The notes under the pieces are model-generated. The model worked only from the letters and a program-made list of their open reading frames with translations, ran no database searches and was not told where the DNA came from. From the NCBI GenBank assembly GCA_043812495.1, contig JBDRMG010000020.1, positions 1 through 47,932 of the forward strand: a DNA stretch of 47,932 bases, in the 5' to 3' direction. Positions 1 to 47,932 of this stretch are shown piece after piece. Source of the stretch: Candidatus Omnitrophota bacterium. GTDB lineage: Bacteria > Omnitrophota > Gorgyraeia > Zapsychrales > JBDRMG01. Numbering within the stretch: the first letter of the stretch is position 1; the number at the start of each line of letters is the position of its first letter. The position numbers were made by a program, and so were the translations under genes.

Positions 1-141
1 AAGCCGAATACCTAACTCTACTACGCTCAAAAATTTCACTTCGTTTCATGTTTGAGCTTCGTAGAGTTCTACTTTCGCCTTTCCGCCCAAAATCTTTGAT
101 TTTGGGCGAGATCTCGCCCTGCTTTGCAGGGCGGACATCCC
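1..141. repeat. 141-bp terminal direct repeat, left copy
   Basis: Identical to 47792..47932; 141 is a common final assembler k-mer size. Confidence 0.97.
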
Positions 142-3100
142 CGTGGCAAGCCACGGGGTATTCGGCGAAGTAGAATAATACATCCAAAACCTCATGGCCA
201 ATCACACCTTTAGCAACAGAGAGATTGTAACTTATTGTATGGATATCTACACCTATCCTTCCAGCCGCTTCTTCTCTGTATCCATATATTTTCAAACGAC
301 CTTCCCCTGCTTTGTCTGTGCCTCCATAAACAATATCAAGATAATTTATCTGTCGGCGAGACAAGCCACAGCTTTCAAATATTCTTTTTCTATCTTCTTT
401 ATCTGGCGTTCTTTCATAAAACCTCCTAAGCAATGCATCAATCATGTCGCTAGGATAGACATCGGTTAATTGGTATGTTTTTAACATGTGCTCAAATAAA
501 TTAAACCCGGTCCTTGTGCGCAGATCCTCTTTGATTTGCGCTAACCTTTGTTTTTGCTCATCAGTCAAAATCTTTTGCATATCTTTATGCCGCCAAAATT
601 CATACAATTCTTCTATGCTCCAGGCTGAATTTGAATCTAATCTCTCCTGACAGACAGCCAGATAATGATCGATTCGTGCGCTATCCAGCCAAAATATACT
701 TAAGACCTTATTGATCGCGAATGCTGCTGTTGAAGTACGCATATGAAGCGACTTGGCAATCTCCACTCCAGTGTTATCTGCGGCAATCAATCTGATGATA
801 TCTGTATCGATATCCCTGGCTTCAATTTTGAACTTTATTGCTCTTAAATAATAAGGGTACAACTCCCTGATTCTTTCGCATAACCCTGGATATCGGCTAA
901 TGAGGGCCTCTAATTCTTCGGCGCGCAAGTTTATTAGATAAGCGCGCATTTTAGTGCAATCGCTTGCCAGAACTCTGGGATATTTCTTCGTGCCATTAAG
1001 CATAACGATTATTTGATCCAAAATATCAGGATAGGCGATGACATTGGGCGGGACTGGATCTAAATGATGAGGATAAAAACCTCTTTCGGGTATACGCTTT
1101 CTATCAATTCCTCCTCCTTGACGAATAAAGCGCAAGGCCTTGCGCTGGCCGCGGAGTATTTGTTTTCTCTTGTTAAAATCAACCTGAGAGGATTGGACAC
1201 CAAAAAGCATATGATACGCGCTATTTAATTTTTCAAACTCCGCCTCACTTAAGTCTCTAACGGCCTGCATCGCAAAGCCATTCACGACGCGGACATCCTC
1301 TTCGGCTAGGCGCTCTAATTTCTTCTTGAATTCTACAAACTCTTTTCTCATTTCAGGTATCCTAAAGAAACAGTTTAAATAACCGTATATTCCATCGCTG
1401 ACTATATCATTGTAATCCTCTGCCTTTAGATCCTTTAATGCACGGTTTTGATCGCTCTCGCTCTTAGGATGAAGTCTCTCAACAGCAAACCGGACAGCCA
1501 TATCCTTTATGTCTGTACCTTTGGATATCTCATCTAAACATCTTCTCATTCTTCCAAGAGTCTCTTCTGTGAGACGTTTTGTTTTTAACGCAGCGGGAGC
1601 AAGGCCAATGAGCTGCTTTATCCTTTCGGGATTCTTATCTCTTGCCAAATATAAAAGTTGGGCAAGAATATAATAGTCCTCTCTTGAAAGTGCAATCTCT
1701 TCCTTTAACTCAGACCTTAGTTTAGCGGCCGCTTTTACATAATCTCTAAGGCCTTTTTCTGTCTTAATCAATCTAACGACCATTCCTAAGAACACCTTAT
1801 ATAATGTCTTGTCTGCCATCCTCAGAGTTCCTGCCATTGATTTAAAACTATAAAGATTTTTATCAAAGATGCGCTCTAAGATCTTTGATTCCAAACCATC
1901 GAATTGCTCCTTGAGCTTAGCAAGATGCGCTGAAATATTTTCTCGTAGAATTCTTAAATACCACTTGGCCGCATATATAAGTTCTTTCTCGTCTATCTGT
2001 TGCCTATCTATTCTTATCATCCCTACGGTCACAATCGGAAATGCAAGCTGGCTTACAGCAAGTGCGCCAGCAGACCCATGCAATCCTGGGGCAAATATAA
2101 TAAAGATCCCAAGGGCCAAACCAAAAGCCGCGGTTATTGCAAGTAGTCTGTAATATATGTTTGACTGGAGATTGGAGATTGGAGATATCTCCCATCTGCC
2201 GTCTCCCATCCCGCCTTTGGCGAGGCTCGCCCGCCTCGGCCTTCGACCGAGTCGAGGCCGGGCCTCCGGCGGCTGCCATCTCTTAACTACTTGCCCTCGC
2301 GGCTTAATCATCTGCGTTAATCTGTGTCTACAATCTGCGTCAATCTGTGTTTCCACCGGCGCGCGGATGCGGATTTGCCAAATGAAGTAAGCTATCAATA
2401 TCATGGTCATCATTCCCACGCCCACAGCCACTGGCAGGAGGAAACAGCCGAAGCCAGAGCGCTCAGAGATACCTTTATCTACTTCGGATAAGAACTGACG
2501 TATAGGCATCGTATTCCAAACTTTTATATCGCGTCTCGCAAACATATCGATAGCTGAATCATATAAACTAAGGGGCTTATCAAGATTTATACCTCCTTCG
2601 ACCAAAAATCTTACCACCCTGATGATCTCATCGGTTAAAAGCCTCTCATAAGAAACTCCGTAGGCGCTCTCAGCTAGTTGTGATTTTGCTTTAACAAATT
2701 CTTTTTCATCTTCAGGCAGATCGATGCGCAGAAAACCTTCAGCTGAATCAGACGATTTTCCTAAAGAACCTCGCAAGCTTGCAGCTGCCCGTTCATCTCG
2801 ATTAAGGCGTTCGGTCATATCTACTTCTTTATCTGTATACTTGTACCAGTCACCAGCATGGCTTTCCTGAAACTCTCCTTCTTTATCAACTACATTACGT
2901 GGATAAGAATAAAAGGTTAACGTCTCATCATCAAGCCACAATACATCAAACACAACTAAATCATCTTTAGATTCCCCTACATCTTGAGTGAGTTCAATCA
3001 CTGCTTCTCGTGGCATAATAGGATGAAAGGCGCGAATATTTAGAATGAATCTTTTTGTCCTGACAATAATTACACTCCTCTTTGTAGCTTCGCGAGGACC

Positions 3101-6100
3101 CCATAATACAGGATGACCTTCCCTGCTTTTATCGTTCGGAAATATATAATATTGCGTTATTAGAAGCCATGCGGCATTAAGGATGATTGCATTTGTGGTT
3201 ACGCCCAAAATTTCTTTAAATATGCTTATGACTTCCTTGCCAAACTCATCAAGAATGCCTAGGCCAGGTCCAAAAGAATCAGGATAAAAATCATATGAAT
3301 TTAAGTAACGGCGTATACGATTATTCAATTCCTGCAATAATGCAATTCCTTTAATTATGTCTTCTGGCATATCCTCTACTCTTAAATTCTCCTCAGAGAT
3401 TGAACCTATACGCCGAAGAGCTCCTGTTACTGCGCTATAATCAAGACTGCCTAAATCGCTTAATAGACTATTTATATCCTTCTCTTCTTCTTTAAAAGAT
3501 TGTACTTCTATCCCCAACGTCCCCAACATATCTATCCTGGATACCTCTTCGCCTTTTGCATATTTCAAGATAGCAGTGGCTACCTCCCCAAGTTGCGAAG
3601 CGATATCTCTTTCTTCTATTTGTGCTGGCCATTGTCCTAAAAACACCAAGACTTCCGATTCATCTTGCTTTGATCCATACCTTTCAATCAGCTTCCCCAA
3701 CGCAGATCTTAAAATTGTTGTATAATCTTTGCGATCTTTATTTCCTGCTAGAAAGTCTTCTCCTAATGTCATAAGTAAGTTTACAAATGCTGGACACTTC
3801 GGTTCCTCCTCCTGGCTTAAATCCCAATCAAGATGCATCTGTAAAATTTTCACTACCCGCCTACTAGCTGTGAAGTAAACATTCCGCTCAAAAGCATTAT
3901 GCTGTCCTTTGTTTTCACGTAAAGTCTTTAATAAGTCGAATAGTTGATGTGTAAATTTATCGATACTCTGACTACTGGAAAGATCACCATCCACCATCCC
4001 CAACGCAGGCGGGAGGAAGGCGGGAGTTATGACGAGAAGTAGGGTGGCAGCGATTGGAAGAGCGTATAGGGTATAGGGTCTAGGGTATAGTTGAGAGCCA
4101 TAAGCCATTTGCCATATGCTATAAGCTAGTATGCCAAGTAAGACTAACCCAACAACCGCAGGCGATACCACAAAGCAGTCGACGCTCGTGGTATCTTCTG
4201 GTGCGGTAGGTGGCTTACTGTCATACCAAACTTTTATATACTCATCAAGACAAGAACTTATATACCTTATTGACCTAACCACTAATTCAGTATCTTCCTT
4301 AAATCGATTTACTTTATCCTTGAAAGCTGTATCGCCCAAAGCCAAAACTTTATCTCTTAATTCTTCAATAAAAGGAATCGGCATTTCCATTATACTTTTA
4401 GCTTGAGGTAACATCTCTAAAGGAAGCCCCAAATCCCCCCGTTTCCAAACTCCATTCACTAGACTCTTCAACTTCTCTGATAGCGTAGAAAGTTTGCCGA
4501 TCATTTCATTTATAGAGGGATCTTGTTGCTTCCATATATACTGTAATGACCTATCTTGAGCTAAATTAATCAGTCTTTCTAGGTTTCTTATAACCTCGAC
4601 TTCCCACTGCCAAAAAGCGATTAAAAATTCTTCATCTCCAGAGAAAAATTTCTCAGCTTGTTCAGATAATGCTCTAAGCCACACATCTAAAACAGTATCA
4701 AAATCTATTTTTGGTTTCTGGTCTTCTCCATCCACCATGCCCACCAGCCCCGCTGCCAGAAATGTTGCAAACATTTCTAGCGGGGCCACAGGCACCAAAG
4801 GTGCAATAGAAAGGGCTTCGGCTGCGCTCAGCCCAAGGGCCGCTGGGCCAATCTGACCGCTGATGGCTGACAGCTGATGGCTCAACAGGCCCAGCGGCCC
4901 AAGGATGATGACAATAAAACAAGAAGCCGTGAGGGCAAAACTCCATTTAATATAGCCTGCTTGCCCTCGCAGCTCGCTCTGTTTTCTGTAATCTGTTCTC
5001 TGGTTTCTATCGACATCCGGCCCCCTAATCATTCTTTGCCAAATAAAGAAAGCCGTCAATATTATTACTATTATTACCACAGTCTCTGGCAGGACAAAAC
5101 AACCAAGGCTACACATCGATGGAGAGGCGATATTATTATTAGTCCTAGCCCATGCTGGCGGGTCATGTTTAAAAGCTGGAACAGGCTCCCAAATGGCGCT
5201 TAATGGACCAAATGCTTCCACAAACCGTTCCAGCACTTCATTTCTTGGCCCTTCCCACCATCCTCTTCCTCTGACTCTAGGTTGAGTGGAAACAGGCAAA
5301 ATTCTAATCTCCTCAAAATGCCGTTCGCCTATATCAATGAAATAAAGTTCGCATTGAATGCGTATAGCGAAATATCTTCCGCTTTTTTGCCGCTCCTGAA
5401 TTGTTGCCAGCGGCGCGGTATCAAATGCACTGATTTCTATTCCTGCGTTTACTTCCGGATAACCGATTTCACGGGTGCCAAACAAAGTGATAATCCTTCG
5501 ATGGATTCGGTGAGGATATCTTCTTATATAAGGCAGGTTGAACCAGTTTTGCACTGCAGAGGCAGACGGCCATTCAAAAATATACTCTCGTCCGAGTGTT
5601 AGCGGCATTACGCGGATAGCATGTCGCGCTCCCTGGAAGAATCCGAAAATTGTGCCTGCGACGAGTTTGGATGTCTTATTTTCCCGGTCTAATGGTGGAG
5701 CGGTTTCAAAAATATCAAATAATCTGACGGAAGGATTCTTTCCCGCCTGATATGCTAATCTCAATATGACTTCCCCTGGAACGCCGTCTTCATTTTTTGC
5801 GCTTCGGCCTGGAGCTTCTTGTCGATTAACGACATCCATGCATATGGAGGTGTGAATTGTATCTATCCCATTATTTTCGAGTCTCTGGAATATCTGCTTT
5901 ATCAATAAATCAAGCTTGCCTTCTCTATGTCGATTTTTTACTTCTTCGAGTAAATGGATATTCTCCATTGTCAAACCTTTACTCATCAAGAATCTTAGAC
6001 GGCTGTTGAAAAATTGCGCTTTATCTATCACCCCGATATAATGCAGGTTCTCGCTGGAAACATTGCTGCCTTCCCGGGTCATTGTGGCATAGAAAGGCGT

Positions 6101-9100
6101 GCCGCTGCTATATCCGTCCATCCGGCCGCTCGTTCGGCTGGTCATGCTCCTGGCGTCTAGATGTGCATCCGCCACGACAATTCCCTTTCGGCCTTTGAAG
6201 GTATAGAAATTCGGATGGGCGAAACCGTGGTCGCCTCCGATGGCAAGAATTGTAATATGAGGATTTATTTTCTGTATTTCGGAAAAGACAGCCTCTACAT
6301 TTCGATAAGTGTCGGCAATGATGTCAGGATAGGGACCGCCATATTGCGAGGAGATCAATTTGTGCTTTTGAGGATTATATTCTGACACCTTAATATTGCC
6401 CAAATAGACTATGATTAATTCCCCAATATTCTCTTTGCCCGCCAAAGATAATTCAGCGCGATCAATAAGGTACTTTATAACCTCGTGAGGTCCGAATTTT
6501 GCCCCCGGTCGGCCAAGATTCTTAATGGCTCCCGTATCGTCTGGTTCCCCTATGATGACGATATCCGCATCCCCCAAGAGTTCACGCGTAGGTTGCTCTC
6601 CATCCCAGATATGAATTATTTTTGAAGAAAATTGTCCGGATTGCGGAACAACGAATCTTCTAAATACGCTATCCCCGGCTTCTTGAGCATCTCCTTTTTT
6701 GGATCCTGTGGATAGGAAATACCCTTCAAGTTCCCCCATGTTGTTTACAGTCTTATCGGCGCCGGCGTTATTAAGTGTTTTTTCTATTTGATAGTGTTCT
6801 GGCAACCTTAGTTTTCTAATATTTATTGTGGCCTTTTTTCTCGTAATCTCCTCCACGGCCCGCGAAACCAGCTCAGGACTAATAGCATTTGCAAAGCCGA
6901 TGAGGGTCAGGTTTAAATCAGCCTTCGCGCGCCTCATCAACTCTATTTCACTTGTAGCATCGGCGACAAAATAGAACCTCTCTATACCATGCTTTCCCCT
7001 AATATAATCAAATTGCGACTTACCTTTTTCTAATATGATCACCCCATTCTCTTTTCTTTCCCCATAGGCTATGAGGTATTGTCCAATTTTCTTGCCTAGT
7101 TCTGTTTTAAGCCATCGCTGGATATCTTCATCGGGATAACCAGAAATGAGAAACTGCCTTACTCCGCTTGCCTGTAGCTTCTTGAGCAGTTGCTCTGACC
7201 CTTTAAATAATCCAACACTTTCGTAGTCCCTCTCGATATATTCATTGTACAATTCGACGATATCATCCAATGACGCCAATATGCCTTGGCCGTGCTCCTG
7301 TTCGAATTTCATCAACTTTTGTCTGACATTCAATCCGGAATATTCAAAAAACTTATTGATCAGGTATTCCAGCGGATACTTTTGCCTATTTTCTTCTTTT
7401 ATATATTTTCTTGCGGCAATAGCCGTTGCCGTAAAAACAATGTGCATCTTTTCAACAAGCGTGCCGTCCCGGATATAGACAACGCCTATTTTATGATTTT
7501 CTATCCGATAAGGTTCTTCTTGATTCTCCATCGTTCCGATTTTGACCATCCCCGCCAAAGGTATCAAAGAGAAAATATGCAAGAAGCTAAGGGCCGCTGG
7601 GCCTAAGCTGCTTAAAGCAGCTAATGCTCCTCCACCAGCCACGGTTGAGGTAAGAGCAATCAGGCCCAGCGGCCCAAAGAAGATGATGATTAACCCAAAA
7701 ACCGCTATTGAAAGTGCACCAGCCGGCGCGCGAAAAACGAAAAGCGACCATGCGTTTGCTTTCTTTTCTGCTGGTGGGCCCTGTGCCCTTTTCACGATTA
7801 TGATCATGGCAAGAATCCCAAGGATCGCTAAGAAACCCAGCACCAGCAACAACTCCCCGGCAGATCCAGTCTGCCATAGTCTATCAAAAATTCCTGGAGA
7901 GGATAGACCCGACGGCACAGGGAACCCGATAGAACATCCGAGGGTAAGTCTCCCCGCCTTATGAAGTTTTCTAAGCATCTTAACGATCGTTACATGAAAC
8001 ATTCCTTTTCGGGTCAAAGTAAAATCCTTTGCTTCAATGTTTTCACGGATTTTGACGAGAAACGAAGGAATGTCCTCGTCCGTATAATTTTGATATGCGG
8101 CGACTGTTTCTAATATAAGCGTCACGACTGCAAGGTCTAGAATATTTGCTCTGCAACCGCGTTGAGGCGATTGGCGCGCTCTCATTCCCCATCTCCAGCC
8201 TTCTGATCCAAGTCCAGCAAATAAGCGCCTTAGGCGCATAGTATTCCGAAATGTTCCGAAGAAAGTCCCTGTCAGCCATCCGATGGCCTTGAAATCGAAT
8301 GCCTTTAATGCCCGGAATAATTGAATGAAGAAAGCACGGCGTTTTCCCAGGCCATCCTGAAACAATACGAATACCGTCTCAACAATATGCTTACAAATCA
8401 GCGACGAGGCCTTTGCCTCCATGTCCTTATTGATCTTTTCTATTCCAATGTTCACTTTTTTCAGGTATAAATATATGTATGAGACCACAAGGGACTCCAG
8501 AAGAGATCGAGCAACGAAGACGCAAGGCCATCGCTTTGCTGGAGCAGGGCAAGAAGCCATCGGAAGTAGCCGAAGAATTGGGAGTAGCCCGGCAGACGAT
8601 AAGCTGGTGGAAGAGAATCGTCCGGGATTACGGGAAAGATGGCTTGAAGTGTCAGCCCCATCCGCATCGCGAGAGTCAGCTATCTTTGAAGCAGAGACAA
8701 AAGCTCCAGGAACTTCTCTTGCAGGGTCCTCAAGCACACGGGTACGCAGACCAGTTGTGGACGCTGGAGCGAATCGCGAAGGTAATAAAGAAACATTTTG
8801 GAATCGGCTTTCACCCAAGTCATGTCTGGCGGATATTACAAAAGCTGGGGTGGAGTTGTCAAAAGCCGGAGCGAATCGCTCTCGAGCAGGATCACAAGAA
8901 GGTCGAAGAGTGGCGAAAGAAGACCTGGCCGAGGTTAAAACGGGGGAAAAAAGGTACTGGTCTTCATTGACGAGAGCGGGTTCATGCTGCAGCCCGTTGT
9001 CCGTCGGACGTGGGCGCTGCGGGGACAGACGCCCATTCAGCGTCAATCCCAGAAACATGATCGACTTTCGGTTATCAGCGCCATCAGCGTTTCTTCCAGC

Positions 9101-12100
9101 CGCAAGAAGTTCAATCTTTACTTCACCATCCACTCCGATAACATTCACTCCCTCGAAGTTCTCCGATTTTTGGAAAGACTCTTGCGAAAAACTCGGGGAA
9201 AGATTGTCCTCATCCTTGACGGTTGGAGAGTTCACAAGGCCAAGATCCTCCGGCAATTCTTCCAGGAACATCGTGACAGAATCCAGATTGAATGGCTCCC
9301 GCCCTACTCTCCCCAGCTCAACCCTGTGGAACCTGTCTGGAGTCATACCAAATACGCTGATCTGGCCAATTGGGCTCCTGCTGATGTTGCCAAACTTCGT
9401 TATGGCGTTCGCGTTTCGCTCAAACGTACCTGTTCCAAGCAAAAGCTTCTCAGGGCTTTTTTCAAAACTTCCGGCTTGGAAATTTGATTCTGATTCTTGC
9501 TTGAGGGTCGCTGTAGATGAGTTCATGGATAATCTTGGTCTATTCATATTGGTTAGGAAAAGGTCAATAACTTGGGTTCTGAGCTGTATCATTCTTCTTT
9601 TTCTTGGAATTTCCTCATTATCCAGAAAATCCTGAATGGTCTTTTTCAATTCATCACTTATCCTTGAGAGGTCGCCCTGCATCGTGGTTAAGTTGTCTCT
9701 CCTGATCTGCCAGTCCCCCTCTTCCGTCTTCCTGTCCACATAGCGGTCTAAGATGTCCCCGAGAGTCTTTAAGGATCGCTTAATTATTTTTTCTACGTCT
9801 TTCGTTGCCTCTAAGAGCAATAACAATCCTTTGGAGACTTCCTGGAATAATTTCTTCTCATGGGCTGTTTTAATTTCTTGCATTTTTGCACGGACTTCTT
9901 CGATCTCTTCGCAGACTTGATTCAGCTCCCTGTTGATTTCGGCGCACCGTTCGTCAAATATTCTTCTTGAACGGATACCGGAGAATCTTTCTCTGAAGTC
10001 CACATGCTTAATGGTCACATTAAGACCTTTAGCCCCCGATCTTATTTGCTCTATACGCTCCTCAAAAGAGACAATGGCGCGCTCCCTGGCTGTTTGTATG
10101 TTTCGATCAATGCTGTTCAATGCACCGGATAATGCCTTGATCGCGGCGTTCACGCAACCGGCGCTTTGCTGATGGGGAGTATTTTCAAAATCACTTATTT
10201 GAGCCTCCAGGTCTTCCGACAACCTTTCGACATTCCTGATTTCTCCGTCTTCTGCCCAGTCCTTGATTCCTTGCAATCTCCGCGCCAATTCTTCTGCGCG
10301 CGTTCTGAATTGCTTCAACCGGCGGGCCGCAAGAACCTCGTTCATGGGTTTTTCTACCTGATCAGTGTCTTTTTTCTTTCTAGGAGATCTGCGATTGACA
10401 ACAACTTCGTGGGCCGCTTTCAGAGCCAGTTTCAGGTCAGGGTTTGGATCTCCATCTTGAAACAGCTCCTCGGGTCTCTGGTGATGCGGATACAGCTTGG
10501 AATAGGGCTTCCATAAAGCTTGGTTGCTGACAATCAGCAGGCTCACTTTGATATACTGAATCGCTGTTTTTGCTTTCCCCATATACTGCATAGAGCCTTC
10601 ATAACTACCGACGCCTCTATCGCCGTTGAGTTGTTTTATCTTCAGCTCTGCCGATTTCCCGATATCTTCCCGCGGCGCATCAGCCGCAGAATCCAATATG
10701 ACAAAGACGCCTTTCCCGTTCCCTGCCGAATAATTAAGAATTTTCATCATCTCGTCTTCGTCTTTAAGTCCCTCAACGCCAAAGTGTTCAGTCAATAGAT
10801 GGAAAAGTAACGGCCTTGGTTTTATTTTTCTATGGGAGTGTTGCTGCCGTTGTTTGATTTTCACCATACCCACGACAAAGGCAAGCATTATCAAGCTCAA
10901 CAACCATCTCCACTCAATTCCTAAACTTTCAAAGCCCACAAATAACGGCGCAACAAGAATCTTGCAATCGCCTGCTTCTAATCGGTCTTTGATGGATATT
11001 TGCCCGGCATCCACCATGATTTCATTATCGCCAAATTTCGCACCCTTCTCTTCAAGATAACACTCTAAAGAATGCGGGTTCGATGCCCTTAAGATCACGC
11101 CGATCATAAACGGCCAGTAGTCGATAGAGTCAAAAATAGAACAACCGCTTCCCGGCATTCTTATCCGGGTTGTGCGGATGTTTTGAAATTGTCTCTTACG
11201 AATGGATGAGCAAACCGGCGTTTCCGTGGAAAGATGAATAATGTTCTTCAGGTGGGAACTATTGATCGTGTCTCTTTCTGAGCGCATTTTGCCGTCAATC
11301 GCCACAATGGTCGAGACAGGATAATCCTTTTGCTCGATGGCCTGGACCCAAAGCTCAAAGGCTTCCTGGCAGCAGAGTACAACAATATCCTTTGAAGATT
11401 GTGCATAAGGATCATCCTCGAATTTCCGGATAAGCTCTTCAACGAGCCTGTTTTGCAAAACGTAGTTTTGTAAGAGATCTTTGAAGATTCTTATGGGCTT
11501 AAACGGAATGCGGCTTTCAAATAAAGGAACAGGATGGATGCGGACATGTCTTTTGAGCAAACGGACAAACGGTACCATATCATTGGGCAGACCCGGACCA
11601 TAGTTGTCAATGCCATTCGTGACGGCATAGGACGTTTTGCGCAAAAATCCTGATGGGACGAATCGCTTTTCTTGAAGAACCCTCTCAAGAACTGCCCACT
11701 GCTTAAGATCACGGAGACATTTCCTTGCTTGTGGTGTATTGATGCGAGCGAGAATATCTGCCAAATGGTGAGCATAATCGGCTTCAACTGCGTATGCCCA
11801 AAGGAACATTTCCTCATCACAGATACGCCCGACTAATTGATCACCATAGGCAACAAGGCTGTTTTTGACTTCCTCAAGTTCTTCTTCTGTACGCTCTCTA
11901 AACTTTCTGCCCGTGCGCTCTTTGCCAAAGGACCGAATCATATGAACAAGGGCAAGCATTAATTGATCCATCGCCTCATTTGTCCTGATTGCGCCCAAAA
12001 GCCTCACCGCAGCGATCCGTTGTTGTTCTTTGGGATAAGTCATCACGGCATACATGGCCCGGTCGAGTTCGCAAAGCGCATCTGGTCCCATTGCGCTCAG

Positions 12101-15100
12101 AACGCTCAGCGCTTCATCCTGCGGAATTTTACCGTCAGCAACGCTTTCTAAAAATTCACCAAAATCAAATTCTTCTTCCTGGTGATCCCCGGTTGACACA
12201 ACTCTTAGCGCAACAGCTAACATCGAAAAAGCCATGATCATCATTAAAAAACCTGTGCCGTCGATGGCAAAAACCGAATAATAGATAGGCGAATCCTTAT
12301 GGGCTGTTGCGGAGCTGAAAATCCATTTTGCATCGATTCCGTCTCGGGTAAGTAAGCGTAAACGGCCTCTGGGCCAGAGAACCTTGTTGAGTTCCTGGAT
12401 AACCTTTCTCTTCTCTGACCTATCAAGAAGATACCAAAGGTAATTGAGAATCAGCAAGTCCGCCTCCTCAAGAAGCCCGGAAAATTCCAAAGACGGTATC
12501 TGACCATGGATTAGCTGGATATTTTTCTGATAGAAAAGAAGATTCTGATTAATCTCCTGCATGGCGTTGAGGCGCCGCATAATTCCCTGTACATCCAAAA
12601 TATGGCCCCTTGTTAAAGCTGTTAATATATCAAACCCTTTTGCGAGCCTGAAACTTGCCAACCGGAAGATGTCTTTTCTTTTTTCAACGCCGACCAGCTT
12701 GAACGAAAAATTACGGAAATCACTGACCTTGGCCTTCACTATTGTTTCTAAAATCCAAGCCCAGCTGACGACCTCTTGACCAAAGGCACAACCCGGCACT
12801 AAAATTGTGACTTGCCTTTCTCCTTTTTTCCTTTTCTCATGTAAGATTTCCACAATGAGGCGAGTAAACTTGTTTTCAAACTCAGGGAAACGCAAGAAAC
12901 AACTTACGGAGTTTCCGATCAATGCGAAATGATGAGCGGCGAACCTGGCCATATCCAAGATCAAGGCACCGCTCCCGTCAATGAAGGAGCCCAAAAGATC
13001 TTTATAGTTTCCTCCAAACCTTTCTTCAAAAATTTGCGTATAACCAAAGCTCCTTAAGAGGTCAAAGGTCCCCATGCGAATATCCATCCCCGACGTGTTG
13101 AAGTTTTCGACAAGCGTAGCTGCATGATGATTAATCCTGTTGTAATGAATTAACTGAAATTCATCCCTATCCTGACGGCTAATAAAATTCTCCGGATTAC
13201 CCGTTTTTTTCCATTCTTCAAAGGCCTCTCGGTAAGACGCCTCCTGCGGATTTATCCCAGCGCGATAGACCAAAAGAACAAAAAGGAGCCCAAGCAGCAC
13301 ACCCCACTCACCTAAAATGCTCTCCAGATTAACAAGGGATAACACATCGAGACAAGCTACAGGGTTGGGTTTTGATGAGATTTTTTCGCAAATCATTTTG
13401 GCCATCAGGTGATAATTCGGCTGAAATCTCATGCCTTCAAATTCATAGCCTTCGATCTTTGATGTTTGATAATAGTTAGGAACTAAAATTCGAAATGCTC
13501 GTACATTTTCTGTATTAATAGGCCCGATTCTATTCATATGCGGAACAAGCCATAATCCAAAATAACTTATGCTATTCATGCTATTCACTTCTTCGATTAC
13601 AAATCGATCTGTATCTATTGATATTAAACAAACTATATATTTGAGAGATCCAACTCTTTTGATAACATCAACGTTACCTGCTAAACCTGTTTTCGTTTTG
13701 ATGGTTCCTGGTGATTGATATTTGGGCGCAGCAAAGAGCTTTTTTGATAAGCTGAAAATTCGCAAATAATCATGACAACCAAATGAGAACTTATGATCTT
13801 TTATAAACGTGGTGGCAAGAGAGGTCTTACCGCTTCCAGAAGCACCCAGAAGAACCATAGTTTCCCCTTGCGGCGTAAAGATAAGATCGCCATAAGCATC
13901 ATCACATTGATAAAGATCCTCCATAATCGCAGGGAATCGACCATGAAGATCTTTTACTTTCCTGCAAAAATTTGTTGGCAAAGAGGAAGCCGGATGGGAA
14001 AAGTCTATATAACAACCTACTACCGATACTCTATGCTCAAGATACAGCGGATAGATTTCATTCAAGGCTTCAAAGAATGACCGAATCTCTTCTGGGGAAT
14101 GTTCGCGTCGATTTTGCACCATGGCTATGCCAAAAACCAAAAATCCAGCCGCAAGGCCAATCAGCACACCCCACTCACCCATCACCCCTTCCAGGCCGTC
14201 TGGCAAGAAAAATCCAATCTCACAACGACTTAAAAGCCCGTCCGGATCATTAGGATCTATGTAGCCTGGAAGCCGATTCGTCCTGGCCATGACATTTAAT
14301 TGAGGATCGCCAGGACACCTTTTCAACGCTTCTCGCAAAACCTCTTCTTGGGCTTCTTTAGGGCTGCCTCTTCTGCGAAGGACAGTAATGAGAAGCGTCC
14401 AGAATATTGGATCATTGCAAAAGCGAGGATCTTTCACTTCTTCTCTGAGGTTCGCGCTGGCTTCCTCAAAGCGACCAAGAGCGATTAATGCCTGGGCGCG
14501 TTGGCATCGGAATGCGCCATCGCCGGCATTGTGATCAATATCCTTATCGAGATATTGCAAGGCCTCTTGGTAACGTTCCATCTCCATTAAAATATCAGCG
14601 CGCTTTGAGCGAAAGAAATCATCATGCGGCAAAGAGTCAATCATGATATCTAAATATTCTAGGGCTTCATCGTTTTTGCCCGATTTGCGTAAGATATTAA
14701 TAGTGCTCGATAGTATCTTTGAAAATATTTGTGATTCTTCGTCAGAAACGTGAGTGACAGCCTCGGCTAAGATATAAACAAGCTCTCTTGTGCGGCCTCT
14801 TGCCTCATAGACTCTGCCAAGTAGACGGTAATAGATGGATGTCGAGGGCGATTCATGAATCGCTCTTCTCAAGAGGGTAATGGCCTCTTCTGTTTTTCCT
14901 TCTTGATCCATCACTTTGATCACCTTGGCCAGAAAGCCCCGGAATGTATCTCTATGCGGATAAATTTCTGCGGACTCCTTCGCTATATCCCAAATTCTAT
15001 TGTAGTCGCCGTCTCGCCCTAATGTATTGATCAAAAGACCTCGGTTATCAACATCTATTTCTTCAATAAACTCATGATCATTCTCTAACGCGCTTTGTTT

Positions 15101-18100
15101 CATCTTTTCAGCTTCAGCAATGGCGCTCTCGAGCACGCGTATAGTATCCTGAGGACGCCGTGTATAATTGTAATATTTTGCAAGGTGTCTATAAACGGCA
15201 AGACGCACAGGATCATCCCCTGCCTCATCCATCGCTTTGTCTAACATTGTCTTTCTTGTTTCTGGGTGGTTTTCCATTGCGGATCTTTCGAGTAATTCCA
15301 TGACGCTATCTCTTATGACGAGACCGACCATGACAAGGGCCATTGCCGCCATTTCCCATCCACCAAAGGTGATAAAAAGACTATGCTGTCCTGGTTTATT
15401 TTCGGGCGCATCAGCTGTGTCATCAGGCTGATGAGAAGGCCGGGCTCGTCGCTTTCCTATAACTTGTTTCGCCAGCCGGCTGATGAAAAGAGCGCCCAAA
15501 GCGATGATACAACCGCAAATGAGCGGATGATAAAAACGGGTGGAAATATCCGCAAGATCGGAAACAACGACGTCACTGGCCAACCAATCCCTCGTAGGAC
15601 CGATAAAGATATATTCGCTAATACGCGTCAAATATCCGCTGATGCTGATTCCCAGCGCGAGATGAAACAGAATGCGGCCCGGGCGATTCTTTATTGTGAA
15701 TAACTTCATGAACGCGACGGACATGCTGATATAAATGGCATACAGGATCAACGTGGATAATCGATCAAAGGTTTGCGGATTGACAATATGATCCAGGGAA
15801 ACATGGCCTCCTAAAATGTGAATAATATGCTTAGCGAGAATACGGTAATTCTCGATAACGGTGTGATCTAAAGCACCTGTTCCGTCCCCCGGTTGAGAAA
15901 TATGGACAGTGGCGGGAATCATTATCCAAACATAGATTTTGAAAAACCAATCGACCATGGCGGGAATCAAGGCGGCTGTCATGAAAATTTTCGCGTTGCT
16001 GATTTCAGATTTGATTTTTCCTAATGCCGCAAGCACCGACGGCGGCGCCCGGTCCGCCATCCACTTGGCAATGGTCCGCCTTAAAACAATAAAGAGAGCG
16101 GCCAGAAGAACGGCCCCTGCGATTAACCCCGTCTCCCATGCGCCCAGAGCCAGGAGTTGACTTATTCCTGAATTCCGGGAAGATCCCTTTCGGCGTGGTT
16201 TGCTCGCCTCGATCCGAATACACATACTCCCGTCAGAGAACCGCACCTGATAGATATCCTCCGGTTGAACGATAAAACCGACGGCGATGAGTTCATCGAC
16301 AATCGTTTTGGGGCAACCGATTTTGCAAACTTGATTGTCTATCTCCGTGATCCGTAATTGTCCGCCATCGACAAGAACGCGGAATACTTCCTCAAAGAAT
16401 TTCCGCCTCTGCTTAGGATTTAAATGCGCCATTATTTTTGTCGCTTGTACGCGCTGAACGCGTCCATCGTCAAGCCCTGGGAACTCATAGTCACCCTTCA
16501 CCGCCATAATATCGCCTGCGTACCCGCCGGACATCTCTCTGTCCTTTTCTTGGCGCCGCAATTCTTTGAGGAGACCCTCGGCATAATCAATCAAAACACC
16601 CAAGACATTTAATGCCGGATGGTTTTCGTGAATTCCTTGACCGAAATCTCTGATTTCATCTTCCTGAATGGCTCTATAATCTCTGATTTCATCTTCCTGA
16701 ATGGCTCTATTCTTTCTCTTAGCCGTTTGAATGACCGCTTTCAACTTTAAGATCCGTTCACGAAGGTCCATATCTTTGTTTTCGGCGATATAAGTAACCG
16801 TTTCCCTGAAGAATTCGTAATCACCGCGGTAGCGGTCAATGGCCCTGGCCGCTTTCCCGTCCGATGGCCCTATCAGCGCGAGAAGAAACTCAACAATATG
16901 CCCGATTGTTCCCATGGAAATCGCGAATATCCATGGGAAATACTGAACGATCAGCCGGATGACAAAATGCTTATCGCCGGGATGCGTGTTTCCATACATG
17001 AATACGCCGATGGCGCTCGCCGCCAAAAGAATTCCTGCCGTGGCAAAAAACCGATGGGTCCTGACAGGCGCCCGGACGGCACGAATGCGCTGGCTCGCGC
17101 TTGGCAGAAGAATGCCTTTCCGTTCATTGGCCTCCTCTATTCTCCATGCGGTCATAATATGGCTCAGGCTATGGATAATCGGTATCACACCATTGACAAT
17201 GCCTACCAAAAGACAGCCTACAAGCAACTTAATAGGCGAAAGTTCCGCGGGATAGAATCTATATAGAAAGACCAGGTTCGCGTAGTACGCAAATTCCGCC
17301 CCTATAAACCACATAGCAACGAAAAGAATCTCCCGCAAAATTTGCCGGGTATCTGCCCAATAATGATTACTGATGTATCCTTTCTCGTGCAATTGATGAA
17401 GGCGACTATTCACTTGTTCTTGATTCTTCCGGTACCAGACGCAGAGAAACAGAACAAGTGTTTTTCTAACAAATCGGCTGAGTCTGTTTTCTGGTTGTTT
17501 TTCAGATGAAAGTTTCCTGCCTGACGCCCGCACCGTGCCGATCGCTAAAGCTAAGAGGCTAAAGATGATCCATATTCCGCAATCACCAACGACCGGCATA
17601 AGAAGATTGAACTGGCACGGCTCGCGCTCTATTTGTTCAACTCGACCTTGTGCCAAATTCTTATGTAACAAGAAGGCATTATGAAAACAAAGCAGGAAAT
17701 CTAGCTTGTCTATGTCGACTTCTCTTAACCACTTGAGATAGGCCTGAACATACTGCGGATTCAACACGCGCTGATGAGGATTTTGTAAGACGCGCTCATG
17801 GGTCGCGCGAACAGCGCTCATCAGAGTCTGCCCGTATATTTCATCTCCTTTATCGAGGGTCGCCTGATCAATATTCAAGAGTTCTCTTATGCGCCAAAGT
17901 GTATGATTGATTGCATTTCGATCCTCTAAGAAACCATCCCTAAATTCACGTTCTTGGAATGTGATTGTTCTGGTATTGGGAACGCAGTTGATTCTTCCGT
18001 CGATATCATGCAAAATCGCCCGGCCTTTACGCAATCCCACATTTCGCTCAGCCACGGCATCCCCGCCGGTCTGGCCTCCGACAGCCCAAAGCGTCCCCAT

Positions 18101-21100
18101 TTTTATGGCGATACTACGCACAATACTGAAATATGTCTGTCGGACGACTTCTTTATTTTCACTGAACACCTTTGCAAGATACTCATCCGTAAATCGATAG
18201 AGTGAAGAATCAAAATCGGGTTTTTTATAACGCAGGAGTATTTCTTCGAAAATATTATCGATCAACCGTATAAGGGCATTGGCGCATTGTTGCGTATCAG
18301 AAACGCTGGAATAAACTTTGAAACCCTGTTGCTGCAAATAATGATTCCTCTCGTCTTGCTTTTCCAGGAGTGGACCTAAAAGATCTACTCTCATGGCTGA
18401 AGAATGAGCGCAGATGAGTTGGCTTGGCTGCGCATGACGAAGAAATTTCCGGACATAATAATTTTTCTCGACACTTAGCATGAGGTCACGCATATCAAAG
18501 AGTTCTTTCCTGAGAATAACATTGAGTACAGAGTCCGTGAGCTGATAGAAATATGTCCTGAGATTCATCTCGCGCCCACAGCAAACAACGGAGAGAAGCT
18601 TTTTGATCCCTAAAGGAATACTGAGATCACGCGATTCTTCCTGCCCCCAGACCTGTTCAAGTAAATAAGCAAAACTCAGTCCGTTTTCCATCTCTGTCTT
18701 AAGGTAGCCTGCATCGGCTCCGTATTGCAACACGTGGGTTGGCGTTTGAGCATTTTCGACCAAAATTGGCCAATCCTCTCTTTTATCCCCATGCACACAC
18801 AATCCCGCTCCTCCGCAGCCTTTTAAACTTAATGAGTCGGATAAATAAAGGCGGCGGCTGGGCCGGATTAAATTATTCGGATCTAATCCCCAAAACACCG
18901 GCTCTTCCGAGGAAGGCTCCTGGCCCTTCCAGAAAGGTGTTCTGCGGTTGACGAAAAGAGCGGCCGGCCCGAAGATAAGCCACCGCGCAAAACCATTAGA
19001 CGTCTTATCTAAACGAGCAATTAACCTTTGTCTGTATGCTTCTAATTCGGGTGTTAAGAATTTCCTGGTATTGAGGGGCGATGCTCTGCCTTGATCAAGA
19101 CCTTGAATTTTGGTCTGAATTAAGTTTTTGTTCAAAGCCTCTTGAAGTTCGCCAATGATTGCATCAGCACTTTGATATTGTATAGGATTCTTATATGCGT
19201 TTCTAACGATGGACGCAACTTGCCAAACAAATTCATATTCATTTTTAGAGAGAGGTTGTTCATCGAACCAAGTTTCCGCAATCCTATATTCATTTAGAAC
19301 AACATGTTTTTCATCTGACAGCATGAGCATTCTTGAGAGAAGCCGTTTTAAAATATAGGTATTTTTACAGCCAAAAGTCCAGGACGAAGGTGTATCGTAG
19401 TCGCAAAGTTTGACTGTTTTTAACTCTTGATCAATAAGAACATTGGTTAAACTGTCATCCAATTGTCGGATACCATTTTTGTAGAGATGGGTGCGCGCAT
19501 CAGCAACTTGGATAAGGATGCGGACAAGGTCATAAAAAGACAATTTTCTTAAATCCCCGTCGCGCCAGGCCTGATGCATGTTTTTGCCTTCAAAAAATTC
19601 CATGACAATGTAAGGCCGTTTCCGGCCATCCACGTCAACGGAATTCATATGATCAAATATAACGACGCGCTTATGGCTTCCGGCGTTTTTGATAATTTTG
19701 TTCACGGTTTTCTCGTCAAAGTTCTTGCGTGCATCGGTTTTTTGAACTTTAACAGCCACGATAGATCCATCTGTTTTTTTGGCTTTAAAAACGATACCTT
19801 GGTTGCCTTCACCGATCCTTTCCATCAGCTCAAAACCCTTCTCACCTAAAGCCGCTTTGAGGAGCTCTTCATCTTCTCTTTTTCTGTTTGCATTCGACTC
19901 TCCTATTATGCCGAAAACAGGAAAGGCGAGAACCGATAAATGATTCCAAAAACTTAAAAGCGGCAGTCCATCAAAGAAATAAGGCACGGCCAAGAGAAGT
20001 CCCAGGACGGCCAGAGCGGCAATCGACAGCAGGATAAACATTCGTCGATGGGGAAGGGAATAGGAAAATGAACCCTGTTTTTTCTTTTTGAGTATAAACA
20101 ACACGTGCGTCGAATTGAAGATGGTATTGGGATAAATGCCGATAAATACGACCTTTACGACCTCGAAGCCGGCTTTCTCGAATCTCCTGATCCATTCCTC
20201 ATAGGTTTTGTGATTGCGCGCAAGCGGCATGTCTGCTTTGCCTGCCACCACCTGATTGTTGAACCAGCAGAGGACCGCAAGGACCTGTTTTTGTTCTTTG
20301 TCCGTCAACCGGCTGAATTTTTCAATCAAGCCATGACCGTCAAAGAGAACCTCGTTATAATCCGGATGGTCTTGGGGCAAGACACAATCCTCGACGACAA
20401 GCACAATGCCTTGATCCCTGGCAATGCGATGGCTTTCCGCAATCAGTTTGGAGGGAACATTTTTGCGCGCGTGATGAAGCCCTGCGTTGATGATAACAAT
20501 ATCGGCCCGGCGGTCCTTAACCGGAACCTTACTTTCGCGTGTTTGTAATTCAAATTTCAAACGCGGATCTTCATCTTCAAGGGAAATCTTTAACGGCCGG
20601 ATATCGGTCCCGGTATATTCGTAAACGTCTTTGACATTCTCGAGGATGATTCTGCCCAACCCCAAATCATCGCCGCAGCCGATATCGGCAATAACGCCAC
20701 CGCCAAGATAATCTTTTACCTTCTCTTGCATAACGTCAAAAGCGCTCTCAAGACGCTCCTGATCGCCCCGGGTTTGATAAATCCTTCCAAATCGCGAACC
20801 GGACTCGCGGAACGTGAATCCGGCTTCATAAATGGCGCTTTTTGCCTCTGCCAAGTTTCTCGAGCGGCTGATGATCCGCCATAATTTCATAGCCTCGTGT
20901 TCCGTCATGCCGGCCGATTGAAAATTGATGACCGTTGCCCTCTCGAGATATTCGACAATGCGCGGATTTTGAAAAGCGGACAGTATTTCCTGGTCCGCTG
21001 TTTTTCTGGATAAAATGATTTGGAGAATGATAAAAACAACTAAAATGAAAATGACAGTAACAAGAAGAATGGTGGAGAGGCTGAAGTCTGAAAGCTGCAA

Positions 21101-24100
21101 GGTCCCGAGATTCTGGAGAGAACCGCTGATGAGTTCCATGGGCGGGGCGTTGAACCAGGGCATGATATCCTGCAAGAACTCAAGTCCAAAGCCACTGCCT
21201 TGAGCTATAACATCCACCGAAGGCATCATCGCAAGAGGCAAAATGCAATATGTCACGTTTCCTTCGTCGGAATGACCAGGCCCTTCCGGGGTCGATGAAA
21301 GGATACGATTTTCAGCGTCCTTAATAATCTTTTCAAGATAATCAATAAGGGGCTGCATCACAGCCGCCTTGGTAAGGCCCTCTTTGCCTTCCGCAATTAT
21401 GTCTTCATGCGCTTGACACTTTCTGAGAATCTTTCTTAAATATTTGAGGCGATATTCGCTGAGGTCCAATGCAAGCGTCGTGTTGATTTCCTCCACAAGA
21501 TTATCGTATTCAATTTCGTTTTCACGTAACGCGCGTATACCAAGTTCATTGGAATCTTTTAAACAACCGATAAAGAAGATTTGTATTGCCATCGATAGAT
21601 AAACCAGCAGGCGCATCCAAACGGGCGCATGGCCCCATAAACAGATGGCATCAAGACCGAGAAGGGCGACAGCCGCCACGACATGGGGCTTGATGGGAGA
21701 CCGGATGATTTGAATCACTTCCTGCGCGTAAGGCAAACGGCGGTGGCTCTTCCTGATTGCTCTCATTGTTCTTAAACCGCAAACCGTTCTGCTTAGGACA
21801 AAGACAAGCGGCACCGTCAAGAGAAACAGAACGGTCATGCCCAGTATCGAAATTATAGTGACGGCCGAGCTCAATTCGAATTTTAACGGCGCTTCAATAT
21901 TGAAGATCCTTAAGAAACTGACAACTATAAAGATAACGGCCATCAACGCTCCATATCCAACAGTGTCCCATCTTCTTTCTTCTTCCCCTTGATAAAACCC
22001 AAGGTTGAAGAGCCATTGTGCGGGTAAATCTTGACATTCATTTTTGATCGCGCAAAGGCGGTTCCGCGCCGTGCGCCAATACTTGAGCGCCAGAGCAACC
22101 GCAATAATCAACGCCACTCCCCCTATAACAAAAGGCCAAACCAGCGCGTTGTTATTTTGCACATAGGGACAGTCCCCGCCCCTGTCCTCAAATGAGGCGG
22201 GGACTGTCCCTGTCTTCCTATCCGTGTTTTTCCGGGGGAATACGGGAACATCAAAAAGAGGTAAAGAAGACTCACTGATGTGGAGCGCTTTCAAGACCAG
22301 CCCCACGTCCACGCCCTGGCTTTTGAGCACGCCGAGCTCGAACGGTATGGAGTAAGCCGGCCAAGTCACCGAAGAATAAGACTTCGCCTCAAGATCAGCT
22401 ATCTTTGCAGCGCAATCAAATGATTTTCGATAGCGCTTAACGGCTTGCGCGGTATTTTGATTTTTGGCCTGGAGGAATGCTGCGGCTTGCTGAAATGCTT
22501 GATCTGCCATTAAATTAAGCCTGTCATAACAATCCTCACAATCTATGCCCAGAAGATCGCACTTGGATATAGCTCTTGCAGCTAAATTGGAAAATTCATG
22601 CTCATCTCCCGGCAGCAGACAATAAATCCATAGCCGGCTGGACAGATCATTGGATATTATTTTGAATTGACGGCAAATTTCAAAGATTATCAAAAAGATG
22701 TCTTTTTTCCGTTCCTCAAAAACGTCATCCTTTTCATAGAAATCTTTTACAGTGCAAGTCATTAATTCGCGAATTTCTTTTTTGTCTTTCTTTTGGAGTC
22801 TGGCTTTCCAGAAATCCTCCTGCTCGAGCATATACAGGACAAATTCTTTGACAATGGGCAAGAGGACATGCTCCCGGACAACATGGCCGATCCATCCTCC
22901 TTCTCTTGTTCTTAGATATTGTTTAAGATATTCTGCGCCGACGATTTGCTCAATATCGAAATTGATGTGTTCTGGGATGGCGTTAATATGGGGAATAAAA
23001 TAATAATTCAAAATCTGATGATAAAGAAGAATGAATTTAATAACGGACAGTCCTCTGACCTTCTTCGGATCTTTCAGGATTTCGCGGGCCTGCGGTGCCA
23101 ATATTCCCCTTGCGGCATCTTTAAGGATATTGGCCTGTTCATCAAGCCAGGCGAGATTCAAGATATCCGGAATCCTTTGCTTATTTGGAATTTCAACCGT
23201 AAACGTCGTGTCGTGCCCGGGGCCTTCGGTTTCGTTGACAAAGCCGATGTTCCAGTCCGTAACCCGGCATATTTTTTGAAATATGAATAAACGGCCTGTG
23301 TATAGTGCGTCTACGGGCAGGATATCTTGTTTCGAGGTTTTCTTGAAGAAAGCTAAATACAAGAGGGAAAGTCCGGCAAGGATGAGGGCAGCAACCAATC
23401 CTATGACAACCGCCGGCGGGGCGTTGGCCCAGGGCAAGATGTACACGGCCACAGAATCACCAGGTCCGCTTTGTCCACTTTGTGCGCAATCAAGCTGACA
23501 GATTTCTTCAACGATTTTATTAATTTCTTGGCTTAGCTGTTCTTGATCTTTCTGCTTTTTTGCTGAATCAAGATAGACACTAAGAATCGACTTGATGGAT
23601 TCGGCTACGGATGTGAAGGCGCGGATCTGGGACGGAGTGAATTGCGGTTTTTCCGGCGAACATCCGCTGCAATCGTCACCGTCTATTTTATTGCACGAAA
23701 GATTAGAAATACACTTTGTGCAGGTCGTAAGGCCGAGAGCCGAGGCCGTATTCATAAACCTAAGCTGAGCGATGAGGGATTCGGTTTTTGATAGGGCTTC
23801 TTTGATTGCGTCACCTGCTTGGCTGAATTCAAGACCCTTCTTAATGAGTGTAAGCATTGTTCTTAACGTGTCATTTAAATATTCCGGAGATTTAGGCAGA
23901 AGATTGGGTTCTTGAACTTTTTGTTGATAATAATTTTCCATCATCGTGCAAGAAACCATCTCTTTGAATCCATCGGTCGCATCCATAAATTCTTTTTTCT
24001 TATGGTCATACTGCAAATCTAAAACAATATCTGTGACCGGAAGATCAAATGGCACATTTTCCAATAATAGATCATCCCCGGTATAAGGACCTCTTATCTG

Positions 24101-27100
24101 AAAGAGAAAAGCACCGACATTATTTTTCGGATATCTACCTTTTAAATAATGCATGCCTTCTTGTAAGTTTCGTAATGATTCGCCAAGATCAAGATATAAA
24201 GAGGTTTCTCCGCACGCCGATTCTTTAACCATAAGACCATTTCGCGCGATATGCTCAAGCTGATCCATGGTCAAAACCATGGGCCGGAACATCAGATTTG
24301 CGCCTTCTTGAGCGAATTTTTTAACACTCCTTTGGACTTTTGAATCAAGAAAGTTTTCATTTTTTAATTCATTGATGCTTGCAAACATGCATCGTTTTTC
24401 AAAGTATTCTCTAAAACTTAGACGATGAAATAAGTGTTGCTTAATTTTGTCCCAGTACTTAACCACCAAATAAACCACAACACCAAGCGCAAGCCCTATT
24501 GCTATCACCACATCCCAAAACGGCGAGAGGAGGGCGTAGGGGCTTATATTTTCAGAAGATTCAGGGGCGCTCTTTGGCTTGATCCAAGATTCATCCATTA
24601 TTGCCAAAGAGCGCCCCTGGTTATCTTTTAGTCCATATTGACTTTTTAAGCTGGCCATGTTATAGATTAAGAAGGAGGCGAAAAGTATGAAACTAAAAAT
24701 TGTGATAGAAAACGGCCAAGATGGATTTATCGTGGCCCATTGCCCTTCGCTCAAGGGATGCTGGAGCCAGGGCAAAACAGAAGCAGAGGCTATTAAGAAC
24801 ATCCGAGAGGCCATCCAGCTATACCTTGAGCCTGACCCCCAAGAAGTACGACCTGCCCCAAACCACAAAGTCCTAGAACTAGCCGTGTGACCCCTAAGCC
24901 ACCCCTTCTTTCCGGCAAAGAGATCGTAAAGGTCTTTAAGAAACTCGGCTTTTATCAAGTAAACCAAAAGGGCAGTCATATCAAAATTCGGAATGATTCC
25001 ACGTAAATCACTCTTATTGTTCCTGACCATAAAGAAGTTGACCGCTGGACTCTTAAAGGCATCCTGAAAGACGCGGAGATTTCTGCGGAGAAATTCATTC
25101 AACTTACCAAGTAATTTAGCTTTCTTTTTATCCCAATATCCGATTACCAAACAAATCACAACCGCTGCCAGAATAGCGGCTCCTAGGACAATATCCCAGG
25201 CCGGCGAAATGAGAGTCTGGACAGATGTCTTGCCAAAACCATCAGGGACGTCCTTCGCCGCGATCATAAGAGTGTCCCCTCCTGGGGACAGGCTTGAATG
25301 GCCGGCGAAGAACGTCCCTGCAACCTCAGGCGAAGCGAGTGTGAAAGAAATAAAATATCGGATGAGCCTAACGGCCAAGGCACCCAATAATAAGAACAGA
25401 AACATCTCAGGCAAGTCAACGAGAGACAAGATAGCTTGGTGATCAGCCTGCGAGTTTCCATCTTTGACTTCTTCCTGGGATAAGCTTTGTCTAATTTCAC
25501 GAGCAATTTTTCTTGTTAAATGAATAGTTCGATTCAAAATAATTACGATGATTACGGCCCACGCGAATGCTATCAAATGCAGATGGCTAATCCCCCGGAA
25601 TACAGAGCTGGTCACATCAATGATAAAAGGCAAGGCGATGGTTAGAATAAGCAGGAGAATATTCAACATGACTCTTGTTTTAGATTTGCACATATCCTTA
25701 AACACATATTTAAGCACTCGGAAAACAACCCTGATGGTACCAAAAACGCTTGATAAATTCTTTTCCAGCTCAAAGTTCAGCATCCTCTCTTCCTGAAGTA
25801 CTTTTAGTTCAGTTTTTAATCCCTCTTCATCGAAGGGCGGATGAATGCCTTGCTTTTCTAATATCAATTTGACAAGATCAAAGCTGTATTCAATGCTTTT
25901 GAAAGCTCCGATTTTGTTGCGTAAAATAAGAAAATCTTTCTCTCCAGGTTTACAGGTTTCCATTGTTTCTCTAAACAAGCTTCTTGCCTCTTGTGAAATC
26001 AAATCCCTAATCTGATGCCATTGATAATCATGCGCATATCCTTTGAAGAAATTAAGATAAGGATTATGCTTCTCTAATGTCTCTATCTGTGAGGACGATA
26101 AGTCACCATGACTGCATAAATCAAATAACATTGCATGTATCCCGCGGAGACTACTCATCACATCAAGAAGTTGACAAAGGAAAATCTTTTGCGATGGAGT
26201 TTCAATCTTCTTGATAGCTGAATCAAGATCTATCGTTAATACTTCCTTGGTCCTCTTATCTATTTGGTAATTACCATCATGACCTGAATAGTTTAGGAAT
26301 CCTGCATCGTGGAACTTTCTTAAAGCTATGCCTTTGGCTTTACACATTTTTGAATAAGCAAGGAGTATACTCATCAGGCCTTCTTCGAGATTTGACCATC
26401 CCCTTGCTTTCTCCATCGCCATCTTTTGAATAGTTTCGTCAAAACGTTCGTCGCTGCTATTTCTTACCCCTATCACAACAAATCCAATCTCTTCGTCAAA
26501 TCGAGGATCATCATACACGCCCCAGGCAACCGGGATATTCATTCCCGCGCCTTTTTCAAGGCCTTCTTCCATAATTTCATATTCATTTTGGGAGCGTTCG
26601 GCGCTTAAGGCGCCGCGATATTTCCTGTACCATTTTTTCAGAATAATATGCCGGCCTGTCTCATCCGAAGCAAATTCAAAATCCGAGGGCTCTTGATAGA
26701 TGACCGGCAGAGGCGGCGTGACCCTTCTTTTTGTCGCATAGACAACGCCTTTCAATTTCAAACTTTGAGCCGTGATTCTTTTTCCTCCCTTAAGTCTATC
26801 CCGAAGGGGCTGACCTAACTCTATATTGGCATTTCTTCCCGGCTCGCGTGCCTGCGATAATATTTTCCATGTCGCTGTTTTGATTATTTGATCTTTGACC
26901 TCTTCGGGAAGAGTCAGTTTAGGATTGAAATGAATTTCTTTGATTTTAAGAGGAAGGTTTCGCTTGGCTATCTGCGCCTGAATCCATACGTCTAATTTCA
27001 AGAAAGAAAGAATTCCGGATATCGGCCTGATCGACATCATCGCGAATAAACCAAAACCGGCAATCAGTGTTCCGCCCACCGGCGGGGCCTGAGCCCAGGC

Positions 27101-30100
27101 GGTGAGGGCCTGGAGATACTGGAGGACAAAATCATTGAACAAGAGCGCTATTAATGCCGCGCCTGCCCCCATCCAATCCAAAGCTCCCAAAAGGCACAGG
27201 GCGGGTCCTTCCGGCGTGCTTGAATCGCTTGAAATTTTTTCTTTTGCTTTTTTCTCTTGTGCTTTCCTTTTCTTTATTTCTTTCTCGACTTCCTTCTCCA
27301 ACGCCTCAAGAGTATCTTCATAGAGGTCGACATCAACTTCAGACAATGGAAGACGATAGATTCTCTCATGTTCATTAAGCTTCAATATGGCCCCAAGCAG
27401 ATTCTCGTAAATTTCCCAGGCCTCACCTAATCTCCGTTCGCAAATGGCTTTGTCTAATTCCTGAATATAATTGTCTACAGGCTCTCGAAAAGAGGCCATG
27501 CCGGTTTTCTTATACAGTCCTCCGCCATTGATGCGCTCGCGCAAGGCCAAAAACCGGTCCATGGGTCTGCCGGCCAAGATATGAATAGAATATTCCAGCG
27601 ACAACTCAAAAACAGGCTCAAGGTCGCGTATAATGGCGGCCGTGCGTTCAAATTTGTCTTTTTCCGGCGTCTCTAAGCACCACTCGGCTTCATCCAAATC
27701 TCTCTCGATTGTTTCGACAAACATTTCCTCAAAGGCGCGGACTGCTTGCTGCTGCCGGAGCGTCATGCGTCTCTCCAGCATCTCAAAGAAAGAGAGCGCT
27801 CTTAGTTTGGTAAGCCTGTCCGCGGCGCCTCCAATGACCACGGGAAGATTGGTCAGGCCTTTGGTTGTGAATTCCATGGAAACCTGCCCCAGCTGCGCGG
27901 GGAGCAGGGTCCTGTCCGGGTGCAGAAGCGGGCCGAATTCAATTTTTATATTATCCGCGGCCTCATTAATCGTTTCGTTACGATCCCGATAAGCATTCAA
28001 AAGGCCGGACAACGTATCCCCAATGCATGCCAGCTTTTTCGTGTTCAAATTATGGCCGTCAAATTCAAAAATATCTTTTTGCGACTCAATCTCAAGTTGC
28101 TTGAGAAGGAATAAAATAACCTCGAGAGGCACAATTCTTCTGTCGCGCCAATTGATATTCTTGTGCCTTACGATTTTTGCAAGAATATTTTCAATGTCTT
28201 TTTCTTCGGGAATGACTACTTTTTTGGCTTGGGCCTTTCCTCCTAAAAGCAGAGGCTGACCCGCCTGGCCTCCCAACATTCTGGAATTCGAAGGCGCGGT
28301 TGCCTGTGTTTGCGTTTCGATCAGTTTGATGGCATGTTCCAGGCCGTATTCCCTGAACTCTTGCTGCAGTTCCCGCACTTTTTCTCCCAGATTTCCCGGG
28401 TCGGCGCCTTCGACAAAGGCGGCAAATTCTATGTTGGCGCCGACACGGAACATGAGTACTTTGAGCTCCTCCACTCTCTCCCGGATATGACTGATGTCCG
28501 GCTCAAGCTTGTACTGCGTAATCTTGATGAGAAGCTCATTCTCATCCCTATCGAGCCTATCGGTCGCTTCTTCGATATCGCCGTGGGTTTTCTTTAAAGC
28601 GGCGAGTATTTGCGGGACCTCTTCCTTGATGCGTTCGACTTCCTGCCAAAGCGCAAACCATTCTATTCTCTGCGTTAATACATGCGCATCGAGTCCGAGA
28701 CCATAAGCGACTCTATTTAAATCGCCTCTTTGCTGGCGCAAAGTAACGAGGAGATCGATAAACTCTCTTTCGATGATATTCGGTTGATGCGCAAGACCCA
28801 AGGCCTCCAGCCTCTCTTCGAATTCTTTTTGATCGGCATTAAGGATTGAAGCGGCTTTGGCCAATGAACCCCGGGCTCGATAGAGGGCTCTTATGGCTAT
28901 TTCCTCTGTAATGGTCTTTGAGTCGTCCACGGGTTGAGGTTTGGCCTCACCTTCCTCTTTAAGAACAATGACCATGCCTATTTGCGCGGATCTTTGCTCT
29001 TCTTCCACGATCGTATATCGGCGCAAAGTTATTAGCGCATGTTTCGGCACGCCTTTGGATGCGACGCGTATTTTTCTGTATGCTAAGACAGGTTTTTGAC
29101 CGTCACTGCAGGCGTCTTCCCATAAATCAGTTATTCTATCGGCTTGTTCTTTTATGAGCTGGCTTTTTGTGTTTCCTTCTCCTATTTCAAGCGTCGGTAA
29201 ATCGAATATTTCCAAGAACGGATTAATTTCTCTGTGGATGATTTGCCAGACACGACCATCCGTCATTTGAGCGAGCTCTCCCAATGTTTCTTGTGTCGGA
29301 TAAATACCGAATTCTGCATAATAGGCTTGATGAATATGGAGAACTTTTCTTTGCGCATCCTGAAGAAGTTCCCAATAGACAAAGCTGAAATTCCTCCGGT
29401 TGGATGATTTGGCTTCGCTGCGCATTAACGCTTCGGTAAGACTGGGTACAAAAGATTCTTCTTTCAGCATTCCTGCCAAGCAAGAGCAGAGCATGAGGAA
29501 TTGAGGGACGTTCTTCGCCGCAAGTCCATGGATGTCCCCAAAAAGGGACAGGCTTATGATCAAGGCGAAGAACGTCCCTAAAGTAATAATCATGACGTTT
29601 TGCTTGCGGGACAAAATGAAAGTGACAATTAAAATCCCAAGGACACCTAAGACAATCATAAGAACATCGCTTTGACACAAGTCAAAGAATGGGAACCCAA
29701 CAACGCACAACGTGCTCCCAGAAATAATACCAAGTATCTCATCTAGACTTCTACCCTCTTGGCAAATTTTTTGGATTTCATTGGCTGTGGTCATTGTAAT
29801 ATTTGCCTGCCCATCGACTAACTCTTTGATGATGTATTCAACGTCCTTTACTCTAGTGGATTGAATATCTTGATGGCCTCCTATGGCAATCGCTATTTTG
29901 CTCCGCATAAGACCACCTTGTCTTGTCGGAGAAAATTTCTTTTCTTCTAATTGGTCTTTGATCCATGTTGTAATGTCAAATTTCATCCTACGGCTTTCAG
30001 AAAACTTCACTGCAAAGGTTTCTTCTCTCTCTTTTACCTCTGCTACAGCATCTTGTTCTTCTTGCGCTCCCTCAACTTGTGTAATCCCGGGTTCTGTTAT

Positions 30101-33100
30101 TTGTGCTTCCTCAACTTCTTCTCGTTCTGGAACTCCGGGCGCTGTTGCTGCCGCTTCTTCCGTTTCTTCTATTTCTCCGGCTTCGGGTTCTGTCACTTGG
30201 CCTTCAATCTCTTTATCTTCGTCAGCAGGTATCTCTTCTTCTTTTGAAAGGACAGGCGAGCCTCCGCGAACAGATTTGGGTTCTTCCTCAACTAGAATAT
30301 ATTTTCTTAAAACGGCCAAAGGTCCTTTCGGCACACCTTTTGACGCGATCCGTATTCTTGTGTATGGGAAAGCCGGTTTCTGGCCGTCGCTGCAGAGGGT
30401 TTCCCATAGAGTGCTCACGCTATTTATTTGTTTTTCGGTCAATTGTTTTCCTTTACCCTTTCCTTTGGGCTCAAGGGTTGGCAGATCAAAGATTTCTAAG
30501 AATGGATTGATTTCTCGATGGATAAACTGCCAAATCCGCCCATCAGTCATTCCAGCGAGCTGTCCTAAGGCTTCTTGTGTTGGATATTCACCAAATTGCG
30601 CATAGTAGGCTTGATGGAGACGGAGTACTTCTCTTTGAACATCTCTTAAAAGGTGCCAATAGACAAAACTAAAATTCTCTCGAGTGGCTGATGCAGTTTC
30701 GCTATCGATTAACTCTTTTGTCAGGTGAGGGATAAAGGGCCAGGCTCCCCATGCTTCCATTTTCAAGACTGATTCCTCATCAATTAAAGGAGACGGGCAT
30801 GATTCTAACAGCTTGGCGATTTCTTCAAATTTCTCGCCTTTTCCTTTGTTTTGTTCCTGCGCGATCAGTTCTTTTTGTTTTTGAATGATGCGCAAAGCCG
30901 TCTTAAGGTTATCGTCAAAAACATCCAGAAGCTGTTTCAAATTGTTCGCCCCGGGCCGCAGAGCGCAAATACCCGCAAGACTCAGTTTTATATTTTCAAT
31001 CGTTTTCACACCCTCGAGGATATAATGAACCTGCGCATAACCCAAAAGTGCATCCTGGTCAAAGTCTTTAAACGTATGGGTCAGTTTTTTGATTATCGTA
31101 AGCGTAACTTTTCTCATTCTGCCTTTATACCAATAAGCCGTCTTCTTGCTGGAAATACTCGGAAGGCCCTTAAAATATTCATTGATGAAATAATCGTATA
31201 TTTTTTGGTCGCTCCACTCGTCAGCATCGTCTGCTCGAAGGAAGGCAACTAAACATAATCCCGCAAAGAACAGACCGAGAATCCCTAAAATCGATGGATC
31301 GCCGTACCCTGTCCATCCATAATGAGCAGGCAAAGCATCCTCCGACCGGCTCCTCTTCATTCCTGCGGGCGCGAACCGTCCCGACGCCTCCATCTCTTTA
31401 AGATCGGACCAGAAATAGACACCGATTTGCTCCTCACCGGGCCCGCAATTGGAATCCACCTCTTGGCCATCCGCATAAACAACATATCTGAGACCGCTCA
31501 ACTTGAGAGCTTCTTTGTAGGTCTTTATTTCTATATGCGGATCTTGCGCTGGGCGATGGATGGCCTCTTTGACCGCTTGGAAAATATCACCTTCGGGGAA
31601 GCAAGGAATAAATTTAATTTGCTCACCCTGAGGTTTTTCTCTGTCATCGCGCACGGGCAGATGTATTTCCGTATATCTATTTGCATCTGTGGATGCTCTC
31701 TCCTTATTGACTTTCTCTTTATTAAAGGAACGGTGGAAGTCAATATTAGGTCTTCTTTCTCGTATAGAGAGAATATTATTGACTGTTCCATTAATAAGGA
31801 AAAGACCAATAAAGCCTGAAACAATTTGCTGGAACGTTGTTAACAGACAGCAATAAATATAATTTCCGATCATAACAAAACAGCTTTGTTTATTGTGAGC
31901 CAATTTTAATGTGAGCCATGCATCACTGAGAACTCCCCAAGGCGCAGGCACGCTCTCAATATCCGTGAAAGCCAATCGGCCTGTTAGGACTTGTCTTTGC
32001 TCGCTTATTTCGTTAGCATGATTTGTATTGTGAATCTCGGTTAAATAAATTGGGATTCGCTTCTTACCCAGAACACCGGCCAGGCAAAGCCCAGCCAACA
32101 CAAAGCCGAGAATCCCCAGGACCGTAACATCCCCCAGGAGGAAGAATTCATGGATAAGCTCCTTATTTGAATGCGCTGAAATAAGAGGCCTGATGCTTTT
32201 TCTTACCGGATAACCCCGGTTTTCTTCCAGCAAGTTCTGGTAGCAATACTCAAGCGCCCAGGCAAAATCAGCCGCGCGCTCCCCTCGAGATAAAAAGAAA
32301 CCTGCCTGGTGAACCGCGCACAGCAGAATAGCCTGGGGCTGGTCCGTATCCGTCAAAACGTCCAAGAGAAGCTGAATGCCTTGCGAATCACCAAGCCTTG
32401 AGACAAGGACAAAGAGGGCCCTGGCGCGTTTTTCCGCCGATTGGTTTGTGTCGAGCCATTCGTTCCGGATGATTTTTCCGGCCGCATCGTCATGAATGAA
32501 TAACAGGCGCGCCAGAACATTTTCATACACCCTAAGATCGTCCGTATTTAACGCCTTGCGAAGCCGCTTAATAATCCATCGGCCGTAGCGGGGGTCTTGA
32601 TTGGCAATGGATACCAATGGCTCTGTTTGGACATGCAGGGCCAACCAAGTCTGCTTGGTCTGCTCAATCAGAATTTCAACGACTTCCCGATCATAATGGT
32701 TCGAGAGGATGCCCATGATTTCCGCTTTGGCAAAGGGATGCGTGTCTGCCGTGCGCCAATAAGCAATCAGCCGCATTTTGATTTGAGCGTCCATCCTTTG
32801 GCTGAGCAGTTCAGCCGCCTTTTGTCGCACGTCCATATTTTCATGGCTCAAGTCCTGAATGGCCCGGTTGATAACGCGCCTATAATAGGAGCCGCGCACG
32901 CAAAAACGCGTATCAGCGTTTAATAAACCTTTTAAAACACTATAGGCCTGTTTTCTTAAGAGGGATCGTTCTTCACGCTGCAATACAAAAACAAAGAAAA
33001 CAAAACTTTTCGGCGTCGCCTCTTGGCTTAATAACCTTGCCAGGGACTGTATTTTGGGAATGGTTAGATGAGGATACTGTCCTTGGAGAGTTTGAAGGCT

Positions 33101-33664
33101 GATGTTCTCCTGGATATATTTGGCCATAAAAGCAATGATGGCGGGCGGCGTGTTTTCACGCATTTGTCCAAGGAGGGCCTCCAGGGCTTCATCAGGCGAA
33201 TGCAAACGGGCAAGCAAAGCATAAATTCTTTTCTGATCTTTTGGATGACTGGTTGTTATCATTTCTTCAAGATGCGTCAAAGTCATTTGCCTCATAGCCG
33301 GCAAACTGTAAGACCCGGCCAAAGCATCCGATGCCGCCTGTCGTCTCTGCGGATTTGATGATATGCTTTGGGCTAATAAGTATTCCTTTGAGGTTTTTGT
33401 ACCCACGGCCGCCAGAGCGCTCATGAGAGGCGATAAGTGTTCACGTAGAGTAACACTTTCTATTGCTTCTATTAAATGACCGGACAATTGATTTTTCTCC
33501 TTATCTTTCTTGATTCTTTCAAGCGCACCCAAAAAGAGGGCCGGAACTCCTGAAACCAAATCTTGAATAATTTGTTCATGGGTATCCAATGATCGCAAAA
33601 TGCTGACGGACTCTTTCGCAAACAATCCTGGCAAGGTCCCACATCTTGCGCGGATAACTATCAT
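2..33664 (-). CDS. Giant modular membrane-anchored protein, segment 2 (3'-partial, at least 11,221 codons; absent from the ORF track)
   Basis: Frame opens after TGA 33671-33673; first ATG 33662-33664 (MIVIRARCG...HEQIIQDLVSG). No TTA/CTA/TCA in plus triplets at positions 2 mod 3 in any stretch read. The track has no minus ORF in this frame below 33.6 kb, as expected for an ORF running off the edge. Many recognisable domains lie in this frame. Confidence 0.9.
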   Translation of the reverse strand, partial: MIVIRARCGTLPGLFAKESVSILRSLDTHEQIIQDLVSGVPALFLGALERIKKDKEKNQLSGHLIEAIESVTLREHLSPLMSALAAVGTKTSKEYLLAQSISSNPQRRQAASDALAGSYSLPAMRQMTLTHLEEMITTSHPKDQKRIYALLARLHSPDEALEALLGQMRENTPPAIIAFMAKYIQENISLQTLQGQYPHLTIPKIQSLARLLSQEATPKSFVFFVFVLQREERSLLRKQAYSVLKGLLNADTRFCVRGSYYRRVINRAIQDLSHENMDVRQKAAELLSQRMDAQIKMRLIAYWRTADTHPFAKAEIMGILSNHYDREVVEILIEQTKQTWLALHVQTEPLVSIANQDPRYGRWIIKRLRKALNTDDLRVYENVLARLLFIHDDAAGKIIRNEWLDTNQSAEKRARALFVLVSRLGDSQGIQLLLDVLTDTDQPQAILLCAVHQAGFFLSRGERAADFAWALEYCYQNLLEENRGYPVRKSIRPLISAHSNKELIHEFFLLGDVTVLGILGFVLAGLCLAGVLGKKRIPIYLTEIHNTNHANEISEQRQVLTGRLAFTDIESVPAPWGVLSDAWLTLKLAHNKQSCFVMIGNYIYCCLLTTFQQIVSGFIGLFLINGTVNNILSIRERRPNIDFHRSFNKEKVNKERASTDANRYTEIHLPVRDDREKPQGEQIKFIPCFPEGDIFQAVKEAIHRPAQDPHIEIKTYKEALKLSGLRYVVYADGQEVDSNCGPGEEQIGVYFWSDLKEMEASGRFAPAGMKRSRSEDALPAHYGWTGYGDPSILGILGLFFAGLCLVAFLRADDADEWSDQKIYDYFINEYFKGLPSISSKKTAYWYKGRMRKVTLTIIKKLTHTFKDFDQDALLGYAQVHYILEGVKTIENIKLSLAGICALRPGANNLKQLLDVFDDNLKTALRIIQKQKELIAQEQNKGKGEKFEEIAKLLESCPSPLIDEESVLKMEAWGAWPFIPHLTKELIDSETASATRENFSFVYWHLLRDVQREVLRLHQAYYAQFGEYPTQEALGQLAGMTDGRIWQFIHREINPFLEIFDLPTLEPKGKGKGKQLTEKQINSVSTLWETLCSDGQKPAFPYTRIRIASKGVPKGPLAVLRKYILVEEEPKSVRGGSPVLSKEEEIPADEDKEIEGQVTEPEAGEIEETEEAAATAPGVPEREEVEEAQITEPGITQVEGAQEEQDAVAEVKEREETFAVKFSESRRMKFDITTWIKDQLEEKKFSPTRQGGLMRSKIAIAIGGHQDIQSTRVKDVEYIIKELVDGQANITMTTANEIQKICQEGRSLDEILGIISGSTLCVVGFPFFDLCQSDVLMIVLGVLGILIVTFILSRKQNVMIITLGTFFALIISLSLFGDIHGLAAKNVPQFLMLCSCLAGMLKEESFVPSLTEALMRSEAKSSNRRNFSFVYWELLQDAQRKVLHIHQAYYAEFGIYPTQETLGELAQMTDGRVWQIIHREINPFLEIFDLPTLEIGEGNTKSQLIKEQADRITDLWEDACSDGQKPVLAYRKIRVASKGVPKHALITLRRYTIVEEEQRSAQIGMVIVLKEEGEAKPQPVDDSKTITEEIAIRALYRARGSLAKAASILNADQKEFEERLEALGLAHQPNIIEREFIDLLVTLRQQRGDLNRVAYGLGLDAHVLTQRIEWFALWQEVERIKEEVPQILAALKKTHGDIEEATDRLDRDENELLIKITQYKLEPDISHIRERVEELKVLMFRVGANIEFAAFVEGADPGNLGEKVRELQQEFREYGLEHAIKLIETQTQATAPSNSRMLGGQAGQPLLLGGKAQAKKVVIPEEKDIENILAKIVRHKNINWRDRRIVPLEVILFLLKQLEIESQKDIFEFDGHNLNTKKLACIGDTLSGLLNAYRDRNETINEAADNIKIEFGPLLHPDRTLLPAQLGQVSMEFTTKGLTNLPVVIGGAADRLTKLRALSFFEMLERRMTLRQQQAVRAFEEMFVETIERDLDEAEWCLETPEKDKFERTAAIIRDLEPVFELSLEYSIHILAGRPMDRFLALRERINGGGLYKKTGMASFREPVDNYIQELDKAICERRLGEAWEIYENLLGAILKLNEHERIYRLPLSEVDVDLYEDTLEALEKEVEKEIKKRKAQEKKAKEKISSDSSTPEGPALCLLGALDWMGAGAALIALLFNDFVLQYLQALTAWAQAPPVGGTLIAGFGLFAMMSIRPISGILSFLKLDVWIQAQIAKRNLPLKIKEIHFNPKLTLPEEVKDQIIKTATWKILSQAREPGRNANIELGQPLRDRLKGGKRITAQSLKLKGVVYATKRRVTPPLPVIYQEPSDFEFASDETGRHIILKKWYRKYRGALSAERSQNEYEIMEEGLEKGAGMNIPVAWGVYDDPRFDEEIGFVVIGVRNSSDERFDETIQKMAMEKARGWSNLEEGLMSILLAYSKMCKAKGIALRKFHDAGFLNYSGHDGNYQIDKRTKEVLTIDLDSAIKKIETPSQKIFLCQLLDVMSSLRGIHAMLFDLCSHGDLSSSQIETLEKHNPYLNFFKGYAHDYQWHQIRDLISQEARSLFRETMETCKPGEKDFLILRNKIGAFKSIEYSFDLVKLILEKQGIHPPFDEEGLKTELKVLQEERMLNFELEKNLSSVFGTIRVVFRVLKYVFKDMCKSKTRVMLNILLLILTIALPFIIDVTSSVFRGISHLHLIAFAWAVIIVIILNRTIHLTRKIAREIRQSLSQEEVKDGNSQADHQAILSLVDLPEMFLFLLLGALAVRLIRYFISFTLASPEVAGTFFAGHSSLSPGGDTLMIAAKDVPDGFGKTSVQTLISPAWDIVLGAAILAAVVICLVIGYWDKKKAKLLGKLNEFLRRNLRVFQDAFKSPAVNFFMVRNNKSDLRGIIPNFDMTALLVYLIKAEFLKDLYDLFAGKKGWLRGHTASSRTLWFGAGRTSWGSGSRYSWMASRMFLIASASVLPWLQHPLSEGQWATINPSWPFSITIFSFILFASFLIYNMASLKSQYGLKDNQGRSLAIMDESWIKPKSAPESSENISPYALLSPFWDVVIAIGLALGVVVYLVVKYWDKIKQHLFHRLSFREYFEKRCMFASINELKNENFLDSKVQRSVKKFAQEGANLMFRPMVLTMDQLEHIARNGLMVKESACGETSLYLDLGESLRNLQEGMHYLKGRYPKNNVGAFLFQIRGPYTGDDLLLENVPFDLPVTDIVLDLQYDHKKKEFMDATDGFKEMVSCTMMENYYQQKVQEPNLLPKSPEYLNDTLRTMLTLIKKGLEFSQAGDAIKEALSKTESLIAQLRFMNTASALGLTTCTKCISNLSCNKIDGDDCSGCSPEKPQFTPSQIRAFTSVAESIKSILSVYLDSAKKQKDQEQLSQEINKIVEEICQLDCAQSGQSGPGDSVAVYILPWANAPPAVVIGLVAALILAGLSLLYLAFFKKTSKQDILPVDALYTGRLFIFQKICRVTDWNIGFVNETEGPGHDTTFTVEIPNKQRIPDILNLAWLDEQANILKDAARGILAPQAREILKDPKKVRGLSVIKFILLYHQILNYYFIPHINAIPEHINFDIEQIVGAEYLKQYLRTREGGWIGHVVREHVLLPIVKEFVLYMLEQEDFWKARLQKKDKKEIRELMTCTVKDFYEKDDVFEERKKDIFLIIFEICRQFKIISNDLSSRLWIYCLLPGDEHEFSNLAARAISKCDLLGIDCEDCYDRLNLMADQAFQQAAAFLQAKNQNTAQAVKRYRKSFDCAAKIADLEAKSYSSVTWPAYSIPFELGVLKSQGVDVGLVLKALHISESSLPLFDVPVFPRKNTDRKTGTVPASFEDRGGDCPYVQNNNALVWPFVIGGVALIIAVALALKYWRTARNRLCAIKNECQDLPAQWLFNLGFYQGEEERRWDTVGYGALMAVIFIVVSFLRIFNIEAPLKFELSSAVTIISILGMTVLFLLTVPLVFVLSRTVCGLRTMRAIRKSHRRLPYAQEVIQIIRSPIKPHVVAAVALLGLDAICLWGHAPVWMRLLVYLSMAIQIFFIGCLKDSNELGIRALRENEIEYDNLVEEINTTLALDLSEYRLKYLRKILRKCQAHEDIIAEGKEGLTKAAVMQPLIDYLEKIIKDAENRILSSTPEGPGHSDEGNVTYCILPLAMMPSVDVIAQGSGFGLEFLQDIMPWFNAPPMELISGSLQNLGTLQLSDFSLSTILLVTVIFILVVFIILQIILSRKTADQEILSAFQNPRIVEYLERATVINFQSAGMTEHEAMKLWRIISRSRNLAEAKSAIYEAGFTFRESGSRFGRIYQTRGDQERLESAFDVMQEKVKDYLGGGVIADIGCGDDLGLGRIILENVKDVYEYTGTDIRPLKISLEDEDPRLKFELQTRESKVPVKDRRADIVIINAGLHHARKNVPSKLIAESHRIARDQGIVLVVEDCVLPQDHPDYNEVLFDGHGLIEKFSRLTDKEQKQVLAVLCWFNNQVVAGKADMPLARNHKTYEEWIRRFEKAGFEVVKVVFIGIYPNTIFNSTHVLFILKKKKQGSFSYSLPHRRMFILLSIAALAVLGLLLAVPYFFDGLPLLSFWNHLSVLAFPVFGIIGESNANRKREDEELLKAALGEKGFELMERIGEGNQGIVFKAKKTDGSIVAVKVQKTDARKNFDEKTVNKIIKNAGSHKRVVIFDHMNSVDVDGRKRPYIVMEFFEGKNMHQAWRDGDLRKLSFYDLVRILIQVADARTHLYKNGIRQLDDSLTNVLIDQELKTVKLCDYDTPSSWTFGCKNTYILKRLLSRMLMLSDEKHVVLNEYRIAETWFDEQPLSKNEYEFVWQVASIVRNAYKNPIQYQSADAIIGELQEALNKNLIQTKIQGLDQGRASPLNTRKFLTPELEAYRQRLIARLDKTSNGFARWLIFGPAALFVNRRTPFWKGQEPSSEEPVFWGLDPNNLIRPSRRLYLSDSLSLKGCGGAGLCVHGDKREDWPILVENAQTPTHVLQYGADAGYLKTEMENGLSFAYLLEQVWGQEESRDLSIPLGIKKLLSVVCCGREMNLRTYFYQLTDSVLNVILRKELFDMRDLMLSVEKNYYVRKFLRHAQPSQLICAHSSAMRVDLLGPLLEKQDERNHYLQQQGFKVYSSVSDTQQCANALIRLIDNIFEEILLRYKKPDFDSSLYRFTDEYLAKVFSENKEVVRQTYFSIVRSIAIKMGTLWAVGGQTGGDAVAERNVGLRKGRAILHDIDGRINCVPNTRTITFQEREFRDGFLEDRNAINHTLWRIRELLNIDQATLDKGDEIYGQTLMSAVRATHERVLQNPHQRVLNPQYVQAYLKWLREVDIDKLDFLLCFHNAFLLHKNLAQGRVEQIEREPCQFNLLMPVVGDCGIWIIFSLLALAIGTVRASGRKLSSEKQPENRLSRFVRKTLVLFLCVWYRKNQEQVNSRLHQLHEKGYISNHYWADTRQILREILFVAMWFIGAEFAYYANLVFLYRFYPAELSPIKLLVGCLLVGIVNGVIPIIHSLSHIMTAWRIEEANERKGILLPSASQRIRAVRAPVRTHRFFATAGILLAASAIGVFMYGNTHPGDKHFVIRLIVQYFPWIFAISMGTIGHIVEFLLALIGPSDGKAARAIDRYRGDYEFFRETVTYIAENKDMDLRERILKLKAVIQTAKRKNRAIQEDEIRDYRAIQEDEIRDFGQGIHENHPALNVLGVLIDYAEGLLKELRRQEKDREMSGGYAGDIMAVKGDYEFPGLDDGRVQRVQATKIMAHLNPKQRRKFFEEVFRVLVDGGQLRITEIDNQVCKIGCPKTIVDELIAVGFIVQPEDIYQVRFSDGSMCIRIEASKPRRKGSSRNSGISQLLALGAWETGLIAGAVLLAALFIVLRRTIAKWMADRAPPSVLAALGKIKSEISNAKIFMTAALIPAMVDWFFKIYVWIMIPATVHISQPGDGTGALDHTVIENYRILAKHIIHILGGHVSLDHIVNPQTFDRLSTLILYAIYISMSVAFMKLFTIKNRPGRILFHLALGISISGYLTRISEYIFIGPTRDWLASDVVVSDLADISTRFYHPLICGCIIALGALFISRLAKQVIGKRRARPSHQPDDTADAPENKPGQHSLFITFGGWEMAAMALVMVGLVIRDSVMELLERSAMENHPETRKTMLDKAMDEAGDDPVRLAVYRHLAKYYNYTRRPQDTIRVLESAIAEAEKMKQSALENDHEFIEEIDVDNRGLLINTLGRDGDYNRIWDIAKESAEIYPHRDTFRGFLAKVIKVMDQEGKTEEAITLLRRAIHESPSTSIYYRLLGRVYEARGRTRELVYILAEAVTHVSDEESQIFSKILSSTINILRKSGKNDEALEYLDIMIDSLPHDDFFRSKRADILMEMERYQEALQYLDKDIDHNAGDGAFRCQRAQALIALGRFEEASANLREEVKDPRFCNDPIFWTLLITVLRRRGSPKEAQEEVLREALKRCPGDPQLNVMARTNRLPGYIDPNDPDGLLSRCEIGFFLPDGLEGVMGEWGVLIGLAAGFLVFGIAMVQNRREHSPEEIRSFFEALNEIYPLYLEHRVSVVGCYIDFSHPASSLPTNFCRKVKDLHGRFPAIMEDLYQCDDAYGDLIFTPQGETMVLLGASGSGKTSLATTFIKDHKFSFGCHDYLRIFSLSKKLFAAPKYQSPGTIKTKTGLAGNVDVIKRVGSLKYIVCLISIDTDRFVIEEVNSMNSISYFGLWLVPHMNRIGPINTENVRAFRILVPNYYQTSKIEGYEFEGMRFQPNYHLMAKMICEKISSKPNPVACLDVLSLVNLESILGEWGVLLGLLFVLLVYRAGINPQEASYREAFEEWKKTGNPENFISRQDRDEFQLIHYNRINHHAATLVENFNTSGMDIRMGTFDLLRSFGYTQIFEERFGGNYKDLLGSFIDGSGALILDMARFAAHHFALIGNSVSCFLRFPEFENKFTRLIVEILHEKRKKGERQVTILVPGCAFGQEVVSWAWILETIVKAKVSDFRNFSFKLVGVEKRKDIFRLASFRLAKGFDILTALTRGHILDVQGIMRRLNAMQEINQNLLFYQKNIQLIHGQIPSLEFSGLLEEADLLILNYLWYLLDRSEKRKVIQELNKVLWPRGRLRLLTRDGIDAKWIFSSATAHKDSPIYYSVFAIDGTGFLMMIMAFSMLAVALRVVSTGDHQEEEFDFGEFLESVADGKIPQDEALSVLSAMGPDALCELDRAMYAVMTYPKEQQRIAAVRLLGAIRTNEAMDQLMLALVHMIRSFGKERTGRKFRERTEEELEEVKNSLVAYGDQLVGRICDEEMFLWAYAVEADYAHHLADILARINTPQARKCLRDLKQWAVLERVLQEKRFVPSGFLRKTSYAVTNGIDNYGPGLPNDMVPFVRLLKRHVRIHPVPLFESRIPFKPIRIFKDLLQNYVLQNRLVEELIRKFEDDPYAQSSKDIVVLCCQEAFELWVQAIEQKDYPVSTIVAIDGKMRSERDTINSSHLKNIIHLSTETPVCSSIRKRQFQNIRTTRIRMPGSGCSIFDSIDYWPFMIGVILRASNPHSLECYLEEKGAKFGDNEIMVDAGQISIKDRLEAGDCKILVAPLFVGFESLGIEWRWLLSLIMLAFVVGMVKIKQRQQHSHRKIKPRPLLFHLLTEHFGVEGLKDEDEMMKILNYSAGNGKGVFVILDSAADAPREDIGKSAELKIKQLNGDRGVGSYEGSMQYMGKAKTAIQYIKVSLLIVSNQALWKPYSKLYPHHQRPEELFQDGDPNPDLKLALKAAHEVVVNRRSPRKKKDTDQVEKPMNEVLAARRLKQFRTRAEELARRLQGIKDWAEDGEIRNVERLSEDLEAQISDFENTPHQQSAGCVNAAIKALSGALNSIDRNIQTARERAIVSFEERIEQIRSGAKGLNVTIKHVDFRERFSGIRSRRIFDERCAEINRELNQVCEEIEEVRAKMQEIKTAHEKKLFQEVSKGLLLLLEATKDVEKIIKRSLKTLGDILDRYVDRKTEEGDWQIRRDNLTTMQGDLSRISDELKKTIQDFLDNEEIPRKRRMIQLRTQVIDLFLTNMNRPRLSMNSSTATLKQESESNFQAGSFEKSPEKLLLGTGTFERNANAITKFGNISRSPIGQISVFGMTPDRFHRVELGRVGREPFNLDSVTMFLEELPEDLGLVNSPTVKDEDNLSPSFSQESFQKSENFEGVNVIGVDGEVKIELLAAGRNADGADNRKSIMFLGLTLNGRLSPQRPRPTDNGLQHEPALVNEDQYLFSPVLTSARSSFATLRPSCDPARERFAPAFDNSTPAFVISARHDLGESRFQNVSLLPSRFAPASTTGLRTRVLEDPAREVPGAFVSASKIADSRDADGADTSSHLSRNPGRFSSTSLSSAGLLPILRLLPMASCPAPAKRWPCVFVARSLLESLVVSYIYLYLKKVNIGIEKINKDMEAKASSLICKHIVETVFVLFQDGLGKRRAFFIQLFRALKAFDFKAIGWLTGTFFGTFRNTMRLRRLFAGLGSEGWRWGMRARQSPQRGCRANILDLAVVTLILETVAAYQNYTDEDIPSFLVKIRENIEAKDFTLTRKGMFHVTIVKMLRKLHKAGRLTLGCSIGFPVPSGLSSPGIFDRLWQTGSAGELLLVLGFLAILGILAMIIIVKRAQGPPAEKKANAWSLFVFRAPAGALSIAVFGLIIIFFGPLGLIALTSTVAGGGALAALSSLGPAALSFLHIFSLIPLAGMVKIGTMENQEEPYRIENHKIGVVYIRDGTLVEKMHIVFTATAIAARKYIKEENRQKYPLEYLINKFFEYSGLNVRQKLMKFEQEHGQGILASLDDIVELYNEYIERDYESVGLFKGSEQLLKKLQASGVRQFLISGYPDEDIQRWLKTELGKKIGQYLIAYGERKENGVIILEKGKSQFDYIRGKHGIERFYFVADATSEIELMRRAKADLNLTLIGFANAISPELVSRAVEEITRKKATINIRKLRLPEHYQIEKTLNNAGADKTVNNMGELEGYFLSTGSKKGDAQEAGDSVFRRFVVPQSGQFSSKIIHIWDGEQPTRELLGDADIVIIGEPDDTGAIKNLGRPGAKFGPHEVIKYLIDRAELSLAGKENIGELIIVYLGNIKVSEYNPQKHKLISSQYGGPYPDIIADTYRNVEAVFSEIQKINPHITILAIGGDHGFAHPNFYTFKGRKGIVVADAHLDARSMTSRTSGRMDGYSSGTPFYATMTREGSNVSSENLHYIGVIDKAQFFNSRLRFLMSKGLTMENIHLLEEVKNRHREGKLDLLIKQIFQRLENNGIDTIHTSICMDVVNRQEAPGRSAKNEDGVPGEVILRLAYQAGKNPSVRLFDIFETAPPLDRENKTSKLVAGTIFGFFQGARHAIRVMPLTLGREYIFEWPSASAVQNWFNLPYIRRYPHRIHRRIITLFGTREIGYPEVNAGIEISAFDTAPLATIQERQKSGRYFAIRIQCELYFIDIGERHFEEIRILPVSTQPRVRGRGWWEGPRNEVLERFVEAFGPLSAIWEPVPAFKHDPPAWARTNNNIASPSMCSLGCFVLPETVVIIVIILTAFFIWQRMIRGPDVDRNQRTDYRKQSELRGQAGYIKWSFALTASCFIVIILGPLGLLSHQLSAISGQIGPAALGLSAAEALSIAPLVPVAPLEMFATFLAAGLVGMVDGEDQKPKIDFDTVLDVWLRALSEQAEKFFSGDEEFLIAFWQWEVEVIRNLERLINLAQDRSLQYIWKQQDPSINEMIGKLSTLSEKLKSLVNGVWKRGDLGLPLEMLPQAKSIMEMPIPFIEELRDKVLALGDTAFKDKVNRFKEDTELVVRSIRYISSCLDEYIKVWYDSKPPTAPEDTTSVDCFVVSPAVVGLVLLGILAYSIWQMAYGSQLYPRPYTLYALPIAATLLLVITPAFLPPALGMVDGDLSSSQSIDKFTHQLFDLLKTLRENKGQHNAFERNVYFTASRRVVKILQMHLDWDLSQEEEPKCPAFVNLLMTLGEDFLAGNKDRKDYTTILRSALGKLIERYGSKQDESEVLVFLGQWPAQIEERDIASQLGEVATAILKYAKGEEVSRIDMLGTLGIEVQSFKEEEKDINSLLSDLGSLDYSAVTGALRRIGSISEENLRVEDMPEDIIKGIALLQELNNRIRRYLNSYDFYPDSFGPGLGILDEFGKEVISIFKEILGVTTNAIILNAAWLLITQYYIFPNDKSREGHPVLWGPREATKRSVIIVRTKRFILNIRAFHPIMPREAVIELTQDVGESKDDLVVFDVLWLDDETLTFYSYPRNVVDKEGEFQESHAGDWYKYTDKEVDMTERLNRDERAAASLRGSLGKSSDSAEGFLRIDLPEDEKEFVKAKSQLAESAYGVSYERLLTDEIIRVVRFLVEGGINLDKPLSLYDSAIDMFARRDIKVWNTMPIRQFLSEVDKGISERSGFGCFLLPVAVGVGMMTMILIAYFIWQIRIRAPVETQIDADCRHRLTQMIKPRGQVVKRWQPPEARPRLGRRPRRASLAKGGMGDGRWEISPISNLQSNIYYRLLAITAAFGLALGIFIIFAPGLHGSAGALAVSQLAFPIVTVGMIRIDRQQIDEKELIYAAKWYLRILRENISAHLAKLKEQFDGLESKILERIFDKNLYSFKSMAGTLRMADKTLYKVFLGMVVRLIKTEKGLRDYVKAAAKLRSELKEEIALSREDYYILAQLLYLARDKNPERIKQLIGLAPAALKTKRLTEETLGRMRRCLDEISKGTDIKDMAVRFAVERLHPKSESDQNRALKDLKAEDYNDIVSDGIYGYLNCFFRIPEMRKEFVEFKKKLERLAEEDVRVVNGFAMQAVRDLSEAEFEKLNSAYHMLFGVQSSQVDFNKRKQILRGQRKALRFIRQGGGIDRKRIPERGFYPHHLDPVPPNVIAYPDILDQIIVMLNGTKKYPRVLASDCTKMRAYLINLRAEELEALISRYPGLCERIRELYPYYLRAIKFKIEARDIDTDIIRLIAADNTGVEIAKSLHMRTSTAAFAINKVLSIFWLDSARIDHYLAVCQERLDSNSAWSIEELYEFWRHKDMQKILTDEQKQRLAQIKEDLRTRTGFNLFEHMLKTYQLTDVYPSDMIDALLRRFYERTPDKEDRKRIFESCGLSRRQINYLDIVYGGTDKAGEGRLKIYGYREEAAGRIGVDIHTISYNLSVAKGVIGHEVLDVLFYFAEYPVACHGDVRPAKQGEISPKIKDFGRKGESRTLRSSNMKRSEIFERSRVRYSA
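3..166. repeat. Multi-hairpin MITE/REP-like element translated in frame
   Basis: Outer IR gccgaatacc (3-12) / ggtattcggc (157-166). Inner hairpins: aactctac..gtagagtt, cgcccaaaatc-ttt-gattttgggcg, cgccctgc-ttt-gcagggcg, ccccgtggc-aa-gccacgggg. Confidence 0.8.
5610..6620 (-). other. Formimidoylglutamase (HutG)/arginase-family domain
   Basis: GRPGAKFGP, GGDH (6227-6238), DAHLD (6155-6169), SGTPF, ICMDV..APGRSA, ETAPPLD. Confidence 0.88.
6720..7520 (-). other. HAD-like hydrolase domain (nucleophile Asp replaced)
   Basis: VVYIRDGTLV (cf. DxDGTL), LFKGSEQLLKKL..SG..FLISG, FVADATSEI, AGADKTV. Confidence 0.7.
8479..8970 (+). CDS. IS630 transposase orfA (HTH / winged HTH)
   Basis: 163 aa; SEVAEELGVARQTISWW HTH, GPQAHGY..LWTLERIA, LGWSCQKPER, W...WP motifs. 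Confidence 0.9.
   Translation: MRPQGTPEEIEQRRRKAIALLEQGKKPSEVAEELGVARQTISWWKRIVRDYGKDGLKCQPHPHRESQLSLKQRQKLQELLLQGPQAHGYADQLWTLERIAKVIKKHFGIGFHPSHVWRILQKLGWSCQKPERIALEQDHKKVEEWRKKTWPRLKRGKKGTGLH
8939..9487 (+). CDS. IS630 transposase orfB (DDE domain), probably joined to orfA by frameshift
   Basis: Frame opens at 8939. FIDESG (Asp 8969-8971, upstream of ATG 8984), LILDGWRVH and LPPYSPQLNPVE give an intact DDE triad. GGGGGAAAAAAG run at 8942-8953 in the overlap. Confidence 0.88.
   Translation, partial: NGGKKVLVFIDESGFMLQPVVRRTWALRGQTPIQRQSQKHDRLSVISAISVSSSRKKFNLYFTIHSDNIHSLEVLRFLERLLRKTRGKIVLILDGWRVHKAKILRQFFQEHRDRIQIEWLPPYSPQLNPVEPVWSHTKYADLANWAPADVAKLRYGVRVSLKRTCSKQKLLRAFFKTSGLEI
12330..13250 (-). 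other. CheR-type methyltransferase domain
   Basis: NSVSCFLRFPEF, VTILVPGCAFGQEVVSWA, KLVGVE, ADLLILNYLWYLLD, LWPRGRL. Confidence 0.75.
13400..14090 (-). other. P-loop NTPase domain (HPr-kinase-like)
   Basis: MVLLGASGSGKTSLA (Walker A 13823-13846) followed by FGCHDYLRI. Confidence 0.7.
14310..15300 (-). other. TPR repeat domain
   Basis: GKTEEAITLLRRAI..P, YRLLGRVYEARG, ERYQEALQYLD, RAQALIALGRFEEA. Confidence 0.85.
15480..15990 (-). other. Signal peptidase II (LspA)-like domain
   Basis: MVDWFFK, VSLDHIVNPQTF, LALGISISGYLTRISEYIFIGPTRDWL and VVSDLADIS follow the LspA motif order. Confidence 0.65.
16190..16620 (-). other. Partial class I methyltransferase domain (motif I not seen)
   Basis: VLIDYAEGLLKE, IMAHL...FFEEVFRVLVDGGQLRITE, ELIAVGF. 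Confidence 0.55.
16645..16710. repeat. Perfect 33-bp tandem duplication (11 codons)
   Basis: aatctctgatttcatcttcctgaatggctctat x2; IEPFRKMKSEI twice. Confidence 0.95.
16850..17340 (-). other. Degenerate site-2-protease (M50)-like membrane domain
   Basis: TM helices with IIHSLSHIMTA (cf. HExxH), ATAGIL (cf. AGP), LIGPSDG (cf. PxDG). Confidence 0.5.
17750..18860 (-). other. Kinase-fold domain, SelO/YdiU-like motif order
   Basis: LSLKGCGG near 18815-18835; later AERNVG...ILHDIDG. Weak motif evidence only. Confidence 0.35.
19120..19850 (-). other. Hanks-type Ser/Thr kinase domain
   Basis: IGEGNQGIVFKA (GEGNQG 19796-19813), VAVK, PYIVMEF, QLDDSLTNVLI, VKLCDYD. Confidence 0.85.
20070..20950 (-). 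other. Class I SAM-dependent methyltransferase domain
   Basis: VIADIGCGD (DIGCG 20672-20686), GTDI, ADIVIINAGLHH, ESHRIARDQGIVLVVE, EEWIRRFEKAGF. Confidence 0.85.
22165..22211. repeat. 16-bp inverted repeat (GGGACAGTCCCC type)
   Basis: agggacagtccccgcc / ggcggggactgtccct; translated GTVP...GDCP just before a TM linker. Confidence 0.8.
24562..24619. repeat. Perfect 17-bp inverted repeat upstream of the hicBA promoter
   Basis: caggggcgctctttggc / gccaaagagcgcccctg with a 24-nt loop. Confidence 0.85.
24638..24678 (+). promoter_or_regulatory. Sigma70-like promoter and RBS of hicBA
   Basis: TTGACT (24638-43), 17 bp spacer, TATAGA (24661-66) with TG extension; AAGGAGG 24672-78, 8 nt before ATG 24687. 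Confidence 0.65.
24687..24890 (+). CDS. hicB: HicB-family antitoxin (short form)
   Basis: 67 aa; GFIVAHCPSLKGCWSQGKTEAEAIKNIREAIQLYLE is a typical HicB core; strong RBS. Confidence 0.92.
   Translation: MKLKIVIENGQDGFIVAHCPSLKGCWSQGKTEAEAIKNIREAIQLYLEPDPQEVRPAPNHKVLELAV
24887..25114 (+). pseudogene. hicA: HicA-family mRNA interferase toxin with premature stop
   Basis: GTG overlaps the hicB stop (GTGA). MTPKPPLLSGKEIVKVFKKLGFYQVNQKGSHIKIRNDST*ITLIVPDHKEVDRWTLKGILKDAEISAEKFIQLTK; TAA at 25004-25006. Confidence 0.88.
25243..25320. repeat. Double-hairpin REPIN-like element, copy 3
   Basis: cagggacgtccttcgccg / cggcgaagaacgtccctg (1 mismatch); inner tgtcccc / ggggaca. Confidence 0.82.
25850..26800 (-). 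other. Kinase-fold domain (Kdo/WaaP/RIO-like, atypical catalytic loop)
   Basis: LKLKG, NEYEIME, LRKFHDAGFLNYSGHDGNY, VLTIDLDS. Confidence 0.55.
29000..30690 (-). repeat. Duplicated ~130-aa HTH-containing module (~30290-30690 and ~29000-29400)
   Basis: FSFVYW.LL...HQAYYA.FG.YPTQE.LG.LA.MTDGR.WQ.IHREINPFLEIFDLPTLE in both copies. Confidence 0.85.
29504..29579. repeat. Double-hairpin REPIN-like element, copy 2
   Basis: Perfect 16-bp IR agggacgttcttcgcc / ggcgaagaacgtccct; inner tgtccc / gggaca. Confidence 0.82.
32150..33600 (-). other. HEAT/armadillo-like repeat domain
   Basis: ALAAVGT...SSNPQRRQAASDALA, DLSHENMDVRQKAAELL, RLGDSQGIQLLLDVL. Confidence 0.7.
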
Positions 33665-36600
33665 CGGTCGTCATGTCCTCTTTGGCTTCCCTGTAGGCTT
33701 TCTGCCAGTTATCGGAATGACACCGCAAGATCAAATCCAACCGGCAACTGCTGAAATCAATGCCGGAGGCAAGGATCGTTTCTTCCAAGAAAGGATCCGC
33801 GTAACGGAACAATAAGCCCGTCAGGTCAAAACCCCGTTGCGCGCGCATTAATTCACGCAAAGATGGAATCTTTTCCTTGGCAGATACAGATGGATCAAGA
33901 AGGCGTTGGATAGGTGCTTCCTGTTCGGTTCCTTTGTTCATTTCGTTGATCCAGACAGCAAAAACCTCTTTAGCTAAACTTTCAGACTCTTCGATGTTTT
34001 CTTGTTGTCCGTTTAAGTGGGCGAGTTCGTGCACAAGGATACGCTTGAGGAGATCGATTTCACCGGCTTCGATGAGAAGACTGATAAGACCGATGGGAAG
34101 GTAAATGCCTGGTTTGATGCCACGGCCCTTAACCGTGACGGCGACAAGGAACCGCGTGGCCAGGATAAACCATAAAAATGGAAACGGCGGTGCGCGGGTC
34201 TGCTTACGCGAAGCGGTTTTGACCAGTCGTATCATTTTGTGGCGCAGAAGCTCAAGAACATCGGGATAATCTCTTAATGCGTCAACAGCCCATTGCGGAA
34301 TATACTTATAAACTCGATCATTTTCCGTAATATCCTCCACGACCTCCTGCGTCTTTCCCTTCGCCCATTTGTCCATTTGGCCGGATTCCGTGGAAACCCC
34401 ATAAGCGCAAGGATTGGCTTGCGGAGTACCCGCGTCCTTTCTTTGTTTTACTTCCTCCATATAAATTCTTTGAAAACGGTTAATTTTCGTTCGGACGGCA
34501 TCATCAATGCACCTTGTTTTGTGTTGATGATCAAGCATTACTAATGATTGCAGTTTAATGATCGTATTCTCGGCTCTCTTCAGCGAAAATTGACCTGGGT
34601 CCGTCAAATTTGCTTCAATAACTTCAAAATCAAATTCTATATTTTTAATCAAATCATCCCGCATGCCCATTAAACCGTTTCCATCGCGCAAACCTAGTTT
34701 ATCAGTCAACTTTCTGGCGACAAATATCACAGCCCACTGAGCTAATCTCTCCTCAATGTCATTTGATAATTCTTGAAGGCCAACGATTGATCCGGCTGCC
34801 CTCTTAAATCTAGCCTCACTGATCCCTGCGCCAAAAAGAAGTTTTAAGATAAAATCCATGGTCTCATTGTTGATTCCAAGCTTCTTTCCAACGCCATTGC
34901 TGTTGTAGCTTACCCTCAAAGGCTCCTCATCAACCTCCAAGGGTTCTTCTTGCTCTATATCATCCTCATCATAAGAATCTTCAGAATCCCCTAATTCATC
35001 GCCCATCATACTTGCCGAATATCTGTCGTCATCGTCATAAACGTTTTGAGTCCCCCAAATATTTATCTTTGAGTTCCGCCTGGCTTGGAAGGAAGCCTCA
35101 CAGTCTTCTGTTCGCTCATCCAACCGACTCCCGCTTGTCATGATCGCTTCTTTTTTCATTGTTTCGCTCATAATAGGTATAATTCTCTCAAATTCTTTGT
35201 CGCTGACACAAAATTTCCTGGCCAAATCAGAGTAAAAAACAACTTTGGGTGATGTTCGTCTGAGAATTTCCTCTTCTTTCTCAACAATCGCATTATGGAA
35301 TTCTTCAAGCAGATCAAATCCAACAATCAATTCACCAAAATTCATTTTTCTGATAAACGGATATTGATTCCCATATGTCTGATAAATCTCGTTTCTAAAG
35401 GCATTTAAATCCCAAAGAACGGGCAACATCAGAATAATTTTATCTTTGCTCACTTTCAGGAAACGCAGTAGAAAGCCGGGTGTCCGGTCAATCTCCAGCC
35501 CCTCTGTTTCGACATTCATTTCTTTCCTAAATGTTTGGAACATTTTCGTCAGTTTACCGTCCTTGCCCAGCGAAAATCCGAACGCCGGGCTTATATAGTT
35601 CATCATGCCAAGATATTTTTTATATCGTTTCGCAAATTTCTTATTAAACTCATCCTGCAAATCAAATCCTGTGATAAGGCTTGCGTAAGATTCGCTTTCA
35701 TTAACCCATCCTTCCGCAGTCACCAATGATTTAAACAGAGGAATATTCCACTTGGCGGACTCCATCAGTGCAAGAACTTTGTCCCTTGTAACACTATGCT
35801 TTTCGCATAAGAAATACCCATTTTGCCCATCATCATGAAAATTGAGATCCAATAATGTCGGATCATATGCTTTAATAAGCCGTTTTAAGACACCGTTAGG
35901 ATTCTTTCGCGGGATTCCAAAGTCCTCCGAAAGAATAGAAAAATTACCTCTTCGTCGAACATATTGCTGCCGTAAGAAAGCTTTAAAGGTCTTAAGAAGG
36001 TCAAAGCCTCTGATATTGTCCACATGGGTTGCGTAAGGAGCTGAAATAATCGTAAGCGCTTCTTCTCTGAGCGCATACAAATTAAATACATCATTCCCGA
36101 TAACTCCTTCTTCTTTCATGCGCCTCAAGAAATCGGCTCGGCTTTCTTCCTGCATGCTCAAAAGATATCCGGATTTACGCATTAATTCCTTAGCTTTCCG
36201 TTCAAGATTAATCCCAAAGTGATTAACAAGACCAACGGAAAATGATTCGGCAGCTTTTGCGCTGAATCCAAAAGCTTCACCCAATGGAATGAGGGAAAGT
36301 CTTCCTGATTGTATATGCTCCATTGCCTTTGATCTGAGCTCAGCGCTGATAGCAAGACCATGGAAGAAATCCCACCGAGGAACAAAATTTGTAATATATT
36401 TTGAGTATTTTTCTTCGAATTCTTTTAAATTCCAGCCATCACCTAATTCTGCGAGAATATCACTTTTTGTTTTTCCCAGCGCCCCAAGCAACCAGCCCCG
36501 CTCTTGGACAATGTTCTTCCTTTGGGTTTCAAGATTGACGCCGAGACTTTGAGCTATTTGAGAAACGAAAGCATAACCGCTCATGATACCATAATAGCCA

Positions 36601-39600
36601 AAACTCCGACCCAGTTGATCAATTCTTAAGGCGGATGTTCTGAATCTCTCAAGAAATACTTTCTTGATTTCATTCGATATATTCAAACCAATTAAAAGCT
36701 CATGATGAGTAAAGTAGCTTGATGCTCCGATTTCCCTTCGAAATGCGTTAAAGTCCCAATTCAAATCTCCTAATCTGTTTAAGACTTCAACCTTTGTTAA
36801 TTCATAATGTTTAAGCAGTCCGTCTTTTTTCACCATTGATTTCGCGCCCTTCTTTCCTTCTTCTGCCTTCTTTATGATCCCCACCACTCCCAACCCCGCC
36901 AGGTGCGCGAGGGAGACAGCGCCTGCCTGCGTCATGAAAAGGTAAAGCAGGCCCAAGGCCGCGAGGAAAACAAGGCAGGCGGCCGCTGTCGTTGAAACAG
37001 ACTTCACCGCGTCTTTGATTTCCAAGAGAATTCTGCGGATTCTTTCCCTGCTTAAGTTAAGCGAATTCCCGATATCTTCATAGAATTCTCTTTTTTGCGC
37101 GCGTCTTAAAATTTTTCTATTTCTCGGATGAATACCTAAATCGCTCAGGTGAACCGGCTTTTGCGCCAGGAGCTCATTGATTTCGCGGACCAATTGACTT
37201 GGTCGTTTTCTCTTTTTAGCGTTTCTCTTCGTTTTCTTTCGAGATGTCTTCTTTCTCGACGAAGTCTTGCGCGCCCCTTTCTTCATCGGCTGGATACCGC
37301 GCGACAAAAGAAAGTCGGGCCAGCTACCATAAAGCCGCTTGACGGCAAGAACAAAATCCTTGTAGCCGACCCTGACCCAATTGACACGATACCTTTTGTC
37401 TTGGATGCCTTTCGGCGGATGATTAAATTGTTCTTCTATGTCTGCTTTGGTCCACAGGCTGGCGAGAAATTCGGTCCAACCGCCGTAGAGCGTATTGATT
37501 TTTTTAAGCATCTGGCCGTATCCCGCCTGTCTCCATCCTTTCGATAACCGCGGTTTTTTGACAGTGTCGGGAGGATTATTGTATATGGCTTCTATTTTAC
37601 TTCTGCTCAACCGGCCAAGGTCAATCACTTCACGCGCCGGTTTTTTCCCGGATCTTTCTTGCCGGCAACGTTTGACAAATTGTCTCCGTTTCTCGCTCAA
37701 CTCATCATCGCCGATATAGCGCAGTACATAAGAATAAACCGTGGTGAAATGCACGCCTAATTCCACGGCCATGTCCGCGTAATGCCCATGATGCTTTTTG
37801 GTCAATTCCCGTATGCGACGCCGGCCCGGAAACCGATCCGATTTGGGGCCGGTCCTGATCACGCCCGATAAACCAAGCGGCATGGCTTTCATGACGCCAA
37901 GCGAAGTGAGAATAGTTGAATGATCGAAGCCGCCGGAATAGCCAATAGACAGCAATCCCAGACCAGCCAGAATCACAACGCAAAAACCAAAGAAGACAAG
38001 AGAACCACCGCCCCTCGAAGATGGAGAATTCTCGCATTTTCCTCTCAGATCTTCACTTAATAAGGGATGAACGGTTTCTTTTTCATTTTTCGCTATGCCT
38101 TGAAGGGCAGCGCGCGTTTCCTCGATGGTTTGCCCATCGTTCAATTTTCCTGTTTTGATTTGTTGAAGAACAATCTGAATGTTCTGAATGAACTTTCCTT
38201 TTAATATGTTAAATTCTGTGAGTTCCTCCGATATCCCTTCCAAAACTTTTCTTACGCCCGTGACTATGGCATACTGGGCGGGCAGATTATCCGTCTTTCC
38301 AAACTTCTTCTCGACCATTTTAGACAGATAAAGTCCGGGATTTTTCGCGCGAATCTCGCGCAAGCAGAGAATAAACATTTCAACGTACGTTGGATTTCTA
38401 TTTGCCAGGGCCTTGACCAAAGGCTTGCTGACTTCATAGGGACTCTTTTGAGAGATCTTAAGCAATAAGGATTTGGCTGCTTTAACGCGTTCTGGATTTG
38501 GATCAGATAAAGCGCCCACCAAAGGCTTGCTGACTTCATACGGACTGCTTTGAGAGATCTCAAGCAATAAAGATCTGGCTGCTTCAACGCATTCTGGATT
38601 TGGATCAGATAAAGCGCCCACCAAAGGCTTGCTGACTTCATAGGGGCGACTCTCAGATCGTCTGAGTAATTCATGACCAACCTCTTCTTCTCGGCCTGGA
38701 TATGTCAAAATGGCCACCAATTCATTTATTCTTAGTGAAGCGATATCCTTCACTGATGAAATAACTCCTATTGGGAATTCTCTGGTTCGAGCGGGCAATT
38801 GCGCTTGTCCGCGATCTAGGCCTCTTAACATTCCTACGAGATCCGGTGTGGATCCCGAAGCTATCGGGGATTTGTCTTGATCGTCGCTCTTGCTTGTTTT
38901 CGGAGATTTTAATTCTTTGCGCTCATCACGCGTGAATAGGCTTTTTTTGCCAAGTTCTTCATCTTGCATGACAATCATCTCAAGCTCCGTGCGGATTCTT
39001 TGCACTTTGGAAGGGTTCGTCTTGTTATCGCCTAGCTTGCTTCGCGCCTCGTCAATAGCACCCGTTAATTCTTCTCTCAGGGATTGGAACACCATGCTGT
39101 CTTTGCCTTGCGTTTCTCTTAAGCTCAGAACAAGGGCGTATTTGACGGCAAGATTGATTCTGTTTCCAAACTCTCTTTTGACTTTTTCCGGTGATGCAAT
39201 GCCCTGGAGAATGGATGAATTGCTTCCAAAGGCATTTTTCAATATACTTGAAACAACATCCGAGGAGCGAATTTGTCTTTTTCTTGCAACCATACCAAAG
39301 AGAACCAAAGACACATTAAAAGAAATCGAGAGTACTTGAGAAAAGACATCGGGTCCAGGGAAGTTAAGGAGATGGGATAAAAAGGAGTCAAGCGAAAGGA
39401 CGCCGGCGGTGCTTATTTGCGCAAAGATATCGAACCCGTCCGGACAGCAAAGGAGTGCAGGCAAGTGCGCCAAGTGCGTAGGGATCGTTATCGCCGAAAC
39501 AAAGGTCAAATCAAAAAGACCAAGTATATAAGGAAGAACGGACACAAACGCCAAAAATGGAAACAGCGGGAGGATGCACAAGGTCTCTGGACCGCTTTGA

Positions 39601-42600
39601 GGTTTATCTAATTCAGAAATAACGTTTTCGAAGGCGGGAATCAACTGCTCTTTGGCGGGTTGATCTTCTGTTCTCGCGCGACGCAGCGTCATGAGCGCGA
39701 AAGACAATCGAACGCTCACAAGAGACATGTCTTTGTTTGCGATACGTCTATTTGGTGGGAAATAGTTCTCTTGAATTTCTTCACAAATAGAGATGGCCGC
39801 ATCGAGTTTGTCCTGACGGATAAGTTCTCTGGTGATTTGAAGGACGGTTCGGATATCTTGTTGGACGACCTGACGTTCCTGATCGCAGTCCATGGGGAAG
39901 GAAACGAACTTGCGGATAATTGCAAGCGTGTCTTCAAGCGAAGTTTTATAATGTTTAAAGGTCGCGTCTTCGTCTTTCAATGTTTTTGCGACAACAATCG
40001 CTGTCGTCAACCGGTTATTGACTTGTCTGATATGGCTATTTTGCTTATCTTTGACGCGCGCCTCTATGGAGAAATGTTTCTTTCGAATCTCTTGCAGGAT
40101 ACCAAGCGCCCAGTCGAAGCGATCCTCTTTGATCGATCTTTGGGCCAACTCAACGGCGACTTTAAGTTCTTCCTCGCGCGTCATGCGGCTGCGCAATTTG
40201 TTCAAATAATCAGAAGCCTGGGAAAGGGAAATGGCGCGCATGCGCTGAAGCGCATCCATGCGGTCTTTGAATTTGTGGATGGCAGCTTCGAGAGATTCAA
40301 CGGTTTTTACGTAATTCCCGGATTTTAAGTATTCCTCAGCTCTTTTTAAATCTGGCAGAGCGGTCTTTCTGGCCTCATCAGAGACTCCGCGTTCAACCCA
40401 TTCTTTGGTGCGCTCAATCATCTGAGCGGCTTCCTGATGGATCGCCATAGAAATACTTTGGTCTCGTTCCGTAAGCTGCTTAATCGTATGCTTTAAGTGC
40501 GCGGCAACATCAAAAAGCGTCATGTATTCTTTTGTCTGGTTCACATATCTATGAATGGCCAGGCGAACAGCCTTTTCAAAGGACGAGACTTCCACAACAA
40601 TTTCTTTTTGTATTTTATAGACTCTGACTTCGCCTGTTTTTAACCGGACGTAGCGATTGACCCACGGCCGCAGGGCAACCCGAACAGCTTTGTTTTTCTT
40701 AACATCCACAGTCCAGCCTTCTATCTCTACAGAATCAAGAAGAACATGCATCCAGTCGCTTAGATCGATGTTGATGATTTTTCTTTCCTTGATTTGCCTG
40801 ACGCGCATCCAGTAATATTCGATATTGATGAGAATTTGCATATTATGATAAGCGCCGTCGATGCAGGCAAGGGCCGCCGAGAATAATTTCTTTTTCAAAA
40901 ACAGAAGCGATAATTTCAGCTGCACTCTTGTCTTCAGCCATAACAGCTCACGCTTTTGCTGATTAAGCTTGGTCAGAAGCTCATCGTCTTCCTTTTTGTC
41001 TGCGGACACAATCAGTTGATCGATTTTGGGGATTTTTTCTTTTAGCTGCTTAAGAAGCCGGCGTAAGGCATCGACATCCTCTGTTTGATCTCTTTTGGAC
41101 TCAAACGGTATTTCATCCGTAAGACCCTGAAGTTCGTCGCGAAGGACTTTGTATTCTTCTCTTAATCTTTCAAGCGCACCGACCTTATCCGGATCATTTT
41201 TAAATAGAGGACCTAGCGTAGTCACTAATTCCAAGGCGCGATTGATCTCAACAAACTTTTTGCGCATATACCGCGCCAGGCCTTCTTCTTGATCATCATT
41301 GTCATTGGCCTTTTTAACCATCGCCCCCAGCGGAATCAGGGCGAAACTTGCCGTTACATTCCATCCGCCCTGCGGGTCAAGACCGATCAAGGGTAGGATA
41401 AACAATATAAGCACACCTAGCCCCAAGGCCCCCAAAGCCCTTAAGACAAACTGGGGATCAACGGGTAAATTCTCGAGGATTTTTTCCCTGGATTGTCCAT
41501 CAAAATTCGAAGAGGCCTTGAGCATGATCATCAATGCTTCTTTTTGCGGGCAGACAAGAATATCTCTTAGGCGCTGACCACCATACCTTTGATATCCCGT
41601 TTCCAGCTCTTCATCCGACTCCTCTTCCAGTTTTTGCAGGAAACGCGCCAGCAGATACCTCATGAAATCCCGATAGCGTGGATGTTGCCGATAATGATTT
41701 AAAGTTTCTTCGAACTCAAAAGGAGACGCTTGTTCGGGAACAATCGGTTCCGTTAAAGACCCGAGGGCCAAACGATTCCATTGGTAGTGGATGCGCTCCA
41801 TGATTTGCGCCTCAAGAGACGGCCCGAGCACAGCAAACGGGATGTCGTCCTGAACACCCGAAAGAATCTTTTCGCTTCTGAATTGGGCTATTTCTTGAGA
41901 ACGGAAGTTTCCTCCGTCAACGGATTCCAAGATCCGGCCCAATTCATATTGCAATATTTTCTTTGTTAACGAAAATGTTTGGATGACAGTTGTCCGGCCA
42001 TACGTTCCGTAGACAAGCTGCTGGGGTTCTTTACTTTCAAACTCGTTGAGTCCTTGCATAACAAAATTAGCGCGGTTGATCAAGAAAATTAAGGCAAGCA
42101 AGCGATAGATTTGCAGATCCGGCGTACCGGCTTTGCATATGATCAGAAGATTATTAAGATCGTTTAAAGGTGCGCAAATTTCATTGTTGATAAAAGCGAT
42201 GAGCTGGCGGGATGGACCTGAAAAATTCAATGGTGAATCATCGAACCGGTCAATATTGGAATAGGTGGCCTCGGCCAATCGTTCCTTTTTCTGGTTGTAG
42301 AGATAACTCTTCACGGCCAAAGCAATGCTGTCAATGGACTGGCAGACATGGCTCCTGACAATGCCCCGGAATTCATCCTTGTTTCCGGCTATTTCATAAA
42401 TCCGCTTTTGCGGAATTCCGTTTTTTTCGCTCAGGGTAATCCCCAGCGGGAACAGCGCGGCCAGCGCAGAGGAATAAAGACTATCGACAGCAGGCTTTAA
42501 AACTCTTTCGAATGCTTCCCGGAAGGCCTTTGTCAGGACCTCCAAATCCTCATTTTGATAACCGTCGAGAATCATCCCCACAAGCGGCAGAAGCAGGAAG

Positions 42601-45600
42601 AGATCGGGAAGGAAGCAGCCTAAGACAACACCTGCCTTTACAACTTCCTCTCTGCTTGTACCGGCAAGACTCAGAATTTGCTCTCTTTCTCTGGCGATAT
42701 TGGTCTCATATTCCACTCTTAAAGGTTCTTCCTGATGAGGAATACCCAGATTTTCCAGAAAGTTTCCTTCTAAACGATTTTTTCGCTCGTCAAAAAGAAT
42801 TTGAATGAGTCTTTTTGTTAAGTAGAGCCGCCTTGCGGGGCTTTTTAGAATTTCGTACATAATCGCATAAGGATGAGGACATACTTTTACTCTTTCTTTA
42901 AAATCTGGCTCGACTTCTTGTGTTAAATCTAAAAGTATGCTTGGCTTCATTTCCAAAACCCATGTAATAGGATCATCTTTGGCTCGATTGAGGATATCGG
43001 ATAATTCTTCGTCAATAATGTTACCCATTGAGAAATTTGAATAGAGAATATCGTAAAAATAAACGTTTCCATCTTCATCAAAATATAAATATTCCGGCTG
43101 CCAATGATAGGCTGTATCGATACCCGAGAGAAAATCTTCCGTAGTGCCCCAATTACGGATATATTGATCTTCACCTAACAACTCCGCATAACCTACTCTA
43201 TTAACAAAATCTCTTATGACGGTAATGGTGTATCCAGCTTTTAGGCCGTTTATAAATGTTATTTCATCTATTATCGGCAACTCAATATCTTGGGCTTGTC
43301 GATCTTTCAGAGTTATAGTCTCAACAACTTTATGTACAGGGCCTAGTTCTCTTCGTCTTAATTCTTCAACCAACTCTTGAATTCTCTGATCAAAGCCAGG
43401 TTCATGCACGCTTCTTATCTGAATAGGTAGCTTTGGCATATATCTCACAGCGACTTCGATAATATTTGCGACATGGGAGATAGGTAATTTATCTTGATGA
43501 AAGCTATCAAAGGAAATGGATAAGCAAAATTCGTAGTCAGTATCATTTTTCATTTTTGCCATGACGCATGGTCCTATAAAGGCCATACGGGCAAGGGTCA
43601 TTCGGAGGTCCTTTGTAACATCTGCATTGATTTGTAAGACTAGAGGAAGATTGATTTCGTCCATCAAGAATTGTACGTCTGCTTGAGCAAAGCCCAATGT
43701 GTTTCCGCCAATAATCGCCACAGCTGTAAACTCAGGAAAAGACTGGACAGAAGACAATATTTTTCTGTACATTTCTTTCCTTTGCTTCCAGGCCATATTT
43801 CTTGTCTTTCCTTTATAAGCAAGCTGGCAATGAGTGCATCCTGTGACGCAACTTCGTGTAACCTGGATATTGACAGTATCATTAATAAAAATAATAGGAT
43901 TAGGAATGCTTGTCATAGAAGCTAGTTGAGCGACAAGGTTTCTTCTTTCTAGATCAACGCCCTGCCCGATCATTTCGTAATAGTATCTTGCTTTTGCTTC
44001 AACAATCCTTTTCGCCAAGCCACGATTTGAATCCCGCAGATTACCTGCAATAATCATGCCAAACACAGGCACAAGCAAGAAGAGATCGAGGGGAAGGGCG
44101 CAAGCCAACACAACTCCCTGATCCGAACAATCTCTTTCTGTGAAATTGGATAAGCTATGCGGCAGCACGTCCGCAAGGTCTTGCGCATCCTTCAAAATTT
44201 CATCGTATTGCTTAAGGTCAACGCGGGTGGAATGCCGTAAGTTCAATTGATAATTATCAAGGATAAGGATTTTTTCAACGACTTCTTTGAGGAGTTCTTG
44301 GGCATCTTTCTTTTTACGAAATCTTTTTAACTGTATCTGATAAGCGTTGAGGGTCTCCATAGTCTTTTTAACAGGCTGAATCAGTATATCCTCGACAAAT
44401 TGTCGGTCGACAGTGGCATTTCTTGAATTTCGACCGTTGGAGACTTTGAGACACTCTCCGTCTGTGGAAAGACAAAGAATGTGCTCCAGGGCCTCAAGAT
44501 AACGCGAAGCCACCCGATAAGTCATGATCGCCCTTTGAACACCGGCCGATGATCTTCCTTTTTCGCTCCTGGCTTCTTTGACGGCAGAGGCAAAATCAGA
44601 ATCCGCTTTCAAAAGTCTTCCTAAAGGCCAGCGGAAAGTGTGATAGCCGTCCGTTTGGCTATAACCTAATTGCCTGCCTAAAGAGGCGATGGTTTCACCG
44701 TTGGCCAAGCCTCCTAAAACAAAAACTTTGAGACGGTCGGTGAGCGCCCCTTGATACAACTCAAAGAATCTCTTGAAAGTCGGAAATCTTTCTTCAAAAA
44801 TATCGACCAAACTCTTAAACGCAAAACCGACACGGTTTTGCGTGGAGCGTCTGCCCATGATCTCGGTCAAACCGTAATACTTTCTCATCGTACGAATCAA
44901 ATCAGCCAATAGATTCTTGTAAACTCCGTTCATGTCTTCCTTGAATTGCTCATCTTCCGCTTCAAGCTCTGCTATCCATTTACGCAAAGTGACTTTGTCG
45001 ACACCAATTTGTTTGGCCGTTGCGCGCAGACTGCCTTTCTTGATTCTTAACCAGTAAAGAATGCATCGTTTTTGCTCAACATAAATAGGTTTGACTTTTT
45101 CTTTAAGATCCCCATCGCCGTCTCTAATAACACGGGCCACTTCTCGTGCGGATAAGCCAAGGATCTCGGCGGCTTTGAATTTGTTTCCTTTGGCTTTCTT
45201 GAGCGCCGCTACAAAAGCCACTCTTGAAATTTGTTGTTTTTTACGTTTAATGGTAACGGTAAGATTGTTTTTCTGATCAGTTTTTTTGGTCATCCCGACG
45301 ATTACTGGAACAAAAGCCAAACCAGCGGCGGATGAGGCGGGAATGAGGACGAGAAGCAGGATGGCAGCAATTGAAAGAGTGTATAGCAGATAATTAGGGA
45401 CGTCTTTCATTCTGATCCCAAGGGTGTCCCCATAAGCTCGCCTAAGGGACAGGCTTAGGTTACGGCTGAAGGACGTCCCTAAACGAAGGAGGTCTTCGAT
45501 TGAGAACGGCACCAGGGCGCAGTGGAGGCTAACAGACCCATCCAAACCTTTTTCGAACAATCCAACAAGAATTTCTTCGTTAAACGGTTCGTTGAATCGC

Positions 45601-47930
45601 CCGGGATGCGCATAAACCGCAACTCCGCCAAATCGATGCGCCCAGTCAATCGCTTCCTGAATGGAAATCTCTTCTTTTTCCGGCACAGATCCGTGAATGA
45701 TTTCTCTCTTTCGCCTGTACTGATCGACATCAGAAAAATATACAAGAATGTGCACGTTTTCATTTGTGTGGATCTCAACTGCAGGAATAACGCGGACATA
45801 TTTGTCGCAAGCAAGCTCCAAAACTTCATCGCCCACATTAAACGAATGAACATCAGCCACAGCGATTGTTTTTAGCCCATGCGCGAGCGACTCATCGAGA
45901 ATATCCCTGGCAGGAATGATTTCTATATCCTTATCCGCGGCGTACTCCAAGGCCTCAAGAACACCCTCAAAGGTATGATGATCGCAAATGGCAATGGCTT
46001 TAATATTCTTTTCGATGGCTTCGTCGATAATTTGTTGCGGGGAATACGTCGCGCCTTTGGAATAATGAGAATGGATATGCAGGTCGATTTCATTCATGCC
46101 GTAATCCAAACCGATCAGTTGTTTGTCGGATTTATAAAGGAGACGTGATCCGGCAAGAACGAACAGAGCGCAGAGAACAGCCGCAAGCGGATTGGACCAT
46201 CGCAGCAAAAGTACAGCAAAAATTGTCACCAAAGGCGCTGCGGATAAAAGGGTTGATGCTGTCGATGCCGGGATTGATTCAAGAACCTTGAAATACAGAA
46301 TATAAGCGCACACGGATATAGCCGTATAAATAAAGAACTCTTTTGAGAAATCAACCACGATAAATCCGCCTGAAAAAACCATCATTAATGCGATCCCGGC
46401 AAAGATACCTGTGAAGATTCCGATGCTGGCGGCAAAAAAACCATCCACTCTTCTTGTGATAGCTTTCATCGAAAGAATAGCGCCGGCAGCTAAGATCGTG
46501 GCTGCGCAAAGAAGCATGATTCCCTTGATAGAATCAGTCCCAACCGCAGCATGGTAAAACACATAGATCACAATGCTTCCAGCAACAATCAAGGTCCCAC
46601 TGATCTTTTTCCAAGTAAATTTTTCTGATTTCATCTTGAAAAGAAATATGCCTGTCACCAATACAACAATTGGCTGCAGCTGCACAAAAAGGGCATAGGT
46701 GCTTTCAGAAACCAATCCTAAACTGCTAAGCTGAAGCGGAAAAATAATCCCTTGAATCAACAGACCAATTCCAATGATCCCCAGTAAAATTTTCTTTGGC
46801 ATGGACTTGATAAATTCAAGTGGCTTCCCTCTATAAACCGGCTTAATAAATGGAAATATGGAGAAGAGAGATGGAAGGACTAAAATACCGGCGAGAAGAT
46901 TAATCCAGAAAACAAGCGCATAAACGTCTTGCTTAAGGACGTTCATTTTCCCAAAAATCGGGAACAGGCCGCGCATCAGGATCAGGGCGAACAAAATCGT
47001 CATCCCTTTGTGCTGGCGGTAGAAATGCTTGATTTTACGATATCGGGGTGAGCCGCGGATGCCGTTAGCGAGTTGGCTTACGGTTATTGTGAGGTTCTTT
47101 TGAGCATTTTTATTTGTTATGAGGCCAAATGCCGGTAAGATAACGAATCCAGCCAAATAATTCAAAAGATCCGGCAGCATCTCAATACCCGGTAAAAGAG
47201 AGCAGTAAAATTCTATGGCTGGTGAATCAACCAAATGCACTCTTTGTTGATCATCCACAGATATATGTTTTTGGTTTGCTCTTAATGCAGCGATTCCTTC
47301 TGTGCCAATACCCTGGGCTTCGAGTTCTCTATTAAGAATATCTTCCCGGACAATGAGATTGAGTACTTTTCCTCGAATCCTCTGGTTGTCTAGGATAGCT
47401 CCAATCGTCGCTAAGCTAATATCACCGTAGGACTTAACGATTGAGAAAATGTCATCATCAAGATAAGTTTGGGTGTATAAAGAAAGCACATCATGCAATC
47501 CTCGCTCAACGCACCATCTTAGGATTGGATCCTGATTAACCGCCTCAATGGCCCCTTCGAGATTATCAAGCTTACCTAATGGATAGAACCCGTTGAGTTC
47601 AAAATACTCATCGACATAGAAATTTCCATCTCCGCCTAAGGCAATCTTTTGGGCTCCCTCGACAAGCTGTCTTTCGCCTTCATCAAAACAGGTTCCGATT
47701 TTAGATTGAGCTTTTTGCTCAGATAATGAACCTCCCTGCAGCAAGACTGCAGGGTATCTTTTTTTAGACGAATCTTGAGGTTCATTCTTCGAAGCCGAAT
47801 ACCTAACTCTACTACGCTCAAAAATTTCACTTCGTTTCATGTTTGAGCTTCGTAGAGTTCTACTTTCGCCTTTCCGCCCAAAATCTTTGATTTTGGGCGA
47901 GATCTCGCCCTGCTTTGCAGGGCGGACATC
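33576..47930 (-). CDS. Giant modular membrane-anchored protein, segment 1 (5'-partial, at least 4784 aa)
   Basis: Track ORF 33576..47840 (4754 aa). The frame has no stop upstream of ATG 47840 to the window edge, and that ATG lies inside a repeat, so the true start is probably elsewhere. Ends at TGA 33576-33578. Confidence 0.93.
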   Translation of the reverse strand, partial: DVRPAKQGEISPKIKDFGRKGESRTLRSSNMKRSEIFERSRVRYSASKNEPQDSSKKRYPAVLLQGGSLSEQKAQSKIGTCFDEGERQLVEGAQKIALGGDGNFYVDEYFELNGFYPLGKLDNLEGAIEAVNQDPILRWCVERGLHDVLSLYTQTYLDDDIFSIVKSYGDISLATIGAILDNQRIRGKVLNLIVREDILNRELEAQGIGTEGIAALRANQKHISVDDQQRVHLVDSPAIEFYCSLLPGIEMLPDLLNYLAGFVILPAFGLITNKNAQKNLTITVSQLANGIRGSPRYRKIKHFYRQHKGMTILFALILMRGLFPIFGKMNVLKQDVYALVFWINLLAGILVLPSLFSIFPFIKPVYRGKPLEFIKSMPKKILLGIIGIGLLIQGIIFPLQLSSLGLVSESTYALFVQLQPIVVLVTGIFLFKMKSEKFTWKKISGTLIVAGSIVIYVFYHAAVGTDSIKGIMLLCAATILAAGAILSMKAITRRVDGFFAASIGIFTGIFAGIALMMVFSGGFIVVDFSKEFFIYTAISVCAYILYFKVLESIPASTASTLLSAAPLVTIFAVLLLRWSNPLAAVLCALFVLAGSRLLYKSDKQLIGLDYGMNEIDLHIHSHYSKGATYSPQQIIDEAIEKNIKAIAICDHHTFEGVLEALEYAADKDIEIIPARDILDESLAHGLKTIAVADVHSFNVGDEVLELACDKYVRVIPAVEIHTNENVHILVYFSDVDQYRRKREIIHGSVPEKEEISIQEAIDWAHRFGGVAVYAHPGRFNEPFNEEILVGLFEKGLDGSVSLHCALVPFSIEDLLRLGTSFSRNLSLSLRRAYGDTLGIRMKDVPNYLLYTLSIAAILLLVLIPASSAAGLAFVPVIVGMTKKTDQKNNLTVTIKRKKQQISRVAFVAALKKAKGNKFKAAEILGLSAREVARVIRDGDGDLKEKVKPIYVEQKRCILYWLRIKKGSLRATAKQIGVDKVTLRKWIAELEAEDEQFKEDMNGVYKNLLADLIRTMRKYYGLTEIMGRRSTQNRVGFAFKSLVDIFEERFPTFKRFFELYQGALTDRLKVFVLGGLANGETIASLGRQLGYSQTDGYHTFRWPLGRLLKADSDFASAVKEARSEKGRSSAGVQRAIMTYRVASRYLEALEHILCLSTDGECLKVSNGRNSRNATVDRQFVEDILIQPVKKTMETLNAYQIQLKRFRKKKDAQELLKEVVEKILILDNYQLNLRHSTRVDLKQYDEILKDAQDLADVLPHSLSNFTERDCSDQGVVLACALPLDLFLLVPVFGMIIAGNLRDSNRGLAKRIVEAKARYYYEMIGQGVDLERRNLVAQLASMTSIPNPIIFINDTVNIQVTRSCVTGCTHCQLAYKGKTRNMAWKQRKEMYRKILSSVQSFPEFTAVAIIGGNTLGFAQADVQFLMDEINLPLVLQINADVTKDLRMTLARMAFIGPCVMAKMKNDTDYEFCLSISFDSFHQDKLPISHVANIIEVAVRYMPKLPIQIRSVHEPGFDQRIQELVEELRRRELGPVHKVVETITLKDRQAQDIELPIIDEITFINGLKAGYTITVIRDFVNRVGYAELLGEDQYIRNWGTTEDFLSGIDTAYHWQPEYLYFDEDGNVYFYDILYSNFSMGNIIDEELSDILNRAKDDPITWVLEMKPSILLDLTQEVEPDFKERVKVCPHPYAIMYEILKSPARRLYLTKRLIQILFDERKNRLEGNFLENLGIPHQEEPLRVEYETNIAREREQILSLAGTSREEVVKAGVVLGCFLPDLFLLLPLVGMILDGYQNEDLEVLTKAFREAFERVLKPAVDSLYSSALAALFPLGITLSEKNGIPQKRIYEIAGNKDEFRGIVRSHVCQSIDSIALAVKSYLYNQKKERLAEATYSNIDRFDDSPLNFSGPSRQLIAFINNEICAPLNDLNNLLIICKAGTPDLQIYRLLALIFLINRANFVMQGLNEFESKEPQQLVYGTYGRTTVIQTFSLTKKILQYELGRILESVDGGNFRSQEIAQFRSEKILSGVQDDIPFAVLGPSLEAQIMERIHYQWNRLALGSLTEPIVPEQASPFEFEETLNHYRQHPRYRDFMRYLLARFLQKLEEESDEELETGYQRYGGQRLRDILVCPQKEALMIMLKASSNFDGQSREKILENLPVDPQFVLRALGALGLGVLILFILPLIGLDPQGGWNVTASFALIPLGAMVKKANDNDDQEEGLARYMRKKFVEINRALELVTTLGPLFKNDPDKVGALERLREEYKVLRDELQGLTDEIPFESKRDQTEDVDALRRLLKQLKEKIPKIDQLIVSADKKEDDELLTKLNQQKRELLWLKTRVQLKLSLLFLKKKLFSAALACIDGAYHNMQILINIEYYWMRVRQIKERKIINIDLSDWMHVLLDSVEIEGWTVDVKKNKAVRVALRPWVNRYVRLKTGEVRVYKIQKEIVVEVSSFEKAVRLAIHRYVNQTKEYMTLFDVAAHLKHTIKQLTERDQSISMAIHQEAAQMIERTKEWVERGVSDEARKTALPDLKRAEEYLKSGNYVKTVESLEAAIHKFKDRMDALQRMRAISLSQASDYLNKLRSRMTREEELKVAVELAQRSIKEDRFDWALGILQEIRKKHFSIEARVKDKQNSHIRQVNNRLTTAIVVAKTLKDEDATFKHYKTSLEDTLAIIRKFVSFPMDCDQERQVVQQDIRTVLQITRELIRQDKLDAAISICEEIQENYFPPNRRIANKDMSLVSVRLSFALMTLRRARTEDQPAKEQLIPAFENVISELDKPQSGPETLCILPLFPFLAFVSVLPYILGLFDLTFVSAITIPTHLAHLPALLCCPDGFDIFAQISTAGVLSLDSFLSHLLNFPGPDVFSQVLSISFNVSLVLFGMVARKRQIRSSDVVSSILKNAFGSNSSILQGIASPEKVKREFGNRINLAVKYALVLSLRETQGKDSMVFQSLREELTGAIDEARSKLGDNKTNPSKVQRIRTELEMIVMQDEELGKKSLFTRDERKELKSPKTSKSDDQDKSPIASGSTPDLVGMLRGLDRGQAQLPARTREFPIGVISSVKDIASLRINELVAILTYPGREEEVGHELLRRSESRPYEVSKPLVGALSDPNPECVEAARSLLLEISQSSPYEVSKPLVGALSDPNPERVKAAKSLLLKISQKSPYEVSKPLVKALANRNPTYVEMFILCLREIRAKNPGLYLSKMVEKKFGKTDNLPAQYAIVTGVRKVLEGISEELTEFNILKGKFIQNIQIVLQQIKTGKLNDGQTIEETRAALQGIAKNEKETVHPLLSEDLRGKCENSPSSRGGGSLVFFGFCVVILAGLGLLSIGYSGGFDHSTILTSLGVMKAMPLGLSGVIRTGPKSDRFPGRRRIRELTKKHHGHYADMAVELGVHFTTVYSYVLRYIGDDELSEKRRQFVKRCRQERSGKKPAREVIDLGRLSRSKIEAIYNNPPDTVKKPRLSKGWRQAGYGQMLKKINTLYGGWTEFLASLWTKADIEEQFNHPPKGIQDKRYRVNWVRVGYKDFVLAVKRLYGSWPDFLLSRGIQPMKKGARKTSSRKKTSRKKTKRNAKKRKRPSQLVREINELLAQKPVHLSDLGIHPRNRKILRRAQKREFYEDIGNSLNLSRERIRRILLEIKDAVKSVSTTAAACLVFLAALGLLYLFMTQAGAVSLAHLAGLGVVGIIKKAEEGKKGAKSMVKKDGLLKHYELTKVEVLNRLGDLNWDFNAFRREIGASSYFTHHELLIGLNISNEIKKVFLERFRTSALRIDQLGRSFGYYGIMSGYAFVSQIAQSLGVNLETQRKNIVQERGWLLGALGKTKSDILAELGDGWNLKEFEEKYSKYITNFVPRWDFFHGLAISAELRSKAMEHIQSGRLSLIPLGEAFGFSAKAAESFSVGLVNHFGINLERKAKELMRKSGYLLSMQEESRADFLRRMKEEGVIGNDVFNLYALREEALTIISAPYATHVDNIRGFDLLKTFKAFLRQQYVRRRGNFSILSEDFGIPRKNPNGVLKRLIKAYDPTLLDLNFHDDGQNGYFLCEKHSVTRDKVLALMESAKWNIPLFKSLVTAEGWVNESESYASLITGFDLQDEFNKKFAKRYKKYLGMMNYISPAFGFSLGKDGKLTKMFQTFRKEMNVETEGLEIDRTPGFLLRFLKVSKDKIILMLPVLWDLNAFRNEIYQTYGNQYPFIRKMNFGELIVGFDLLEEFHNAIVEKEEEILRRTSPKVVFYSDLARKFCVSDKEFERIIPIMSETMKKEAIMTSGSRLDERTEDCEASFQARRNSKINIWGTQNVYDDDDRYSASMMGDELGDSEDSYDEDDIEQEEPLEVDEEPLRVSYNSNGVGKKLGINNETMDFILKLLFGAGISEARFKRAAGSIVGLQELSNDIEERLAQWAVIFVARKLTDKLGLRDGNGLMGMRDDLIKNIEFDFEVIEANLTDPGQFSLKRAENTIIKLQSLVMLDHQHKTRCIDDAVRTKINRFQRIYMEEVKQRKDAGTPQANPCAYGVSTESGQMDKWAKGKTQEVVEDITENDRVYKYIPQWAVDALRDYPDVLELLRHKMIRLVKTASRKQTRAPPFPFLWFILATRFLVAVTVKGRGIKPGIYLPIGLISLLIEAGEIDLLKRILVHELAHLNGQQENIEESESLAKEVFAVWINEMNKGTEQEAPIQRLLDPSVSAKEKIPSLRELMRAQRGFDLTGLLFRYADPFLEETILASGIDFSSCRLDLILRCHSDNWQKAYREAKEDMTTDDSYPRKMWDLARIVCERVRQHFAIIGYP
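33950..34330 (-). other. Zincin-like HExxH domain preceded by RAPP
   Basis: RAPP 34185-34196; ILVHELAHL (HELAH 34017-34031) with downstream Glu residues. Confidence 0.6.
38392..38646 (-). repeat. 102-bp (34-aa) HEAT-like tandem repeat, about 2.5 copies
   Basis: aaaggcttgctgacttcata at 38419, 38521 and 38623; PYEVSKPLVGALSDPNPE units. Confidence 0.92.
42720..44040 (-). other. Radical SAM domain with SPASM-like tail
   Basis: CVTGCTHC (CxxxCxxC, 43827-43850), IIGGN, ISFDSFHQ, DGNVY...MGNI. Confidence 0.8.
45396..45480. repeat. Double-hairpin REPIN-like element, copy 1
   Basis: agggacgtctttca...tgtccc..gggacaggctt...tgaaggacgtccct. Confidence 0.8.
45530..46100 (-). other. PHP phosphoesterase domain
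   Basis: IDLHIHSHYS, AICDHHT, IPAVEI..HILVY, YAHP motifs. Confidence 0.85.
46140..47010 (-). other. EamA/DMT-like transporter domain
   Basis: About ten hydrophobic helices in two repeats; LFVQLQPIVVLVTGIFLFK..EKF and ASTLLSAAPLVT motifs. Confidence 0.8.
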
Positions 47931-47932
47931 CC
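47792..47932. repeat. 141-bp terminal direct repeat, right copy
   Basis: Identical to 1..141. Confidence 0.97.

Follow-up and report, generated by a model that had tools for sequence, protein, structure and literature searches.

The 47,932-nt stretch analysed here (the window) is a complete contig, ends included (G000:C20), and is probably an internal fragment, with neither its true start nor its true end, of a giant gene for a membrane-tethered, multi-module protein in an uncultured member of the Omnitrophota. Two overlapping open frames on the minus strand, A and B (Table 1), cover the contig with no intergenic gap and together amount to 16,005 residues. Neither contains an internal stop codon, and frame B alone exceeds the size used for a giant Omnitrophota ORF, set at a minimum of 10,000 codons or a length above 20 kb. 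A stop-free run of 33 kb at about 45% GC cannot be attributed to chance.

Two Open Frames and Their Host

Codon statistics in 150-codon windows favor the giant frame in 31 of 31 windows of A and 73 of 74 windows of B (104 of 105 in all). The original prediction, made from the DNA letters and a list of ORFs, had placed a second minus-strand frame of 11,221 codons between 33664 and the left edge; that frame is present, lacks stops, and is open at the contig end. As proposed, giant open sequence takes up the whole contig and continues past its two ends. In-frame stops, named there as one finding that would speak against it, occur in neither A nor B. The description of the gene as hidden also proved apt: when the first 1,200 residues of B were run with phmmer against 1.84 billion representatives, two proteins were hit (E ≤ 0.001) and B itself was not retrieved. 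ORF A, taken from ATG 47840 (4,754 aa), is a singleton in a public protein collection.

Other parts of the prediction need qualification. Of the proposed single gene of about 16,000 codons, the open length stands, but it is not one ORF in the assembly, which contains a frame break, and the figure does not give the gene's full length, since the contig is a fragment. The proposed absence of intergenic DNA is correct in that the frame never stops, but an insertion sequence (IS), a MITE, hairpin repeats, and antisense hicBA genes lie inside it; about 2.1 kb of A and B is mobile or foreign DNA through which the frame simply passes.

The RpoB protein of the same bin (contig C26) shares 68–85% identity with homologs from metagenome-assembled genomes (MAGs), most of which carry the label Omnitrophota or Omnitrophica, and 70% with that of Candidatus Velamenicoccus archaeovorus, in agreement with the host phylum first proposed. 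The window probably belongs to this bin, judging from the binning itself, shared repeats, and end overlaps with other bin contigs.

Table 1. Features of the window, with positions on the contig and the evidence for each
Feature	Position	Strand	Evidence or remark
Hairpin repeat R, left copy	1..178	-	Core 1-170; CTTCG feet; read in frame
Open frame B	2..33670	-	11,221 codons from ATG 33664 (2..33664), 11,223 if counted stop to stop; 3' end open
Ureohydrolase, arginase/formiminoglutamase family	5642..6574	-	PF00491 E 1.4e-26; TIGR01227 E 3.7e-30 (below cut-off); PDB 3m1r E 1.5e-8
HAD-family hydrolase	7067..7468	-	PF00702 E 4.8e-5; PF13419 E 6.6e-5
IS630-family insertion sequence	8430..9567	+	1,138 nt; antisense to frame B
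IS630 transposase ORF 1	8479-8970	+	HTH_33 E 5e-20
IS630 transposase ORF 2	8939/8984-9487	+	DDE_3 E 1e-28 to 3e-34
CheR-like methyltransferase	12164..13432	-	PF01739 E 2.3e-3
TPR repeat scaffold	14297..15028	-	PF13428 E 4e-15; PF13432 E 5.7e-15
Second methyltransferase, weaker	16352..16597	-	PF13649 E 1.4e-4; PF08241 E 1.1e-3
Ser/Thr protein kinase, N-terminal half only	19391..19843	-	PF00069 E 9e-15, profile 1-144 of 263; NF033483; PDB kinases
SAM-dependent methyltransferase	20153..20734	-	PF08241 E 2.5e-7; NF045667
hicB antitoxin	24687..24890	+	Nested antisense in B; PF15919 E 5.3e-7, 30.3 bits vs cut-off 27
hicA toxin	24887..25114	+	Nested antisense; PF07927 E 1.2e-18
MITE	31707..31809		103 nt; TA on both sides; 103 + 2 = 105 nt = 35 codons, in frame, stop-free
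HEAT-repeat module	32264..33553	-	PF13646 E 1.1e-6; starts eight residues past the junction
Open frame A	33576..47930	-	4,784 codons; 5' end open; TGA at 33578-33576
Frame junction	33576..33670	-	Sole zone in which A can pass into B by a +1 shift
HELAH (HExxH) motif	34017..34031	-	Atlas lead "zinc-binding metallo-peptidase" (0.86)
Divergent radical-SAM/SPASM-like module, weak	42981..43868	-	PF04055 E 0.033; PF13186 E 0.13; order as expected; TIGR04115, TIGR04368 (~1e-3)
PHP-family metal-dependent phosphoesterase	45561..46097	-	PF02811 E 1.1e-10; NF041577, NF038032; PDB 2yb1, 9etk
EamA-type transporter	46131..47009	-	About 10 hydrophobic helices; PF00892 E 4.4e-11; TIGR00950
Hairpin repeat R, right copy	47725..47932	-	Plus a 65-nt extension with a further hairpin

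Domain Modules and Hydrophobic Segments

A Pfam scan over all 16 chunks of A and B gave confident matches for about 1,650 of the 16,005 residues (roughly 10%), leaving about 90% of the sequence with no confident match. The modules recognized are of varied kinds. The radical-SAM-like module contains a CxxxCxxC motif (43827-43850); the CheR-like module has paralogs in two other giant contigs of the genome (C19, 32% identity; C35, 29%); and the HEAT module aligns with an internal part of P0003, a protein of 4,828 aa (22% identity over 465 columns). Matches to helix-turn-helix (HTH) and sigma-like families in A and B are weaker. A simple hydropathy scan (Kyte-Doolittle, 19-residue window, threshold 1.7) marks 63 hydrophobic segments, candidate helices, along the two frames; at least one of these helix calls (residues 2984-3003) falls in the stretch antisense to hicB.

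The mixture of functions originally claimed is partly upheld. Transport (EamA), metabolism (PHP, HAD, ureohydrolase, methyltransferases), and signalling (kinase) are represented, beside the less convincing HTH and sigma-like matches. A proteolytic function was not confirmed. What points to one is the HExxH motif and a weak Atlas lead, in a region that has no Pfam match and for which a single-sequence AlphaFold model reaches a pLDDT of 45.

Inserted and Nested DNA

The element at 8430–9567 is assigned to the IS630 family on its DDE_3 and N-terminal HTH domains, its terminal inverted repeats, which agree at 20 of 23 positions, and its TA target duplications (8428-8429 and 9568-9569). Its transposase is split across two frames at an A-run. 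With the duplication, the insertion measures 1,138 + 2 = 1,140 nt, exactly 380 codons, and within it the giant frame and one plus-strand frame have no stops while the other four frames have 11–22. A 404-codon plus-strand ORF (8421-9635) was rejected as a gene, having no Pfam match and codon statistics weaker than those of the giant frame, and is read as the stop-free third frame of the IS. Relatives of the DDE_3 domain (31–43% identity) were found in seven of 400 other Omnitrophota genomes, at eight loci. None of these loci lies in a giant frame, which leaves the idea of an IS family specialized for giant ORFs without support. Long open alternative frames also occur in the two closest relatives.

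The 103-nt MITE has ends that resemble the IS630 inverted repeats and occurs in 25 near-full copies in the genome (87–100% identity). Its shortness, lack of coding capacity, parent-like ends, TA duplication, and many copies mark it as a derivative of the IS630 element. A specialization of the MITE for ORFs was rejected: a single one of the 25 copies is on a giant contig, and the majority are found immediately ahead of gene starts.

A hicBA pair is nested antisense within frame B. The hicB gene begins with ATG behind a Shine-Dalgarno-like (SD-like) sequence, AAGAAGGAGG, and hicA overlaps the hicB stop codon (overlap GTGA). Both families score above their Pfam cut-offs, yet the pair is not an intact HicAB system, hicA having one in-frame TAA (25004-25006) inside the PF07927 match. 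Over 24640-25120 the giant frame has no stops and the other five frames have 5–14. In the genome as a whole, seven of eight loci of toxin-antitoxin families lie antisense inside giant frames, which form about 14% of the DNA. The nested genes are of type II families (HicAB, PIN, and DUF433/DUF5615), and the count of loci may be biased by the choice of families. PIN genes are likewise antisense in giant frames of three other Omnitrophota genomes. Three stretches of low coding score in the window (16865-17224, 4985-5344, and 2105-2464) revealed no nested gene.

One Gene or Several

Frames A and B overlap by 89 nt, with B in the +1 frame relative to A. Within the overlap, the base at 33588/33589 (TT on the gene strand) is variable: in a groundwater sequencing run (X1), a 219-nt contig of depth 2 covers 33493-33712 with no mismatches and with one letter absent at 33588, and this loss fuses A with B. 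The run gave nine small contigs, seven of them at ≥99% identity, and the indel at 33588 is the sole one reported; the fused allele is that of one depth-2 contig, which may contain an error and may share its sampling campaign with the window. Over the 27 codons upstream of the site, the codon statistics favor A over B by 5.3 log units; downstream, A meets stops and B reads clean. The frame switch in the codon statistics coincides with the variable base. Most likely, A and B are one gene, split here by a single extra base, which could reflect either a genuine frameshift of recent date or an error in the consensus. Recoding of the TGA was rejected, since frame A hits more stops soon after 33576, as was a programmed +1 frameshift, the overlap containing no slippery site recognizable by eye. 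Another contig of the genome (C63) has a second two-frame junction, with an overlap of 164 nt, so frame breaks may be a regular feature of these genes and not accidents.

Homology searches gave no homolog spanning the junction in the sets covered. The last 500 aa of A had no match in 40 related genomes and the last 700 aa no homolog among proteins of 1,226–3,500 aa, while residues 1–800 of B had none among proteins of 5,500–17,500 aa. P0003 aligns with the HEAT module of B only, its match to the end of A not being significant. Among metagenome contigs, an exact-pattern scan with either junction allele found no match, and a scan for related loci with the HEAT module found no relatives.

Both ends of the window lie in repeat R, bases 47792-47932 being identical to 1-141; a terminator-like hairpin was flagged in the right copy (47734-47754, plus strand). 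The R core, in the copy on contig C32, folds at -85.6 kcal/mol (z = -8.2). Rfam has no family for R and none elsewhere in the window, and no tRNA was found in the window. R belongs to a family of hairpins dispersed over the genome, at least 12 other contigs having copies; the 141-mer of the window's termini also ends contig C39, and C63 begins inside it. Since R is dispersed and ends other contigs, repeat-induced breaks explain the termini of the window. R is read in one and the same frame at the two ends of the window and in C63, and C32, which overlaps positions 1-307 at 99% identity, is open over its full length of 1,450 codons, the repeat included. With both ends in the repeat and neighboring contigs continuing the frame, the window represents part of a larger gene. 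Giant open frames in this genome number 13 on 11 contigs, plus C32 and C44, and sum to about 92,700 codons, or about 14% of the 1.94-Mb genome. One of them, a 5,718-codon ORF on C45 with a real 5' end and an open 3' end, encodes a Peptidase_C39 domain (PF03412; 3485-3859) about 190 codons from its start. SecA_DEAD (PF07517) was found in C10 (a 997-aa ORF) and C55 (a partial ORF) only, not in the window.

The assembly as it stands shows A and B as separate, and they might be very large genes in tandem within an operon of large ORFs, A ending at TGA 33576 and B starting on its own at ATG 33664 or TTG 33589, with the overlap giving translational coupling. An SD-like AAGAGGA lies 11 nt upstream of ATG 33664, the frame pair on C63 is similar, and the P0003 homology starts where B starts, which makes the junction a module boundary. 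We nevertheless regard tandem genes as unlikely: the overlap zone codes better in A than in B; the deletion in X1 falls inside the 95-nt zone and is of the one sign that fuses the frames; and a scan of 28000-47932 for promoter- and terminator-like sites showed no enrichment (28 against 28.8 expected, and 29 against 22.7 ± 4.4) and no such site at the junction. The identity of the first and last 141 nt, across which the frame would be continuous if they were joined, could instead mark an assembly artefact, a 47.8-kb circular element, or a collapsed tandem. This is scarcely credible given the copies of R on other contigs, the recurrence of the 141-mer at the end of C39 and the start of C63, and the entry of C32 into the window's left end from unique sequence.

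A decaying relic, a giant gene that no longer functions in this lineage and gathers damage (the frameshift) and inserts (IS, MITE, hairpin repeats, captured cassettes), would account for the frame break, for the five or more kinds of insert or repeat in the frame, for the nonsense codon in the nested hicA, and for the 17 of 397 80-codon windows that look non-coding (0.9% among control windows). At 45% GC, however, a stop is expected about every 20 codons, and yet 33.6 kb and 14.3 kb are stop-free, with gene-like codon statistics elsewhere along the frames. The frame is open even across foreign DNA, where the three antisense frames of ordinary genes in the same genome served as controls: none of 536 control segments of 1,140 nt was stop-free, and of 1,813 segments of 480 nt, 29, 3, and 0 were stop-free in the three frames (a chance of openness below 2%), as against no stops in the giant frame across the IS (1,140 nt) and hicBA (480 nt). 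A relic is thus very improbable. Because the frame passes without a stop through the antisense IS630, the MITE, the hairpin repeats, and hicBA, selection seems to act on its continuity as such.

Comparison with Known Giant Genes

Giant Omnitrophota genes have already been published, and the window is one more example, fragmentary and unique in sequence. Such ORFs are reported to have few domains, poor conservation, and many transmembrane helices (Seymour et al. 2023, PMC10066038; West-Roberts et al. 2023, 10.1101/2023.11.21.568195; Nielsen and Lui 2026, 10.64898/2026.06.07.730766), and Ca. Velamenicoccus archaeovorus LiM encodes a protein of 39,678 aa (Seymour et al. 2023; West-Roberts et al. 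2023). As described there, the archaeovorin type combines glycosyl transferases, glycosyl hydrolases, peptidases, NUDIX domains, and SAM methylases on one protein with an embedded, divergent SecA DEAD helicase domain and a C39 or S8 peptidase near the N-terminus; SecA_DEAD occurs in most full-length giants; and the dockerin type has many dockerin and TSP3 repeats (West-Roberts et al. 2023). The "multi-enzyme" class 1 giants carry methyltransferase, HAD, HEAT, and TPR domains, and short-read MAGs break such ORFs at contig ends (Nielsen and Lui 2026).

The window resembles the giants of Velamenicoccus and of West-Roberts et al. in its Omnitrophota host, its ORF of more than 10,000 codons, its many predicted hydrophobic helices, its few and divergent domains, and its poor conservation, and the C39 peptidase near the N-terminus of the giant ORF on C45 extends the likeness to the genome. 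Unlike those giants, it is an internal fragment with a frame break and carries cytoplasm-type enzymes and regulators. The Pfam scan of the window found no SecA_DEAD, glycosyl hydrolase, glycosyl transferase, NUDIX, dockerin, TSP3, or adhesin domain; methyltransferases are the one part of the archaeovorin enzyme set that it contains, although it is a fragment and the whole gene could still qualify. It also resembles the class 1 "multi-enzyme metabolic cluster" with co-occurrence Module 1 (methyltransferase PF08241, HAD PF13419, and others): the window is tiled by many Pfam families, none dominant, with PF08241, PF13419, and HEAT and TPR repeats among them; it is a sequence singleton; and its ORF is truncated at short-read contig ends, as that work predicts (Nielsen and Lui 2026). 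That catalogue is of complete ORFs and does not speak of frame breaks or of antisense or nested genes. The MITE and repeat R, which sit in the coding frame without breaking it, recall Rickettsia palindromic elements and intragenic MITEs (PMC10969869). In contrast to these, most of the 25 MITE copies here are upstream of genes and not inside them, and no reading-through of a whole 1.1-kb IS was noted in that review.

Proposed Architecture and Implications

The gene would be translated, on the preferred reading of A and B as one, into a single very long polypeptide anchored in the cytoplasmic membrane by some 60 hydrophobic helices, including the 10-helix EamA transporter. Between the helices would lie the PHP phosphoesterase, the radical-SAM-like module, half of a Ser/Thr kinase, three SAM methyltransferases, the HAD hydrolase, and the formiminoglutamase-like ureohydrolase, together with HTH and sigma-like motifs and the HEAT and TPR repeats. 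Most modules probably face the cytoplasm, since the cofactors that they would use (SAM, ATP, and Fe-S) are cytoplasmic, and the protein may act as a membrane-bound array of enzymes and regulators.

More tentatively, selection may protect the uninterrupted frame itself, for example through ribosomes that trail the polymerase over 50–250 kb of RNA. If only stop-free, frame-preserving insertions survive, giant frames would be the main harbor for selfish DNA in these small genomes, such as antisense toxin-antitoxin cassettes, IS630 elements that add, target duplication included, a length divisible by three, MITEs, and hairpin repeats. Nested toxin-antitoxin pairs might then guard against deletion, and in-frame capture might enlarge the genes. 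We consider this possible but doubtful.

Short-read MAGs and gene callers hide giant genes, as the lack of B in the protein collections searched illustrates, and in this stretch a single base decides between one gene and two. The internal anatomy of the window is a more useful result than the giant gene itself. If the pattern of nested genes holds widely, the functional portion of giant proteins is overestimated in annotations, which would also hide real genes on the opposite strand, and the filter for stop-free insertions would offer a handle on whether translation runs the whole length of these frames.

Two Giant Open Frames

Two minus-strand frames, A and B, together cover the window entirely (see table), and the window is itself a complete contig of a 1.94-Mb bin (66 contigs, 90% complete). 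The first ATG of frame A, at 47840, gives the annotated protein of 4,754 aa; frame B lies in the +1 frame, with a stop-to-stop opening from 33670. A codon-usage model, trained on 662 ordinary ORFs from this genome and scored in windows of 150 codons, prefers the giant frame in all 31 windows of A and in 73 of 74 in B, so the open frames are real and far beyond chance; median scores are about 0.2 in giant frames and 0.27 in ordinary genes. Three more stretches (16865–17224, 4985–5344, and 2105–2464) score as non-coding by codon usage in the giant frame; they contain hydrophobic segments and R/P/G-rich linkers, and no nested gene was recognized in any of them.

The ORF of A from ATG 47840 is a singleton in the public protein collection. 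The gene had been described as hidden, and for B this holds among protein representatives, since its own first 1,200 residues retrieve no match to itself among 1.84 billion of them. The proposed host phylum, Omnitrophota, is borne out by the RpoB of the bin, whose closest relatives (68–85% identity) come from MAGs that carry the label Candidatus Omnitrophota or Omnitrophica; in some third-party assemblies those relatives are labelled Planctomycetales. The same RpoB is 70% identical to that of Ca. Velamenicoccus archaeovorus LiM.

Features of frames A and B, with the genes and elements lying opposite or within giant frames (C, contig; G, other Omnitrophota genome; L, fetched locus)
Feature	Location	Strand or orientation	Remarks
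Frame A	33576–47930	−	4,784 codons; 5′ end open; stop TGA 33578–33576
Frame B	2–33664	−	11,221 codons; 3′ end open
IS630-family element	8430–9567	Opposite to giant frame	HTH_33, E 5e-20; DDE_3, E 1e-28
MITE	31707–31809		103 nt; ends like IS inverted repeats
hicB antitoxin	24687–24890	Antisense to giant frame	Pfam match
hicA toxin	24887–25114	Antisense to giant frame	Pfam match; one in-frame TAA
PIN_3	C65 and C53	Antisense to giant frame	
Two PIN genes	C42	Antisense to giant frame	
DUF433 + DUF5615	C19	Antisense to giant frame	
PIN_3 in long frame	L136, G307:C37	Antisense	6,666 codons
PIN_3 in long frame	L137, G442:C81	Antisense	4,507 codons
PIN_3 in long frame	L138, G199:C51	Antisense	2,686 codons
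EamA transporter		In frame	Pfam/NCBIfam/PDB searches
PHP phosphoesterase		In frame	Pfam/NCBIfam/PDB searches
HTH_8, HTH_28, Sigma70_r4		In frame	Weak matches
Radical-SAM + SPASM pair		In frame	CxxxCxxC motif; weak
HEAT repeats		In frame	Profile/sequence searches
SAM methyltransferase adjoining N-terminal half of Ser/Thr kinase domain		In frame	Profile/sequence searches
Second methyltransferase		In frame	Profile/sequence searches
TPR repeats		In frame	Profile/sequence searches
CheR-like methyltransferase		In frame	Paralogues on C19 and C35
HAD hydrolase		In frame	Profile/sequence searches
Formiminoglutamase-like ureohydrolase		In frame	Profile/sequence searches

One Gene or Two

The assembly as given holds two ORFs, A and B. 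The only run containing part of this stretch is X1, a groundwater metagenome (depth about 2–3), from which nine small contigs align to the window, seven at ≥99% identity; the sole indel reported among them is the omission of one letter at 33588; the contig concerned, of 219 nt, is otherwise a perfect match to 33493–33712. Position 33588 falls within the 95 nt over which a +1 shift unites A and B, and a deletion has the sign that joins them. Over the 27 codons upstream of 33588, the codon model scores A 5.3 log units above B; downstream, there are immediate stops in frame A and a clean reading in frame B. Because the single-letter deletion and the codon model agree on the frame switch, we think that A and B would be one gene with a one-base insertion in the assembly, real or a consensus error, the fused allele being seen at a depth of only 2 in a run that may share a campaign with the window. 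Frame B could instead have a separate start, at ATG 33664, with AAGAGGA 11 nt upstream, or at TTG 33589. A consensus scan detected neither promoter nor terminator at the junction, with no enrichment overall, and no homologue spanning the junction was found in related genomes, protein collections, or metagenome contigs.

Another contig of the bin with giant open frames (a giant contig), C63, has a two-frame pattern at 17005–17168 (6,322 and 5,722 codons, with a 164-nt overlap). The overlap is a unique, GC-rich, low-complexity linker directly following a hydrophobic helix and has no sequence similarity to the junction in the window.

Contig Ends

Bases 1–141 are identical to 47792–47932, an arrangement that might be read as a 47.8-kb circle. 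This is very unlikely, because the repeat is a dispersed element and because unique sequence of contig C32 leads into the left end of the window: the end of C39 is the same 141-mer, C63 starts inside it, and C32 overlaps window positions 1–307 at 99% identity, with all 1,450 codons open straight through the repeat. Overlaps of 141 nt in turn connect C32 with C52, C19, and C35, each fully open. The window contig represents a fragment of a larger whole. The frame within the repeat is identical at the left edge of the window, its right edge, and the C63 end, and upstream of A the next piece may be C63 or an unbinned contig; on the alternative path, into C39, a stop occurs 17 codons past the repeat. 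The original prediction of one gene of about 16,000 codons therefore stands as to the open frames, which are real and fill the window, but not as to a single intact gene: there are two frames here, with a one-base break, in what is a fragment of a larger gene.

By our sum, 13 frames on 11 contigs together with C32 and C44 contain about 92,700 codons without a stop, and such giant frames make up roughly 14% of the genome. C45 (2927–20080) carries a 5,718-codon ORF whose 5′ end is real and which encodes a Peptidase_C39 domain about 190 codons downstream of its start. This ORF probably forms the N-terminus of one of the giant genes of the genome.

The repeat is a compound of GC-rich hairpins with a long closing stem and CTTCG flanks (fold −85.6 kcal/mol, z = −8.2); it matches no family in Rfam, and its diverged copies are mainly intergenic. 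Its extension contains, at 47734–47754 (+ strand), a terminator-like structure on the strand opposite the giant gene: a GC-rich hairpin of 8 bp and, after it, a T-run.

Encoded Modules

Searches of Pfam, NCBIfam, and PDB sequences with overlapping chunks of the frames place about 1,650 of 16,005 residues under confident domain matches. For a peptidase module the evidence is a HELAH motif and a weak Atlas lead only; a single-sequence structure model of the HELAH region (pLDDT 45) was unusable. A hydropathy scan found 63 hydrophobic segments, of which 44 fall in B and 19, the EamA block among them, in A; many of the 63 stand between recognizable modules. Since the modules depend on SAM, ATP, or Fe-S clusters, we infer that most would face the cytoplasm; with this topology the product would be a chain of enzymes, regulators, and scaffolds tethered to the membrane.

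Repeats inside the giant frame include a tandem 102-nt (34-residue) HEAT-like repeat at 38416–38645 (93% identity) and a pair of 396-nt paralogous stretches (29042–29433 and 30326–30717; 71%). Two short segments, 45378–45480 and 4836–4929, are shared at 94–95% with other giant contigs (C63:4122–4224 and C32:3029–3122, respectively).

Mobile Elements and Genes Opposite the Giant Frames

An IS630-family element was traced from the sole 150-codon window with a negative coding score. Its transposase is split across two frames, its inverted repeats agree at 20 of 23 positions, and TA duplications flank both sides; the 1,138 nt and the 2-nt duplication amount to exactly 380 codons. Across it the giant frame has no stop, and four of the other five frames have 11–22. 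The MITE likewise adds 105 nt, or 35 codons, in frame. Every ORF of the window of at least 55 codons outside the giant frames (n = 236) was scanned against Pfam (E ≤ 0.001), and four matched: two transposase ORFs and the hicB and hicA genes. Over 24640–25120 the giant frame again has no stop, and the other five frames have 5–14. In ordinary genes of this genome, taken as a control, segments of 480 nt (n = 1,813) lack stops in the three antisense frames in 29, 3, and 0 cases, and segments of 1,140 nt (n = 536) in none. Because such frames are rarely or never stop-free, the openness of the giant frame across the inserts is filtered or maintained, not accidental.

A second stop-free frame crosses the IS630 element, a + strand ORF of 404 codons (8421–9635) without a Pfam match. 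The closest relatives of the element (40–43% identity; L088 G081:C10 and L087 G243:C3) also have alternative frames that stay open for unusually long stretches (362, 299, and 269 codons). In the DDE ORF of the window's element, TTA, CTA, and TCA are absent, although together they account for 3.1% of all codons in the genome. The MITE has 25 near-full copies in this genome, the majority directly upstream of genes. One copy (C38, 11152–11254) lies in a 220-codon open frame, 78 codons from its start; the frame is membrane-protein-like on both flanks, and the copy may have inserted in frame into an ordinary gene.

Antisense toxin-antitoxin-type genes also occur in 5 of 11 low-coding-score stretches on other giant contigs. 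Genome-wide, all three PIN matches, all three PIN_3 matches (four loci for the two families), both HicA matches, and one of two DUF433 matches are on giant contigs. Seven of eight toxin-antitoxin loci are thus within about 14% of the DNA, all seven opposite a giant frame, in a count whose families were picked after being seen in giant frames. An intact HicA match (C53, 23002–23166; E 1.7e-13, no stop) lies antisense within an 11,238-codon frame and went unflagged when that contig was scanned for coding score.

PIN_3 matches are present in 38 of 200 other genomes of the class. Among the 29 PIN_3 loci listed, three are antisense in frames open across the whole locus; in larger fetches these frames reach the lengths in the table, with both ends still open. 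Two PIN matches each are found on G307:C37 and G442:C81.

Relation to Described Giant ORFs

Giant ORFs of Omnitrophota have already been described (Seymour et al. 2023, PMC10066038). They reach 85,804 aa and have numerous transmembrane regions; SecA domains are embedded in them, and C39 or S8 peptidases sit close to the N-terminus (West-Roberts et al. 2023, 10.1101/2023.11.21.568195). A later account gives ORFs of up to 147,155 aa, transmembrane helices or signal peptides in 94%, a "multi-enzyme" class, a co-occurrence module with PF08241 and PF13419, singletons as 80% of sequence clusters, and long ORFs broken at contig ends by short-read MAGs (Nielsen and Lui 2026, 10.64898/2026.06.07.730766). 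The window agrees with this description, so the giant gene is, as a class, already published; it differs in having no SecA_DEAD, glycosyl hydrolase/transferase, NUDIX, or dockerin, the content that defines the Archaeovorin and Dockerin types. One SecA_DEAD match in the genome is the 997-aa SecA on C10; another (E 1e-107), at the start of a 2-kb contig (C55, 1–1041), could be the giant-gene-embedded SecA of the literature.

In the available text of the two principal papers on these giant genes, the terms "antisense," "nested," and "opposite strand" do not occur, and transposases and antitoxins appear solely as flanking genes. A literature search on giant genes, toxin-antitoxin, and antisense in Omnitrophota found nothing relevant. 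The interest of this locus lies in its anatomy, a frame that is kept free of stops through selfish DNA and past opposite-strand genes that are working or decaying, in a genome whose toxin-antitoxin loci are concentrated opposite giant frames.

Follow-up and report, generated by a model that had tools for sequence, protein, structure and literature searches.

Two giant frames on one contig

The window, that is, the whole 47,932-nt stretch of DNA analysed here, is one entire contig of a 1.94 Mb Candidatus Omnitrophota genome bin. The bin holds 13 giant open frames, running end to end or nearly so, which total about 90,500 aa and make up about 14% of it. Positions 2000-45400 had originally been taken as one gene; there are instead two frames, with a stop at 33576 between a frame A of 4754 aa and a frame B of at least 11221 aa (Table 1). 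The overlap of the two is either a gene boundary, a frameshift or an assembly indel.

The ends of the contig carry a 141-nt repeat, which is also present at the ends of contigs C39 and C63 and, as a 99% copy, near the end of C32. It forms hairpins just upstream of the ATG of frame A and contains no stop in the giant frame; frame B reads in frame through this hairpin-bearing, intergenic-looking repeat into MKRSEIF..., which is the start of frame A. Frame B also stays open across an antisense IS630-type insertion sequence covering about 380 of its residues (about aa 8033-8412), which is not part of its cargo.

Table 1 Frames, repeats, insertion and linkers of the window
Feature	Positions	Strand	Description
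Giant frame A	33576..47840	-	4754 aa; ATG at 47840, stop at 33576
Giant frame B	2..33664	-	at least 11221 aa; still open at contig end; start at 33664
Overlap, A end / B start	33576..33664	-	89 nt; B frame = A frame +1
Terminal repeat copy 1	1..141	.	identical to 47792-47932
Terminal repeat copy 2	47792..47932	.	spans first 16 codons of A and 92 nt upstream
IS630-type insertion sequence	8428..9567	+	1140 nt, TA ends; antisense within frame B
Linker, A aa 816-851	45288..45395	-	exit cap VIVGM-TKK; without Cys cap
Short linker, A aa 1241-1268	44037..44120	-	VVLAC-ALPLDLFLLVPVFGM-II; both caps, single hydrophobic stretch
Short linker, A aa 1733-1761	42558..42644	-	VVLGC-FLPDLFLLLPLVGM-IL; its 13 residues CFLPDLFLLLPLV missing in G393 relative
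Linker, A aa 2131-2177	41310..41450	-	strong helix and short exit segment, end PLGAM-VKK
Linker, A aa 2752-2852	39285..39587	-	ETLC-ILPLF ... VLFGM-VARKRQ
Linker, A aa 3614-3656	36873..37001	-	AAAC-LVFL ... GVVGI-IKK (Ile, codon ATC)
Linker, B aa 4540-4588	19901..20047	-	two hydrophobic stretches, end PVFGI-IGE (Ile, codon ATA); then protein kinase module
Linker, B aa 7569-7605	10850..10960	-	DC-KILVAPLFVGFESLG ... FVVGM-VKIKQRQQ
Long linker region, B aa 8504-8709	7538..8155	-	LTLGC-SIGFPVP, strong helices, end PLAGM-VKIG; then HAD plus arginase
Long linker, B aa 9517-9645	4730..5116	-	SLGC-FVLPE, helix 1 ...IWQ, basic loop, helix 2 ...GPLGL, exit GLVGM-VDG
Linker, B aa 9827-9891	3992..4186	-	SVDC-FVVSP ...IWQ ... 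PALGM-VDG
Long linker, B aa 10403-10550	2015..2458	-	GFGC-FLLPV ...IWQ, very basic loop, helix 2, exit segment VTVGM-IRI

A recurrent capped linker

The twelve linker ends listed in the original prediction are all present on the minus-strand frames, the coordinate quoted being in every case (12/12) the low base of the Met or Ile codon. Counted from that codon as position 0, the residue is Met at ten sites and Ile at two (codons ATC and ATA). Position -1 is Gly in 11/12 and Ala in 1/12, +1 is Val (6), Ile (5) or Thr (1), and -3 is Leu, Val, Ile, Ala or Thr in all twelve; Pro stands at -4 in six, and Lys or Asp follows at +2 in seven.

Kyte-Doolittle windows called 76 hydrophobic segments in 30 regions, about 13 of which bear this exit cap. 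G-M-[VI] had been expected to be enriched over shuffled hydrophobic segments, and it is: it occurs in 8/76 segments against a shuffle mean of 1.2, a count reached by one of 5000 within-segment shuffles, and together with at least two charged residues behind it 7 times against 0.8 expected, which 0/5000 shuffles equal. At segment ends it was found in 8/70 segments of the window's two frames and in 7/1792 from 1319 ordinary ORFs of the same genome, an enrichment of about 29-fold over ordinary helices. The shuffles and this control refute chance as the source of the exit cap, a motif that is statistically solid and defined in position.

A Cys had been noted at many linker starts as well. It is enriched, lying within -6 to +7 of 11/30 region starts (4.2 expected from overall Cys frequency, 6.0 from local shuffles) and at only 3/30 region ends, but the signal is weaker than that of the exit cap, since 79/5000 local shuffles reach 11. 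A [CFILVYM][FILVA][LIV]P-type pattern stands at only 5/30 region starts, against 23/459 in ordinary ORFs. These modest figures for the N-terminal cap are what favours chance, or an artefact of hydrophobic composition, as the origin of the motif, a reading which the exit-cap counts leave extremely improbable.

By eye, both caps are present in about ten linkers. The four long linkers are paralogous, and in their alignment only four columns never vary: the Cys, an Ile within IWQ, and the exit cap's G and M; as the only invariant columns lie in the caps and this Ile, the caps are the constrained positions. Their codons vary between linkers (GGG, GGC, GGT; GTT, GTG, GTC), and it is therefore the peptide, not a DNA site, that is under selection. 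The starts VLGC, VLAC, SLGC, FGC and AAAC look like the lipoprotein lipobox, [LVI][ASTVI][GAS]C closing an N-terminal signal helix, but here the hydrophobic stretch comes after the Cys and polar sequence before it, and a lipobox was rejected.

Modules between the linkers and their relatives

The 29 modules of the two frames were scanned against Pfam. Fourteen have a match at E<=0.01, and eight score better than the curated cut-off, namely those with EamA plus PHP, HTH_8, HEAT_2, methyltransferase (two modules), Pkinase, TPR, and arginase plus HAD. In all, about 10 different domain kinds stand in tandem, none dominating. Frame A contains EamA (10 helices), PHP, HTH, radical-SAM-like, HEAT, sigma-r4-like and other modules, and frame B HEAT, methyltransferases, protein kinase, TPR, P-loop, CheR-like and HAD plus arginase, with many modules lacking a family. 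The modules have the size of whole proteins. They alternate with the linkers, and no Pfam domain crosses a linker in the 29 modules, as expected if a soluble domain follows each linker. Judged by their families, the modules (kinase, methyltransferases, PHP, HAD, arginase, HTH, TPR) appear to be of cytoplasmic type; together with HEAT, these families give no support to the effector-like cargo originally suggested. No peptidase family was matched among the 29 modules, nor a SecA family, the latter within a window whose gene runs past the contig end.

Further giant frames of this genome, C19 and C52, contain related anchor families, with [GA]M[VIMAL] ending 5/14 and 4/7 segments respectively, against 31/1792 in ordinary ORFs. 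The C19-type linkers (...LTSPE, helix, RRR) look like PEP-CTERM. The G393 relative, 36% identical, joins the same two modules by ...GGVSG-GML...; the 13 hydrophobic residues are missing and the G-M is kept in an otherwise unchanged junction, so that G-M can also be read as where the following module begins. Outside this genome the linker family was not found: 7/400 other genomes of the class gave weak matches only, whose frames measure 45-368 aa and of which the strongest scored 20.7 bits (E 6.7e-4). The search returned no close relative for a cross-species comparison of conservation. The motif is thus confined to this genome in everything searched, which makes it a single variant beside other junction types rather than a general code.

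Membrane anchoring, cleavage and other readings

The linkers are hydrophobic enough, by Kyte-Doolittle hydropathy, to enter a membrane, as the original prediction had proposed. Topology rests on this hydropathy and on flank charge only, from which we infer insertion, an anchoring function and the side that each module would face. By the positive-inside rule the K/R-rich flank of a helix lies on the cytoplasmic side, and the K/R excess behind the exit cap (at least two more K/R behind than before in 8/11 capped segments, the reverse in 0/11) fits an exit into the cytoplasm. An AlphaFold model built for one long linker had a mean pLDDT of 51.6, too low for use.

The reading we prefer, with about an even chance of being right, is that the linkers are a lineage-specific family of reusable membrane-anchor cassettes joining the modules. 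Each would comprise an optional entry cap (a small residue, Cys, two aliphatics and often Pro, as in GC-F-L-P), one to three hydrophobic stretches, and the exit cap P-aliphatic-aliphatic-G-M-[VI] with charged residues immediately after it. Such cassettes may staple successive modules, and with them the translating complex, to the cytoplasmic membrane; G-M-[VI] would then mark both the conserved end at which the last helix leaves the membrane and the start of the next module, and a scissile bond would not be required. The charge pattern of frame B speaks against this, as the flanks of its 49 hydrophobic segments give 26 N-out/C-in, 9 reverse and 14 undecided, and several consecutive single-stretch linkers have the same polarity, whereas alternation would be expected of an uncut chain that is simply threaded. 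The linkers of 21-24 residues between the HTH and the radical-SAM-like modules are also hard to read as plain single spans, because both flanking modules should be cytoplasmic. The non-alternating polarity is a puzzle for any model, be it anchor, cleavage or another insertion route.

Cutting would remove the polarity problem. In that case the chain would be cleaved at the G-M bond, where membrane meets cytoplasm, releasing units that begin with M-[VI]-K-K, continue through a module and end in a hydrophobic tail with a terminal G, as tail-anchored membrane proteins. At the twelve capped linkers the best-conserved positions flank one bond (G 11/12, M 10/12, V/I 11/12), but only about 13 of the 30 hydrophobic regions bear the cap. 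Signal peptidase I cleaves after a hydrophobic core with a small residue at -1 and a small or aliphatic one at -3, and all twelve exit caps fit that residue pattern (small at -1, aliphatic or small at -3 in 12/12, Pro at -4 in 6/12). Its sites, however, lie on the outer face without a positive cluster after them; the K/R excess behind 8/11 capped segments, with sequences such as MVKK, MTKK, MVARKRQ and MVKIKQRQQHSHRK running on from the Met, places the linker ends on the cytoplasmic side, the wrong one for this enzyme. Intramembrane or leader proteases are encoded in the genome, namely an M50 domain inside a 7525-aa frame of contig C11, a C39 peptidase domain inside a 5718-aa frame of contig C45 and two Rce1-like genes, but these peptidase domains sit in other giant frames, with none among the window's 29 modules. 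The 90.5%-complete bin had 0 matches to sortase, exosortase and rhomboid (PF04203, PF09721, PF01694). The G393 junction keeps G-M without a hydrophobic stretch, and in C19-type linkers the Met lies 2-4 residues inside the helix end. The earlier view that the chain is cut into separate proteins is therefore not supported, and we consider processing unlikely. Less probable again is its specific form, in which Cys ... P-x-x-G|M-[VI] would be a cis-acting processing signal and the giant frames genuine polyproteins of a bacterium, with an intramembrane or membrane-face protease cutting at G|M; the M50 domain of the C11 frame and the Rce1-like proteins are candidates for it.

The whole-protein size of the modules also suits gene boundaries, fossil or still active: modules once encoded by separate, C-terminally anchored genes, with the Met as the old start, stops since lost and internal initiation perhaps persisting. 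ATG stands at 10/12 sites, the xKK after the Met resembles N-termini (the first base after ATG is A in 53% of ordinary genes here), and the passage of frame B through the repeat into the start of frame A is a junction read through in frame elsewhere in the window. Against this, the other two sites are ATC and ATA, and an SD-like 4-mer at -16 to -7 precedes only one of the twelve, the ATC site, compared with 28.9% of 984 ordinary ORF starts and 8.5% (28/329) of all in-frame ATGs. Moreover, G occupies -3 and -2 at all cap sites but only 13-17% of positions -3 to -1 at ordinary starts, and old start codons do not explain the P-aliphatic-aliphatic-G before the Met; gene boundaries are thus an improbable account. 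Highly doubtful, too, is that the linkers are labile hydrophobic spacers without a specific role, short in-frame insertions spread by duplication within the gene and tolerated between modules. The stretch missing from the G393 junction, the failure to find the family outside the genome (weak matches in 7/400) and the tolerated 380-codon insertion sequence agree with such spacers, but caps kept while codons and interiors diverge are what purifying selection at the peptide level leaves behind, and the roughly 29-fold enrichment over ordinary helices also counts against them.

Comparison with known systems and implications

Known systems resemble the linkers in part. Stop-transfer, signal-anchor and hairpin helices of polytopic proteins have a hydrophobic stretch followed by a K/R cluster, with helix-breaking Pro and Gly near the ends, as do the linkers; the latter differ in being a sequence-conserved cassette that recurs at least 12 times within a single chain, between soluble modules unrelated to each other, and in a charge polarity without the alternation that threading would demand. 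C-terminal sorting signals (LPXTG/sortase, PEP-CTERM/exosortase) share the three-part look of short motif, hydrophobic helix and charged cluster, whereas the linkers are internal, with hundreds of residues after each. None of 23 linkers scored above the cut-off of NCBIfam sorting-domain models (best LPXTG_anchor, 12.8 bits against 15.9), and with the internal position and the lack of sortase, exosortase or rhomboid in the bin a sorting signal was rejected. Viral polyproteins, with conserved P1/P1' cleavage sites at their junctions, likewise combine whole-protein-sized modules with a short conserved junction motif; the window differs in having no protease among its 29 modules and a hydrophobic, membrane-like junction. 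Rickettsia palindromic elements are in-frame selfish insertions in coding genes and share with the linker a short peptide-coding insertion in one lineage that is missing at the same junction in a relative, but the linkers are conserved as peptide, not DNA, and no palindromic DNA was seen in them.

Both frames of the window are giant, stop-free and of the helix-punctuated, multi-enzyme kind known from Omnitrophota. Nielsen & Lui 2026 (bioRxiv 10.64898/2026.06.07.730766) describe helix-rich 'multi-enzyme metabolic cluster' giants, one with 147 helices, and West-Roberts et al. 2023 (bioRxiv 10.1101/2023.11.21.568195) report Archaeovorin-type giants with a divergent SecA_DEAD domain in 'most', whose cleavage points are said not to be known, a lack described there as blocking analysis. 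Both texts leave undecided whether a single chain or many products result. As far as these texts go, the window shares with those giants a frame length beyond 10,000 codons (at least 11221 aa in frame B), a tandem array of many unrelated Pfam domains, a large number of predicted helices (76 hydrophobic segments), contigs open end to end and suspected cleavage, and differs in having neither SecA_DEAD nor a peptidase domain in its 29 modules. Neither preprint text describes a Cys ... G-M-[VI] cassette, and 'linker' and 'polyprotein' are words that both lack; these two texts already cover Omnitrophota genes that are giant, rich in helices and possibly cleaved, but not the linker motif.

The junction motif gives exact bonds for proteomics and exact split points for structure prediction of the giants. 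Were the processing reading true, a dozen or more tail-anchored enzymes and regulators would be released in fixed proportions, and the G|M sites would give the giant genes of Omnitrophota their first defined cleavage points.

A recurring cap at the linker ends

The two giant minus-strand frames of the window, A and B, are divided into modules by hydrophobic linkers, and all 12 linker-end strings quoted in the original prediction are present where it had placed them. Aligned on the methionine (position 0), these exit caps are hydrophobic from -9 to -5; six of the 12 have proline at -4, every one has L, V, I, A or T at -3, and nine have V or F at -2. Glycine occupies -1 in 11/12, methionine stands at 0 in 10/12 and V or I follows at +1 in 11/12, with K, D or other charged residues downstream. 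Residues were then permuted within each of the 76 hydrophobic segments of the window in 5000 shuffles, and the predicted enrichment was borne out: GM[VI] occurs in eight segments against a shuffled mean of 1.2, a count reached by 1 of the 5000 shuffles. With charged residues behind it the motif occurs in seven against 0.8, which none of the 5000 shuffles reached. As a segment end GM[VI] is found in 8/70 cases in the window, compared with 7/1792 in a control set of 1319 ordinary ORFs from this genome, and in the giant frames of contigs C65 and C53 in 0/85 and 0/37. A chance origin of the exit cap is extremely improbable.

The cysteine predicted to open many linkers is also enriched, although more weakly than the exit cap. 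Of the 30 regions, 11 have it at the start, where shuffling gives 6.0 (79 of 5000 shuffles reach 11), and three have it at the end; a broader aliphatic-aliphatic-L-P pattern at region starts is barely enriched. In short linkers the two caps nearly touch, as in VVLGC-FLPDLFLLLPLV-GM and VVLAC-ALPLDLFLLVPVF-GM. Long linkers comprise the entry cap, a first helix ending in IWQ, a basic loop, a second helix with GPLGL and an exit part, in which an Ala/Gly/Pro-rich segment precedes the exit cap. Four of these long linkers can be aligned as paralogues, the only invariant columns being the Cys, one Ile and the G and M. Cap codons differ between linker copies, therefore the constraint acts on the peptide; this synonymous variation rules out a DNA-level recombination site or mobile repeat. 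None of 23 linkers passed NCBIfam cut-offs. An AlphaFold2 model of the long linker at B 9505-9655, made with three paralogues, has helices predicted but unusable packing (mean pLDDT 51.6, pTM 0.29).

Giant frames, a terminal repeat and an insertion sequence

The window makes up all of contig C20, and the bin that holds it (1.94 Mb, 66 contigs, 90.5% complete) contains 13 frames that occupy all or almost all of the contig they lie on. Together they amount to about 90,500 aa, or about 270 kb and 14% of the bin, the largest being those of C65 (25,094 aa) and C53 (11,238 aa). Frame B lies at +1 relative to frame A, and GAGGA sits 11 nt ahead of its ATG. Neither a homopolymer run nor a classical slippery site was found in the overlap of the two, which is either a gene boundary, a frameshift or an assembly indel. 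For the three antisense plus-strand ORFs Pfam gave no match at E<=0.01. Only small shares of the words of the window, at most 0.12, were found in public sequencing runs. In the RNA library X4 two 151-nt contigs match 9732-10055, which is no proof of transcription.

Coordinates of features in the window
Feature	Position (nt)	Strand	Description
Giant frame A	47840 to 33576	minus	4754 aa, ATG start, one stop
Giant frame B	33664 to 2	minus	at least 11,221 aa, open at contig edge
A/B overlap	33576-33664		89 nt, frame A stop and frame B ATG
141-nt repeat	1-141; 47792-47932		identical copies
IS630-type insertion sequence	8428-9567	plus	HTH_33, DDE_3, TA at either end; antisense inside frame B
HTH_33 (Pfam)	8479-8970		71 bits
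DDE_3 (Pfam)	8984-9487		100 bits
Antisense ORFs	29883-30605; 31322-31819; 39660-40328	plus	165-240 aa
Internal duplicate	~30335-30712; ~29015-29392		frame B aa 985-1110 and 1425-1550

The repeat at the window's two ends also terminates contigs C39 and C63, with a 99% copy near the end of C32. This recurrence rules out a circular element; the repeat is therefore a multi-copy sequence that breaks assembly. It contains three hairpin-forming palindromes and lies directly upstream of the frame A ATG. The giant frame is the only one in which it is free of stops, so that frame B runs on through it to the frame A N-terminus, MKRSEIFERSRV.... The repeat looks like an intergenic junction that has stayed in frame, and it is what breaks the contigs.

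The IS630-type element has imperfect terminal inverted repeats and measures exactly 1140 nt, or 380 codons. The giant frame and one plus-strand frame run through it without a stop, while the remaining four frames contain 11-22. A contig from a public groundwater run joins 8427 straight to 9568 and represents the empty-site allele, and in another contig the element's right end is followed by different DNA. The element looks designed to lodge in a giant frame and leave it open.

Cargo modules and relatives

Pfam matches at E<=0.01 were obtained for 14 of the 29 inter-linker modules, eight of them above the curated cut-off (EamA with PHP, HTH_8, HEAT_2, two methyltransferase modules, Pkinase, TPR, and arginase with HAD); Sigma70_r4, CheR and P-loop are among the sub-threshold matches, and 15 modules are without a match. 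Module 3 shares a CxxxCxxC motif with its relatives, and was by eye called radical-SAM-like on that account. The module activities are of cytoplasmic type, and no peptidase or SecA family was detected by Pfam in the 29 modules. A sigma-r4/HTH-like module is duplicated within frame B, with the consensus NFSFVYW.LL.D.QR.VL..HQAYYA.FG.YPTQE.LG.LA.MTDGR.WQ.IHREINPFLEIFDLPTLE; the duplicate was seen by eye and is absent from the BLAST table.

When residues 800-1800 of frame A were compared with 400 other genomes of the phylum, 11 contained a match, the best being a 10,383-aa frame in the relative genome G393 (36% identity over 529 residues for A 1267-1786, E 7e-94). Modules 3 and 4 are joined by ...AGVVLG-CFLPDLFLLLPLV-GMILDG... 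in the window and by ...NGGVSG-GMLQEW... in G393, so that 13 hydrophobic residues are missing from the relative and the G-M is retained. The hydrophobic piece thus comes and goes as a whole, and G-M doubles as the beginning of the module that follows. The string NGGVSGGML occurs twice in G393, and by eye none of its 13 hydrophobic regions is capped.

No relative closer than G393 was found by these searches. Among 5368 candidates of 2614-8320 aa, A 800-2900 retrieved only itself, and searches of genome contigs with a two-row alignment and of metagenome contigs found none. An exhaustive search with B 9480-10600 gave six matches (best E 3.1e-10), all falling on inter-linker modules and none entering the hydrophobic part of a linker. 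One of these, P0006, a 5021-aa protein from another organism, by eye fuses parts resembling 2-oxoacid:ferredoxin oxidoreductase and aldehyde/proline dehydrogenase, with the soluble junction G(A/S)SSP(V/A), sometimes ...SSPAQEENRNVPIF, recurring between them. Linker model A2 gave weak matches in seven of 400 other genomes of the class (best E 6.7e-4), none of them in a giant frame.

Proposed membrane anchoring and possible cleavage at the G|M bond

The original prediction took the linker for a membrane-insertion, export or cleavage signal, and this is partly supported: the chances are about even that the linkers serve as reusable membrane-anchor cassettes, while processing at G|M is unlikely. 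Of 11 capped segments, eight are richer in K/R behind than before and none is the other way round; by these flank charges the exit cap would face the cytoplasm. By the same measure the segments of frame B are N-out/C-in in 26 cases and opposite in nine, with 14 undecided. Consecutive single-stretch linkers share one polarity, which an uncut chain threaded through the membrane does not predict. This mismatch and the conserved G|M bond keep cleavage alive, and candidate proteases exist elsewhere in the genome: an M50 site-2-protease domain at 8678-9097 embedded in the C11 giant frame (7525 aa), a C39 domain at 3485-3859 embedded in that of C45 (5718 aa), and two stand-alone Rce1-like (CPBP) genes on C2 and C57. 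Against cleavage, no protease was recognised among the window's 29 modules, the exit cap would face the cytoplasm, away from signal peptidase I, the G393 junction lacks any hydrophobic stretch, and sortase, exosortase and rhomboid were not found in the genome, rhomboid being present in 14/14 control genomes. C39 sites follow a double-glycine (GG) rule. In the window caps position -2 is V, F, A or L and never Gly, which excludes such a site, and G393, unlike them, reads GGVSGG-ML twice. An intein, 2A-like skipping and a prepilin peptidase site are improbable, as either the required residues or the order of motif and hydrophobic stretch would not match.

It is more doubtful still that the caps are fossil or active gene boundaries. 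An SD-like 4-mer precedes 1 of 12 sites, the rate for 984 ordinary starts being 28.9%; ATC and ATA stand in for ATG at two sites, and G is present at -3 and -2, where ordinary starts are G-poor; internal initiation at the caps is poorly supported. That the linkers are tolerated spacers is a little less probable again. A second linker family was seen in the giant frames of C19 (eight copies), C35 and C52, with (I/L)P.DF.F.LTSPE, a helix with G.G, [GA]M[VA] and basic residues; it resembles PEP-CTERM, yet is internal and repeated.

Giant Omnitrophota genes with numerous helices are described in a 2023 preprint (bioRxiv 10.1101/2023.11.21.568195), which names C39 and S8 domains as the suspected means of cleavage and calls the cleavage points unknown. 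A 2026 preprint (bioRxiv 10.64898/2026.06.07.730766) defines a multi-enzyme class and counts up to 147 helices in a single protein. The words 'linker' and 'polyprotein' are absent from both main texts, and our literature search found no paper naming both 'Omnitrophota' and 'polyprotein'. The giant-gene architecture is thus already known, while the Cys...G-M-[VI] cassette is new and so far specific to this genome, whose other giant frames carry other anchor families.

Follow-up and report, generated by a model that had tools for sequence, protein, structure and literature searches.

An IS630-family element lying antisense in a giant Omnitrophota gene leaves the host frame open, probably through inherited properties of the element

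Insertion sequences (IS) of the IS630/Tc1/mariner superfamily, represented by ISDra3 of Deinococcus radiodurans and an IS630 of Roseiflexus, combine a helix-turn-helix part with a DDE_3 catalytic domain, carry short terminal inverted repeats, duplicate a TA and measure about 1.1 kb. In the Roseiflexus element two ORFs are joined at an A-run by transcriptional realignment, as described in the available text of PMC5009743. Mobile DNA sitting in genes without destroying them is represented by inteins, which splice at the protein level, and by IStrons, which are IS fused to a group I intron and splice at the RNA level (for IStrons, available text of PMC4227781). The ShiLan domain or 'hidden' out-of-frame HNH endonuclease insertions in phage DNA methylase genes constitute selfish genes within a host gene whose frame contains no stop; they lack a splicing domain and are presumably translated through as an extra loop, and they are homing endonucleases of one site and one gene family encoded on the same strand (Arsenault, Gosselin & Gogarten 2025, available text of PMC11855218). 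In our literature search no description was found of an IS with stop-free antisense frames or of read-through across an IS within a host gene, nor was selection for two extra open frames found described for any DDE transposon. Ambigrammatic narnaviruses carry a reverse ORF over the whole RdRp gene, which keeps the register of the main gene along its full length, avoids the complements of stop codons and yields a junk-like product. As to the giant genes of Omnitrophota, the available text of one preprint contains no mention of transposases and that of another mentions them only in flanking genes.

The window analysed here, a stretch of 47,932 nucleotides from a Candidatus Omnitrophota bacterium (assembly GCA_043812495.1, contig JBDRMG010000020.1), contains a giant gene and, antisense to it, an IS630-family element with the following limits and open frames.

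2..33664, minus strand: giant ORF of more than 11,221 codons, running off the contig without a stop (ORF list, Pfam)
8430..9567, plus strand: IS630-family insertion sequence, 1138 bp (inverted repeats, Pfam domains, empty-site comparison)
8428..8429, strand not applicable: left copy of the TA target-site duplication (sequence, empty-site joint)
9568..9569, strand not applicable: right copy of the TA target-site duplication (sequence, empty site)
8430..8449, plus strand: left terminal inverted repeat, TTGATCTTTTCTATTCCAAT, which fits the family tip TTGAYCTTT
9548..9567, plus strand: right terminal inverted repeat (inverted-repeat search)
8429..9568, minus strand: 380 codons added to the giant frame (IDLFLTN...IEKIN), with no stop and no Pfam family, predicted to be disordered
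8421..9635, plus strand: third sense frame, a 404-codon ORF, stop-free across the whole IS (six-frame stop count)

The protein encoded by the giant ORF is a mosaic, in which methyltransferase, TPR, protein-kinase and HEAT domains precede the IS and HAD and arginase-family domains follow it in the unchanged frame (Pfam), in line with the sequence-only reading, in which the same frame was said to continue on both sides. That reading had also correctly recognized a nested antisense IS630 with an intact transposase, but its limits of 8401..9540 have to be corrected to 8430–9567 on the basis of the terminal repeats and the flanking TA. An empty site was found in a 261-nt contig of a public groundwater run (X2), which consists of 8375–8427 joined to 9568–9775 with 0 mismatches. 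The contig skips exactly 1140 nt and its joint is ambiguous by 2 nt (TA), hence the empty site carries a single TA. The IS plus one TA thus amounts to 1140 nt or 380 codons, so that the insertion length, suggested earlier as a check, is indeed a multiple of three. A second X2 contig is identical over 9437–9570 and then continues into unlike DNA, which places the same IS end at another site. An X4 contig shows 9 differences over 9347–9570 (ca. 96% identity), six of which are listed by position; introducing these six leaves both frames open. The insertion is polymorphic and of recent date. Homing, in which relatives would carry the insert in one and the same place of a given host gene, was not found for the window IS: a 1180-residue query of flank, IS and flank detected no flank homologues in 167 other genomes of the order, and the best 150 matches in protein databases did not touch the flanks. 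DNA copies of the window IS occur at one place only in its own genome, the window itself, and in none of 400 other genomes of the phylum.

The transposase is encoded in two overlapping frames.

8475..8481, plus strand: tandem start codons ATGTATG, the first ATG opening the third frame and the second orfA
8479..8970, plus strand: orfA, 163 codons, helix-turn-helix DNA-binding part of the transposase (Pfam)
8939..9487, plus strand: orfB frame with its first ATG at 8984, DDE_3 catalytic domain (Pfam, alignment)
8942..8954, plus strand: G5A6G2 run at the orfA/orfB junction (sequence, alignment of relatives)

Assignment to the IS630 family is supported by the DDE_3 triad, the N-terminal helix-turn-helix, the terminal repeats with the duplicated TA, and homology. 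Pfam matches were obtained for orfA (HTH_33, 5.4e-20; HTH_32, 3.9e-11; HTH_23, 1.8e-8) and for orfB from 8984 to 9487 (PF13358, DDE_3, 1.2e-28), and the homologues found by tblastn in 347 plasmid records are annotated as IS630 family transposase or ISDra3, the best identities being 35–41%. In an alignment of 11 sequences, D11, D94 and E118/E131 (numbering of the orfB-frame translation) show no variation, which agrees with the intact triad noticed before, and the left and right terminal repeats match at 16 of 24 positions. The first catalytic aspartate lies upstream of the orfB ATG and is reachable only via the A-run at 8947–8952. The register of orfB is +1 relative to orfA, and A6–A8 is found at the same junction position in 17 relatives. 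Loss of one A in the RNA at the G5A6G2 run would fuse orfA and orfB in analogy to the Roseiflexus IS630. The window IS appears complete and is probably still mobile.

Over 8428–9569 the plus-strand frames contain 11, 15 and 0 stops and the minus-strand frames 22, 0 and 17; the only two empty frames are the giant frame and the third plus-strand frame. The absence of stops from the giant frame across the IS had been claimed correctly, but for about 350 instead of 380 codons. As likewise recognized from the letters alone, this frame is in codon register with orfB and shifted by one base opposite orfA, where about 160 codons were considered to be stop-free against chance; in 1000 synonymous shuffles of the window IS, 4.7 antisense stops were expected opposite orfA versus none observed (p=0.001). 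The codons TTA, CTA and TCA are used 0 times in orfB and 6 times in orfA. As judged from the continuous frame, the product of the occupied allele should therefore be the giant protein carrying 380 additional, disordered residues between RTQV and KDMEAK. An AlphaFold prediction of the insert based on a 41-sequence alignment gave no confident fold (mean pLDDT 45, pTM 0.20; pLDDT below 50 for 322 of 380 residues). Searches of the insert revealed neither a family nor an intein domain in Pfam and nothing at threshold in Rfam, where a single match of 18 bits, compared to a gathering score of 40, was taken as chance and a ribozyme or intron in the IS was rejected. Unlike in IStrons and inteins, the insert would remain in the protein. 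One promoter-like and one terminator-like site were counted within 8200–9800, which is not above shuffles, and RNA contigs of run X3 cover 9732–9880 and 9908–10055, all outside the IS and with no bearing on transcription of the insert.

Compared to the ShiLan insertions, the window IS is a DDE transposon on the opposite strand that spans 380 codons, is polymorphic, can use any TA and owes its open frame to a property of the free element. Compared to the narnaviruses, it shares an open reverse frame and selection at synonymous sites, but it is a DNA transposon, its reverse frame keeps the register of the forward gene opposite orfB only, and a third sense frame is open as well.

Relatives were collected by means of orfB, which yielded 4 loci in genome contigs, 31 in metagenome contigs and none in viral contigs. 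One of the genome-contig loci (L005) was dropped as a false positive encoding a WD40/STAND protein, the partial matches L033–L036 were left out of the analysis and L028 ends at a contig edge. The nearest DNA-level relatives are 51–54% identical to the window IS in nucleotides; a complete free-standing copy of the exact window element was not obtained. The antisense frame is open over at least 300 codons in 18 of 31 relatives (40–56% amino acid identity) and the third sense frame in 19 of 30. A comparison with relatives had been suggested in search of antisense stops removed only here; instead, the same frame is open over about 350 codons in free-standing relatives from other organisms. Synonymous-codon shuffles demonstrated that this openness is not due to chance. 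For the window's own element (WIN) together with L013, L020 and L021, all of which carry the trait at not more than 65% nucleotide identity, the summed third-frame stops were 0 compared to 29.3 expected, and the antisense stops opposite orfA 1 compared to 16.6. Summed over 11 elements, third-frame TGA was observed 0 times (20.5 + 20.6, i.e. ca. 41, expected), antisense TCA opposite orfA 0 times (15.5 expected) and stop-making T|A junctions 4 times (31.8 expected), whereas harmless T|A junctions reached 21 versus 15.9 expected. The control frames showed no depletion. The depletion is specific to stops, and the frames of the subgroup are kept open through selection on synonymous sites. The trait is absent from ISDra3, an Isosphaeraceae plasmid copy and a Halocatena copy, which have no long antisense or third-frame ORF at a similar GC content (0.57–0.68). 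IS630 loci were detected in 7 of 400 other Omnitrophota genomes; they are at most 43% identical and 6 of the 7 lack the trait. Clusters similar to orfB number 873 at E<=1e-20, and this 'ambigrammatic' IS630 subgroup is a new result at the family level.

The open frames have also left their trace in public protein collections, where antisense-transposase translations go under the label of unnamed or hypothetical proteins. Among the cluster representatives, at least 442, many of them 330–420 residues long, match the antisense-IS part of the query only, subject to the ascertainment bias that database ORFs are findable only because they are open. The nearest of these antisense ORFs pass through the terminal repeats in the same way as the window IS does, which speaks against a local origin of the openness. 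The third-frame translation gave no match among predicted proteins in a word-based search, which is weak for such a low-complexity sequence.

In the account that we consider likely to be correct as a whole, an IS630 element would have inserted recently by cut-and-paste at a TA inside the giant multidomain gene, in the opposite direction, and the host frame would have survived through inherited properties of the element, with no local stop removal. Two properties appear to be decisive: the IS and the duplicated TA together make 1140 nt, a multiple of three, and the antisense frame in register with orfB, including the AT-rich ends and both terminal repeats, is devoid of stops. This openness would be inherited from a large environmental IS630 subgroup in which the antisense and third sense frames are kept stop-free. 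Given one open frame per orientation and a frame-keeping length, about one third of the insertions into a coding TA would be read through. The view that only a compatible insertion survived therefore stands as a possibility, but it is not implied by the data, since a random insertion would be compatible in about one case in three. Selection acts on the element's lineage and not on the giant-gene locus. Fortuitous read-through, which the sequence-only reading had named as the outcome speaking against it, applies insofar as free-standing relatives are open too; a pure accident it is not, as stops are under selection in the lineage of the element.

This selection might have favoured translatability from end to end in either orientation, so that insertions into genes are often harmless; the window's clade of a widespread ambigrammatic subgroup would then be open through both terminal repeats, have a length divisible by three and be translatable by a host gene in either direction. 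We regard both the selective claim and this description of the clade as possible, though not as the probable case. The AT-rich non-coding ends of the window IS (8430–8478 and 9488–9567) are stop-free in both frames, the shuffle P being 0.039 for the antisense frame alone, 0.055 for the third frame alone and 0.0057 for the two together, and the length of IS plus TA is a multiple of three in 15 of 23 elements (terminal-repeat score at least 16 of 24; elements not independent). Known from the protein sequence alone, P0003, P0004 and P0006, which belong to the five nearest antisense ORFs, and also P0054 enter via the right repeat, P0004 and P0006 passing both repeats and continuing into the flanks (TIDLFLTN... 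and ...NVNK/NINK), and about 14 of the approximately 26 ORFs reaching the left end continue past it; these database ORFs are affected by the same bias. However, in the relatives known at the DNA level, clade 1 included, a TGA, TAA or TAG within the terminal repeats (T|TGA at position 2) closes both long frames, such that no host frame can pass, although internal openness is under selection even there. Of 22 relatives whose ends are defined, none is stop-free over its whole length, and at the DNA level full openness was seen only in the window IS. Moreover, a long host protein with an embedded antisense segment was not found: the best 150 matches all have at most 476 residues, and a weak search among proteins of 666–2000 residues gave none. 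If true, this scenario would describe a DDE transposon able to contain the damage it causes without splicing, a non-splicing counterpart of inteins and IStrons, and the trait would be of particular advantage in gene-dense genomes in which giant ORFs predominate.

The closed ends of the relatives fit better than host read-through does to ORFs that span from just inside one repeat to the other, start internally and would be translated for the sole purpose of holding ribosomes on transcripts that run across the IS. Such an anti-polarity or decoy function, in which the peptide sequence is irrelevant, would prevent Rho-dependent termination or tune transposase initiation. It agrees with selection acting on stops only and with a junk-like product that has no fold, none of six tested antisense ORFs having a Pfam family. 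Potential starts are at hand as well. The third-frame ATG lies 4 nt before that of orfA, a tandem arrangement common to most relatives (ATGyATG in WIN, L007, L013, L020, L008 and L014, with GTG in L017), and 9 of 17 listed elements have an antisense ATG or GTG at position 47, some 47 nt inside the right end. No clear Shine-Dalgarno sequence is present, however, and the antisense ATG, which derives from a His codon of orfB, may be there by coincidence; in the window IS the equivalent place has no ATG. On balance we hold this explanation to be rather doubtful.

Real accessory proteins encoded by the antisense and/or third frame, which would make the DNA double- or triple-coding, are improbable. 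The frames are open across lineages 51–65% identical in nucleotides, they have plausible start codons and gene callers predicted hundreds of such ORFs. Against this stand the AlphaFold and Pfam results given above, a composition typical of off-frame translation and the presence of only 1 invariant and 6 nearly invariant columns among 41 aligned antisense sequences, where the conservation of the transposase codons would by itself produce similarity.

A mis-assembly that placed the IS in the giant gene is very unlikely. The occupied allele rests on a metagenome-assembled genome of 66 contigs and on record 1 of run X1, a weak piece, and in four runs no contig with at least 31 nt on each side spans an occupied junction. 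Nevertheless, record 1 carries 159 nt of flank and passes the left junction by 19 nt (TA plus 17 nt of the IS) without a mismatch, and the occupied and empty alleles differ by exactly the IS and a duplicated TA, as is characteristic of IS630 transposition and not of a chimeric join.

Least credible of all is local purging after insertion or domestication of the IS as a linker of the giant protein, which would accommodate the scarcity of stops and the downstream domains in frame, but conflicts with the identical IS end at another site, with the intact repeats, TA duplication and DDE residues, with the same frames being open in unrelated hosts, with a stepwise stop removal that brings no benefit until the last stop is gone, and with the empty allele, whose flanks are identical over 261 nt and which therefore left no time for it. 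No stops were removed at the giant-gene locus; in-situ purging is refuted because openness is family-wide and not local, and the earlier proposal of host selection to translate the downstream modules is not supported.

The window IS is a natural case, with both alleles at hand, in which a 1.1-kb transposon adds 380 codons without truncating the protein. Annotations of giant genes can hide intact mobile elements, and a continuous ORF is no proof that an insertion is absent. In practical terms, 442 or more cluster representatives of public protein collections have turned out to be transposases of this IS630 subgroup translated in antisense. The explanation shifts to the element and away from the host, an IS630 subgroup being under selection for two extra open frames, which raises the question of whether damage limitation, polarity suppression or overlapping genes are behind it.

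The giant ORF extends on the minus strand from 33664 to base 2, where it runs off the contig, and comprises 11,221 codons without a stop; the contig (C20), which makes up the entire window, belongs to a MAG of 1.94 Mb in 66 contigs with 90% completeness. Pfam analysis revealed methyltransferase, TPR, protein kinase and HEAT domains in the giant frame upstream of the insertion sequence (IS) and, in the same frame, a HAD hydrolase and an arginase-family domain (8.9e-27) within the 1000 codons downstream of it. Both halves of the giant ORF are therefore genuine coding sequence. An upstream ORF on the same strand (33576..47840, 4754 codons, EamA and PHP domains) overlaps the giant ORF in a different frame by 89 nt (33576-33664), and the two may be parts of one larger gene, separated by a frameshift, an assembly indel or a programmed shift. 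Two 151-nt contigs of run X3, a groundwater metatranscriptome library, match the giant gene without mismatch at 9732-10055, just upstream of the insertion, which documents presence in an RNA library and is not proof of transcription.

The inserted element is composed of the following features:

8430-9567, plus strand, complete IS630-type element of 1138 bp, between domain blocks of the giant ORF
8479..8970, plus strand, orfA (HTH_33 5e-20, HTH_32, HTH_23)
8984..9487, plus strand, orfB (DDE_3 1e-28)
8430-8449 and 9548-9567, terminal inverted repeats, with a TA beside each

The sequence-only reading had correctly recognized an insertion inside the giant frame but placed it at 8401..9540 with about 350 codons; the repeats bound it at 8430-9567, and its length including a single TA of the duplication is 1140 nt, i.e. 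380 codons. orfB is read at +1 relative to orfA, with the shift at a G5A6G2 run. As the first catalytic aspartate (IDESGF) is encoded in the orfB frame 5' of the first orfB ATG, an active transposase needs a fusion of orfA and orfB at the A-run. Runs of A6-A8 are found at this junction in 17 of 17 relatives examined, the same arrangement as in the Roseiflexus IS630 element, for which transcriptional realignment at such an A-run is reported (PMC5009743). An alignment of 11 sequences shows no variation at the catalytic residues D11, D94 and E118/E131, in agreement with the intact DDE triad reported earlier, and by every testable criterion the element belongs to the IS630 family. The junction run differs in length (A6, A7, A8) even between 88%-identical relatives (L009 and L010), and a change in length flips orfB between +1 and -1 relative to orfA. 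In the A8-type relatives L018 and L026 an open but meaningless frame over orfA runs on into orfB and generates a single 343-codon ORF, which gene callers would mistake for the transposase. The GC content of the IS (ca. 0.50), compared with ca. 0.44 for the contig and 0.55-0.75 for its relatives, suggests on compositional grounds that it arrived recently from a donor richer in GC. Within the phylum IS630 relatives are uncommon, occurring in 7 of 400 other genomes.

Between 8428 and 9569 the three plus frames contain 11, 15 and 0 stops and the three minus frames 22, 0 and 17. The two stop-free frames are the giant frame and a third sense frame used by neither orfA nor orfB (ORF 8421..9635). The absence of stops from the giant frame across the IS, as well as its codon register with orfB and not with orfA, had been noted before and are both confirmed. 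Synonymous-codon shuffles of orfA (n = 1000) predicted 4.7 stops in the antisense frame opposite orfA and 5.4 in the third frame, compared to none observed in either (p = 0.001 each). Of the codons TTA, CTA and TCA, whose complements are stops, orfB uses none and orfA six. No stop occurs in either frame in the AT-rich non-coding ends; shuffling gives this a probability of 0.039 in the antisense frame, 0.055 in the third frame and 0.0057 in the two together.

Logan contigs of four public sequencing runs (X1-X4) were aligned to 7400-10600. A 261-nt contig of the groundwater run X2 matches 8375-8427 and then 9568-9775 without mismatch and lacks precisely the 1140 nt between them; the position of the joint is uncertain by 2 nt, and a single TA remains. 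The empty-site allele with a length difference divisible by three, which had been suggested as a check, is thus present in X2. The alleles differ by exactly the IS plus one duplicated TA, a pattern typical of transposition and not of mis-assembly. Another X2 contig matches 9437-9570 perfectly before passing into unrelated sequence, which places the same IS end at a second site. An X4 contig shows 9 differences over 9347-9570 (ca. 96% identity), and both open frames survive the six whose positions are listed. The left junction of the occupied allele is weakly supported by an X1 contig that extends only 19 nt beyond it (TA plus 17 nt of the IS), below the minimum of 31 nt applied. The insertion is recent and polymorphic, and the identical flanks of the empty allele imply that there was no time for stop removal at the locus.

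The window's own genome holds no second copy of the IS, and 400 further genomes of the phylum gave no DNA-level relative. At the protein level, genome and metagenome contigs contain relatives of orfB (40-56% identity), among them several deep lineages; their nucleotide identity to the window's element is only 51-54% in all comparisons made. One candidate, L005 on an Anaerolineae MAG contig, was a weak false match encoding a 1143-codon nSTAND1 NTPase and WD40 protein and was dropped. In 18 of 31 relatives no stop interrupts the antisense frame in register with orfB over 300-381 codons, essentially the entire element. Free-standing copies of the IS had been named earlier as the test of stop purging, and these free-standing relatives speak against it. 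Likewise, 19 of 30 relatives keep the third sense frame open over 321-421 codons. The architecture of relative L013 is that of the window's element, with orfA, orfB at +1, a third-frame ORF of 354 codons and an antisense ORF of 357 codons. Summed over 11 elements, no third-frame TGA was observed in either the orfA half (20.5 expected) or the orfB half (20.6 expected), and no antisense TCA opposite orfA (15.5 expected). Stop-making T/A codon junctions numbered 4 versus 31.8 expected, those not making stops 21 versus 15.9, and the remaining frames showed no stop depletion in the shuffles; the depletion is specific to stops. Restricted to one element per deep lineage (the window's copy, L013, L020 and L021; at most 65% nucleotide identity), the third frame contains 0 stops versus 29.3 expected and the antisense frame opposite orfA 1 versus 16.6. 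Antisense runs of only 73-117 codons were found in ISDra3 (GC 0.60), an Isosphaeraceae plasmid copy (0.68) and a Halocatena copy (0.57), so base composition does not explain the pattern. The trait is also absent from 6 of 7 Omnitrophota IS630 loci. Of 23 elements with good repeats, which are related and not independent, 15 have an IS-plus-TA length divisible by three.

None of the 22 relatives with defined ends has a frame open from end to end, as both long frames terminate within the terminal repeats, most often at the TGA of T/TGA at position 2. In the window's copy the repeats are read in other registers, the left one as TTG ATC in the third frame and the right one as A/TT GAC in the antisense frame. 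A search of 1.84 billion protein representatives with the 380-aa insert and 400 aa of either flank gave 442 matches at E<=1e-3; the best 150 of them all align to the insert alone, and many insert-matching proteins are 330-420 aa long. Each of the first eight examined is a singleton on a contig of 1.2-2 kb; one is termed "hypothetical protein" and seven are unnamed. No Pfam family was found in six of six insert-matching ORFs tested. Antisense translations of IS630-type transposases account for at least 442 cluster representatives in public protein databases. Among the best matches are ORFs reading "T-IDLFLTN..." or "T-IDLCITK..." across the right repeat; in P0004 and P0006 the frame also passes through the left repeat into the flanks as "...NVNK" or "...NINK", and P0003 and P0054 likewise enter through the right repeat. 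About 14 of about 26 ORFs reaching the left end run past it, although no frequency of end-to-end openness is derivable from database ORFs, which are detectable only when open. Judged from these translations, open repeats are not unique to the window's copy.

The intact giant frame is explicable without any selection at the locus. With one fully open frame per orientation and a frame-preserving length, the element would be read through in about one in three insertions at a coding TA, and the intact frame would reflect an inherited, selected property of the element combined with this one-in-three chance. Stepwise purging of stops at the locus is excluded by the identical flanks of the empty allele and by the open frames shared within the element's lineage, and host selection to translate the downstream modules, which the sequence-only reading had also proposed, is not supported. 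Structure prediction classes the 380-residue insert as disordered (mean pLDDT 45, pTM 0.20, 322 of 380 residues below 50, with 41 aligned homologues). Neither a ribozyme nor an intein domain was found in the insert, nor an excess of terminator-like sites around it. In the giant protein, if made, the insert would remain as a flexible stretch flanked by RTQV and KDMEAK.

Three readings may account for the openness of the frames in the lineage. Ribosome transit from internal starts could, by two-way translation, stop Rho-dependent termination or tune transposase initiation. This would agree with the junk-like products and the ORF limits. A third-frame ATG is located 4 nt before the orfA ATG in the window's element and in L007, L013, L020, L008 and L014, and nine elements have an antisense ATG or GTG 47 positions in from the right end. 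At the transposase start (8475-8481) a tandem ATGyATG is conserved between lineages of only 52-57% nucleotide identity; the third frame begins at its first ATG and orfA at its second. Damage limitation via read-through of the host gene is consistent with the window's clade, but the repeats of clade 1, another group of relatives, carry in-frame stops and the interior is still kept open. Real overlapping proteins are disfavoured by the lack of a fold and of a conserved motif.

Ambigrammatic narnaviruses possess a stop-free reverse frame similar to that described here; in the IS, however, this frame keeps register with one half of the element only, and a third sense frame is open alongside it. 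The "hidden HNH / ShiLan" insertions (PMC11855218) are presumably likewise read through but represent a homing element fixed in one gene, whereas the present element is a free, polymorphic DDE transposon. A literature search, thin on subscription journals, yielded no account of stop-free extra frames in insertion sequences. The part worth following up is the open-frame trait at the level of the family.

Follow-up and report, generated by a model that had tools for sequence, protein, structure and literature searches.

How can a two-gene operon with its own promoter lie on the opposite strand of another gene without breaking that gene's reading frame, and what would keep it there? The question is raised by a hicBA toxin–antitoxin (TA) cassette in a 47,932-nt stretch of Omnitrophota DNA (the window), where the cassette lies antisense within a giant open reading frame.

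The host frame and the embedded cassette

The host is an open reading frame on the minus strand (2..33664) of 11,221 codons; it is uninterrupted by stops, even where it passes through the cassette, and runs off the contig end. Its modules are set apart by membrane linkers (31 hydrophobic segments were listed), and in length and membrane segments it falls within the definition of giant Omnitrophota proteins (at least 10,000 aa, many membrane segments). An NCBIfam scan of two pieces of the giant protein (400–467 aa) returned no match of any kind, SecA DEAD and C39/S8 peptidase domains included, and an Rfam scan of the window matched nothing. For the giant-gene region beside the cassette, neither a DNA search of 40 relatives nor the metagenomes yielded a homologue; DNA matches in those relatives were limited to the cassette, a hairpin repeat and one 33-nt match. 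We also considered whether the window might be a circular element. This was rejected, because the 141-nt repeat at its termini is found at the ends of other contigs as well and is part of a dispersed repeat, which points to an assembly break.

From the promoter through the hicA stop, the cassette measures about 480 bp and represents a type II TA system. The putative σ70-like promoter (24638..24666, plus strand), identified from sequence, combines a −35 box TTGACT (24638–24643), a 17-nt spacer and an extended −10 element TGnTATAGA, in which TATAGA (24661–24666) is preceded by TG-n. A consensus promoter scan found no site at the cassette, since that scan requires the sixth base of the −10 box to be T. 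Of 12 embedded homologues, 10 retain the pattern TTGAC/T, 17–19 nt, TA, and it is on this conservation that the assignment rests. In an alignment of seven embedded homologues, similarity extends from the −35 box to the hicA stop.

An AGGAGG ribosome-binding site (24673..24678, plus strand) precedes hicB (24687..24890, plus strand), which is intact and encodes a short antitoxin of 67 aa. Its matches are PF15919 (E = 4e-7; 30.6 bits with a cut-off of 27), covering only profile positions 3–53 of 123, and PDB 2yzt (TTHA1756; E = 8e-5). At 67 aa and with this partial profile match, HicB has no C-terminal DNA-binding domain; the same length is found in free relatives, so it appears to be a trait of the subfamily. 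According to the original prediction, promoter, ribosome-binding site, hicB and hicA all lie antisense within an unbroken giant frame, and the stop-free run of codons bears this out. Synonymous resampling predicts a mean of 5.4 giant-frame stops across the cassette where none is seen (P(0) = 0.0013), under a null that overpredicts stops in free copies about 1.5-fold. We also considered whether the strand opposite the hicB start encodes a membrane helix and rejected this, the hydropathy here (1.86) being borderline and the comparison between embedded and free copies (means 1.45 and 1.06) inconsistent.

A truncated toxin gene

The hicA gene (24887..25114, plus strand), whose start overlaps the hicB stop by 4 nt, begins with GTG, comprises 75 codons aligned with those of the giant frame and ends at the family-typical TAA (25112–25114). 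PF07927 matches both halves of the gene (68.4 bits with one TAA in between), PDB 1whz is matched at E = 3e-4, and the HicA fold retains its conserved His within a Gly-Ser-His (GSH) motif. The intervening TAA (25004..25006, plus strand) falls at codon 40 of 75, and with it the C-terminal half of the toxin is lost. The original prediction overlooked this in-frame TAA; of the two genes, only hicB is intact. In the giant frame the same three nucleotides read TTA (Leu), so that frame remains open. The corresponding codon is CAA, CAG, GAA or CGC in the 11 other embedded copies. Contigs of three DNA runs with small shares, all from one study, leave 25004–25006 uncovered and show no joints, so an assembly error is possible. 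The best HicB match in metagenomes reaches only 85%, which means that no conspecific strain is present among them.

With hicA truncated, the cell is not addictable by this copy today, and a stabilizing role cannot hold here now. Judging by its sequence, the copy looks like a spent module in early decay, with the toxin truncated and the antitoxin and promoter intact. Its present role would be only that of an in-frame spacer, and perhaps that of an orphan antitoxin. Three decayed embedded cases were observed in total, and in all three it is the toxin that is lost. In one of the other two (locus L003), hicA contains a TAG, and the promoter and hicB start have been lost in frame. The other, on contig C53 of this genome (7954–8184), is an orphan antitoxin next to which the toxin has been deleted in frame, with antitoxin and promoter kept. 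Since 6 of 34 free loci also carry stops or frameshifts, such decay is not peculiar to embedding.

TA pairs in the giant genes of this genome

The assembly (1.94 Mb in 66 contigs, 90% complete) contains 282 kb of giant frames, or 14.6% of its DNA. A search of other giant genes for nested TA loci had been proposed as a check, and it revealed eight pairs in this genome and more across the order. The survey of this genome consisted of a coding-model screen of 947 antisense ORFs followed by a Pfam scan of 28 candidates, 27 of them from this genome. All eight pairs lie antisense within giant frames. Two are hicBA pairs, namely the locus described above and an intact one at C53:22975–23409. Four are PIN-type toxins (on contigs C53 and C65, and two on C42), each with a small neighbour that lacks a family match and is called an antitoxin by its position. 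The remaining two are a DUF433+DUF5615 pair on C19 and a DUF4258+DUF2283 pair on C63, the latter with DUF4258 below its cut-off; we take both to be TA systems.

The same giants harbour other antisense items, including two coiled-coil genes and an IS630-like element (8479–9487 of the window), and their stop-free frames also take in two kinds of small repeat. TA pairs make up the majority of the identifiable antisense genes in the giants of this genome. A whole-genome family search placed both HicA loci and all four PIN loci inside giants, so that 6 of 7 HicA, PIN and ParE loci are found in the small fraction of the assembly occupied by giant frames. The giants do not contain the only ParE match, the three Polbeta matches or the second of the two DUF433 matches, and the same search detected no PemK. 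TA pairs are unevenly spaced: in the antisense survey, C65 has none beyond 11.3 kb of its 75 kb, and C11 and C45 have none at all.

Linkers and module slots

On either side of the cassette the giant protein has a membrane helix with a basic tail, both encoded on the minus strand: linker A (25121..25207) and linker B (24440..24526), the latter in the giant frame on the promoter side. The two lie 227 codons apart and have 14 of 29 residues in common. Among 223 hydrophobic segments from the giant frames of the genome they are reciprocal best matches, with a score of 92 compared to 52 for the next best and a background of 23.7 ± 7.1. The claim that paralogous linkers flank the cassette is thereby confirmed. 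Their DNA shows 35 differences in 87 nt; with only about 60% of bases shared, the two probably differ too much to recombine often.

Linker A is adjoined by a palindromic dispersed repeat (25241..25331; fold z −5.06; no Rfam match) that the giant ORF reads in frame. It occurs at 14 places in the genome, six of them outside giant frames and none beside the other seven TA pairs. The hairpin is therefore better regarded as a neighbour than as part of the mechanism, and we rejected it as a general attC-like site.

The arrangement of linkers is shared by all TA pairs of the genome. All eight lie in intervals bounded by paralogous linkers, which constitute 11.7% of giant DNA, whereas the insertion sequence, the two coiled-coil genes and the orphan antitoxin lie outside such intervals. 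Flanks that resemble each other bracket 5 of 7 TA slots as opposed to 10 of 116 other slots, in a test designed after the flanks had been inspected by eye and with the slot of the eighth pair split by an extra hydrophobic segment. Sense-strand modules also use such linker pairs, indicating that the cassette fills a regular type of slot. Thus, the idea that it occupies a module slot in the manner of a cargo domain gains support.

The flanks of 12 embedded copies are unmatched between genomes, and within a copy the left and right flanks are alike in three cases (this one, L004 and L108). One metagenome contig has two copies 16 kb apart (L216 and L220), which are 81% alike over 832 bp including both linkers: the entire linker–cassette–linker module was duplicated while embedded.

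Recurrence across the order

HicA matches number 123 in 168 genomes, and the best 76 of the 123 were examined for embedding, defined as an antisense position inside a frame of at least 500 codons. Embedding was found for 23 of these 76 loci, distributed over 17 genomes and 9 families, and in every one the frame is codon-aligned with hicA. The embedded hicA is intact in 21 of the 23, and at least four HicA subfamilies are represented. In none of the 123 matches does hicA belong in frame to a long ORF, the open frame extending to at most 178 aa. Among genome loci related to the HicA of L002, 7 of 41 are embedded.

Other families behave in different ways. For PIN_3, 10 of 30 loci examined (from 71 matches listed) are embedded, and for DUF433 15 of 30, one of them on a short contig; both counts include this genome's own locus. 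By contrast, none of 30 ParE/RelE loci is embedded. For these families and for the controls considered below, most genomes contributed only their top-scoring locus, and kinship makes genomes and loci non-independent. Together with the positions of ParE, the second DUF433 and Polbeta outside the giants of this genome, the ParE/RelE result suggests that some TA classes are not used.

Of the best 80 HicB loci in metagenomes, 76 are not embedded; the 4 that are include two with 99.98% identity. Records titled Omnitrophota include embedded homologues, and free ones are found in records titled Planctomycetota, Desulfobacterales, Clostridia and archaea. Viral contigs contained no HicA relative. In the tree of cassettes, the deep nodes of the embedded radiation have supports of 14–54, too low to count the origins of embedding or to uphold a single one.

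Which frame is under selection

By synonymous resampling, we set 12 embedded cassettes of this HicA subfamily against 18 free ones, leaving out three duplicate loci, three free copies with frameshifts or deletions (L113, L116 and L119) and more distant matches. The embedded copies show no giant-frame stop against 63 expected (about 42 when scaled by the free copies), and the free copies show 64 against 95 expected. Two of the 18 free copies are stop-free in that frame within their coding parts, and a free clade with 0–2 stops falls, with weak support, among the embedded copies. Such free copies may have been pre-adapted or may have escaped. Since this frame often has hardly any stops in free copies, an insertion filter explains part of the pattern.

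The changes in embedded copies concentrate at third positions of the TA frame. In the hicA genes of L216 and L220, 24 of 27 differences are at third positions, and pN/pS is 0.04 when read in the TA frame but 1.73 when read in the giant frame, with 0.33 for the shared linker. Other embedded pairs show 0.14–0.20 and 0.9–1.4, respectively, and resemble free pairs. For hicB, pN/pS is similar in the two frames (0.07 vs 0.08), a result uninformative on the choice of frame as third positions coincide. The giant-frame peptide across hicA is 39.5% identical among embedded copies and 34.1% among free copies. A TA frame under constraint and a giant frame merely free of stops imply that the toxin is kept as a protein and that the giant-frame peptide is unconstrained filler. 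No long protein containing the cassette's giant-frame peptide was found, in a search that covered only 269–2000 residues and is hence uninformative.

Comparison with known systems

With type II HicAB/HicBA systems, as represented by PDB 1whz and 2yzt and by the accessible part of the report on S. pneumoniae HicBA (PMC6159526), the cassette shares a HicA toxin with the Gly-Ser-His motif, the HicB N-terminal domain, and adjoining, overlapping genes under one promoter. It differs from them in that HicB lacks a ribbon-helix-helix or helix-turn-helix domain, in the truncation of hicA, and in that the operon lies entirely within the reading frame of another gene.

According to the portions available of two accounts, chromosomal integrons are enriched in TA cassettes that have their own promoters and kill cells losing them (PMC13108822, PMC8876359); in the Vibrio parD/E3 cassette the promoter is in the opposite orientation (PMC13108822, PMC8876359, 10.1101/2023.11.21.568050). 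The sedentary chromosomal integrons of Vibrio thus have in common with the giant genes a long modular array enriched in TA pairs with their own promoters, and a proposed role against deletion. They differ in possessing IntI and, apparently, attC sites common to their cassettes. Here, the best IntI score (TIGR02249) in the 90% complete genome is 89.5 bits compared to a cut-off of 265, only two ordinary tyrosine recombinases are present in the assembly, neither on a giant-gene contig, and sequence comparison found no recombination site common to the TA cassettes of this genome. We therefore rejected the identification of the array as an integron. Its boundaries are instead protein-coding membrane linkers, and because the array is translated as a single ORF, no cassette may introduce a stop on the strand opposite its own genes. 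The analogy with superintegrons is functional only.

The Omnitrophota giants of the Archaeovorin type, in the parts of the two reports at hand (10.1101/2023.11.21.568195, 10.64898/2026.06.07.730766), resemble the present host in having more than 10,000 codons, membrane segments and enzyme-like modules. The terms 'antisense', 'opposite strand' and 'reverse strand' do not occur in the main text of the first as available, nor do 'antisense', 'opposite strand' and 'nested' in that of the second, where mentions of TA genes are confined to neighbours of giants and to variable regions, with none within a giant (10.64898/2026.06.07.730766).

A gene fully embedded antisense, with stop depletion as evidence of selection, is also described in the accessible text on olg1/olg2 of Pseudomonas aeruginosa (PMC8850804). 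Those genes are overprinted newcomers on an old gene and a single case, whereas here an old mobile two-gene operon has been captured, the host-frame peptide is what is new, and the arrangement recurs across families. Birth of hicBA by overprinting was rejected, given that its free homologues range over Planctomycetota, Desulfobacterales, Clostridia and archaea.

Explanations for the embedded cassettes

On balance, we lean slightly towards the view that addiction modules fill module slots of giant genes in antisense orientation and are read through without a stop. Its starting points, all established at the level of sequence comparison, are the anatomy of the cassettes, their recurrence, purifying selection on the TA proteins, the purging of stops and the bracketing by linkers. 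Giant genes would grow and reshuffle via linker-bounded modules, and a module between alike linkers could drop out by recombination with the frame left unbroken. A self-expressed TA module would resist such loss, because cells deleting it, alone or together with neighbouring modules, would lose the antitoxin and be arrested; the cassettes would consequently be retained and would restrict deletions within the array, as those of Vibrio superintegrons are proposed to do. Antisense placement would let the operon retain its own promoter, ribosome-binding site and stops, and read-through would keep downstream modules translated. Expression from the antisense promoter, toxicity and addiction that protects modules are what we infer by analogy. 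The integron-like stabilizing role envisaged in the original prediction fits the class as a whole, considering enrichment, own promoters, opposite strand and purifying selection, but not this copy with its truncated toxin. More speculative, and in our opinion doubtful, is the stronger version in which giant genes are an integron-like device within a single reading frame, where recombination adds, copies and removes linker-bounded modules and a pool of frame-transparent TA pairs circulates among giant genes and locks the array against collapse.

The main rival, which we consider rather unlikely, treats the giants as an insertion-tolerant, high-turnover part of small genomes. Any antisense-open insert would survive there, TA pairs would be kept for their own spread or for defence against phages or stress, and the array would be unprotected. 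The IS630-like element, MITE-like repeats and coiled-coil genes embedded in the same giants agree with such a landing pad, as do the unrelated flanks of embedded copies in different genomes, the several free relatives with only 0–2 stops in the relevant frame and the unconstrained host-frame peptide. Against it, none of 30 Y1 transposases and none of 30 four-helix-bundle genes examined as controls is embedded. The predominance of TA pairs among identifiable antisense genes and their confinement to intervals between paralogous linkers, unlike the insertion sequence, coiled-coil genes and orphan antitoxin, also argue for the addiction modules favoured above.

A regulatory role seems improbable. 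In this view, antisense promoters would damp or segment giant mRNAs of 30–100 kb, either by collision or by forming duplexes. The turnover of these mRNAs would be coupled to stress by the RNase toxins (HicA, PIN), with addiction secondary. Strict σ70-like motifs in giants do favour the antisense strand, with 15 antisense (3.4 expected from codon shuffles) and 1 sense (3.9 expected). Moreover, the embedded toxins belong to RNase families and none of the 30 ParE/RelE loci is embedded, and in an integron test an antisense cassette promoter could silence an upstream gene, as stated in the available part of the source (10.1101/2023.11.21.568050). Promoter-like motifs are present at most cassettes, as motif evidence only, and 7 of the 15 strict antisense motifs are at identified cassettes; the remainder may be relics of decayed ones. 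A promoter alone would suffice for regulation, which sits poorly with the strong conservation of the toxin protein (pN/pS 0.04–0.2). Finally, it is very improbable that the embedded cassettes are silent fossils, or that the giant frame is a mere open shadow left untranslated across them: the broken hicA and the host-frame peptide without amino-acid constraint would suit this, but the absence of stops, the in-frame loss of DNA in decayed copies, the conserved promoters and the purifying selection on hicA that went on after two embedded copies split all contradict it.

Implications

HicBA systems and giant Omnitrophota proteins are already known. What is new is that the nested genes are TA pairs, how often each family is embedded relative to controls, how selection acts on each frame, and the association with linker pairs; a literature search, mostly without subscription journals and preprint supplements, turned up no publication describing TA operons within giant ORFs. 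Claims of long coding overlaps in bacteria are disputed and supported by few examples. In the present case, entire operons from familiar families, promoters included, lie inside another ORF at dozens of loci, and sequence alone distinguishes the frame selected as protein from the frame kept merely open. This bears on how genes of 30–250 kb are built and maintained in small genomes. It also calls for caution with the 'dark' sequence of giant proteins, since some of it is merely what other genes spell when read backwards. TA counts for Omnitrophota are probably too low wherever nested genes are discarded by gene callers. If the stronger, integron-like version is true, TA operons would be a routine, unannotated second layer of the giant genes, and hundreds of dual-coding loci would be missing from annotations.

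Contig ends and borders of the giant ORFs

The first and last 141 nt of the window (1–141 and 47792–47932) are identical, and the repeat is in frame with both giant ORFs. A circular molecule was considered and rejected, because the 141 nt form a portion of a dispersed repeat of about 300 nt that is also found on C32, C39 and C63, other contigs of the same Candidatus Omnitrophota genome (G000, GCA_043812495.1). The identical ends are therefore an assembly break.

Within the window, the 4,784-codon upstream ORF terminates inside the beginning of the 11,221-codon ORF (33576–33664), the two overlapping by 89 nt in different frames. Two giants on C63 overlap in a similar way. The overlap may represent a coupled start or a frameshift, or may result from a slip in the assembly. 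Along the giants (2–47930, minus strand), inspection by eye only indicated that module borders often carry Cys-x-x-x-Pro ahead of a hydrophobic segment and Pro-x-x-Gly-Met behind it; this pattern may act as a signal for processing or topology.

Mobile elements and repeats within the giant frames

An IS630-like element lies antisense to the giant frame at 8427–9570 on the plus strand and encodes an HTH ORF (8479–8970) and a DDE_3 ORF (8984–9487) between imperfect inverted ends of 23 nt. Across its full span the giant frame contains no stop. The giant ORF also runs in frame through a 110-nt MITE-like repeat (31704–31813), which has about 30 matches across the genome, the majority 95–100% alike. 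A palindromic repeat family, present in the window at 25241–25331, 29501–29581 and 45392–45481, occupies 14 places in the genome; six are outside giant frames and eight within them, where the sequence predicts in-frame translation.

Embedded cassettes, their free relatives and possible remnants

In several genomes (loci L005:648-884, L057, L133/L084 and L135/L294), at least two distinct embedded cassettes sit a few kb apart or less, which suggests that such cassettes form clusters; in L057, a further one follows hicA at a distance of about 190 nt. A pair of similar small ORFs, each with an RBS, at C11:13321 and C11:19717 (plus strand; G000, L019), share the strand of the giant ORF and are read in a shifted frame; an NCBIfam scan of the former returned no match.

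One clade of free hicBA copies (L096, L099–L101 and L115), in most cases from records titled Planctomycetota, has only 0–2 stops in the antisense frame. These copies may have descended from embedded ones or may have been pre-adapted. Finally, eight antisense promoter motifs of the strict type in the giant frames of G000 (C53:20387, C65:8526, C65:12924, C65:44788, C63:4575, C63:33215, C45:8941 and window position 12776) lack an identified gene downstream; they are possibly the remnants of lost cassettes.
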